Below are positions 1 through 44,986 of a stretch of DNA of 44,986 nt, one piece after another; position 1 is the first letter of the stretch, and every line of letters begins with the position of its first letter. The translations under genes were made by a program, and so were the position numbers. The notes under the pieces are model-generated. The model worked only from the letters and a program-made list of their open reading frames with translations. It was not told where the DNA came from and did not search any database. Origin of the DNA: Thermoplasmata archaeon (GTDB lineage: Archaea > Thermoplasmatota > Thermoplasmata > Thermoplasmatales > ARK-15); assembly GCA_039794005.1 (NCBI GenBank), contig JBAMMA010000004.1, positions 1-44,986 on the forward strand. The letters run 5' to 3'.

Positions 1-1
1 T

Positions 2-317
2 TACAGTATCTTCAATCTGCTCGGAGGAATAGGAGCAGATAAAGCAATAAAGATAGAGAAAAATACATCAATGGGTCATTACAATCACAAAGGAAAAAAA
101 GACGTAGAGCAATTAAAGAATAAAATAATCTTTGATATAAAGAATGGTCAAAGAAGAAGGAATACTGGAAAAGGTGGAATTAAAAGGAAGGCATAAAATC
201 ATCATTGGAGAGAAAGTTTGGAGAGAATCTGGCATCCAAATTAACGGAGAATCTTGTAATTGAAGAATACCAGAGATTCTGGGCATAAGATACATTAAAA
301 AAATTATGTTGAGATGA
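2..317 (+). pseudogene. Possible degenerate transposase fragment (IS1634-like), frameshifted, running in from the window edge
   Basis: Frame 2 reads ...KNTSMGHYNHKGKKDVEQLKNKIIFDIKNG, resembling the G(Y/H)N/S...D..Q segment of IS1634-type transposases. A shifted frame then reads KVWRESGIQINGESCN*RIPEILGI, resembling a transposase C-terminal tail. The resemblance is weak. Confidence 0.3.
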
Positions 318-374
318 AGTATATAGAAAAATGAAATATCCATAAAATACTCTGAAGCTTTTGCTAAGAGTAAC

Positions 375-394
375 TTGCATTAAAATAGTTAAAA
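375..394 (+). repeat. 20-bp direct repeat TTGCATTAAAATAGTTAAAA, copy 1
   Basis: Exact match to 1195-1214; lies just upstream of the MFS pseudogene. Confidence 0.8.
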
Positions 395-435
395 AAATAA
401 ATATTTTTTAATTTACTTTTTAAAAATAATTTATA

Positions 436-1200
436 AAATATACCATATTTGTGAATACAAATCTCATTATTATAATGTCTTTCATAGATATATATCTGAT
501 TTTCCTTCCAACTATTTCAATGGACTAGATCAATATATTTCAAGAGAATGAATTTGTTGATCTTCTCTGGATTATTATGAAATATTCATAGTAGTTTTTC
601 ATTTCATTTTGAAGAATTTCTGACATTAATGGCCAAGTATATATTGTATACAATGGGATTCATAATATTTACAGATTTCAGCATTCTTTTACTTATCATT
701 CCTTAAAATTTTGTAATTTTATACTTTTGATAATTGTTTTCGGGATCGTACTATTTATGAAAAAGTTTTTTGATTAAACAGTTTCAGGTGCTTACCAACG
801 TTTCCTCCAGATGAGATGGAAAAAAACCTTGGGAATTTCGAGTTATATATTCAATTATCAAATATAAGAAGAATGATATTGATCTATAGCCTTTAATTGC
901 AGATCTGTTAATATCCTTATATCCAATATTGCAATAATAATTAATCCTCTCAATGGCAACATGACGTATAAAATGGGAAAAGCAAAGGTATTAATGATCT
1001 TAGGCTTTTTTATTCTGGTGTTGGATTGTTCATTTTAATATACTGTTTGAATTATACATATGATTTAAATGTTTTTATTTATAATAGGTTTTGTAGGAGC
1101 TCTTTTCTGAGTAAATTATTCCACCATTGGTATAGATTCTGAGGGATAATCAAGCAGAACCGTTACAAGCAGCTAATTATATATAATGAAAAAATTGCAT
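436..1200 (+). pseudogene. Degraded paralog of the adjacent MFS transporter (stops, frameshifts, internal deletion)
   Basis: Fragments align in order to the 1411..3120 protein: KYTIFVNTNL~KWTVLTNTML, LPTIS~LPTIF, EFVDLLWIIMKYS~EFTYLLWILMGYS, ISF*RISDING~VSFGKISDIFG, LYTMGFIIFT~MYTWGFIIFT, FPPDEMEKNLG~FPTNERGKALG, NPLNGNMTYKMG~GPIGGVLTDIYG, LFIIGFVGALF~LFLIGVGGGLF. Confidence 0.85.
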
Positions 1201-1214
1201 TAAAATAGTTAAAA
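1195..1214 (+). repeat. 20-bp direct repeat TTGCATTAAAATAGTTAAAA, copy 2
   Basis: Exact match to 375-394; about 200 bp upstream of the intact MFS gene. Confidence 0.8.
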
Positions 1215-1410
1215 TTTCATCCTTTCAACTTTACATAAATATATTTAGTAAAAAATATGTTTTTCTGGTAAGCTTATTTTTGAAAATTCAATAAACATTC
1301 TTAATTCAATCAATTATTTTCTGGGAACTGTATGCCTTCTGGAAGGAATTTCCATGTTAATAATATTCTATTTTATATTGAATTAAATTTCTTAAATATT
1401 TTATACATAA

Positions 1411-3120
1411 ATGATTTATACCTTCAATATGCAGTATAAATGGACAGTTCTTACAAATACAATGCTGGGTGCCCTAATGGCCTCAATAAATATGAATATA
1501 GTTATGGTTACCCTACCCACCATATTCAGGGGGTTAGGTATAAACCCATTCAGTTCAGGAGAATTCACATATCTTTTATGGATCCTGATGGGTTATTCGA
1601 TTGTTCTTGCAACGATCCTAGTATCTTTCGGAAAGATATCGGATATATTTGGAAGGGTAAGGATGTACACATGGGGGTTCATAATTTTTACCATTGCGTC
1701 TATAATTTTATCAGTTGTACCTAGCAATTCAGGGAATTTTGGTGCCCTTCTTCTGATCATATTCAGGATGGTTCAGGCTGTAGGTGGAGGATTTCTAATG
1801 GTCAATTCTACAGCCCTTATCACAGATGCTTTCCCAACAAATGAAAGGGGAAAAGCCCTCGGAATAAATCAAATAGCTTTCATAGTGGGATCGTTGCTGG
1901 GTTTAATTCTGGGTGGATTTCTTGCTGGCTATGACTGGCATCTCGTATTCATAGTTAACATACCTTTTGCGATAGCCGGTACTCTCTGGTCGATATTCAA
2001 ATTAAAGGAAAAAGAAATAAAGCATGAAACAAAACTTGATATTAAGGGAAATATAACACTCGCAGTATCATTAATACTTATCTCTCTGGGATTCACATAT
2101 ACCCTAGAACCGTATGGGAACTCACAGATGGGATGGACTAACCCATGGGTTATTATATCATTCGCTATCGGAATCATATTCCTTTTCGTTTTCATTTACG
2201 TAGAGAAACATACAGAACATCCAATGTTCAACCTATCCCTATTTAAAATAAGGCCATTTACATACGGTAACCTGAGCCTGCTGTTTTCGGGCCTTAGCAG
2301 AGGAGCTGTTATGTTTCTTGTCATTATATGGCTTCAGGGTATATATCTTCCCCTGCATGGTTTTTCATATACGGAAACTCCATTCTGGGCTGGAATATAC
2401 ATGCTAACAATGCTGTTAGGAATGGTAATATTCGGCCCAATTGGCGGTGTTCTAACTGACATTTACGGTGCAAGGATTTTTGCCACGGCAGGCATGGCAA
2501 TAACAACGGTATCTTTATTTCTTTTAACTTTGCTTCCATACAACTTCAATCTCTGGGAATTTGAAATAATACTGTTTCTGATAGGGGTTGGTGGTGGTTT
2601 ATTTGCATCACCAAACACCACGGCCATAATGAACGCGGTCTCTTCAAAAGACAGAGCTACAGCAAATGGTATGAGAATGACTATAAACAATATAGCATCA
2701 ACGATAAGCATGGCGGTTTTCTTTTCAATAGCAATAACGGTTTTTACACAAAACCTGCCCAGCCAGATAATGAAATATTCAATTACAAATGGAATTCCTG
2801 AAAATATTGCATACATGTTATCCCAGATTCCACCATCCGGATTATTGTTTGGTGCTTTCCTTGGAGTAAATCCAATTGCCGGTTTGCCATCTAACATTGT
2901 TTCAATGATACCTCCAAACGCACTCAAAGTCATAGAATCTCCAACATTTCTTCCAAATATTCTCGGACCATCATTTATGATCGGTCTTGATTATTCAATA
3001 TACATAGCAATTGTACTTTCAATACTGGCAACAATATTTTCCGCTCTCATGGGCGGAAGATATGTTCATGAAGAACATTTTGAATCATTATTACAGAAAT
3101 CAGAGAGTAATGAAAAATAA
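1411..3120 (+). CDS. MFS transporter, DHA2 (EmrB/QacA-like, 14-TMS) efflux family
   Basis: 569-aa hydrophobic ORF with motif A GKISDIFGRVR, FRMVQAVGGG, WHLVFIVNIP and FASPNTTAIM. The start may be the ATG at 1429. Confidence 0.92.
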   Translation: MIYTFNMQYKWTVLTNTMLGALMASINMNIVMVTLPTIFRGLGINPFSSGEFTYLLWILMGYSIVLATILVSFGKISDIFGRVRMYTWGFIIFTIASIILSVVPSNSGNFGALLLIIFRMVQAVGGGFLMVNSTALITDAFPTNERGKALGINQIAFIVGSLLGLILGGFLAGYDWHLVFIVNIPFAIAGTLWSIFKLKEKEIKHETKLDIKGNITLAVSLILISLGFTYTLEPYGNSQMGWTNPWVIISFAIGIIFLFVFIYVEKHTEHPMFNLSLFKIRPFTYGNLSLLFSGLSRGAVMFLVIIWLQGIYLPLHGFSYTETPFWAGIYMLTMLLGMVIFGPIGGVLTDIYGARIFATAGMAITTVSLFLLTLLPYNFNLWEFEIILFLIGVGGGLFASPNTTAIMNAVSSKDRATANGMRMTINNIASTISMAVFFSIAITVFTQNLPSQIMKYSITNGIPENIAYMLSQIPPSGLLFGAFLGVNPIAGLPSNIVSMIPPNALKVIESPTFLPNILGPSFMIGLDYSIYIAIVLSILATIFSALMGGRYVHEEHFESLLQKSESNEK

Positions 3121-3130
3121 AACCTTAATT

Positions 3131-3162
3131 CTCATGCAAATGCATGAGCATTTTTATTTTTT
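3131..3162 (+). terminator. Inverted repeat CTCATGCA-aa-TGCATGAG followed by a T-tract (terminator-like)
   Basis: Perfect 8-bp arms at 3131-3148, 10 bp after the MFS stop codon, followed by CATTTTTATTTTTT. Confidence 0.5.
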
Positions 3163-3339
3163 AACAATACCCTGAAATAATACAGTGATTAAATGTTATA
3201 GAATCCATAATTATGTTTAAAGGCCTTAATGATACTTCATGTCATAAAATTTGAAAAATTAAAGAAAAAATATAGTTAAAATAATTTCAGAATCCAAGCC
3301 AATTATTTAGCTCAAATTAAACTGAAATTAGAAATTAAT

Positions 3340-3670
3340 TATAATGGAAACTATTATAAAAGAAAAGAGATTTGATAAGAATACCCAATTGATACTTTTA
3401 TTTCTGCCTTAACAGCCTGCAAGACAATCTATATCGCTACATTATTAAAAAAAGCATTAAATTTTCCCAGATATAAATGCATGAACAAAATGAATTCTGA
3501 GAAAAAATCTACCAAAAATTTCCAAAAATAGAAATTTGGTATATATTTTCAGGCTTATAACATCTAAATCTAAAATAAAAAAAGGCAAATGATCTTTCAT
3601 TCAAAGAATATTCTCCATCAGCAATAATTCTGCAGAAATCAGGTATTAAATTAAATAATTTAAAACATAA
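3340..3670 (+). pseudogene. OsmC-family protein remnant
   Basis: From 3385 reads PIDTFISALTACKTIYIATLLKK (OsmC P.E.L..AL..C motif). A later segment reads DLSFKEYSPSAIILQKSGIKL, the C-terminal YC.V motif with the Cys lost. Interrupted by stops and frameshifts; boundaries approximate. Confidence 0.6.
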
Positions 3671-3682
3671 CTTTTCAAATTT

Positions 3683-4930
3683 TTAAATAATGGGTATCTG
3701 AATATTTTCAATTGATTGTCTTGATATTTGGTATTTCTGTCTTGAGCTATCTATATTTTAACTTTATCTTATATATACCTGATAGTTTTAACGGTAAATC
3801 TTTTACTAAATAATTCTTAAGCATTTTCTTTGACCTTAATATGTTGAGGATCCTGTAATAAAAAAGCATTGATACAGAATTCACAGGCCCCAATTATTCA
3901 AGCTCATAATCATCTCTTATGTATGGTCGGTCTGCCTCGAGCACATTTTTAACTGTTTCAAAAATCTGATTAATATTTACAATTACCTTTAAGATTTCAT
4001 ATATCTTATCACCTTATTCATTAAAATCTTTAATTACTGATATCGTTCCCATCTCTCTATATTTATAATAAAATTTTTCCATATTGTTATCCTTAATGTT
4101 CTTAAAATAATCATTTTCCTGATGTGCTTTGAGATGTTCATAAGGAAATAATATTATATTCCTTTTACCAAGATTTTTTCCAAATACCATGTCTGACATC
4201 CTAAAAAAATGAAAAAATTTATGTTTCTCTTATCATAATTATAATTCATCATCGAAAGATTCCTTTTTAAAAGAATTATTCAATGTATTTTCCATTGCTC
4301 CAATTCATTTACATTATCTTGGGAATAGAATTTCCCGCCATAAAAAAATAATATTTGCTTTATTCCACTTTTCTCTCTTGTGATCATTATTGATGATATA
4401 CCTGTTTAAAATCCAACATAGATTTTCTAATATGCATGTTAGTTATTAATAGATGTCAAAAAGATACAAGAGCTGAATATGAGAAAGATTCATTCTTTGG
4501 ATTATGGCCCATTTTGATTGATATAGTATTTTTCGATAATGAAAATACGTGTATTAAATCTATTACCATATATTAACAACAGAGAAAAATTTTGGGAAGA
4601 TCACAAAACTTGGCCTATTAATTTTTATTTCCCTCAGAATCTCTTTAAGTATTATTTTTCATAAATCAACCGAATATTTTTCAATGGTGAACTGTGCATA
4701 AATCTTATTATCGAATGGTAAATATTAAATCATTATCTGAAAATATTCCTTTGAAATCTTTAAGAATATACTAACCCATAATATGAATGACATTGATGCA
4801 TTATACTCCTTCGCTATAATATGCTTTAACTCTTCAACAATTCTTTCTAATTTTAGATGTATCCATGCCATCGGGGGTTATTTTCCAAATGTGGTTATAG
4901 GTAATGATCTGTGCTCTTTTCTTTTTTCAT
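3683..4930 (-). mobile_element. Heavily degraded IS1634-like DDE transposase pseudogene
   Basis: Minus-strand fragments in the expected order: KRAQIITYNHIWKITPDG; DLIHVFSLSKNTISIKMGHNPK; MGTISVIKDFNE*; IYEILKVIVNINQIFETVKNVLEADRPYIRDDYELE*; LFYYRILNILRSKKML; VYKIKL...TEIP. Many stops and frameshifts; no intact terminal repeats seen. Explains the 4014..4199 ORF. Confidence 0.75.
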
Positions 4931-5090
4931 TATAAACACTTTGAACTTTATAAATATGATATACCTTATATGACTCGAAATTGGGTTTTCCAAGCCCTTT
5001 TCTTTAAAATTATATTTTTTAAATTTTTCGATGAAATTATGGGAATAGAATGAAAACATTTATTAACTTTAAATATAAATAATTATTGGA

Positions 5091-7739
5091 ATGGATTTGA
5101 TAGATTATTCATCAGATTTAAGAAAAATTGATTTCAATTCGGGATTATATATTATAGTTGAAGGTCAAGATGAATTTGGCATTTCATTCTATATTAAAAA
5201 CCTGATAAAAAAAAGGAATGGAAATAATATTTCTATTAAATTGGAAGAAAATTCTGATAACTTAAAAAAGATACTTGAAACTTTAAATCTATCTAACCAA
5301 TACCTAAAAATTGCAAAATATTCACTATCCTATTCTCCATTAGATATTAAAAAAAATAAGAATGAGGAAAATATAGCATATATTTTAATAAAATCGAAAT
5401 TAGATGATTATTTAAATAATGAAAATAACTACCTGATAATTGAAAATATCGATTTGGCTGATTTAGATTTACAATCGATAATATTTCAAATAATTACTGA
5501 GCATATAAAAAATAAGAATAAGGGAGGAATAATATTAACGTATTCTTCTAAAAACATTAATGAAAATTTGAATGAAATTTTAATAATTTTAAAATCCCTA
5601 GGTTTTAAAGAGATTAAATTCGAAAAATTATCCGAAGATGAAGTTATAGAATACTTGCATAATGAAAATTATAATATACCAACACAGATAATATCATACA
5701 TATATTCCGAGACCAATGGAAATCTGAAGAAAATAATGGATGTAATAAAATTGATGGAAAAAAATGAGTTAATAGTAAATAAATATTATGTTGGAGAATT
5801 GACAAACTATTATTTAAGTATAATCTCTAAATTTATTGTAGAAAATATAGAGGAAAAAAAGATTTTAGAAGAACTATCTCCTGGGGAAATTGTTATAATT
5901 TTATATTTAACGTTTTTAAATAATAAAATAGACGAATTAAAATTATTGGAAATCACTAATCTTCCAGAAAAAACATTTATAGATTCTTTAGACTCTTTAA
6001 TAAGAAAAGGCATAATAAACGAAATAGGAGATGGAGTAGAAATAAAACACAAAAAATTTTCAGAATATATACAAAAAGTATTTTCCAATTTTAAATTTTC
6101 AGATGCTCATTTAAAAATTGCAAAAATAAAAGAGGAAGAGGGAAATTATTTTGAAGCTGGATTCAATTATTTTAAAGCAGGTAATTATGATAAAGCATAT
6201 GAAATTCTTAAAAAACTTGGAATTCAAGAATTTGAAAATAACAATTTTAAAAAAGCCAGAGAATGCTTTGATATTGCAATTAAAATAAAAAGGGATGATC
6301 CGGAATTAATAAAATATTATTCTCAGACATTGATGATTTACGGGGATTGGGAAGAAACTATAAAAATTATAAATGAAAATTTAAAAGAAATTGATTTAGA
6401 ATTGAAATTAATTTTGGCTGAAGCTCTTTATGAAAGTGGAAAATATAATGAATCCCTTAACCTATACAATAAAATTTTAACAGTTTCCAAAGACCCTGAT
6501 TTAATGGCAAGAGCCCTGTTTGGGATAGGTGTAAATCTCTACAATAAAAATTCATTCATAGGTGCAAAATATTTTATTGAAATGTCTAAGGAGAAAGCAA
6601 AAGAAATTAAAAATTATAAAATTTTAGCAAAATCTTTGAGAATATTAGGTAGACTTTTCTCAATGGATTTAAATTATGAGGAATCACTAAAATATTTAAA
6701 TCAATCAAAAGAGATAAGCGAATCTATTGGTGATATGAATGAATTAATAGAAACATTAATAGATTTAGGTCAAATATATTCCGAAATAAATGTTAAAGAA
6801 GGTATAAAATATTATTTTGAAGCACAAAAATTAGCTGAAAAATATTGGTATCCACAATATTTAATTCCTTTATATATAAACAATTCACTTATTTATTTAT
6901 ATAATTTTCAAATTAAGGAAATGATATTTTTATTAAAAAGAGCATATGTTTTATCAATTATACGAAAGGATTATCAAAATAGCATTAAAGCCGTTAAAAA
7001 TCTTTTCTACCAATTAATAAAATCCGGTGAATTCAACGATATTTGGAATCTTTTGATCAATGGTATAAATTATGCCGAACACCTGGGTAAAAAATATGAT
7101 ATAATAGAGTTAAAAAGTTTATCAAACATTTTGATGTTAATAAATGGAGACAATCCAGAATGGGAAAATAATTTAATTTTGTTGGAAAATTCCAATCTTA
7201 ATTATTACATAAACAGATCGTTAATAATTAAAGTTTGGTTAACTTTCTATAGTAGAGATTTTTGGAATTCAATTAATATTTTAGAATTACATTTAATTAA
7301 TCATCTAGAGGATCTAGGAATCGAAAATATTATAGATATTATAGATTTTGTTCCTTACTATATTTACAGCCTACTTGCAACAAATTCATATGAAAAAAAT
7401 AAAATTTATAAAATAATTGATAATCTAAAATATATTAAATACATAAATGATATTGATTATATAAATAAGAATTTAAAATTGCTTGATTTATTCATAAAAA
7501 TTGAAGATTCTGAAGATGAAAAAATTATAAATGATTTTTATGATTTAATTAAAATATATAAAGAGAACGGCTTATTTTATCAGACTTTTATTTACAAAAC
7601 CATATTTGGAATAGCTATGAAAAAATATAGGAATAATAATATTATTTTAAAAGATGTTTTAAGCGATTATAAAACAATTTCTGAAAAAGGTATTATAAAA
7701 GTATTTGATTTATTAAATGAATATGAAAATAACATGTAA
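5091..7739 (+). CDS. STAND-like (AAA_16-type) NTPase-wHTH-TPR protein with degenerate Walker A
   Basis: IIVEGQDEFGIS at the P-loop position, Walker B-like YLIIENIDLAD, TNGNL at the GNP helical motif, a winged-helix segment (LDSLIRKGII...KHKKFSEYI), then many TPR-like helices (AKSLRILGRLF, ETLIDLGQIY). Confidence 0.75.
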   Translation: MDLIDYSSDLRKIDFNSGLYIIVEGQDEFGISFYIKNLIKKRNGNNISIKLEENSDNLKKILETLNLSNQYLKIAKYSLSYSPLDIKKNKNEENIAYILIKSKLDDYLNNENNYLIIENIDLADLDLQSIIFQIITEHIKNKNKGGIILTYSSKNINENLNEILIILKSLGFKEIKFEKLSEDEVIEYLHNENYNIPTQIISYIYSETNGNLKKIMDVIKLMEKNELIVNKYYVGELTNYYLSIISKFIVENIEEKKILEELSPGEIVIILYLTFLNNKIDELKLLEITNLPEKTFIDSLDSLIRKGIINEIGDGVEIKHKKFSEYIQKVFSNFKFSDAHLKIAKIKEEEGNYFEAGFNYFKAGNYDKAYEILKKLGIQEFENNNFKKARECFDIAIKIKRDDPELIKYYSQTLMIYGDWEETIKIINENLKEIDLELKLILAEALYESGKYNESLNLYNKILTVSKDPDLMARALFGIGVNLYNKNSFIGAKYFIEMSKEKAKEIKNYKILAKSLRILGRLFSMDLNYEESLKYLNQSKEISESIGDMNELIETLIDLGQIYSEINVKEGIKYYFEAQKLAEKYWYPQYLIPLYINNSLIYLYNFQIKEMIFLLKRAYVLSIIRKDYQNSIKAVKNLFYQLIKSGEFNDIWNLLINGINYAEHLGKKYDIIELKSLSNILMLINGDNPEWENNLILLENSNLNYYINRSLIIKVWLTFYSRDFWNSINILELHLINHLEDLGIENIIDIIDFVPYYIYSLLATNSYEKNKIYKIIDNLKYIKYINDIDYINKNLKLLDLFIKIEDSEDEKIINDFYDLIKIYKENGLFYQTFIYKTIFGIAMKKYRNNNIILKDVLSDYKTISEKGIIKVFDLLNEYENNM

Positions 7740-10332
7740 TTTGTATGAAATTTCAAAATATTTTGATATCTTTGTTAATAATATGAAGGAAAAATTCTTT
7801 ATTCTTTCAGGAAAAGAAGGTACTGGAAAAACATCTGTTATTTTAAAGTTGGTTAAAAACTATAACATAAATTATAACTACTTTTCACCCACAGAAAAAG
7901 AGAACCAAATTGAGAATCTATTAGAATCATTAGGAATAAATAGAGAATTATACAGTAAAATTAAATACTTACAATTTTTTTCTCCCTCCTCATTTTCTAA
8001 CAATGAATCCTTTAAATTATTGTTATTAAATGATTATTTTGAAAATATAAGCAAAAGTAATGAATCAAAAATTCTAATTTTTGATGATTTTGATAAATAT
8101 AACTCAGATTTGAAGGACTTATTAATAATAAATTTTAGAAAATTATTAAATACAGAAAATTCTGTAAAAATAATTATTATTTTTACAGATGTGGATGAAA
8201 ATGATCAAATTTATCTAAAATCCATATCAGATGATATAATGATTTATGAATTGGAACCTTTAGATTTTGAACATCTAATAAAATTTTTCGAAGAAAATGG
8301 ATATCAATTGCCTAATAAAATAATAGAGATAATATATAAATATTCAGATGGATTTTTAAAAGATGCATTTAAAATTATTAAAATATTGGAAGATTTTAAA
8401 TTTATAGTAAATAAAAATTTTGTAAAGCCATTGAGTCGTGAAAATTTGGAGTTTATAAAAAATATAATAATGATGAATAAAAATGTAAATCTAAACAATT
8501 TATCAGACGATCAGATAAATTTATTATTATTTTTAACATATATAAATAATTCTATAAAATTAAGTAATATAAATAAATATATTAATATTAAAATTGATGA
8601 TATAATTCAATTAGAAAATCTTCAGATTATCAAAAGGATTAATGAAGATCTAATCTATCTCTCAACAAATTTCAATCCAAAAGAATTGGAAGAAATAATA
8701 TCAAATACAAAAAAAATGTTTATTAAAATGAGGGCAATAAAATATTTAGAGGATATTAAGGATTACATAAATTTAGGCATTATTTATTTATCAATGAATT
8801 TACACGATAAAGCTCATAATTACTTAAGAGAATATGGTTTAAAAGAATATTACAATGGAAATTTTAGTACCTCATTAAAAGCATTAGGAGAATGTTGGAA
8901 ATATCATACTGATGACAAAGAAATTGGTCTAGCCCTAATAAAAATTTATAACTTTTATGAAGATTTTGAGCATTCATTGATGATTTCTGAAAAATTGTTC
9001 GAAAAGTTTAAAAATGATTGTGAAATTAAAATCATTCATTCTATAAATCTTTATAAAAAAGAAGATTATGATAATAGTTATAAAATTTTAAATTCTTTAA
9101 TTAATGAGTGTGCTGACCTAAATATTCTTTCTCAGGCATATTTTTATTATAGTATTTTATTAAAAATATACGGTAAGATAAATGAATCGATCAAATTTTT
9201 GAACAAGGCAGAAGATATTGCAATTAAATTAAAAGATTATGACATATTACAAAAAATATATAGATTATTGGGAAATATTTATTATGAAAAAAGAGATTTA
9301 AACAGTGCAACCGATTATTATTTAAAAAGTGCTGAAATATGCAAGGATATTGGAAATTATTACGATTTGGCATCAACATATAATAATTTGGGTAATGTGT
9401 ATTCAGAGATTGACATATCTAAAGGGATAGAATATTACAGTGAAACTCTTTCAATAGCTAAAAAATATTGGTATCCAAGCTTAATAATTTCTTCGAATTC
9501 AAATCTGGCAATTATGAAATGGTATAATTTTGAAATAAAGGATGCCTATGAGATGATGATAAATTCTTATATATTATCTCTATCAAATAATAATTATACC
9601 GCTCTTCTTTTATCCTCAATAAATATTGCAGAATTATCATTAGAAATGGGAAATTATGCCGATATATATCTGTTTATTGAAAAGGCATACAATTACACGA
9701 GTAATAAAACTGATGTTTATCTATATGACGAATTAAAATTTTATTATAAAATAATAAATTTTATATATAAAAAGATTAATTTCAGTTTGGATGAATTTGT
9801 TGAATTAAAAAATTCGGGATTAAGTCAATTTATCTCATTTTATTATTATAATACTATAAGATATTATATATATTTTGGAGATTTTGAAAAAGCATCAAAT
9901 TATTTTGATGAATATTTAAAAATTAAGGAAAATAAATTTACTATAGATGATTATTTATTCATTTCTTTTTATTTACAAAATATTATGTTACATAATCTTA
10001 AACAAGGAATGAAAATTGATGAATATATATACAACATTTATAAAATACTAGAAAATGGAGTAAAAAAAATCAATTCTGTCCTAATTAATGAAATTTTTAA
10101 TGTTCTAAAATTACTCTTTAACATGCCTAATATAAATGAATTATCAACGGAATTAATTTACAACGATTTGGAAAAATTTAAAAACCAAAATCTTATAATT
10201 ACATATTATAGACTTTTATTGATATATTTTTATATACTAAATAATTATCATGGAGATAGCAGTTATTTAAATATGGTAAAGGATTTGATAAGGCAAAATC
10301 ATAAAACAGAAATATTAAAAATTTTCATATAA
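7717..10332 (+). CDS. STAND-like NTPase-wHTH-TPR protein with intact Walker A
   Basis: ILSGKEGTGKT, Walker B ILIFDDFD, TPRs such as IYRLLGNIYY and ASTYNNLGNVYSE. Paralog of the upstream gene (shared A.KYWYP motif); overlaps it by 23 bp. Confidence 0.8.
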   Translation: MNMKITCNLYEISKYFDIFVNNMKEKFFILSGKEGTGKTSVILKLVKNYNINYNYFSPTEKENQIENLLESLGINRELYSKIKYLQFFSPSSFSNNESFKLLLLNDYFENISKSNESKILIFDDFDKYNSDLKDLLIINFRKLLNTENSVKIIIIFTDVDENDQIYLKSISDDIMIYELEPLDFEHLIKFFEENGYQLPNKIIEIIYKYSDGFLKDAFKIIKILEDFKFIVNKNFVKPLSRENLEFIKNIIMMNKNVNLNNLSDDQINLLLFLTYINNSIKLSNINKYINIKIDDIIQLENLQIIKRINEDLIYLSTNFNPKELEEIISNTKKMFIKMRAIKYLEDIKDYINLGIIYLSMNLHDKAHNYLREYGLKEYYNGNFSTSLKALGECWKYHTDDKEIGLALIKIYNFYEDFEHSLMISEKLFEKFKNDCEIKIIHSINLYKKEDYDNSYKILNSLINECADLNILSQAYFYYSILLKIYGKINESIKFLNKAEDIAIKLKDYDILQKIYRLLGNIYYEKRDLNSATDYYLKSAEICKDIGNYYDLASTYNNLGNVYSEIDISKGIEYYSETLSIAKKYWYPSLIISSNSNLAIMKWYNFEIKDAYEMMINSYILSLSNNNYTALLLSSINIAELSLEMGNYADIYLFIEKAYNYTSNKTDVYLYDELKFYYKIINFIYKKINFSLDEFVELKNSGLSQFISFYYYNTIRYYIYFGDFEKASNYFDEYLKIKENKFTIDDYLFISFYLQNIMLHNLKQGMKIDEYIYNIYKILENGVKKINSVLINEIFNVLKLLFNMPNINELSTELIYNDLEKFKNQNLIITYYRLLLIYFYILNNYHGDSSYLNMVKDLIRQNHKTEILKIFI

Positions 10333-10405
10333 TCAAATTTTTTAACTTGTCAAAATTGTAAAATAAAATTTAATTAATTGTGTTAATTTAAAGAATATAG
10401 GGAAA

Positions 10406-11995
10406 ATGGTTAGCAGGTGTATAATAAAAACAAATAATGCGCAAATAATTGAAGGGGAATGTCTAGGTATAGATAATGGTTTCATATTCGTTCAAGAAAA
10501 TGGTAAATTAAAGATTCTTAATGCTATGTATTTGAGGGAGGTAAATATCGACGGAATTCTTTTTAATATAATATTTATTAATGAAAATGAAAATTTCTTG
10601 ATTCCAATTAACCTCGATACATACATTGAAAATGTTAAAAATATTATAGAGTTTATAAAGAATAATCCCAATATAAATCTGGAAGAAATCAAAAATAAGG
10701 TTCTTGATAAATTTATTTATGAAAAAGAAGCTCAGTTGAATAACTTAAAACAGGAAAATGAGGCTTTGAAAATCCAGTTTGACGAGGCATTAAAAAAGAT
10801 TAAGCTTTTCCAGGATACATTAAATGAGTTACAAAATAAATTAGATAATTTGAATAAAGCAAACGCTATTTTGACCGAACAATTGAAAAAATTCTCTAGC
10901 GGAGAAATAATAACTGAGCCTATTAAAGAAAAGCTCAATGAATTTAAAATGGAATTAGAAGAAAAAGAAAATGAGATTATTAGATTAAAAGAAGAGTTAG
11001 AAAAAATTAAAAATGTTCCTAATATAAATTTAACAGAAAGTCAATTAAATATATTGAGAGCAATTGAAGAATATCAGAAAAAAACAAATGTAGATCCATT
11101 TAAAGCCATAGAATCTTATATTAAATTGGTTTCCAAAGCTTCCGAAAAACAAATAACCCAGGATAAATCAAAAGTTGAAACTACTAAAATACAAACTCAA
11201 GAAATACCACAAAAGAAGGATGATTTGTTTCCAAACATATTTCAAACTACTGGGAAAGAAGTACAGCAAAACATTAAGTCAGAAATATTAAGGCAATTAA
11301 AAAATTACAAGGAATTTAATTTATCAAGAAATAAAAATCTTGCATCAACAGGATCCATAAAAATTGACATGGTATTGAAAGGTGGAATACCGTACGGAAA
11401 TTCCATTATGGTTTCATATACACCATTTGCCGGGGGAGATCTTTTTAGTTTGCTATTGATTTATGGTGGATTAAAATCAAATGAAAATGTGTACGTAATT
11501 TTAAATGGGATTAGTAAAAATGATTTTCTTGTTTTGTTCAACACATTTAAATCAGATTTAAATGATGAAGAACTTACAAGGCTAAGTATAAAGGAGATCG
11601 ATAACATAGAGGATATAATTTCAGAAGCTTCAAACTTTGTCTCTAAAAACACAGAAGATAGGGAAAGATTTATTGTTTATAATATAGATAAATTCTTATT
11701 TAATGGGGAAATTTCTAAATATACTTCATATTTGAATTCAATTAAATATTCTATAAAAAATACAAGGAAACTCTTGTTTATTTTTGTCACATATTCTAAA
11801 CAATTTGATAGAGATATACAATTGTTGTCCACGTACTTTTCAGCATTGTTAGAATTCCATGACCAGGAGATTGGAGACAAAATAATTCATACATTTAGAG
11901 TGCAGGGAATTCCAGCAGAAAAATATAAATGGCTTTCTTATAACATTGATGGTATTGAATTTGACCTCGAATCACCAAATATAAGAACAATATAA
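10406..11995 (+). CDS. Small beta-barrel / coiled-coil / inactive RecA-KaiC-like ATPase domain protein
   Basis: N-terminal ~50 aa has an Sm/SH3-like pattern; heptad coiled coil at about aa 105-205; C-terminal STGSIKIDMVLKGGIPYGNSIMV is the KaiC/RAD55 entry motif, but the Walker A position reads YTPFAGGDLF with no GK[TS]. Confidence 0.7.
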   Translation: MVSRCIIKTNNAQIIEGECLGIDNGFIFVQENGKLKILNAMYLREVNIDGILFNIIFINENENFLIPINLDTYIENVKNIIEFIKNNPNINLEEIKNKVLDKFIYEKEAQLNNLKQENEALKIQFDEALKKIKLFQDTLNELQNKLDNLNKANAILTEQLKKFSSGEIITEPIKEKLNEFKMELEEKENEIIRLKEELEKIKNVPNINLTESQLNILRAIEEYQKKTNVDPFKAIESYIKLVSKASEKQITQDKSKVETTKIQTQEIPQKKDDLFPNIFQTTGKEVQQNIKSEILRQLKNYKEFNLSRNKNLASTGSIKIDMVLKGGIPYGNSIMVSYTPFAGGDLFSLLLIYGGLKSNENVYVILNGISKNDFLVLFNTFKSDLNDEELTRLSIKEIDNIEDIISEASNFVSKNTEDRERFIVYNIDKFLFNGEISKYTSYLNSIKYSIKNTRKLLFIFVTYSKQFDRDIQLLSTYFSALLEFHDQEIGDKIIHTFRVQGIPAEKYKWLSYNIDGIEFDLESPNIRTI

Positions 11996-11999
11996 TAAA

Positions 12000-12197
12000 T
12001 CACATTGGATTTATTTCTATTATGTCTTTCAATTTTATTATTTTATAATCTTTGAATTTTTTATTTGCATAATTCTCATATACCATTATATGCATTGCCT
12101 TCTCTTCATTATCAAAATCTATGACATTTGCAATTAAAGAACTCTCATCCTTTAATTTTATTATTACATCCATTCCAATCAAGTCGACAAACTTCAT
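12000..12197 (-). CDS. Small Sm/LSm-like protein
   Basis: 65 aa; LIGMDVIIKLKDESSLIANVIDFD...MHI...KIIKLKDIIEINP fits the Sm1/Sm2 pattern. ATGA overlap with the upstream ATPase stop. Confidence 0.55.
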   Translation of the reverse strand: MKFVDLIGMDVIIKLKDESSLIANVIDFDNEEKAMHIMVYENYANKKFKDYKIIKLKDIIEINPM

Positions 12198-13783
12198 AAT
12201 CTTCCCACCTCTTCATATTCCTTTTGTCTTTCTGATTCGCTTGCATAATACTTAAATATTTTTGTTGTAAATGAAACAACATCATAAATTTGATTTGATT
12301 TTACCATATTATCCAAAAATTCTACCCTCTTCTTATATTCGAATTTCAAATAATCAATATCAATGCCGTGAACCTCCGAAATTTTCCTTAAAATATAACT
12401 TTCTATTCCAACCTTAAATGTGTCTGTTAAAGAATCCCACTGAAAATATGGATTTAGATTCATCCTTTCATAATTTTTGTCAAAATAATATTCATCAACT
12501 TCAAAAATACGCCTAACGGGAATGTTGTTTCTAATTGCATGCTTTAAAACTATAAATATATCTATATTTGCAATCTGATTTTTAGGAATATTTAAAGGAG
12601 GCTCTGTTAACCTTTTTACTGCTGATTCAACGTCTTCAGCATGAAAAGTCGTGTATCCAGTCTTACCAGTTGCCAACGCTTGAAACATGTATGCGGCTTC
12701 TTGTCCTCTTACCTCACCTACAACTAAATATTCAGGTCTCTGCCTTAAAACATTTTTAACTAGGTCCATCATTGTTATTTCTCCTACCTTTTCATATATT
12801 CCATATGGATTTATTACTCCCACGGCTCCTCTAGTTACTGCAGGAACCCAATTTTCATGATAGAGATTTAATTCTCTTGTATCCTCTATGCTAACAATTT
12901 TGGCAAATGGTTTTGCAAACATTAGTATACTATTTAACATCGTTGTTTTACCAGTTGCTGTTCCCCCTATAATCATTATATTTGCAAAATATTGAACAGC
13001 TAACCATAAATATGCATATATTTCGGATGATGCAGTATTTGATCTTATCAAATCTATTGGCGTAAATGGTTTTTCGGTGAATTTTCTAACCGATAAGGCC
13101 GGACCAGTAATAACGACATCATTACTTATAGTTGCCTGTATTCTTGATCCATCTGGGAGCGAGGAATCAACAATGGGCTCTACATATGAAATATGCTTCC
13201 CGCTCATCTCAGTAATTTTTCTAATTAATTTTTCAGAATCTTCATCGTTATGGAAAACAATGTTTGTTTTTATTGAACCGTATTTTTTATGGTAAATATA
13301 TACTTTATTTCTTGTTACAGTAATATCCTCGATATTATTTTTATCTTTAATAGGTACAGTCAAAGGACCATATGCTAAATATTTTTTATATAATTCATAG
13401 TAAATTTTTTCACCACTTCTTTTCGAAAATCCACGACTCATCATATCCTCTAAAATGTATTCCCTCAACTTCTTCTTTTTAAGCTCAATATTTACATCTT
13501 CTTGAAAAGTAATCTTTTCAGGTAATCTTGTCATTAATATCTTTATATACCTTTCCAATTCCTTTTGCTCTTTTAAAGTTAAAATAGGCTCAATTACCCA
13601 GTAAATTACATCTCCGAATCCACCCTCGTCTTTAAAAATTTTTACTGCGGAATACCCGGGTTCAACATTATAGAATTCAAGCTCGACATAGCCTGTGGGA
13701 ACATGAGGCATTATTAATAAATCCTTTGGAACTATGGATGTTACGCCAGTTCTACCTTTTCTTTTACCTATAAAAAGTGCCAT
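12194..13783 (-). CDS. Type II/IV secretion (archaeal T4P, TadA/ArlI-like) ATPase, set A, TGK variant
   Basis: Walker A GGTATGKTT, Asp-box IEDTREL, Walker B LRQRPEYLVVGEVRG, His-box TGKTGYTTFHA. Confidence 0.93.
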   Translation of the reverse strand: MALFIGKRKGRTGVTSIVPKDLLIMPHVPTGYVELEFYNVEPGYSAVKIFKDEGGFGDVIYWVIEPILTLKEQKELERYIKILMTRLPEKITFQEDVNIELKKKKLREYILEDMMSRGFSKRSGEKIYYELYKKYLAYGPLTVPIKDKNNIEDITVTRNKVYIYHKKYGSIKTNIVFHNDEDSEKLIRKITEMSGKHISYVEPIVDSSLPDGSRIQATISNDVVITGPALSVRKFTEKPFTPIDLIRSNTASSEIYAYLWLAVQYFANIMIIGGTATGKTTMLNSILMFAKPFAKIVSIEDTRELNLYHENWVPAVTRGAVGVINPYGIYEKVGEITMMDLVKNVLRQRPEYLVVGEVRGQEAAYMFQALATGKTGYTTFHAEDVESAVKRLTEPPLNIPKNQIANIDIFIVLKHAIRNNIPVRRIFEVDEYYFDKNYERMNLNPYFQWDSLTDTFKVGIESYILRKISEVHGIDIDYLKFEYKKRVEFLDNMVKSNQIYDVVSFTTKIFKYYASESERQKEYEEVGRL

Positions 13784-13786
13784 TGT

Positions 13787-14641
13787 TCACAACCCCCATA
13801 CCAAAGCTTGGGTAATAATGGCCACAAGGATGTAGATACCAGAATAAAAGAATCCTGACTTAAATGAATTCTCCTTCAAAGTTGATGATACAAAACCTGT
13901 GACAAACCCTAAAATTACTACCGATAGGAAAACATAGTATTCAAATTGTTGTATATAAATCAAAGATAGAGAAAATCCACTTCCAAAGGCAGTTATACCA
14001 CCAGACAATTTTACAAATTGTGGGAATAATGTGTCAAATACTAATGCTATTGTAAATAAATATACACCATAACCAATAGATGCAATAATCATGTATGAAG
14101 ATACAGCTGCCATCTGGGATTTTTTTGCATTAATGTATGATGTAAATGCCATTGCTAACTGGGAAACTGATGCTCCAATATCCCCACCTACTTTATCTGC
14201 TATTACCAACAAAGTTTTTACTATTTTGTTATTTTTATAATTTATTCTACTAAATGCGGCCTCGATGGAATCGGCCACACTAAAACCCATATGTAACCTT
14301 GCTTCAAGGTCTTTTATAACTGATGAGAAAACACCATATTTATTTTTTGCAGTTTGTAAAATAGCTTCTCTAAGTGGCATCCCAGTATTAACATAATTTG
14401 CCAAATCGTTCAGGAACAAAATTAAATTTTGATTGTAAATCCATTCATGCCTTAGCTTTAAATAATTCCATAGGCCATAAGGGAAAAATGAAAATAACGA
14501 TAATTCAATCATGAAAAGGGATAATTTGTAATGGCCTTCTACATAATATGTAATACCAATGAATAGGAATAAAAACATAACCATTATTGAAGCAGATAGA
14601 AAAATCAAATCTATTTCAGACTCCTTAATTTTAAATTCCAT
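13787..14641 (-). CDS. TadC/T2SS-F-like pilus platform membrane protein (set A, second)
   Basis: FLNDLANYVNTGMPLREAI plus several transmembrane segments. Likely start is the ATG at 14641 (GGAGG upstream, TGATG overlap) rather than 14674. Confidence 0.88.
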   Translation of the reverse strand: MEFKIKESEIDLIFLSASIMVMFLFLFIGITYYVEGHYKLSLFMIELSLFSFFPYGLWNYLKLRHEWIYNQNLILFLNDLANYVNTGMPLREAILQTAKNKYGVFSSVIKDLEARLHMGFSVADSIEAAFSRINYKNNKIVKTLLVIADKVGGDIGASVSQLAMAFTSYINAKKSQMAAVSSYMIIASIGYGVYLFTIALVFDTLFPQFVKLSGGITAFGSGFSLSLIYIQQFEYYVFLSVVILGFVTGFVSSTLKENSFKSGFFYSGIYILVAIITQALVWGL

Positions 14642-15498
14642 CAATATCCCTCCTGGGCAACTTTTGATAACCAAGCAACCATGAAACCTCCAAGAGGGAT
14701 CAACAATAGACTTACCAATAAAATATAATACATTGATGCAACTGCTATGGCAGGTTTCGAAACTATTCCCATAATTGCAAATACAAGGATCAAAAATAGT
14801 GGGAAGGATACTACTATGCTTATGAATATCTCTGCATACATACTGAGGGTGTCTGTTAACTTCATGTATTCTATGTTCATATCATTTCTATAATCTTCAT
14901 AAACCCTCAAGATATAATCTCTTTCGATACTTCCAGATTTTCTTGCAGTAACAAGTCCTTGTATAAACAATAACCATTTAGATTTTTGAGTAGTCATCAT
15001 TAAATATTCTTCTAATATTTTGAATATATCTTTTGATGCAAATTTTGCTGATGTGACCAATTCACATGCTTCATCACTTAATGTAGAGAAACTCTTTTCT
15101 TTGCATACCTCTTCCAACATTTCTAACATGGTAATATTACTCATACTTAAATTGGCGAAAAATCTTAACGCCTCACCTAAATGCCTATCTATTTTTTTAA
15201 GTCTTGATGACGCCTTTATAGATGGGTACTTAAATCCAACATACAGATAAATGAAAGGAATTATGATTATTGACAAAAATACTATATTATAAAATTCAAT
15301 AATTAATATGAATCCTATTATTATAGATAAAATTAATAACAAGGTAAACAATGCAAATATTGATGTTATGTATTCATCGGCCTGTAGATGCATCCTGGCA
15401 ACATTGAGATCTTTTTGGATATCCGATATCCTTCTCTGAACAAAGGGGAAGTAAACTGAAAATCTAAAATGTGATTTAAAATTATCTAATATCTTCAT
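14641..15498 (-). CDS. TadC/T2SS-F-like pilus platform membrane protein (set A, first)
   Basis: DLNVARMHLQADEY, RLKKIDRHLGEALRFFANL, TM helices; paralog of 23774..24763. Confidence 0.88.
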   Translation of the reverse strand: MKILDNFKSHFRFSVYFPFVQRRISDIQKDLNVARMHLQADEYITSIFALFTLLLILSIIIGFILIIEFYNIVFLSIIIIPFIYLYVGFKYPSIKASSRLKKIDRHLGEALRFFANLSMSNITMLEMLEEVCKEKSFSTLSDEACELVTSAKFASKDIFKILEEYLMMTTQKSKWLLFIQGLVTARKSGSIERDYILRVYEDYRNDMNIEYMKLTDTLSMYAEIFISIVVSFPLFLILVFAIMGIVSKPAIAVASMYYILLVSLLLIPLGGFMVAWLSKVAQEGY

Positions 15499-17090
15499 AC
15501 CTTCCCCTCCTTAATATATGTCTCATATCTCTTAAGATAAATGGGGAATTCAACTACTTCTACATCTTTTAACAAATGATATACCTGAACAAATTTATGC
15601 AATTCCTTGTTTGATATTTTTCCCTTATAAAGCTTTTCCAACGTGTTTAAAAATTCTGCTCTCCTTCTAACTTCTCTATAAACGTCCATAGTGGAAATAT
15701 GTTGTAACGTAGCAATAGCCTTATATCCGGGTGCTGATGTATCAGTTATGAAGGAATCTGTAACCGGATCATATCTAAAAGCGGATACAAACTGTAATTG
15801 ATTTTTTGTCTGATCATATCCTGCAATCTCGGCAATTTCCTTTACTCTTCTTTTTTCCACCATCTTTTCAACATAAGCTTGCATTATCACAATATCAGAT
15901 AAAAGTGTTAACATTGATCTTGGCAGGCTAATTGGTGCATTTTCTATTCTTGAAACAAATGATTGTATATCTGTTGCATGGAATGTTGCCAATCCAGTAT
16001 GCCCAGTTGCCATTGCCTGGAATAGTATTTGTGTTTCCTCTCCCCTGGATTCTCCAACAACGAGATATTCAGGTCTTTGTCTTAATGAAACTTTTAGCAA
16101 TGTCATTATATCCACTTCTCCCATCTCTATTCCAGAGGAACCTCTTATACCTACACCAGGCCTTGTAATAGTTGCAACCCAATTATCATGATCAATGTAC
16201 AATTCATGGGTATCTTCAATAGTTACGAGTTTATTTACATCTTTGATGAATGTTAAAAGATTATTGAGCATTGTTGTCTTTCCTGCTGCAGTTGTCCCTA
16301 TTATCATTACATTTCTATGATTTTCAATTTGTAACCATAAGTATGATAACAATTCATAACTAACCATTCCTGAATTAACGAGGTCAAAAATTGTCAAAGG
16401 AGACATCTTAAATCGCCTTATGGTGAATGTTGGACCAAAGGCCGTTACCTCATTGCCCAAGGATAAATTTAGTCTATGCCCTTCTGGCAAAAAAGCATCT
16501 AATAATGGTTCCCTATAAGAAACTGTTCTATGGGCTTTTTCTGCCAACCTAAATATGAAATGATTGGCCTCTTCTTCGCTTTTAAACATTAATGATGTAG
16601 GGATTGAACCTGTATATCTATGATATACATAAATAGGCCTATTTACGCCTGTGAGAGATATATCTTCTACTAAATCATCATTTAAAATTGGTGTTATTTC
16701 ACCGTAATGAAACATGTTCCTTTCAATATAATATAGAATTGTATAGTACGCTTTTCTATTGACTATGAAATTGTTGAACTCTATGAATTTATCTAAATAT
16801 TGCATGATAAGCTTGCTATTTATTTCTCCTCCTTTGTAATGTATTGTAATATATTCTGGAAATGCCCTAATTATAGATGCAATATATGGAGATACTGGAG
16901 GCTCATATATATAATACATGTAATTTTCTATATCTGAATTGAAATGTAAACCAATATATACCACACCCTTTTCAATTGGATATATTATATCATTTTCATG
17001 TTTCTTTTGGGGAGGACTTGTAATCTGTGGTATTTGGAATATTTTTTTATTAGATTCGAATTTTGTGATTGGAATATTTGAGGGTATCAT
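15495..17090 (-). CDS. Type II/IV secretion (archaeal T4P) ATPase, set A, TGH variant
   Basis: GTTAAGKTT, IEDTHEL, LRQRPEYLVVGESRG, TGHTGLATFHA. Confidence 0.93.
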   Translation of the reverse strand: MIPSNIPITKFESNKKIFQIPQITSPPQKKHENDIIYPIEKGVVYIGLHFNSDIENYMYYIYEPPVSPYIASIIRAFPEYITIHYKGGEINSKLIMQYLDKFIEFNNFIVNRKAYYTILYYIERNMFHYGEITPILNDDLVEDISLTGVNRPIYVYHRYTGSIPTSLMFKSEEEANHFIFRLAEKAHRTVSYREPLLDAFLPEGHRLNLSLGNEVTAFGPTFTIRRFKMSPLTIFDLVNSGMVSYELLSYLWLQIENHRNVMIIGTTAAGKTTMLNNLLTFIKDVNKLVTIEDTHELYIDHDNWVATITRPGVGIRGSSGIEMGEVDIMTLLKVSLRQRPEYLVVGESRGEETQILFQAMATGHTGLATFHATDIQSFVSRIENAPISLPRSMLTLLSDIVIMQAYVEKMVEKRRVKEIAEIAGYDQTKNQLQFVSAFRYDPVTDSFITDTSAPGYKAIATLQHISTMDVYREVRRRAEFLNTLEKLYKGKISNKELHKFVQVYHLLKDVEVVEFPIYLKRYETYIKEGKV

Positions 17091-17917
17091 GATAGAGCCT
17101 CCATAATTTTTATATCAACATTTATATATACTATCCTAACATAATTTACATTATTTATTATAACTTCATAATACTGTCCTTTCTTTTGTATTTGGGCATT
17201 ACCATTTGTTATATTTTTCAGAAAATTTGCCCAAAGATATGAGAGGGGATCATGTAATATTAAATTAATGGTTCCGGAATCAGCATAATTATCATATGTT
17301 ACTGCATTTATATTTATTGATAAACCTACAGAACCAGTACCAGAATATGAATATGGTATTCCAGAATCTGATATAATATAAATGCTGAATGTACCATTGT
17401 AATAATTTGCAACACCATTAGATAGCACTGAAAGATTTTTTACATTAATGTTTGGATATCCTGTCGCGATCATACCATTATCGAAATATATTGCTTCTTG
17501 AGGATACACCCTATTGAGTAGATATATTTCAATAAATGTTGATCCATTGAAATATACCGGTAGCCCTTGCGGTGTTGAAAATGAAATATTTATGAAATTA
17601 TCATTGTGATATGGAATTATATTAATTTGACCTGGAGAAGGAGGAACCAATATAGGTATACTTTGAGTACCCAAATCTACACTTTCATATATTGAATATG
17701 GGAAGAAACTGACAGATGTTGAAGTAACTATTCCAGACTTAATTTGAAAAACTTGTGAGATTACGTGTGAATAATGTTGTGCCTCAGCACTGCTCACCGA
17801 TGATGGCACTACGGTGTTCATGAATGCATCGAATATTATGAATACTGCCACTATAACAAGGAGGAAACCTAATACTTCCGCAACGCCTCTTTCTTTTTTA
17901 TTAAATTTTAAATTCAT
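17087..17917 (-). CDS. Pilin-like protein with class III signal peptide (set A)
   Basis: KKERG|VAEVLGFLLVIVAVFIIF, then VVP...EAQH; paralog of 22921..23763. Confidence 0.8.
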   Translation of the reverse strand: MNLKFNKKERGVAEVLGFLLVIVAVFIIFDAFMNTVVPSSVSSAEAQHYSHVISQVFQIKSGIVTSTSVSFFPYSIYESVDLGTQSIPILVPPSPGQINIIPYHNDNFINISFSTPQGLPVYFNGSTFIEIYLLNRVYPQEAIYFDNGMIATGYPNINVKNLSVLSNGVANYYNGTFSIYIISDSGIPYSYSGTGSVGLSININAVTYDNYADSGTINLILHDPLSYLWANFLKNITNGNAQIQKKGQYYEVIINNVNYVRIVYINVDIKIMEALS

Positions 17918-20900
17918 AATTTCCTCCTCATATTTTTCTTAAATAGTTGACCCAACTTTGAAAACTTGATTCCTATCCTTACTAAAGGTGGTAATGATTG
18001 AACTGTGTATTCTGCACCAGGTTTCGAAACGGATGAATATATCTCCATCCCTGTTCCCCAATCCAATATTCCTTTCCTGAATCCATCCAATATTGGAGGT
18101 GGAATTGTATAACTTGGTGGTAATGGTTTAGAGCATACCTTACATATATCAGCATCTATATCATTGATTGCTCCGCAGCTTAGACATTCCTTTTTCTTCT
18201 GCTGGAATTCTTCCTTTAAAAGATATAATCTGAATGACTCATAATTTTTATTATTCATCCACCATATAAAGAATTCAGACTCTGGCTTTCTCATCTGTAG
18301 ATAATTGAGATGTATTTCTTCCAATTTTTTATCATATTCATCTTTAACAGTCGATAAAAATGCATAATCCAAGTCTCTTTCGTCTGTGAATATCTCTCCA
18401 CAATTTGGACAATACTTGGAATGCTTTGGATATAATGTATCGCAAACATAGCAATGATCGGTTTCTTCTTCAAGGTTATAATCGCAAACTGGACACTTTA
18501 TTGCCTTCTCATAAATTGGAGCACCACAATTTGGACAAGTTCTCTTTCTCATAAATTCATGTTTTGCCTGTATTGTTGTTACAAAGTATAATGAAACAAA
18601 TATAATTATAATAATCAAAATTGCTGATACTGTTAATATTGGGAATGGTTGTGATATAATGACATATCCAACATCTTGATATGTTAATTGACCTCCACTG
18701 TTGAATGATAATCTAACTGTATAATTTCCAGAGATGTTAGTTGGTATTTGTATTAAGAATACCGCAGAACCGTTTGAGGATGTATATTCCATATAGGATC
18801 TTCCTGCGAGATATAAATAAACAGGATAATTTGGTTCATAAATAGAATATCCATATTCTTGCGTCGCATTTAAATTTAAAAGATAGGCCTGAACTTCTAA
18901 ATAATTTCCGCCTAAAACATTGTGTGATGACATTATAACATATGGTTGGATATATGGATAACCTACATTGATTATCGGACCGGTAATATTTAATGTGCCT
19001 AACTGTAAATATGATGTTAGTGGCCCCACCTGTGTTAAATTAAAATCTACTATCATTATGTATGTTTTTTGTGCAGGAATTGATGGTACTAAAAATTCTT
19101 TACTGTAATTTCCCAAAGTGATATTGGCATACATTGGTGTCGATGCAATGCCACCAATATTTTTTAATACTATTTTGAAAGGTACAAACATCCCTAATGT
19201 ATAGTTAGCCTTCTGATATATACCAAAATATGTAACATTTATTGAAGCTGGGTAATAGATAAAAATATTTCCTGAACCAATTATTACAGAGCTTCCATTC
19301 AATTGATCTCCGGTTACTAAGACAGAATATTTTTCAAATACTGTTGGTGTAGTAATATGCAATAAAACTAATGATATGTTAAACCTGAAATTAAAGGAAG
19401 AATACCCTGTAAAATTTCCTATATAATAATTCCATTGTTTAGGACCTATTTTTAATAATATTACAGTATTTGATAATGAGCCTGTAGTAATATTGAACGT
19501 TCCATATACATTTAATGTAGAATTATATTGCGCCGAGCCAGGTAATATTGAATATCCATTAACTATGGGTATTTGTATTGTGAAAGAGGCATTGTCATTT
19601 GAATAATCTGATTCATTATACGCTTTGTTAGCATTGATCCAAACTCTCAAATTATAAATACTTCCAACTCTAAGAGTGTATGTTAATGATGAGACAGCAT
19701 AATTTTGAAAACCTCTCACATAAGAGGACCCTATATAAATATTGTTCAAATAATAATTTACCAAAAGAGGAGGTATATCAATAGGCAGAACATTCTTAGA
19801 GCCAATATATACATTAAGAGAGACTTGTACTGATGTTGTACTAGGTGAAATTGGATTACTTAATATATTATAAGTAATTTTAGAAACAAAATAATCAACA
19901 TTAAACGTTAATGTTTGTTCGTATATATTATTGCTTTGATTATAATCCCATATTTGATTTATTATAATATATAAAGTATAAATTCCTGGGAAACTTGGTA
20001 TAAAGCTAACTGAGAAATTTTCTGGTGCACTAGGAATAGTCTTATTCAATATTATGTATTCTTTTGTATTATAAATATAATATACCTCTAAATTAGCTGT
20101 GAAGAAGCTATCTGTACCCAAATTTTGAGTTTTGAATGATATTTTAACTGGAACCAATAAATAACTTTCACTGAGATTAACATTTTCAATTGCAAAATCT
20201 ACATTTGGATATATAGTTATTTTTTCACTAAATATATCATTGAAATAATTTGTTTCAAAAATTGTATGATATGAATTAATTTCAACAATAATCGTATAAT
20301 TCCCATATCCTAATCCCGACAAACTAATTGAATTTGTTATTGTTACGGATGCATTCCTTTGTAATAATACAGGAAAAGTTCCAAAATTCTGTATTCCTTT
20401 AGGACCTTGCAGTTTAAAAATAACGGTTGTATTTTCAGTAGGCGGTCCTCCAAAATATCCAACATAAGCGCTTAGTGTGTATGTTTTACCTATAATTAAC
20501 GGTTTCGGAACATTTACACTTATAACTCTAAAATCTGGGATATTAAAACTGATAACGTATGGATAGTTGTTGCTTAATGTTGATAGCATTGGAAAATGAT
20601 TTAATGATATTGTAACTTCCTTTAATTTTCCACCGTTTATAGGATTGTAGAATGTTAAATTATAATTTCCTAGATACAATCCATTTGGGAAATAATTGTA
20701 ATTTAAAACGTCTGAAAGTAATGGTAAAATTACAATTCCTGAAGAATTTGTAACAAACGATGGATTATAAATATTCCATATGATCCTATTTAGATTATTT
20801 ACATAGGATTGAGAAATGCCAATATCATATGGTAATATATTTACAGATGAACCCACTACATATGTTCCATCCCAATTCCTAGCATAAACAATTGCATTTC

Positions 20901-22239
20901 TGAATATATAAATGTTTGTTGATGAATCTTCAAAAATTGGAATATTGATTCCAGAGGATGTTGTATTTATTGAGGTATTATACCAATAAATTGTAGAATA
21001 AGAATAGGCATATAATGCATCGTAATAAGATGCATTGAGATTATAATTTAAATCAATATAAGAATTTAGTATATAAAAAGTTGATGACTTAACTACAATG
21101 ATATGATATTGCATATATCTAGACACATTCAAAGGAGTGTTAAAATTTACAAAAACGGATGATACAATAATTTCATTAGCTCTAGCCTGATCTATAAATA
21201 CTCGAATTACTCCATTTAAATAATATCCAATAAACATTGGTGGTGAAACAAACGCGGTTCTATTTTGTATTGGAAGTTTTGTGAGATTAATCTGAAATGT
21301 CAAAACCGGTGATGACCCATTTATTGGTTTTGTCATTGAATATAAGGTATATGAACCATCAGGTGTCGTAAGTTCAACAATTCCTTTTGATGTCCCTGGA
21401 ACAAAATTATAGCCTGTTCTGTAATAGATATTGACCGTTATATTTTCAATCAAATAATAATACTGAACAGGATTCAGCAACGTATAATTTTCAGATATTA
21501 AATTCAAACCCGGATTTGGAACGCTTTTTAAATAAGGGGAGTATCCTACAGCTAATAATGATTCGTTGGATGGATAAGACTTAAACATTGGGGAAATAAC
21601 GCTGTTTATTAATTTTACATTATTTGAATATGATATGTTTATAGATGGTGCATACTTAGCCATTTCAGCACCTGTTTTATTCATTCCAAATTGAATTGCC
21701 TTTTGAATAGAAGTTTGGTTTACACCGGTTATTTTACTGTCATATGCATAAAAAGACCCTCCATAAATATTTAAATTACCAAAAAATGATAACGATGAGT
21801 TATAAAGATAAACAGCACCTGTTGTTGATACTGTCATATTTAAATATAAACTAGGACCTAACATATTTGGAGCTACAGTTACGCTACCATTATTAACAAT
21901 TAGTTGCCCTTGTATTATAAAATAAATAATATTGTATATGCTAGATAGGAAATATAAATGTGCATTTTGAACTACAATTTTACCTGTTGGTCCTATTATA
22001 ACGGGTGTATCCACCCCATAATATCCATACTTCCCGGTTAAAGGATCTTTAGTATTTTCATTTATGTAAAATGTGCTGTTAACCCATACTGGCGGATAGC
22101 TATAAAAATTCTTTACCTGTCTATTTTCTTTGAAATAATTAACATGAGGATATGAATTATAATTCATTGGAAATGCAGAAACCAACAATAAAGATACGAT
22201 AAATATGACCCAAAACCATTTCATATGTAATTTAATCAA
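17914..22239 (-). CDS. Large cell-surface protein: signal peptide, beta-rich/CARDB-like Ig repeats, TM helix, cytoplasmic zinc ribbons (set A)
   Basis: N-terminal signal peptide; CARDB-like motifs (IFETNYFND, YNESDYSND, LKNIGG); many N-x-S/T sequons; TM ILTVSAILIIIIIFVSLYFV; six CxxC motifs (CPNC, CPVC, CYVC, CPNC, CLSC, CKVC). Confidence 0.8.
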   Translation of the reverse strand: MIKLHMKWFWVIFIVSLLLVSAFPMNYNSYPHVNYFKENRQVKNFYSYPPVWVNSTFYINENTKDPLTGKYGYYGVDTPVIIGPTGKIVVQNAHLYFLSSIYNIIYFIIQGQLIVNNGSVTVAPNMLGPSLYLNMTVSTTGAVYLYNSSLSFFGNLNIYGGSFYAYDSKITGVNQTSIQKAIQFGMNKTGAEMAKYAPSINISYSNNVKLINSVISPMFKSYPSNESLLAVGYSPYLKSVPNPGLNLISENYTLLNPVQYYYLIENITVNIYYRTGYNFVPGTSKGIVELTTPDGSYTLYSMTKPINGSSPVLTFQINLTKLPIQNRTAFVSPPMFIGYYLNGVIRVFIDQARANEIIVSSVFVNFNTPLNVSRYMQYHIIVVKSSTFYILNSYIDLNYNLNASYYDALYAYSYSTIYWYNTSINTTSSGINIPIFEDSSTNIYIFRNAIVYARNWDGTYVVGSSVNILPYDIGISQSYVNNLNRIIWNIYNPSFVTNSSGIVILPLLSDVLNYNYFPNGLYLGNYNLTFYNPINGGKLKEVTISLNHFPMLSTLSNNYPYVISFNIPDFRVISVNVPKPLIIGKTYTLSAYVGYFGGPPTENTTVIFKLQGPKGIQNFGTFPVLLQRNASVTITNSISLSGLGYGNYTIIVEINSYHTIFETNYFNDIFSEKITIYPNVDFAIENVNLSESYLLVPVKISFKTQNLGTDSFFTANLEVYYIYNTKEYIILNKTIPSAPENFSVSFIPSFPGIYTLYIIINQIWDYNQSNNIYEQTLTFNVDYFVSKITYNILSNPISPSTTSVQVSLNVYIGSKNVLPIDIPPLLVNYYLNNIYIGSSYVRGFQNYAVSSLTYTLRVGSIYNLRVWINANKAYNESDYSNDNASFTIQIPIVNGYSILPGSAQYNSTLNVYGTFNITTGSLSNTVILLKIGPKQWNYYIGNFTGYSSFNFRFNISLVLLHITTPTVFEKYSVLVTGDQLNGSSVIIGSGNIFIYYPASINVTYFGIYQKANYTLGMFVPFKIVLKNIGGIASTPMYANITLGNYSKEFLVPSIPAQKTYIMIVDFNLTQVGPLTSYLQLGTLNITGPIINVGYPYIQPYVIMSSHNVLGGNYLEVQAYLLNLNATQEYGYSIYEPNYPVYLYLAGRSYMEYTSSNGSAVFLIQIPTNISGNYTVRLSFNSGGQLTYQDVGYVIISQPFPILTVSAILIIIIIFVSLYFVTTIQAKHEFMRKRTCPNCGAPIYEKAIKCPVCDYNLEEETDHCYVCDTLYPKHSKYCPNCGEIFTDERDLDYAFLSTVKDEYDKKLEEIHLNYLQMRKPESEFFIWWMNNKNYESFRLYLLKEEFQQKKKECLSCGAINDIDADICKVCSKPLPPSYTIPPPILDGFRKGILDWGTGMEIYSSVSKPGAEYTVQSLPPLVRIGIKFSKLGQLFKKNMRRKL

Positions 22240-22271
22240 TCTCTAATAATTAAATTTTATTCTTTTAATTT

Positions 22272-22763
22272 TTAAACATTTGACGTAAATGTATAACTAT
22301 ATGAAACAATATTACCTGAAATTATTTTGAAAGAATAACCATATAAAGATGTTCCGAGATTCTGATAATTTATTATTATTACATCTCCTGCATCGAGTTT
22401 TCCATCATTATTTACATCAACAATTGTAACAGTAATTTTTCCTTTATCTGCAGATATTTTAACCGGTGTTGTTGTCAAAACTACTCCATAAGAATTAATA
22501 AGATTTTGACCGGATGGGCTTTCCAAATACAGATAGAATGGGGATGGAATTGAACCGGATTCCACTATAAAAACATACTGATCATTTTGTTCACTGATTA
22601 CTGACATTTGTAAATATGAAGATGTACCTTTCGATGATGTAACACCTGTATATAGACCAGAAGCATACAAATACAAAGCTAAAGCTAAAATTACCGTTAA
22701 AGCTAATATTAAAAGTGTTGATAGTATTTCAGATATTCCATTTTCTTTGTTTAATATATTCAC
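22272..22763 (-). CDS. Archaeal type IV pilin (Pilin_N/DUF1628-like)
   Basis: NKENG|ISEILSTLLILALTVILALALYLY class III signal peptide; 163 aa; C-terminal DVNNDGKLDAGD loop. Confidence 0.85.
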   Translation of the reverse strand: MNILNKENGISEILSTLLILALTVILALALYLYASGLYTGVTSSKGTSSYLQMSVISEQNDQYVFIVESGSIPSPFYLYLESPSGQNLINSYGVVLTTTPVKISADKGKITVTIVDVNNDGKLDAGDVIIINYQNLGTSLYGYSFKIISGNIVSYSYTFTSNV

Positions 22764-22920
22764 ATAAAATTAATTGATATTTTGATATAAAAGTTTAATG
22801 CTGTTTTTAAATTTTATTTTCAAAAAATTATTTATATTAATAATTATTTAGTTGAATTAGGAAATCTAAGTTTTTATAATTAATAAAATTTAAATAAGAT
22901 AATATCCATAATTTTGATGT
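22764..22920. promoter_or_regulatory. Divergent promoter region between pilus set A and set B
   Basis: 157-bp AT-rich gap with TATA-like boxes about 22-25 bp before each start: TTTTATAT on the minus strand near 22785-22792 and TTTAAATA near 22889-22896. Confidence 0.5.
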
Positions 22921-23763
22921 ATGAATAAATTATTTTATAAAGATAGGGGTGTTGCTTCAGTAATAGGTACATTATTTGCATTATTGTTAATTGTAACATT
23001 AATTTCAGCTTTTATGACACAATATGTTCCTGTTTATATGAAAACAAATGAAGCACAACATGATTCTCAAATTATTTATTCCTTGTCACAAATGAAAACC
23101 TTTATAGATTTACTGGTAGCTACAGATCAGGTAAACTATTCACTATCTGTAAATGTACCTATGGGAGCGCCGGGGATACCAATATTTGCACCCTCCACGC
23201 CTTCTCAATTAGAAATTTCTATTTCTTCTAATATCACAAATATTACAATATTCAATAAAGGTAAGTTTATATTCGAAGATAATTCTACAGGATATGTTGA
23301 GATTTATGCATACAATAATTATTATCCACAGGAGAAAATAATTTATGTAAATGGTGGAATAATAAGATATAATTTAAATTACAATACATCAACGATTTTT
23401 GTTGGCCCAAGTTTTTCAATTCAAAATACATCTAAAGGGTATATATTGAATTATTATATTTATAATATAATTGGAATGCCTGGATCAAACACCGGTACTA
23501 ATACGGAAGATTTACTAATCTCTCTGATGGGGATAACAAGAACAACATTTACAAATGCAACTGGTTTTAAATATGTAAATATAACAATAAATAAAACATA
23601 TCAATTTTCAAGCACATTAGCATCATGGTATTATTCACAATCAATTTTATATGGATATAACGGCCAATATTTAACCTTGAATAAAAATAAAATCTCATTT
23701 TCAAATGTAATTCAGGTAAACGTAATTACATCGTATTTAATGATTACAATGGAATCGAGGTGA
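22921..23763 (+). CDS. Pilin-like protein with class III signal peptide (set B)
   Basis: KDRG|VASVIGTLFALLLIVTLISAFMTQYVP...EAQH; GIPIFAPSTP and NNYYPQE correspond to SIPILVPPSP and NRVYPQE in the set A paralog. Confidence 0.82.
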   Translation: MNKLFYKDRGVASVIGTLFALLLIVTLISAFMTQYVPVYMKTNEAQHDSQIIYSLSQMKTFIDLLVATDQVNYSLSVNVPMGAPGIPIFAPSTPSQLEISISSNITNITIFNKGKFIFEDNSTGYVEIYAYNNYYPQEKIIYVNGGIIRYNLNYNTSTIFVGPSFSIQNTSKGYILNYYIYNIIGMPGSNTGTNTEDLLISLMGITRTTFTNATGFKYVNITINKTYQFSSTLASWYYSQSILYGYNGQYLTLNKNKISFSNVIQVNVITSYLMITMESR

Positions 23764-23773
23764 GGTGATTAAA

Positions 23774-24763
23774 ATGGCGGTAAATAAAAATCAAAATAAA
23801 CCAAGTTTTTTTGATATAATTAGGGGTAAAAAACCACTATCGCCTGAGCCTAATAAAATTTATAAGATTAGTGTTCCAAAAGGTACTGGACCATCTTTCT
23901 CAACTTTAACACCATTACAGAAAACTGCCTTATCTTTATTTGGAAAAAGAGCTATGAAAAATAAAAACCTATCAAAACTTGCAGATGATTTATTAAAAGC
24001 CCATATGCCTTTAAGGGCACACGAGTACATAGCTTATGTCTACCTGGTTTCACTTTTAATAACTATTCCAATGCTTGTGTTTTTAGTAATAAGTGTAATT
24101 TTAGGAATTATTATATTAATTTTAATAGCACTATTGGCCACGATCATTATTCCAATGATTGTATATGTAATTATGATGGGAAATCCTGCATCTGTTGCTA
24201 AAACTAGAGGTAAAAAAATAGATGGAAAACTTCCATCGGCTATGAATTTTATTTCAGCATTAGCATCGGCAGATGTTAACGTAGATATGATATTTAAAGA
24301 ACTTGCAACAAGAACTGAATATGGAGAGGTAGCTAAAGAAGCGGAATGGATAACAAGAGATACGGAATTGTTGGGAAAAGATATATTAACATCTTTAAGA
24401 GATGCTGCAAAGAGATCTCCGAGCCAAAAATGGTCAGAATTTTTACAGGGTGTGGTAACAACATCTACTTCAGGAGGAAGATTGAAACCATATTTCGTTG
24501 CTAAGGCCCAGGAATATGAAAATGAGAGAAAATTGCAGATGAAAAGAACTATGGAAACTATAGCACTGTTTGCTGAAAGCTTTGTTAATGTAGGAGTTGC
24601 ATTTCCACTCTTCTTAATCATTATCATTGCAATAATGGCATTGATTACTCCAAATTCTTCAACAAATATGATTTTATTGGAATTTACCGTATTTGTTATG
24701 CTACCCGTTTTAATTGGAGTTTTTGCTTGGATAATTAAATCAACAAGTGAGGTGGTGGCATGA
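23774..24763 (+). CDS. TadC/T2SS-F-like platform membrane protein (set B, first)
   Basis: DLLKAHMPLRAHEY, RGKKIDGKLP, SPSQKWSEFLQGVV. Start placed at ATG 23774 after GAGGTGA; the ORF track starts at GTG 23765. Confidence 0.9.
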   Translation: MAVNKNQNKPSFFDIIRGKKPLSPEPNKIYKISVPKGTGPSFSTLTPLQKTALSLFGKRAMKNKNLSKLADDLLKAHMPLRAHEYIAYVYLVSLLITIPMLVFLVISVILGIIILILIALLATIIIPMIVYVIMMGNPASVAKTRGKKIDGKLPSAMNFISALASADVNVDMIFKELATRTEYGEVAKEAEWITRDTELLGKDILTSLRDAAKRSPSQKWSEFLQGVVTTSTSGGRLKPYFVAKAQEYENERKLQMKRTMETIALFAESFVNVGVAFPLFLIIIIAIMALITPNSSTNMILLEFTVFVMLPVLIGVFAWIIKSTSEVVA

Positions 24764-25647
24764 ATGGAAATATTGTTAAATCTAAAAATAAGGATAAGGG
24801 GAAATTGATCTGGTATACATCAATTGTGATTGGATTTATTTTTATTATTATAGGGGCGATTTATGCGATTAACGGTAAAACTATTGGTGTCTTGAAACCT
24901 TTGGATTTAGTTGTAATAGGAATCTCACTATTCTTTGGCCCATATGGCATATATTGGAATTTGCAAAATAAGAGAATTAAAGCAATAGAAGCAAGACTTC
25001 CAGACTTTTTAAGAGATCTTGCTGAGGCTTCAAGATTTGGTATGACTTTGTCGGATAGTATAATAGTGGCTGCCAATGGAAGATACGGACCATTAACAGC
25101 TGAGATTAAAAAGATGGCTGCACAAATAGAGTGGGGAGTTCCTGTAAAAGACGCACTTGAAAGTTTTAAAGAAAGAATTAGGACACCTTTAGTGGAAAGG
25201 ATGATAACCATTATAATAAAGGCTAATGAATCTGGTGGTAATGTTTCAGACGTCTTGCACATGGTTTCACATGCTGCATTAGAGGAGCAATTGGTAGAAA
25301 AGGAAAGGGTAATTGAAATGCAAACATACGTTTTTGTCATGTTTATTGCATATGGTGTATTTCTTGCTACAATTTTAATCCTTGCCGCCAGTTTCTTCCC
25401 TGAAATGTATAAGGCAGGTAGTGCATTAGCAGGTGCTTCAACGTCTGCCGGTACACCGGTTACAGTAAATTATAAACTAATACCACAAGTTGAATTTCTA
25501 TTTGTAGCAGCAACTCTAATAAATGGGCTAGGTGATGGAATTATTGCAGGAGTTCTTTCCAATGGAAAATATGAATCTGGATTCTTTTTGGGATTTGTAT
25601 TATTTATTGCTGGATATTTATTCTTAAAAATTATGGGTTTGGCCTGA
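24760..25647 (+). CDS. TadC/T2SS-F-like platform membrane protein (set B, second)
   Basis: RLPDFLRDLAEASRFGMTL, GRYGPL, ESGGNVSDVL; ATGA overlap with the previous gene. Confidence 0.9.
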   Translation: MNGNIVKSKNKDKGKLIWYTSIVIGFIFIIIGAIYAINGKTIGVLKPLDLVVIGISLFFGPYGIYWNLQNKRIKAIEARLPDFLRDLAEASRFGMTLSDSIIVAANGRYGPLTAEIKKMAAQIEWGVPVKDALESFKERIRTPLVERMITIIIKANESGGNVSDVLHMVSHAALEEQLVEKERVIEMQTYVFVMFIAYGVFLATILILAASFFPEMYKAGSALAGASTSAGTPVTVNYKLIPQVEFLFVAATLINGLGDGIIAGVLSNGKYESGFFLGFVLFIAGYLFLKIMGLA

Positions 25648-25656
25648 GGTGAAAAA

Positions 25657-27309
25657 ATGGTTGAAAATAAACGAAAATATGGAACTTGGTATCTTAAAAT
25701 TGTAAAGCCATTCGTTAATAAAGATATTGAAAATAAAACTTTAAAAATTTTATCACCGACTGATGTAAATTACATGAGTACTAGCTATCAGACACCAATT
25801 CCAGAAATAAAAGACCCTAGTTTAAAGCAAGTAGAAATTATGCCTATAGAAAAACCATATTCATATGTTAGGATTTTATTTAACAATTTATATAATGAAT
25901 ATTTATATGAAATTATTGAACCTCCCTTAAATGTAGCCGAACAAAAGTTATTTGATACTATAAAGGCGAGGATCATCGATTTAATTAATTATAAAGAATT
26001 TGAAAATGAAAATCAAAGAAAAAGGTATCTTATAGATTTAATGGATCAAGTACTGGAAAATTTAGGGGAATCAATTACGAATGAGACAAAAAGCAAATAC
26101 ATCTATTATTTAAATAGAGATTTTGTTGGCTATGGACCTTTACAAGTTCCAATGATAGATCCTGAGGTAGAAGATATATCGTGTGATGGAGTTAACATTC
26201 CCATTTACATATACCATAGAAAATATGAATCCATTAGATCGAATCTAAAATTTGAAAATGATGAAAAGCTCGATAAATTTGTGGTCTGGATTGTACAAAA
26301 ATCTGGAAGGCATATATCTATCGCAAATCCTATGGTTGATGCAACACTTCCGGACGGTTCAAGATTACAGGCCACGCTTGGGAAATATGTAACAAAAAGG
26401 GGATCATCATTTACAATAAGAAGATTTAAACCAAATCCATTTACGCCATTGGACTTGATAAAATTTAAAACAATGTCGAGAGAAATGATGGCCTATTTAT
26501 GGCTTGCAGTGGAAAATGGAATGAGCATGATAATAGCCGGAGGTACAGCTTCAGGGAAGACAACCACTTTGAATGCAACACTTTTATTTATTCCACCTAC
26601 TGCTAAGATAGTTAGTATAGAAGACACAAGGGAATTAAATCTTCCACAGGAAAATTGGATACCTGGTCTAACTAGAGAGGGTTATGGGGAGTATAATCCA
26701 GTTACAGGTAAAAAGGCTGGAGAAATTGACATGTTTGATCTTTTAACCGCAGCTCTAAGGCAAAGACCTCAGTATATAATAGTTGGAGAGGTAAGAGGAC
26801 CAGAAGCATATACAGTGTTTCAGGCAATGGCAACCGGTAAGACATGTTATACTACATTCCATGCAGACGATGTTAAATCATTGGTACACAGACTTGAAAA
26901 TCCACCCATTAATCTTCCAAGGGCCCTAATAACGTCACTGGATATTGTTCTATTACAGGGCCAAGTTAAAGTAGGCCCAAAGATGACAAGGAGGGTAAAG
27001 GCTCTCACAGAGATTGTGGCATTGGATCCTGAAACAAATGAATTGGTTACAAACAATGCCTATGTCTGGAATCCAGGAGACGATACATTCAATTACAGCG
27101 GTCATTCATATGTTTATGAAAAAATTTCAACCATTAGAAACTGGTCTCCAAGAAGAATGGAAATAGAGGTAAGGAGGAGGGAGCTGGTATTAGAATATAT
27201 GGAAAAATTAGGAGTTTCTAATTACAGGGATGTTGCAAAAATAGTCAGCGAATATTATAAAGATGCAGATACAATGATAGAAAAAATACAAAATGAATTA
27301 AAAAAATAA
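25657..27309 (+). CDS. Type II/IV secretion (archaeal T4P) ATPase, set B, TGK variant
   Basis: GGTASGKTT, IEDTREL, LRQRPQYIIVGEVRG, TGKTCYTTFHA; GAGGTGA ribosome-binding site upstream. Confidence 0.95.
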   Translation: MVENKRKYGTWYLKIVKPFVNKDIENKTLKILSPTDVNYMSTSYQTPIPEIKDPSLKQVEIMPIEKPYSYVRILFNNLYNEYLYEIIEPPLNVAEQKLFDTIKARIIDLINYKEFENENQRKRYLIDLMDQVLENLGESITNETKSKYIYYLNRDFVGYGPLQVPMIDPEVEDISCDGVNIPIYIYHRKYESIRSNLKFENDEKLDKFVVWIVQKSGRHISIANPMVDATLPDGSRLQATLGKYVTKRGSSFTIRRFKPNPFTPLDLIKFKTMSREMMAYLWLAVENGMSMIIAGGTASGKTTTLNATLLFIPPTAKIVSIEDTRELNLPQENWIPGLTREGYGEYNPVTGKKAGEIDMFDLLTAALRQRPQYIIVGEVRGPEAYTVFQAMATGKTCYTTFHADDVKSLVHRLENPPINLPRALITSLDIVLLQGQVKVGPKMTRRVKALTEIVALDPETNELVTNNAYVWNPGDDTFNYSGHSYVYEKISTIRNWSPRRMEIEVRRRELVLEYMEKLGVSNYRDVAKIVSEYYKDADTMIEKIQNELKK

Positions 27310-27323
27310 AAATTTAAAAACTT

Positions 27324-30300
27324 TTATTTCTTTTCTTCTTGTGGTAATGGTGAACCACATACTTTACAATATTTTGATCCCTTTGGATTCGGTGTACCGC
27401 ATACTGGGCATATCACCGTGGGTCCAGACTCTTCTCCTTTTCTCTCTAAGAATCTCTCAAATGTCATAAACTCTGGCTTATTTGACCACCATTTATAGAA
27501 TTCCTCATCTGAGAACTTATCACCAAGATCTCTCTTAGCTTCGTCTTTGTATTTCTGTATTTCAAGATCATACTCTTTCTTATATTCAACTAACTTCTGG
27601 TATTCTGGATCTGTTTCTTCAGCATAAACAACACCGCACACTGGGCAGTATTTAGCATCCTTCTTAATCCATGAACCGCAGTTACCGCATTTGACATTTT
27701 CTTTCTCGAATACAACACCGCACACTGGGCATTTATCAGCATCAGCAGGTATTAGACTTCCGCAGTTTCCGCATACCATCAGATTCTTTTCAACTTTCTT
27801 GTACTTCATGTAAGAATATCCAAAGAATCCAACGATCACAATAACAACTACAATAATCGCAATGATCCAGAGTGGAATAGATATAGGAGGAGATGATATG
27901 GATAATTCTTCTGGATAATTATAAGTCAAAACACTGGATGATAAAGAATATCTTATACTTATAGGATAATTTCCTGCAGATTTAACTGTGATGGAGAATA
28001 TTGCAACACCTGATGCCCCTGTATTTCCAGTATAGTAGTATGGTCCAATATATAAATCTACAGGAACATTTTTCATATACACGATTCTACCCTGTTGCCT
28101 GGTGGCATTATTATTTTCAATCATTACACTAACTGTAAATGACTGACCTGTCTGGTATGGTGGAGATGGATTAAAGCTTACAAATACAGTTGTTTGTGGC
28201 ATTACACCATAATAATAGAATGTTGCAGACTTTGGTCCGGGTACCTTTTGAACTATGTTTGTATAATTGACATAAGCGGTAATGGGCGTTAACCCATAAT
28301 TATTTACGGTCAAATTGTAATATACATTAACTATTTGGCCTGGAGTTATATTATTCACGGTCTTTGTAAATATTGTTGTACCATTCATGGTTATATTTAT
28401 GTATGTTGTACCTATAGCTGTCCAACCCCCTGTATTTTCAATAGACAATTTTATTTCGAAAGATACTCCTATAGGTATGTTTAATTCATTTAGGCTACTT
28501 ATATATGTTATGCTATTATTTGGTATATATGTAAATTGTAATATTGTTAATTCTGGCCTTTCAAATACTGTGAATGAATTTGAATATAGGACTACATAAT
28601 ATGGATAAATCTGCGGGTAAGTAACATAAACATAATATGTTACGGGCACGGCATTTCTATTATTGAAAGGCAATATTGAAGTATTTAAATAATAAATAAC
28701 TGATACAAATTCTCCGGGTGTTGCGTTATATACCCATACCTTCTGGATGTTTAGCAATGGAATTTGCAATACTATATTTAAATTCGTTATGGATATAGGG
28801 CCAACCGTAAAATTGACGTATATTGGCACAACACTACCATTCATGAATGGACCGGTAGAGGATGAAATAGATGAGACGGAGATTTGAACTGATGGTATGT
28901 TAATTGTAAAGTTGTAATAAACATATGTTATCTTAGAAAGGTTGTAATATGGATTTGCCAATATTGCCTCAATCCTATACGTATGCCCGTACATGAAATA
29001 GTTTGTGGTTAAATTTGCATAGAGATAGCCATTTGAATAATAAGTCATAACATTGTTTAAGAATATTCCATCAGATAGATCATAATATGATACAGTTACA
29101 TTTGGTGCATATTTTGGAATAACATTTGAAACACCAATCTTCGTGAATAATAATATGTTCATTGGCTGAGTGAATGTGATGTTTGATAAAACAACATAAT
29201 TGGAAGGTGTTTGTATGAAATAATAAATTATGCTTGATTGTGTAGTATTGCTTAAAACCATTTCTTGAGGATTTATATCCCAGTAATAATATGCCTTCAC
29301 GTAGGCATAATAATACCCTGGATTTGTAGGAGTAAACCTATAATTCAATATTATGGATGATTTACCGTTCAAAGATATATACCAGGTTTTTGTTGCATTC
29401 ATATTTGGACCTAGTAGTCTCATGTATACCTCAAATTGACCTGTTGGATCTGTTCCTAAATTGCTAACAGTAATGTTTATAGATAAATTGGAATACAATA
29501 CTATAGGTGGGAATTTTATTGAAGATATTGCTATTTCTACATCTGGATATATTGTGATCCTTTCTACATAATAATCTCCTGAATAATTGCTCTCCAATAT
29601 TGACTTGGTTGGATTTACGGTAACATTTAATGTGTAGTTTCCAGGAACTATATTATCTGGAACTATATAATTGACTGACACATTATTTGTTCTGTTTGTG
29701 TATAAATTTGCATAAACCGTTTTTATAAAACCTGGCAATTTAAATTGAACTGGTACATTTGTCAGATTACCACCATAAACCTTTATTTTTGCTGTTATGG
29801 TATAATTATGATTGTGTATCATCATCATTGAAGAAGTTACATTTGTCACTATTATCTGGGGAATTACTATTTTCATTGGAATTAAGTAATAATTCATTTT
29901 TGTATAGAGATTTGGAAATGGTGGCAAACCAATTTCCATATTCCTTAAAACACGCCCATTTAAAGATAAATTAAATAGGTAATTTCCTCCATATAATGCA
30001 TTTGGCCAATATTGCATTTGAACTATATCACTGAATAATGGAACTATTCCTATTCCAGAAAGATTTGTTTTAAATGAATTAGATATTGAGAATTTTGAAT
30101 ATAATATTGTATTATATTGATTTACCGTGGAATTACTTAAAACTACATTTGTCCCCTGATATTGATTAAGTATATCTGGACTAACGGATATGTTTACTCC
30201 AGATATCGGCTCCTTATTAAAATTGTATAATTTGAATACAGCATATCTGTATAAATAAATGGCTGAATTCGAATCCATCCAATATGGAGGATCGTAGTTA

Positions 30301-31556
30301 TTAACTGTTGTATTTATAATGGTAAAGTTTAATATATATGCTCGAGAATTTTGCATGAATATCATGTTTTTCTGCGGGTTTCCATTTACATATGTACTAT
30401 TTAAGCTGATAAATAAATCCTTTGCATACATAACAGAATTGATTAAATTGAAATTGTGTAAATAAAAATCATTTTGGTTATTGTAATTTATGGGATCAGA
30501 TAGATTTATTGTAATTGAATTTATGGTGATATATCCTACTTTAGGACCAGTCACATTTATAAATATATTACCATTTGTTTCAAAGAATGACTGATTAACC
30601 AAAAAGATATCTCTTGAAAAGGATATTAAATTCCAAGTGTAAGATGTTGGTTTAATGCTAGGAGATAGAGAAGGCAACGGTTGTGTTGTTACACCTTTGA
30701 AATAAGGATATATTGTGGCCCCAGTAGAATTTAGACTTGATGTTGTATAATTTATTGTTAAAGTTGCGTTATAAAACGTTAAATATGGAAATAGACTCAT
30801 TGGAAAACTAAAGGTTTTTAAAACTGTAACTGTCTGACCTGCATATACTTTGTTTGTAATAAGATTTCCAGTTCCAGTAATAACAGTTAAAATTGTATTT
30901 GAAGGTACCCATGATGGTAAATTCATAAATGCCCCACCATTTATAAAAATTTGATCATTAACTAGATATGGAACTGGTCCATGATTTATCAAATAATCAT
31001 ATTGAGCTTGATAACCAAAATCATTTGCCATTGATATTTGGTTTGGAGAGGGAGAGCTAAAAGTAGAATTAATTATGTAAATATTGGAATTTGATATATT
31101 AAACCAACCTGGATATGATATTCTTGAATTTTTAATTATTAGGGTCCCACCATCGTCAATAATTGTGAAATTTAACGTTGGTGCGTATCTATCTGGCTCT
31201 GTAGTTAAAATGGCATTGTTTAAATATAAAACTCCACCTGATTGTATTGTTAAAGTTACTGGAGATAATTGATCGGAAATGAAATACAGGGTAGCATTAT
31301 TAACTGTTAAATTACCCGTAGGTGTAATAACAACATTGTCCGAAAATCCATATAATCCCTTTTGACCTGTTATTGGATCTACCGTTGTTGAATTAATGAC
31401 GAATTGTGTTGAAACATAAACTGTTGGATAATTTTCTGCCTTCAGTTTGTAATTATTTATAGAAACACTTGTAGGATTCATTATTGATGATAAAGACGTT
31501 AATAACAACGCAATTATAATTAAGACTGATAAAGTCTTATAAACCAATATTGACAC
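27324..31556 (-). CDS. Large cell-surface protein with CARDB-like repeats, TM helix and cytoplasmic zinc ribbons (set B paralog)
   Basis: Collinear with 17914..22239 (DPITGQKGLYG~DPLTGKYGYYG; WPNALYGGNY~FPNGLYLGNY; ITIYPDV~ITIYPNV); TM helix; six CxxC. The start may be TTG 31547 after GGAGGTG. Confidence 0.82.
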   Translation of the reverse strand: MSILVYKTLSVLIIIALLLTSLSSIMNPTSVSINNYKLKAENYPTVYVSTQFVINSTTVDPITGQKGLYGFSDNVVITPTGNLTVNNATLYFISDQLSPVTLTIQSGGVLYLNNAILTTEPDRYAPTLNFTIIDDGGTLIIKNSRISYPGWFNISNSNIYIINSTFSSPSPNQISMANDFGYQAQYDYLINHGPVPYLVNDQIFINGGAFMNLPSWVPSNTILTVITGTGNLITNKVYAGQTVTVLKTFSFPMSLFPYLTFYNATLTINYTTSSLNSTGATIYPYFKGVTTQPLPSLSPSIKPTSYTWNLISFSRDIFLVNQSFFETNGNIFINVTGPKVGYITINSITINLSDPINYNNQNDFYLHNFNLINSVMYAKDLFISLNSTYVNGNPQKNMIFMQNSRAYILNFTIINTTVNNYDPPYWMDSNSAIYLYRYAVFKLYNFNKEPISGVNISVSPDILNQYQGTNVVLSNSTVNQYNTILYSKFSISNSFKTNLSGIGIVPLFSDIVQMQYWPNALYGGNYLFNLSLNGRVLRNMEIGLPPFPNLYTKMNYYLIPMKIVIPQIIVTNVTSSMMMIHNHNYTITAKIKVYGGNLTNVPVQFKLPGFIKTVYANLYTNRTNNVSVNYIVPDNIVPGNYTLNVTVNPTKSILESNYSGDYYVERITIYPDVEIAISSIKFPPIVLYSNLSINITVSNLGTDPTGQFEVYMRLLGPNMNATKTWYISLNGKSSIILNYRFTPTNPGYYYAYVKAYYYWDINPQEMVLSNTTQSSIIYYFIQTPSNYVVLSNITFTQPMNILLFTKIGVSNVIPKYAPNVTVSYYDLSDGIFLNNVMTYYSNGYLYANLTTNYFMYGHTYRIEAILANPYYNLSKITYVYYNFTINIPSVQISVSSISSSTGPFMNGSVVPIYVNFTVGPISITNLNIVLQIPLLNIQKVWVYNATPGEFVSVIYYLNTSILPFNNRNAVPVTYYVYVTYPQIYPYYVVLYSNSFTVFERPELTILQFTYIPNNSITYISSLNELNIPIGVSFEIKLSIENTGGWTAIGTTYINITMNGTTIFTKTVNNITPGQIVNVYYNLTVNNYGLTPITAYVNYTNIVQKVPGPKSATFYYYGVMPQTTVFVSFNPSPPYQTGQSFTVSVMIENNNATRQQGRIVYMKNVPVDLYIGPYYYTGNTGASGVAIFSITVKSAGNYPISIRYSLSSSVLTYNYPEELSISSPPISIPLWIIAIIVVVIVIVGFFGYSYMKYKKVEKNLMVCGNCGSLIPADADKCPVCGVVFEKENVKCGNCGSWIKKDAKYCPVCGVVYAEETDPEYQKLVEYKKEYDLEIQKYKDEAKRDLGDKFSDEEFYKWWSNKPEFMTFERFLERKGEESGPTVICPVCGTPNPKGSKYCKVCGSPLPQEEKK
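27628..27731. repeat. 84-bp-period intragenic repeat with exact 20-bp core ACAACACCGCACACTGGGCA (27628-27647 and 27712-27731)
   Basis: Encodes the two CGNCGS..I...A..CPVCGVV zinc-ribbon units. Confidence 0.85.
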
Positions 31557-31745
31557 CTCCTATAATATTTTCAATACCTAAAAATGAATATAAAAATTTT
31601 CTCAGTGATAAATCAGATAAAAAACATTAATGATTTAAAAGATAATTCAAATATAAATGTTCAAAAAGAAAATAAGGAAAATGTAAAATAATTACAGAAA
31701 AAATTTTATTGATATAATAAATTCTAAAATTAAACGTGATAATTC

Positions 31746-32627
31746 ATGTGCAATTTAATAACTCATATGGATTCTGACGGAGTTATTTCGGCATATTTAA
31801 TAGTGAAATATGTAGAAAGACCTAAGAGAATTTATTTTTCCAACCCATCTATAATAAAGGATTCTATTGCGAGATCAATTTTGGGAGATGATAATTTAGA
31901 TAAGCTATATGTATTGGATATTGCCGCCAATGAAATTGCTTTAAAATTGGCCTCTGTTTATAATAAAGCGATATGGATAGATCATCATCAATGGGCACCT
32001 ATTAAGAATTACGATAATGTTGAAATTCATCTCATGAATGAACCCAGTGCTGCAGCTGTTATCGGAAATGTTTATTTAATATACGACAACCTAATTGAGA
32101 TGGCAAATCATCTTGATCAAAATCAACCTCAAAATGATAAAGAAATAAAATTCAGAGATCTTATATCTTCACTGAGATTTTATAAAGGACGTGGTGTTGA
32201 ATATGCTTTGGAAAATTTGGTTTATAAAATGACTGAAGTAGATGTTGATTCGATAATTGAAGAAAATATTGAATTGATTGAAGCATTTCAAAATGATATA
32301 AAGAAAATAGAAAATGAAATTAAATCAAACACTAAAAAGTTTATTATAAAAAATTATAGGGTAACGATAATAGAAACAAAGGCAAATATACCTGTATACA
32401 AAATTCAAGAAATAGTAGATGACGATTGGGATATATTAATAGTTAAGTTTGTGAGATTCAACAGGGATTTTGTATTTACCAAATTTGAATTTAGATCCAA
32501 AGGTCCTGATGTATTGAAATTAGCAATAGCATTTGGTGGAGGAGGCCATATCAGAGCTGCAGGAGCATCTTTAAAGGGTGTTATACCATTAGAGGATTTG
32601 TTGAATGCACTCAACGTGTTTTTATAG
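31746..32627 (+). CDS. DHH/DHHA1 family phosphoesterase
   Basis: THMDSDG, VLDIA, WIDHH, and C-terminal FGGGGHIRAAGA. Confidence 0.9.
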   Translation: MCNLITHMDSDGVISAYLIVKYVERPKRIYFSNPSIIKDSIARSILGDDNLDKLYVLDIAANEIALKLASVYNKAIWIDHHQWAPIKNYDNVEIHLMNEPSAAAVIGNVYLIYDNLIEMANHLDQNQPQNDKEIKFRDLISSLRFYKGRGVEYALENLVYKMTEVDVDSIIEENIELIEAFQNDIKKIENEIKSNTKKFIIKNYRVTIIETKANIPVYKIQEIVDDDWDILIVKFVRFNRDFVFTKFEFRSKGPDVLKLAIAFGGGGHIRAAGASLKGVIPLEDLLNALNVFL

Positions 32628-33590
32628 ATAATAAAATGGGGATCTTTTTTGCTCAATGGCAATTTCCAACGCCTCTTTTATTAAATCATACCTGGTTATG
32701 CTTTTATTTGTCAAATATCCTATTGCACCATCATTTTTTCCTATATCTTTTGTTCCATAATATTTATCAAAATCTGGGCCTATTTCATATTTGAATTTCT
32801 CCATGAAAGAATCTGGGTAAATGAAACCTCTGGATATTGAATAATTTACATTTTTCAAAGAATCTATAATCGTAACAATATGCACATCAAAATATTTTTT
32901 GATAATTTTATTGTAAATTAAAGTTGCCTCAATTCCTATTCCATAATCATTATCTTCCAAAGCTTGCCAGGCCCTTTCGTATGAGCAGATTAAACCCTCC
33001 TCAAAATTGAGTGGCTGATTAATATTTAGTTTAACGTTTTTTCCTGTCACCTCATAATCTTTAAAATACTTCAAAAATACGTCCTTTACTGCTTTAATTT
33101 TTAATTCATTGTTTGTCCCAACTGATATTCTTATTTTTTTGAGTCTCTTTCCATTTTCATCAATATCTCCCTTCATTATCCTCGTGGAAGTTATTGGAAT
33201 AAAATCTTCTGCCAGTACTCTTCCTATGTTGATGATATTTAAGGGTTTTTTACCTTTTGATATTCTTAAATTGTTTATTTCAATTGCATAACGTTTTGTT
33301 TCATAACTAACAACTATAGAATCAAAATCTTCAACTATTGTTGGACCATAATGATCTTCTATCTTTCTTATTTCATAATTTTTATTAAAGATCTTCAAAT
33401 AGTTTTCGAGGTTCCTTTTTCTTTCTTCAAAACTCTTAACATTATATGTTCTTACCGACCTCGAAAATTCGTCGCTTGTAAGTCCAATTAAAATGTAATC
33501 ACCGATTTCAAATGCTTTATTTATCAATCTCTTATGTCCTTCATGAATTATTTGAAAGGTCCCACCAATGGCTACCCTCATTTTAATCAT
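32622..33590 (-). CDS. coaD: Bifunctional phosphopantetheine adenylyltransferase / inosine-xanthosine triphosphatase (YjjX-like)
   Basis: RVAIGGTFQIIHEGH (HxGH), IVVSYET and ITSTRI, then VGTNNELKIKAV and DYGIGIEA. The start may be ATG 33581. Confidence 0.88.
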   Translation of the reverse strand: MIKMRVAIGGTFQIIHEGHKRLINKAFEIGDYILIGLTSDEFSRSVRTYNVKSFEERKRNLENYLKIFNKNYEIRKIEDHYGPTIVEDFDSIVVSYETKRYAIEINNLRISKGKKPLNIINIGRVLAEDFIPITSTRIMKGDIDENGKRLKKIRISVGTNNELKIKAVKDVFLKYFKDYEVTGKNVKLNINQPLNFEEGLICSYERAWQALEDNDYGIGIEATLIYNKIIKKYFDVHIVTIIDSLKNVNYSISRGFIYPDSFMEKFKYEIGPDFDKYYGTKDIGKNDGAIGYLTNKSITRYDLIKEALEIAIEQKRSPFYYL

Positions 33591-33624
33591 TTATGAATAG
33601 ATAAATAATATTTAAAGTGTGATA

Positions 33625-35280
33625 TTATTCTTCCTCTTCCAATTTCAATTCTTTCATTATTTCCTTCATAGTTTCATTTGGATCCCTATAATAATTTGTT
33701 ATAACTTTCCAGATGTCCCTATAATCGGTCATATTTTTTTGTACCATATATCTGATAACATTTACCCTTCTTTCAAACTCTTGATCCATCTCTTCATGAG
33801 TCCAATTTTTCAAGTTAATTATCTTATCATACAAGTATGAATGGCCCTTGAATATGAATTTGTCTTTCTTTGGATCCCACTCAAATACAACGTTTGTAAT
33901 CAGCTCATTTGTTTCTGGTTCAAAACCAACAATTTCAACTATTTCTTTTATTCTCCTTACCTGCTGATCCCTTACCTTAACTTGTGTTTGAATAATAACA
34001 TTGTTTAAAGCTGTCATCAATATCCTAGGCGTATTAATGGGTGGGTTTTCAAGTCTATTTACCATGGCCTTAACAGATTCAGCATGCATTGTTGAATACG
34101 TTGTATGGCCAGTTGCCATTGCCTGGAACATCGTGTATGTCTCTTTTCCTCTTACCTCTCCGACTATTATGTACCTTGGTCTCTGCCTCAGGGCTGCCCT
34201 GACCAGATCATACATGTCTATTTCGCCTGAGGCTTTACCTGTCAGGCTTTTTTCACCTACACCACTCCTTGTTGTACCCGGTATCCAATTTTGATGGGGT
34301 AGATTTATTTCCCTTGTATCCTCTATACTTACTATCTTAGCGGCCGGCGGTATAAAAATGGCTATTGCATTTAAAGTGGATGTCTTTCCACTTGCCGGAC
34401 CACCTATGATTATCATAGATTCTCCAAGTTCAACACCAAGCCATAAATAGGCAACCATTTCTGGATCTGCCGTATGAAATTTTACAAGATCTGTTGGTGT
34501 GAATGGTTTTTCCTTGAATCTCCTTATTGTAAAAGTTGCACCTCTGGTGGTAACTTCTCTGGCATATGTGGCCTGAACTCTGTGGCCTTCAGGAGTTGTA
34601 CCATCTAAGATAGGATCTGAAACCGATATTTGCTTCATGCACTTCTGAGCAATATAAACAATGAAGCTATTTAGTTCATCATCATCGTGAAAGATCACAT
34701 TTGTCTTTATTGAACCGTATTCTCTATGGTATATGTAAATTGGAATGTTAACACCATCACAAGAGATATCTTCCACATTTTCATCATTAATTAAAGGATC
34801 AATCTTTTGATATTTAACAAAATCTCTTTTTACGTAGTAAAACAACCTTTCAAGATCCATTGGAGCTACGTGGATATTTCTGCTTTCCAAATATTTATGT
34901 ACAGATTCTGTTAAATATCTTTCTTTTTCAGTAGAGGTTTTCAGGTACCATTCATACTTTAATGTCTGATTCAATGATGAATAAACCTCATTTAAAATTT
35001 GATTCATTCTATAGCTCAATGGCGGTTCAATCACTTCATAATAATATTCATAGGTTTTTGTATTAAATAATATCCTGGCAAATGTATAAGGATATGTAAT
35101 TCTGTATATCTTTTCTACTTTAAAATCAGGATTATTGATTGGAGGAATTGGAGTCATAGCAGACAATGTTGTTTCTCCTGATATTACCTTAATTTTCATT
35201 GGCCTATTAATTTTGAATAATTTTTTGTAAACACTTAACGTCAAATGATCCATTGAACTATAATCACTTTTCTCTACCAT
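33625..35280 (-). CDS. Type II/IV secretion (archaeal T4P) ATPase, TGH variant (probable second ATPase of set B)
   Basis: GGPASGKTS, IEDTREI, LRQRPRYIIVGEVRG, TGHTTYSTMHA; closely resembles 25657..27309 (shared VEDISCDGVNIPIYIYHR and VHRLENPPIN~VNRLENPPIN). Confidence 0.95.
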   Translation of the reverse strand: MVEKSDYSSMDHLTLSVYKKLFKINRPMKIKVISGETTLSAMTPIPPINNPDFKVEKIYRITYPYTFARILFNTKTYEYYYEVIEPPLSYRMNQILNEVYSSLNQTLKYEWYLKTSTEKERYLTESVHKYLESRNIHVAPMDLERLFYYVKRDFVKYQKIDPLINDENVEDISCDGVNIPIYIYHREYGSIKTNVIFHDDDELNSFIVYIAQKCMKQISVSDPILDGTTPEGHRVQATYAREVTTRGATFTIRRFKEKPFTPTDLVKFHTADPEMVAYLWLGVELGESMIIIGGPASGKTSTLNAIAIFIPPAAKIVSIEDTREINLPHQNWIPGTTRSGVGEKSLTGKASGEIDMYDLVRAALRQRPRYIIVGEVRGKETYTMFQAMATGHTTYSTMHAESVKAMVNRLENPPINTPRILMTALNNVIIQTQVKVRDQQVRRIKEIVEIVGFEPETNELITNVVFEWDPKKDKFIFKGHSYLYDKIINLKNWTHEEMDQEFERRVNVIRYMVQKNMTDYRDIWKVITNYYRDPNETMKEIMKELKLEEEE

Positions 35281-35328
35281 CTATATCACATTATTTTATA
35301 GGAATAAAAGATTATATTAATTTTACTT

Positions 35329-37902
35329 TCATTTTACTATTATAATACCATCATTTTCACTTTTTATGTAAATTATTTCCTTTTCTTCAAAATATAAGGA
35401 TTTTTCAATTATGAGATTTTCTTTTCCTATTCTATGGTTTTTAAATACAATTTCATCTAGATTGGATATATCAATATTTTTTATGTATTCCGTGAATTCC
35501 CTGAGATCATCTTTTAAAATTGGTCCTAGTTTTTTAAAGTCTGGCTTAATAGAGATTATTCTTTCCTTTATTTCTCCTTTTTTAATTGTTGTTAAATTTT
35601 CTATGTTCAAAATATTCTTTATTAAATCAGAATTTTTTATGAATAAATCGGGATTGTCTGTCTCTATTTTAATTTCATTTATTCTGTCAACATTATTCTC
35701 TATTTTCCATGATCTTATCTTTGATATTAAGTTTGATATTCTTCTTCCATCTTCTATTTCATTGTAATTGAATTTTTCTGGCCATCTGGTTAAATGTACG
35801 GAGATTTTTTTCTCATCTCTTGAAAATGCGCGATGGTAAATTTCCTCTGTTATATGTGGCATGAAAGGTGCAAATGATTTTATTATTCCATAAAATACAT
35901 TATAAAATGTAGTCTGGGATCCCTTGTCTTCCTTGATTTTATATTTAATATTTTCAATATATTGATCTGCAAAAACATGCCAAAAGAAATTCTCTAGAAT
36001 TCTAATGGCCTTATCAAATCTGTATTCATCCATGTATTTTGTTATTTCTTCTATCATTAGATCAAATTCTGACAATATCCACCTATCAATGATATCTGAA
36101 GGAGGATATCCATGATTCTTAATGTTGTAAAACTCCATAAAATTGTAAACATTCCATATTTTATTAAGCAGTTTTCTTCCATGTATTATCTCCCTTTTTC
36201 TGAATGGTGTATCTTCTCCAGGCATGCATGTAGCAGTAAAATACCTAAATGCATCTGTACCATATTCTTCAATTATTTTTAGTGGATCTACAACATTACC
36301 CCAGTGGGCATGCATTGGCCTACCATCTTCAGCTAGAATATGACCATCTATGAATACTTCTTTCCAAGGTGTTTTATCTGTTAATATGCCACACCTGTAT
36401 ATGGAATAAAAAGCCCATGTCCTTATTATATCATGAGCCTGGGGCCTTAAACTCATGGGGTAGAGTTTCTTGAAATATTCATCATTTCTATAATAATAAG
36501 TATTAAAGAGTGGAGAAATTGAAGAGTCTACCCATGTATCAAATACTTCCTCTGAACCAGTTAATTTACTACCACAAAAAGGACATTTTTCAAAGGGTGG
36601 TTTATCAGTTAATGGATCTATATACCTATTTAACTTTATAATATCATCTTTTTTTGGATATATTATGTGTCCATTTTCACATATCCATGCAGGTATGGGA
36701 GTTGCAAAATATCTCTGCCTTGATATAACCCAGTCCCATTCCAGATTATCTATCCAATCGTAAAGTCTTTTCATCATGAATTCCGGAATCCATTTTTCTT
36801 GGTTTGCAATTTCCTTAATTTTATCTTTATATTTTGTCACGTTAAAAAACCATTGTTCCTTACTTACAATCTCTATCGGTGTACCGCATCTCCAGCATGT
36901 TCCAACATTTTGTGAAATTTGCTCTACTTTCAAAACCCTGTTTTCTTTCTTCAATTCTTCTATTATTGATTTTCTAGCCTCTTCAATTTTCATTCCGGAG
37001 AATTTGCCGGCAATATCAGTTAACCTACCATCTTCATCTATGCTTTTTATTATATTAAAAGAATATTTTTTTATTAACTTTAAGTCATTTTTATCCCCGA
37101 TGGAACATATCATTTCAATTCCAGTTCCAAAGGATGAATCAACGGATTCATCCTGTATTATTGGAACCATTTTATTGAATATAGGAACTATGGCCTTCTT
37201 TTTATCAAAATCTTTATATCTTTCATCATTTGGATTATAGGCCAAAAATAGACATGCAGGAATTAATTCTGGCCTGGTTGTAGCAATTACCGTGTAATTT
37301 CCATCATCCAGGTCAAATTTTATGTAATATAAATTTGTATTTCTCTCAACATATTCAATTTCAGATTCTGCTATTGCTGTAGAACATCTAGGACACCAAT
37401 TTACAGGATGTATTGCTCTGTAAACCAATCCTTTTTCAACCATATCCAAGAATGTTAATTGAGTGATTTTTCTATATTCTTGAGAATCCGTTTGATAATA
37501 AATTGAAGGATCCATAGATTCTCCCAATATTTTAAACTGATTTTTCATAATCTCAATTTTATTCTGTGCATATTCTGAACACCATTTATTGAATATACCT
37601 CTATCAACATCTTTCATTTTAACATTTTTTTCTTTCTCGACATTCACTTCTATAGGCATACCGTTTACATCAAAACACAATGGGAAAAATACGTTGTATC
37701 CTTTCATCCTCTTGTATCTAGCGATAATATCAATATGAGTATAATGTGTTGCATGGCCCAAATGCAATGCACCGCTAGCATATCTTGGTGGATTGTCTAT
37801 TGAAAATGTATCATCAATATTTTCTGGATTCCAACGGTATATTTTCTCCTTTTCCCAATAATCTTGCCATTTAGCCTCAATTAATTTAGGATCGTAATTC
37901 AT
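35329..37902 (-). CDS. valS: Valine--tRNA ligase (archaeal type)
   Basis: HLGH signature, ATTRPE, DWVISRQRYFATPIP, QAHDII; the KMSKS position reads PMHAH. Start placed at ATG 37902 (MNYDPK). Confidence 0.95.
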   Translation of the reverse strand: MNYDPKLIEAKWQDYWEKEKIYRWNPENIDDTFSIDNPPRYASGALHLGHATHYTHIDIIARYKRMKGYNVFFPLCFDVNGMPIEVNVEKEKNVKMKDVDRGIFNKWCSEYAQNKIEIMKNQFKILGESMDPSIYYQTDSQEYRKITQLTFLDMVEKGLVYRAIHPVNWCPRCSTAIAESEIEYVERNTNLYYIKFDLDDGNYTVIATTRPELIPACLFLAYNPNDERYKDFDKKKAIVPIFNKMVPIIQDESVDSSFGTGIEMICSIGDKNDLKLIKKYSFNIIKSIDEDGRLTDIAGKFSGMKIEEARKSIIEELKKENRVLKVEQISQNVGTCWRCGTPIEIVSKEQWFFNVTKYKDKIKEIANQEKWIPEFMMKRLYDWIDNLEWDWVISRQRYFATPIPAWICENGHIIYPKKDDIIKLNRYIDPLTDKPPFEKCPFCGSKLTGSEEVFDTWVDSSISPLFNTYYYRNDEYFKKLYPMSLRPQAHDIIRTWAFYSIYRCGILTDKTPWKEVFIDGHILAEDGRPMHAHWGNVVDPLKIIEEYGTDAFRYFTATCMPGEDTPFRKREIIHGRKLLNKIWNVYNFMEFYNIKNHGYPPSDIIDRWILSEFDLMIEEITKYMDEYRFDKAIRILENFFWHVFADQYIENIKYKIKEDKGSQTTFYNVFYGIIKSFAPFMPHITEEIYHRAFSRDEKKISVHLTRWPEKFNYNEIEDGRRISNLISKIRSWKIENNVDRINEIKIETDNPDLFIKNSDLIKNILNIENLTTIKKGEIKERIISIKPDFKKLGPILKDDLREFTEYIKNIDISNLDEIVFKNHRIGKENLIIEKSLYFEEKEIIYIKSENDGIIIVK

Positions 37903-37963
37903 CAAAACATTGATGTAAAAAATTAATAAAAAGTTTTTTAAAAAATTAAGTATTACCAAATTC

Positions 37964-39130
37964 ATGGATGCTTATATAGTAGGGGCAGTTAGAACGCCAA
38001 TTGGTAAGTATGGTAAAGCATTTTTAAATGTTCCAGCCGTTGAATTGGGGAAAATTGCCGTAAAGGAGCTATTAAATCGAACAAGAGTAGATACTGAAAT
38101 GATAGACGAAGTGATAATGGGGAACGTTTTAAGCTGCGGGTTGGGCCAAAATCCATCAAGGCAGGTAGCTTTGAGATCTGGTTTTCCATATAGCATTGGT
38201 GCCTTTACTATGAATATGGTTTGTGGATCAGGACTCAAGTCAGTAATGCTTGCTGCACAGGCAATAAAGGCTGGGGATATGGATATGATAGTTGCAGGCG
38301 GTATAGAGAATATGAGCCAGGCACCATACTACGTTAAAGGTGCTAGGTTTGGTCTAAAATATGAAAACACTATTTTATACGATGAAATGATAATGGATGG
38401 ACTTTGGGATGTTTATCATGATGTTCACATGATAAAGACTGGGGAGGTGATTGCCGAAAAGTACAATTTAAATAGGGAAGAAATTGATTATTTTGCCTAT
38501 CAAAGTCATATGAAGGCCTTAAAAGCTACTGAATCTGGAAGATTTAAAGAGGAAATAGTTCCAGTAAAAACAGAAAATGGAATCATTGATAAAGATGAAG
38601 GTATAAGACCAGACACCTCACCAGAAAAATTGGCCAAATTAAATCCTGTTTTGAAGGATGGAAAGTATGTCACAGCGGGAAATGCATCTCAGCTAAGTGA
38701 TGGAGCTGCTGCAGTTTTGGTAGTTAGTGAGAAAAAAATGGAAGAATTAAATCTAAAACCCCTCGCAAAAATAGTATCATACAATGAAGTTGGTGTTGAA
38801 CCTCTACTTGTAATGGAAGCTCCAATACATGGTGTCAGAAAATTATTGAATAAGATGAATATGAAAATTGATCAGATCGACGTGGTAGAACATAATGAGG
38901 CGTACGCTTCTGCAAGCGTAGCCGTTAGAAAAGAGCTGAATATTCCTGAGGAGAGATTTAACATCCATGGAGGGGCTGTAGCTCTTGGCCATCCAATAGG
39001 AGCAAGTGGGGCAAGGGTTCTAACAACTCTGATTTATAATTTGATAGAAGTAAAGGGCAGGTATGGTATTGCAACGCTTTGCCTTGGAGGAGGAAATGCC
39101 GTAACGATGTTAATTGAAAATATGAGGTGA
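37964..39130 (+). CDS. Acetyl-CoA C-acetyltransferase (thiolase)
   Basis: VRTPIG, VCGSGL (catalytic Cys), [18 protein letters not shown]. Confidence 0.95.
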
Positions 39131-39135
39131 TAAAA

Positions 39136-39978
39136 ATGAGAGTAGCAGTTTTTGGATCTGGAACTATGGGAAGTGGAATAGCACAAGTTTTTGCCACATA
39201 TGGACATAACGTAATAATGATAGATATAGACAAGAAGATACTGGAAAATGCACTAAACAACATTAGGAAAAGCTTGAATAAACTTTATGAAAAAAAGGCA
39301 ATAAAAGAAGAGCCTGAAACGATCATTTCAAGAATAAACATAGGAGATGATCCAGGATATTCTAGCGGGGCAGATTTCATAATAGAGGCGATAGTTGAAA
39401 AAGAGGAATTAAAAATTGAACTTTTCAAAAAACTGGATAAATTGCATGATAAAAATGTAATATTTGCAACGAATACTTCTTCCATTTCGATTACAAAACT
39501 TGCCTCGGCAACTTCTAGGCCTGACAAGTTCGTAGGTATGCATTTCTTCAATCCAGTACCTTTGATGAAACTTGTTGAAGTAGTCAGAGGAGAAAGAACT
39601 AGCGATGAAACAGTAAATTACGTTTACGACCTTGCAAAATCACTTGAAAAGATACCTGTAAAGGTCCAGGATTATCCTGGGTTTGTGGCAAATAGAATTT
39701 TAATGCCTCTAATAAATGAAGCAATACTATCATTGAGCGAAGGAGTTGCTACAGCTGAAGATATTGATCAGGTTGCAAAATATGGGTTAAATCATCCAAT
39801 GGGACCTCTGGAACTAGCAGATTTGATTGGTCTTGATGTCTGTCTAGATATAATGAACGTCCTTTATAAGGACCTAGGGGATCCAAAATATGCACCTGCT
39901 CCACTATTAAAAAGAATGGTCGCGGCTGGAAAATTGGGAAGAAAGACAGGTGAAGGATTTTATAAGTACAACAAATAA
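39136..39978 (+). CDS. hbd: 3-hydroxybutyryl-CoA dehydrogenase
   Basis: [34 protein letters not shown]. Start placed at ATG 39136 after GAGGTGA. Confidence 0.92.
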
Positions 39979-41175
39979 TTATATAATTAATTCTTTGCCA
40001 TTTTTTATTACTTTTTTCACGAGATTTATTCCGAAATGGTATCCAATGTGAGTATATTCTGGTATGTCCAGAATTATAATATCAGCGTCATAACCCTCTT
40101 CAATCAGGCCTTTATTATTAAAACCTGCGGCCAATGCTGCGTTAAACGTTGATGCCGTTATTGCTTCTTCGATCTTCATTTTCATATTGTAAACAGACAG
40201 GGAGATTATTTCCTGCATATTTTCATTATAACAATTTGGGTTTAGATCTGTTGCTAAGGCTATTGAAAGTCCATAATCTATCATTTTTCTTGCATTCGCA
40301 TATTTATTTTGCATCATTGTCAAAGATGTTCCGGGCAATAGAACCAAAATTGTATTTTTTAAATATTGATAATTTGATTCTGGTAGATTTAAAAGATGAT
40401 CCATTGTATGTATTTTAAATTCTTTTGCCAATGAGGAACATCCAATGTATTTTAATTCATCAGCATGAAGCTTTAATTTAAATCCCATTTTCTGGGATTT
40501 TTCCAATATCTCTTTGGTATCATTCAATGAAAATGCGCCCTCATCACAAAAAACATCTACAAAATCTATATGATTTCTCTTCTCCTCCAGAATCTCAAAC
40601 ATTTCATTTAGGAATGTTTCATAATTTATGTCCTTTGGTATAACATGAAAAAGAAATGTTTTCCTTACATCAATGATTTCCATTTTTGATATCTTATCAA
40701 TTACGTTAAGAATTTTCATTTCATTCTTATAATCTAAACCGTATCCGGTTTTAATCTCAACCGATAAGGTACCATGCTTTACCATGTTTTTTATTCTTTT
40801 AAAAGATTCATTGAATATATCTTCTTCAGATGTTTTTCTTAAGTTATTAACAGTATAGTATATTCCACCACCTGAATTCAATATATCCAAATAGCTCTTA
40901 CCCTCTAGCTTCATTTTCAACTCAAAATCTCTATATCCAGAAAATACAGCATGTGTATGAGGATCAACAAATGCTGGCATTACAACTCCTTTTTCTGCAT
41001 CAATCTTTTTATATTTTACATCTGGATATTCATTTGTAATCTTAACAATTTTTCCATTTTCAATCCATATTTTCTTATCACTGTAAATTTTCAACCTCCC
41101 CATTTCCCTTCCATAAATAGGAATGGATGATTTTAAGGGAGAGATTATTTGTGATGCATTTTCTATTACGATCAT
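39979..41175 (-). CDS. hutI: Imidazolonepropionase
   Basis: DPHTHAVF, GGGIYYTV, EIKTGYGL, DVFCDEGAF, LHADEL, ALATDLNP. Confidence 0.92.
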   Translation of the reverse strand: MIVIENASQIISPLKSSIPIYGREMGRLKIYSDKKIWIENGKIVKITNEYPDVKYKKIDAEKGVVMPAFVDPHTHAVFSGYRDFELKMKLEGKSYLDILNSGGGIYYTVNNLRKTSEEDIFNESFKRIKNMVKHGTLSVEIKTGYGLDYKNEMKILNVIDKISKMEIIDVRKTFLFHVIPKDINYETFLNEMFEILEEKRNHIDFVDVFCDEGAFSLNDTKEILEKSQKMGFKLKLHADELKYIGCSSLAKEFKIHTMDHLLNLPESNYQYLKNTILVLLPGTSLTMMQNKYANARKMIDYGLSIALATDLNPNCYNENMQEIISLSVYNMKMKIEEAITASTFNAALAAGFNNKGLIEEGYDADIIILDIPEYTHIGYHFGINLVKKVIKNGKELII

Positions 41176-41774
41176 AATTCTTCAATCAAATCAAAAATTT
41201 TCTTTTTGTTGTTTTCCATCCTTTCTTTAGATATTTTGTTCCAATTGTTTCCATTTGGGTCTATTGATACAATCAATGGACCAAAATTCTCTGCCCTTAT
41301 GATCCATATGGCTTCAGGTGAACCTAATTCTTCTAAGAAATAGACATTCAAAACCTCCTTAAAACTTTTAGCTGCTAATGCTCCTGCACCTCCTGTGTAT
41401 GTTGCGTAAATACCCTTCACGTTCTTAAGAGCCTCTGCAGTCCTATCGCCCATGCCCCCTTTTCCAACAATAAACCTAACACCATAATATTCAATTATTT
41501 CCTTTTCAAATAAATCCATTCTTGCGGAAGTTGTTGGACCAGCAGCAAGTATTTCCCATTTTCCATTGTTGTTTTTAACTACTGGACCACAATGATAAAG
41601 AACCATTTTAGATGGGTCAAATTGCAATTTTTCACCTTTTTCATGCAATTCCAGCATCAATTGATGAGCCTCATCCCTGGCCGTAAACAATAATCCTGAT
41701 ATGTAAAGTATATCTCCTATCTTCAAATCTTTTAATTTTTCAAAATCTTCTGGAATTTTTAAATTATAGATCAT
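41172..41774 (-). CDS. Class I fumarate hydratase (Fe-S hydro-lyase) beta subunit
   Basis: TARDEAH, YHCGP, GPTTSARM, GKGGM. Confidence 0.9.
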   Translation of the reverse strand: MIYNLKIPEDFEKLKDLKIGDILYISGLLFTARDEAHQLMLELHEKGEKLQFDPSKMVLYHCGPVVKNNNGKWEILAAGPTTSARMDLFEKEIIEYYGVRFIVGKGGMGDRTAEALKNVKGIYATYTGGAGALAAKSFKEVLNVYFLEELGSPEAIWIIRAENFGPLIVSIDPNGNNWNKISKERMENNKKKIFDLIEEL

Positions 41775-42628
41775 TGTTTCACCTCCACATTTCCCTTAGA
41801 ATCTATTTTCATATATGCTCTCCTATCAGCCCAGCATTGAACAACCAAACCTACAGGAAAAGATGCTGGATGCCTGTATGCATATTCGATATGAACATCT
41901 AAAACAGAATATTTCCCTCCCCATCCCATTGTACCTATCTCTGTCATGTTTGCTAGATTTAATATTTCCTCCTCAAGCTTTGCAACTCTCTCTTCTTCAT
42001 GTCTATGCCCCAATGGTCTCAACAATGCTCTTTTTGCAAGATTCATAGCTAAGTCAGATCCACCACCTATTCCTATTCCAAGAATAGTAGGAGGACATGG
42101 TGTTGCACCAGCTTTTATTATGCTCTCAATAACGAACTTTTTCATTCCCTTTATACCTTCTCCTGGTTTTAACATTCCCAATGCGGATGCATTTTCTGAT
42201 CCTCCACCCTTTGGTAAAATGTATATAATAGCATCATCCCCATCCCTTAAATACCAATTTATGTAAGGTATGAATCTCCCAATATTATTGCCGGGATTTT
42301 TACCTGAAAATGGGTCTACCGCATTTGGTCTTATATAATATAAATTTGTTGCTCTTTCGACGGATCTTTTTATTGAATTGACGAGTTCCTTTTTAAATGG
42401 AAAATCGTATCCTGCGTCAATAAAAAATGTTTGAGTCCCAGTATCCTGGCAAATTGGTAATTTTTTATCCTTTGCATATCTTACATTTTCCAAAATTGAA
42501 GCGAGTTGAGACTTAGAAACATCATTTTCCTCATTTTTCCATGCATTTTCAAGAAATTTAAAAACATCTTCTGGTATTGTTGTCTCAGCCAATCTAATGG
42601 CTTCCAAAATTTTTTCTTCAATATCCAT
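41771..42628 (-). CDS. Class I fumarate hydratase (Fe-S hydro-lyase) alpha subunit
   Basis: PICQDTG, KGGGSEN, PCPP, RHPAS, QCWADR. Confidence 0.9.
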   Translation of the reverse strand: MDIEEKILEAIRLAETTIPEDVFKFLENAWKNEENDVSKSQLASILENVRYAKDKKLPICQDTGTQTFFIDAGYDFPFKKELVNSIKRSVERATNLYYIRPNAVDPFSGKNPGNNIGRFIPYINWYLRDGDDAIIYILPKGGGSENASALGMLKPGEGIKGMKKFVIESIIKAGATPCPPTILGIGIGGGSDLAMNLAKRALLRPLGHRHEEERVAKLEEEILNLANMTEIGTMGWGGKYSVLDVHIEYAYRHPASFPVGLVVQCWADRRAYMKIDSKGNVEVKQ

Positions 42629-42943
42629 AATCTATAATCTCTTTATGATATATTATATTTTTTTAATTTCTCTCATATATAGATAAATGTAAATTAAATC
42701 CTGCCAATTCCTTTCATTTAAAAATAAAAACGTTAAAAATCAATTGTTTAATTGAAAATAAAAAAAATAAAAATAAAAATTTTTATATTAAAATTTATAT
42801 GGAAATTTTTTATAAATAAAAATAACTTATTACAATCAATGCTGGGATATAAAATCATAATTATAGCAATATCAATAGCATATTATAAAAGAAAATTATT
42901 GTGAATGCATGGAACTTTTTAAACTAGATAGATTTTTATATAA

Positions 42944-44341
<1,398 letters not shown>

Positions 44342-44349
<8 letters not shown>

Positions 44350-44878
44350 AATTTATATAAACATATATTTTATATTTTTCTCCCATTTTCATTTTATAAT
44401 ATTCTGATAATTTTTTCGATGATACTATTTCAATTGTATCCACATAATTACTTTTCTCGGGAAATATTAAAACACATTTTTCATCGAATATTTTACAATT
44501 ATAAATAAGAACGGCTCCATGGTCCTTATCACCTTCTATGACAATGTTTTGAAATTTTTTTAAAAAAAATATCAAATTTTTGTAAATTTTTTCAAGTTTA
44601 AGGTTCAATGTTCCCGGATATGGTTCATCATTCAAAATTTCTTTAAACCTATTATAATAATATGGATCCGAAATAAATATATTTGCCTTTCCAAGACCGC
44701 TTACATATGTTCCAGATATTTCTACCCCCTCTTTAAATTTTAAAATTAATTTATCGCAATTCATTTTTATATATTCCAATAATTTATTAAAATTCCTGTT
44801 ATCAATAAGATATTCATCTAAATAATTATCCCCAGTAAATAAAGATTTCATTATTTTATCACACTTCAATTCATTCAT
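44342..44878 (-). CDS. ribK: CTP-dependent riboflavin kinase (archaeal)
   Basis: GTYVSGLGKA, PYPGTLNL, IEIVS...L. Confidence 0.8.
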
Positions 44879-44909
44879 GAAATAAAAATTAAAAAAGGAT
44901 TAAAAAATT

Positions 44910-44984
44910 TTAATAATTTCCTGATAGATTATTCAAAATTGTATTTGCAACGTTCTGGTCCTCAAAGTAGCTTATTCCCCCAAA
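44910..44984 (-). CDS. Possible 3' end of an unidentified CDS running off the window
   Basis: Open frame FGGISYFEDQNVANTILNNLSGNY* ending just upstream of ribK; too short to identify. Confidence 0.35.
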   Translation of the reverse strand, partial: FGGISYFEDQNVANTILNNLSGNY

Positions 44985-44986
44985 AG

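Follow-up and report, generated by a model that had tools for sequence, protein, structure and literature searches.

The window, the whole stretch of 44,986 nucleotides analysed here, derives from a hot-spring archaeon and carries, between positions 12000 and 35280, two neighbouring gene sets for adhesive pili. All the genes named in an earlier note on this DNA are open frames where the note placed them, and its description of two pilus gene sets, each with a single-pass surface protein of about 1400 aa bearing zinc ribbons, agrees with the gene content and the motifs. The genome of the window (G000) was compared with 40 relatives, including a congener (G001), giving 41 genomes. No archaellum genes were found in the G000 assembly, and all four FlaI-type genes fall inside the window. 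The block at 5-22.8 kb, located at a synteny break, occurs in this genus only.

The genes of set A lie on the minus strand. A pilin of 163 aa (22272-22763), which scores above the cut-off for arch_flag_Nterm (TIGR02537) and only below the cut-off for Pilin_N, is followed by a giant surface glycoprotein (17914-22239) with a signal peptide, CARDB, one TM helix and a cytoplasmic tail of three zinc ribbons. The next gene (17087-17917) encodes a 276-aa protein with the N-terminus KKERG|VAEVLGFLLV and then one hydrophobic segment. The upstream ATPase of the set, ATPaseA2 (15495-17090; PF00437, E=1e-31), has Walker A, Walker B and His-box columns that are invariant in a 13-sequence alignment. Two genes for single-domain T2SSF (TadC-like) half-platforms (14641-15498 and 13787-14674; PF00482 in each) and the downstream ATPase of T2SSE/FlaI type, ATPaseA1 (12194-13783; PF00437, E=5e-32), complete the machinery.

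The gene order of set A, including the half-platform pair, is collinear with that of the set-B operon (22921-27309, plus strand), which comprises the genes for a 280-aa protein (22921-23763), two T2SSF halves and ATPaseB1 (25657-27309). The 276- and 280-aa proteins are paralogues; the label 'hypothetical' was replaced by pilin-like for both, because both bear class III signal peptides. The giant surface glycoprotein of set B (27324-31556, minus strand), again with a three-zinc-ribbon tail, converges on ATPaseB1 across a 14-nt gap. ATPaseB2, the upstream-type ATPase (33625-35280, minus strand; PF00437 and PilB3_C), is separated from the operon by an unrelated DHH gene and an unrelated NTPase gene; it clusters with the upstream ATPases of the relatives, and its equivalent lies inside the operon in genera g2 and g3 and in families f4 and f5. 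Orthologous loci occur in families f1, f3 (g17), f4, f5 and f6. Five loci from other genera (L035-L039) show the order pilin-like gene, ATPase, TadC, TadC, ATPase with a convergent giant protein, and the part visible in L041, which ends at a contig edge, is TadC, TadC, ATPase with the convergent giant. In the host's order of Thermoplasmata, set B is the ancestral one.

Bacterial Tad and archaeal Epd pili build the platform from two single-domain TadB/TadC-like proteins and use a FlaI/TadA-type ATPase, as in the window; unlike these, the loci described here have two ATPases each, no TadZ or secretin, and a giant zinc-ribbon partner. The CdiP pilus machinery of Cuniculiplasma divulgatum, described for the pili seen in Cuniculiplasma, has two ATPases and a split platform (PMC12448462, portion available). 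The loci in the window resemble it in having two FlaI/AapE-like ATPases each, two genes for the platform, pilins of class III and a host from the Thermoplasmata, and the order ATPase, TadC, TadC, ATPase of set A and of the relatives' set-B loci can be likened to the CdiP layout. However, the system is present twice here, each set has in addition a pilin-like gene of about 280 aa and a giant CARDB zinc-ribbon protein, the latter not mentioned in the available portion of the CdiP description, and set A further has a pseudo-ArlH and a 65-aa protein.

Both giant proteins carry an N-terminal signal-like segment and a single C-terminal TM helix. Their ectodomains contain 43-47 N-x-S/T sequons and no Cys, and their tails 12 Cys, from which three zinc ribbons per tail are deduced. 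Exactly 12 tail Cys are found in ten of ten giant proteins (ectodomains 0-3 Cys), and the tail is the best conserved part. Matches were detected in 24 of the 40 relatives, and in 21 of these 24 no more than about 0.5 kb separates the giant protein from the downstream-type ATPase, as judged by comparing alignment coordinates by hand; the link with the pilus is kept across at least four families. In family f7 the giant protein was not found in any of seven genomes, although one of them (G033, locus L043) keeps the same two-ATPase, two-TadC order. As this layout is also described for Cuniculiplasma pili, the giant protein is not an obligate part of the machine. In both sets it is a heavily glycosylatable, membrane-anchored component of the pilus system, the variable ectodomain probably serving as an adhesin or a cell-surface coat and the conserved tail, with its three zinc ribbons and a conserved EEF.KWW helix, probably making contact in the cytoplasm with a partner of the machine.

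Set A, collinear with set B but diverged from it, is a second copy that within the order was met only in the host's genus: of 168 further genomes from the order, the congener alone has an ATPaseA1 orthologue. The set-A ATPases occupy very long tree branches, and a sample of 400 genomes of the class gave no ATPaseA1 orthologue at E<=1e-112. ATPaseA1-specific orthologues (54-62% identity) are present in three other lineages, in bins with differing labels, one of them named Infirmifilum sp. Set A was probably acquired, given that its other known occurrences are limited to a few distant hot-spring lineages.

The last gene of the set-A operon (12000-12197, minus strand) encodes a conserved small protein of 65 aa; it overlaps the stop of ATPaseA1 by 4 nt, and its own stop lies 4 bp from that of a convergent KaiC-like gene. 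Its dN/dS of 0.04-0.09 (three pairwise comparisons of three sequences) identifies it as a real gene, present among the 41 genomes only in G000 and G001. The earlier note had called it Sm-like; its place as the final gene of the operon holds, and the fold stays a putative one, as no LSM family match was obtained (only NeqB_N, E=0.007) and no PDB match was better than E=0.18. The protein is probably a co-translated accessory of set A. The note also mentioned the 4-bp gap, which is present but ordinary: in a crude ORF set of G000 with 182 convergent pairs, the median gap is 0 bp and 74% of the gaps do not exceed 10 bp.

The KaiC-like gene (10406-11995, plus strand) encodes an ArlH/FlaH-like putative pseudo-ATPase in which a beta-rich domain at the N-terminus and a coiled coil precede a RecA/KaiC-type domain that has been inactivated. 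Among protein families it matches FlaH best (NF004723, E=1e-8, short of the curated cut-off), and its profile also matches SSO2452, KaiC and FlaH in the PDB. Other residues take the place of the Walker A Lys/Thr and of the catalytic Glu pair, which would exclude ATP binding and autophosphorylation; the protein is predicted no longer to bind or hydrolyse ATP. This architecture and loss of motifs are kept in all five aligned members of the family, which has only four representative clusters at E<=1e-10 among 1.84 billion proteins. The 73-nt spacer preceding the gene (10333-10405, plus strand) contains a 21-nt A/T block, TGTAAAATAAAATTTAATTAA, identical in G000, G001, L046 and L047 despite saturated synonymous sites between G000 and G001, and this conservation suggests that the spacer is likely the gene's own promoter.

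Outside the genus, the KaiC-like gene is tied to components of the set-A type. A homologue on the metagenome contig L050 stands 131 bp upstream of a pilin gene that is the best homologue of the set-A pilin, with 45% identity to it and no more than 34% to the other G000 pilins. The accession numbers of three NCBI records in the KaiC-like cluster differ by no more than 146, 226 and 1186 from those of three ATPaseA1-like records, and from this numbering alone the three pairs appear to belong to the same MAG assemblies. Both families fall into the same groups, the genus pair and three lineages outside the genus, and the KaiC-like family follows the set-A ATPase in its sparse distribution. Outside the genus the two genes lie on different contigs in at least two of the three paired MAGs (longest contigs 11108 vs 18654 and 191135 vs 21590). 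Around the L050 homologue, 10 kb can be seen upstream and 4.3 kb downstream; these flanks contain no T2SSE or TadC gene and carry a split VirB4 array instead. As only two deep lineages are involved, the co-occurrence could reflect one shared mobile island and not a shared function. The KaiC-like protein is probably an accessory of set A, most likely a scaffold or docking factor of its motor, as ArlH docks on ArlI.

ArlH (FlaH), the KaiC-like partner of the archaellum, binds the ATPase ArlI (10.1101/2021.03.19.436134, portion available). The C-terminal domain of the KaiC-like protein likewise best matches FlaH/ArlH and KaiC, and the gene lies next to a FlaI-type ATPase gene; in contrast to ArlH, it scores below the curated cut-offs, would lack with its Walker A Lys/Thr and catalytic Glu pair the ATP binding and autophosphorylation that ArlH needs, and has an extra N-terminal domain and a coiled coil of about 200 aa. 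KaiC-family ATPases are frequent neighbours of archaeal T4P loci, as stated in the available portion of Makarova, Koonin and Albers (2016, PMC4858521). With these ATPases and with CirA of Haloferax volcanii the present gene has in common that a KaiC-type gene adjoins, and presumably modulates, a T4P-type machine; those are described in the portions available as active and autophosphorylating, whereas the protein considered here appears to be a conserved pseudo-enzyme of another architecture and very narrow distribution.

Upstream of the KaiC-like gene lie two STAND-TPR paralogues on the plus strand, STAND1 (5091-7739), with TPR repeats, and STAND2 (7717-10332; AAA_22/AAA and TPR_12), which overlap by 23 nt. 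STAND NTPases of the MalT or Avs type consist of a P-loop NTPase at the N-terminus and long TPR arrays after it. The pair resembles them in this arrangement, in lineage-specific expansion and in fast evolution, but no effector domain was detected in it and it only weakly matches PADLOC models; no defence system was called for STAND2 (best E=1.7e-4, to a TPR model). As noted earlier, STAND1 is degenerate and STAND2 intact, the Walker A motif being FGISF in the former (G[IT]GKT in paralogues) and GTGKT in the latter. The two are 59% and 58% identical, respectively, to their orthologues in the congener, and STAND1 is among the two fastest-evolving genes of the block.

The STAND family has at least six dispersed paralogues in G000 and eight matches in G001, and the paralogous genes sit in housekeeping contexts; among six aligned G000 copies two lack the Walker A Lys and a third reads GKL. 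No pilus gene was found near STAND homologues at 12 annotated loci outside the block (Pfam or BLAST against the G000 proteome). In none of 14 other genomes of the family does a STAND homologue lie within 20 kb of a pilus ATPase, and one of the 14 has both on one contig, 50 kb apart. In two other lineages the upstream neighbour of the KaiC-like gene, where visible, is a membrane protein and not a STAND gene. The earlier suggestion that the convergent genes may be one regulatory module is not borne out, and a tie to the pilus finds no support for the STAND pair; the KaiC-like gene does have ties to set-A-type components, and the 65-aa gene is part of the set-A operon. STAND1, STAND2 and the KaiC-like gene nevertheless share a strand and a spacing (23-nt overlap, 73-nt gap) conserved in G001, so a genus-specific recruitment of the pair is possible. 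The pair is probably outside the pilus system, and would represent fast-evolving members of a lineage-expanded, dispersed family placed by chance at a rearrangement boundary beside set A.

Taken jointly, and with slightly more confidence than doubt, the region is read as encoding two machines for adhesive type IV pili, both of the CdiP kind, set B being ancestral and set A a collinear, strongly diverged second system, with the giant proteins part of both, the KaiC-like protein a set-A accessory and the STAND pair a bystander. The integrated model of the earlier note, in which the STAND pair, the KaiC-like and the Sm-like proteins form a cytoplasmic switch that reads surface contact through the zinc-ribbon tails and gates pilus A, appears quite improbable. 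The co-directional, tightly spaced run kept in G001, the tie of the KaiC-like family to set-A components, the position of the pair where a membrane protein stands elsewhere beside the KaiC-like gene, the intracellular partner implied by the conserved tails and the reported binding of ArlI by ArlH (10.1101/2021.03.19.436134, portion available) all speak for it. Set against these are the dispersal of STAND paralogues that elsewhere are never pilus-linked, the KaiC-like homologues of L049/L050 and L051, which lack an adjoining STAND gene, the upstream block suggesting a separate promoter and the ordinary 4-bp gap; moreover, the zinc-ribbon and TPR proteins P0062 and P0063 are only generically similar in their zinc ribbons, and neither is similar to STAND2.

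It is unlikely that none of the convergent genes acts with the pilus and that the KaiC-like gene simply hitch-hikes with set A on one horizontally spreading island. The genus-specific block at the synteny break, the differently labelled bins (including Infirmifilum sp.) holding ATPaseA1 orthologues, the separate contigs of the two genes outside the genus, the GC of 0.48 and conjugation-like VirB4 array of L050, and the many pilus-unrelated KaiC paralogues of G000 (15 matches, 11 over the cut-off) would fit such an accident. Yet the gene directly next to the L050 homologue encodes a pilin of precisely the set-A type, the inactive domain best matches FlaH/ArlH, the partner of a homologous ATPase, KaiC-family proteins are recurrent neighbours of T4P loci, and purifying selection and a conserved architecture extend across very divergent hosts. 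Ups pili work together with the Ced/Ted systems in aggregation and DNA exchange, and set A with the KaiC-like gene might similarly be a mobile module for cell-cell aggregation or DNA exchange and not a surface-adhesion pilus, which is considered very improbable. On L050 the KaiC-like gene and the set-A-type pilin share a co-directional array with a split VirB4 (CD1110 family, E=3e-51), UpsA is the best named NCBIfam match of both pilins, below the cut-off, G000 has its own VirB4-like cluster on C17, and the host distribution is patchy. The array is, however, known from a single contig, the UpsA matches are weak and, for the G000 pilin, largely N-terminal, the VirB4-like cluster of G000 lies on another contig amid housekeeping genes, and the giant CARDB glycoprotein of set A fits adhesion equally well.

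All the genes named in the earlier note were recovered in the window, the whole of contig C4 with 44,986 bp from an assembly (G000) of 1.10 Mb, 20 contigs and 87% completeness, by ORF listing together with Pfam and NCBIfam scans. The observation of two pilus gene sets is confirmed, FlaI-type ATPases, T2SSF proteins and class III pilins being present in each layout, and the interpretation attached to it is partly supported. Set A is an operon of eight tightly overlapping genes on the minus strand (22763 to 12000) encoding, in order, a pilin of 163 aa, a giant protein of 1441 aa, a 276-aa protein, the upstream ATPase of the set (ATPaseA2), two T2SSF proteins, the downstream ATPase (ATPaseA1) and a 65-aa ORF. 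Set B consists of a 280-aa protein, two T2SSF proteins and ATPaseB1 (22921-27309), accompanied by a convergent gene for a giant protein of 1410 aa (27324-31556) and by a fourth ATPase, ATPaseB2 (33625-35280), situated behind a DHH phosphoesterase gene and a cytidylyltransferase-like/NTPase_I-T gene. On the plus strand lie a STAND-TPR pair, STAND1 (5091-7739; TPR repeats in Pfam) and STAND2 (7717-10332; weak AAA_22, AAA and NPHP3_N matches plus TPR), and the gene for a KaiC-like protein of 529 aa (10406-11995).

The four FlaI/T2SSE-type ATPase genes, two per set, matched PF00437 at E<=1e-31, and G278, K279, T280 and further columns of the Walker A, Walker B and His box motifs are invariant in a 13-sequence alignment. 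The platform is split, with one PF00482 match in each of the four T2SSF genes and the pairs collinear between the two sets. The set-A pilin scores above the TIGR02537 cut-off, and the 276- and 280-aa proteins are considered pilin-like because each carries a class III-type N-terminus of the form KxRG/V (KKERG/VAEV... and YKDRG/VASV..., respectively) and then a single hydrophobic segment. By tblastn, the assembly has no FlaI-type ATPase gene besides the four in the window, and no archaellum motor gene was seen elsewhere in it. The prepilin peptidase model PF01478 (Peptidase_A24) found no match in G000 (87% complete), in the congener G001 or in the relatives G004, G019, G023 and G033; three of the genomes without a match are 99% complete, and all this in the presence of class III pilins and pilus machines. 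The prepilin peptidase of the order is probably either too divergent for this model or a member of another family. A scan with bacterial promoter and terminator models gave 84 sites against 76 expected and was uninformative.

Two ATPases combined with a platform split into two genes are the layout of the CdiP pilus of Cuniculiplasma divulgatum, which the available text of PMC12448462 called, in 2025, unique among archaeal operons, leaving the role of the second ATPase open; the occurrence of two ATPases in one locus of Aciduliprofundum boonei was noted by Makarova et al. 2016 (available text of PMC4858521). The CdiP pilus shares with both set A and set B the two ATPases, the split platform and the class III pilins. 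FlaI-type matches at E<=1e-20 were obtained in 37 of 40 same-order relatives, most of those outside the genus carrying two. Five loci from as many other genera (L035-L039) present a pilin-like protein of about 290 aa, an upstream-type ATPase, two successive T2SSF half-platform (TadC) genes, a downstream-type ATPase and a convergent giant protein, and in a sixth (L041), ended by a contig edge, the two TadC genes, an ATPase and the convergent giant protein are visible. In a maximum-likelihood tree built from 23 ATPases, an upstream clade (96/91 support) and a downstream side (86/81) are distinct and both span the order; ATPaseB2 belongs to the former and ATPaseB1 to the latter. Set B is thus taken as the ancestral locus of the order, and the two-ATPase layout as ancestral and widespread rather than peculiar to one species. 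ATPaseB2 is detached from the set-B operon in this genus; since it lies inside the operon in other genera, the DHH/DHHA1 phosphoesterase and cytidylyltransferase-like/NTPase_I-T genes that occupy 31746-33590 between the set-B giant protein and ATPaseB2, in the same arrangement in G001, mark a rearrangement.

Set A represents a second and rare pilus subtype, accompanied by an inactivated relative of ArlH. It is collinear with the set-B layout, and its proteins are 24-40% identical to their set-B counterparts. In the 23-ATPase tree the set-A ATPases have branch lengths of 2.6-3.0 substitutions per site, the median for end branches being 0.16, and such long branches make their placement unsafe. 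An ATPaseA1 orthologue was found only in G001 among 168 other genomes of the order, and in none of 400 sampled genomes of the class. Orthologues with 54-62% identity fall into three database clusters (P0067, P0068 and P0069), which are far closer to ATPaseA1 than to ATPaseA2, ATPaseB1 or ATPaseB2; among the 120 ATPaseA1 matches listed, the remaining 115 are 37-44% identical. The stretch at 5-22.8 kb of the window is extra relative to the genus g4.

The earlier note had described, for each set, a single-pass surface protein of about 1400 aa with cytoplasmic zinc ribbons, and both were found (1441 and 1410 aa), each with CARDB and zinc-ribbon matches, the set-A protein matching double zinc ribbons. 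Each begins with a signal-like segment; its ectodomain contains 43-47 N-x-S/T sequons but no Cys, and one transmembrane helix near residue 1210-1250 leads to a K/R-rich cytoplasmic tail, in which 12 Cys are arranged in three CxxC...CxxC ribbons. The pattern is kept in 10 of 10 homologues from five families, with exactly 12 tail Cys, 0-3 ectodomain Cys and a common helix EEF.KWW...PE..SF between ribbons 2 and 3. The set-B giant protein as query had a match in 24 of 40 relatives (family f1 15/15, f5 6/7, f4 1/1, f6 1/1, f3 1/8, f7 0/7, f2 0/1), and comparison of alignment coordinates by hand placed the giant protein within about 0.5 kb of the downstream-type ATPase in 21 of these 24, the exceptions being G015 (different contigs), G032 (7.8 kb) and G037 (19 kb). 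In distant families the alignment is good only over the C-terminal third; conservation therefore covers the tail and the membrane-proximal part, and the ectodomain is what diversifies. Used as a query against 5.8 billion proteins, the tail returned 51 clusters. The names they bear, if any, are 'CARDB domain-containing', 'zinc ribbon domain-containing', 'hypothetical' or that of a small zinc protein assigned in error, and the organisms named are Thermoplasmata, Aciduliprofundum or Euryarchaeota. With this query no set-A-type giant protein was found outside the genus, the 50 tail matches that hit the two giant proteins all being closer to that of set B. A literature search found no paper linking the giant zinc-ribbon protein to pili; the supplements of PMC12448462 and PMC4858521 may list the protein.

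The giant proteins belong to the pili and in most cases accompany the two-ATPase layout, without being an obligate part of the machine, since none was found in f7 (0/7). With the synteny as observed, the ectodomain may serve as an adhesin or coat and the tail may contact the cytoplasmic part of the pilus machine. A conserved tail of three zinc ribbons must meet something in the cytoplasm, and is thereby a specific candidate for anchoring or controlling the pilus motor in a cell that has no rigid wall. Two proteins of 1145-1249 aa (P0062 and P0063) carry numerous C(P)xCG zinc ribbons together with a TPR array at the C-terminus; they were considered as a 'Rosetta-stone' link and rejected, since they resemble the giant tail only as zinc ribbons generally do.

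With the KaiC-like protein as query, a complete HMMER search of 1.84 billion representative proteins gave 8 matches at E<=1e-3, of which 4 reached E<=1e-10, namely the protein of the congener (73% identity) and three others of 440-472 aa. One architecture is common to the five aligned members (5/5): a beta-rich N-terminal region of about 70 residues, followed by a coiled coil and then by a C-terminal domain of about 230 residues. The best family matches of the C-domain are FlaH (NF004723, E=1e-8), KaiC_arch_4 and ArlH, none of them near its curated cut-off (35 against 194 bits for NF004723, 22.6 against 215 for ArlH, NF052589, and 17.8 against 26.6 for PF06745), and profile matches in the PDB include SSO2452 (2w0m, E=1.8e-6), KaiC and FlaH (4yds, E=1e-3). 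At the level of sequence comparison, a superfamily homology to ArlH/FlaH/KaiC is supported despite the sub-cut-off scores. Opposite GTGKT and TTEES of SSO2452, the profile alignment has tgGdL and LnGis, respectively; both the Walker A Lys/Thr and the catalytic glutamates have been lost, and the replaced columns are conserved as such in all five family members. ArlH requires ATP binding and autophosphorylation to work with ArlI, according to the available text of 10.1101/2021.03.19.436134, whereas the KaiC-like protein, of ArlH-like ancestry, is without the corresponding residues. It thus cannot act as an ArlH-type phospho-switch and may instead be a scaffold or docking factor; such an inactivated relative provides a handle on the recruitment of KaiC-like proteins to type IV machines. 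The KaiC-like alignment had no match in viral contigs and, over 400 genomes of the class, matched only coiled-coil or stand-alone KaiC proteins; residues 1-80 gave no usable match in the ESM Atlas.

Within the genus the arrangement of the KaiC-like gene and set A is kept in G001 and three metagenome contigs, which is shallow evidence. Outside it, the metagenome contig L050 (GC 0.48 against 0.30 here) carries a KaiC-like homologue of 26% identity, itself without a match in plasmids and phages, and 131 bp downstream of this homologue a pilin, which shares 45% identity with the set-A pilin but at most 34% with the other pilins of G000. Three KaiC-like records have NCBI accession numbers 146, 226 and 1186 away from those of three ATPaseA1-like records, a proximity from which the paired records are read as coming from the same three assemblies; a fourth KaiC-like record and two further ATPase records are unpaired. 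The KaiC-like and ATPaseA1 families also have the same shape, with the genus pair set against three outside lineages. Against a tight link, the two genes lie on different contigs in at least two of the three pairs, and in L050 no T2SSE or TadC gene is present in the visible 10 kb upstream and 4.3 kb downstream of the KaiC-like homologue, which is found with a co-directional array containing a split VirB4 of conjugation type. Also against it, the gene immediately upstream of the homologues in L049/L050 and L051 encodes a conserved polytopic membrane protein of 251-253 aa (L050 9100-9855, L049 2600-3355, L051 73-834), 51% identical between lineages, with no Pfam or NCBIfam match and no homologue found in G000. 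The placing of the KaiC-like gene in a pilus-coupled module, proposed in the earlier note, is supported as regards its tie to set A, through the L050 pilin, the paired accessions and the matching family distribution, and does not extend to the STAND pair. On balance, the KaiC-like pseudo-ATPase appears to belong to set A, and the sparse distribution of ATPaseA1 together with the shared outside lineages makes set A and the KaiC-like gene look like a rare, patchy and probably transferable unit.

The 65-aa ORF at the end of the set-A operon, its start overlapping the ATPaseA1 stop, is a real and conserved gene (78-95% identity, dN/dS 0.04-0.09) and belongs to the pili; among 41 genomes it was found only in G000 and G001. 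The designation 'Sm-like' was not confirmed by searches with the ORF, which found no LSM (PF01423) match, NeqB_N alone at E=0.007, nothing in the PDB better than E=0.18 and only unnamed clusters in the ESM Atlas. Homology to the N-domain of the KaiC-like protein was tried and rejected (BLASTP E=1.0; hhalign probability 0.3%). A canonical LSM gene occurs elsewhere in G000, on contig C1 (PF01423, E=8e-22).

In favour of a link between the STAND pair and set A, STAND1, STAND2 and the KaiC-like gene lie on the same strand with a 23-nt overlap and a 73-nt gap, an arrangement kept in G001. Within the 73-nt gap a 21-nt block is identical in four genomes although synonymous sites between G000 and G001 are saturated, which suggests a separate promoter for the KaiC-like gene. 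The stop-to-stop spacing of 4 bp between the 65-aa ORF and the KaiC-like gene, pointed out in the earlier note, is uninformative, since short convergent gaps are usual in this genome, which is 92% coding (among 182 convergent pairs, counting ORFs of 80 aa or more, the median gap is 0 bp and 74% have a gap of 10 bp or less); ATPaseB1 and the set-B giant protein are likewise convergent and 14 nt apart. Co-distribution of the STAND pair with pilus genes was not seen at the loci and in the genomes compared. STAND2 has 5 matches in G000 and 8 in G001, with a sixth G000 copy on contig C11, and the other copies adjoin varied, mostly housekeeping genes (FtsZ and LSM, an MFS transporter, a cation-efflux protein) in contexts that are syntenic between the congeners; the STAND family of genus g4 has housekeeping flanks too. 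No pilus gene occurs at 12 annotated loci around STAND homologues outside the block, three more having been judged by ORF sizes only, and in 14 other genomes of the family no STAND match was found within 20 kb of a pilus ATPase, a result to be read as 'not found' and not as 'absent' because these are fragmented MAGs; in one of them the two share a contig at a distance of 50 kb.

The pair retains clear TPR arrays, with GTGKT present in STAND2 and a degenerate Walker A in STAND1, and evolves faster than the rest of the block, with 58-59% identity to G001, the other 16 genes compared having 71-94%. Its GC of 0.21-0.22 was considered and rejected as a sign of foreign origin: other paralogues have a GC of 0.25-0.28 and 58% of the residues are K, N, I, E, Y or F, so that the low GC is largely due to protein composition. 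PADLOC gave only weak matches for the STAND pair, the KaiC-like, 65-aa ('Sm-like') and pilin-like proteins (best E=1.7e-4, a TPR model) and no defence system. A functional link of the STAND pair to the pilus system is unlikely, and adjacency by itself is no reason to include these striking genes in it.

In a joint reading of the locus, the giant zinc-ribbon-tailed glycoprotein would be the subunit that anchors the two-ATPase pilus motor and signals across the membrane. In set A, the ArlH-derived pseudo-ATPase would dock on the motor and gate assembly or retraction on touching a surface or a partner cell, with the fast-evolving STAND-TPR pair as its ligand-gated input and the 65-aa protein as adaptor. 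Taken as a whole, this combination of giant anchor, docked gate, STAND input and adaptor is improbable; if true, the surface sensing by pili known from bacteria would have a counterpart in archaea, carried on a module that moves horizontally.

Some further features of the STAND family were observed. A paralogue of 850 aa lies between the canonical LSM gene and ftsZ (G000:C1:24054-28088; L026 4055-8089) and is kept in the congener; the family therefore sits in unrelated contexts, and the presence of an Sm (LSM) gene beside this paralogue is a curious coincidence. Another paralogue, with a degenerate P-loop, is adjacent to a 1190-aa protein without a Pfam match (G000:C14:11904-18154; L028), and at four loci of g4 (L030, L031, L033 and L034) STAND homologues are found near proteins of >1000 to 1430 aa without matches. 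The pairing of a STAND gene with a large protein may be recurrent; these large proteins are unrelated to the zinc-ribbon giants.

The left flank of the block differs even between G000 and G001. Positions 3121-5090 form a stretch of 1.97 kb with a GC of 0.25 and no ORF longer than 61 aa, in a 92%-coding genome, and gave no Rfam, tRNA or Pfam match; no convincing att-like direct repeats were detected at 3-23 kb. The only conserved piece, 4779-4990, is 79% identical to G001, where its counterpart is at a contig end, the genes of that contig matching C17 of G000. A small minus-strand ORF in this piece is apparently open in G001 and carries an in-frame stop in G000, which may reflect a decayed gene at a rearrangement boundary. 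Contig C17 also encodes, at 149100-153900 (L053 9122-13902), a VirB4/HerA-like ATPase of 516 aa (AAA_10, DUF87, TraG P-loop) with four unannotated neighbours; this cluster recurs across f1 (in four genomes, with identities of 67%, 36%, 34% and 31%), has a relative in the split-VirB4 array of L050 and could be a Ced/Ted-like DNA transfer system.
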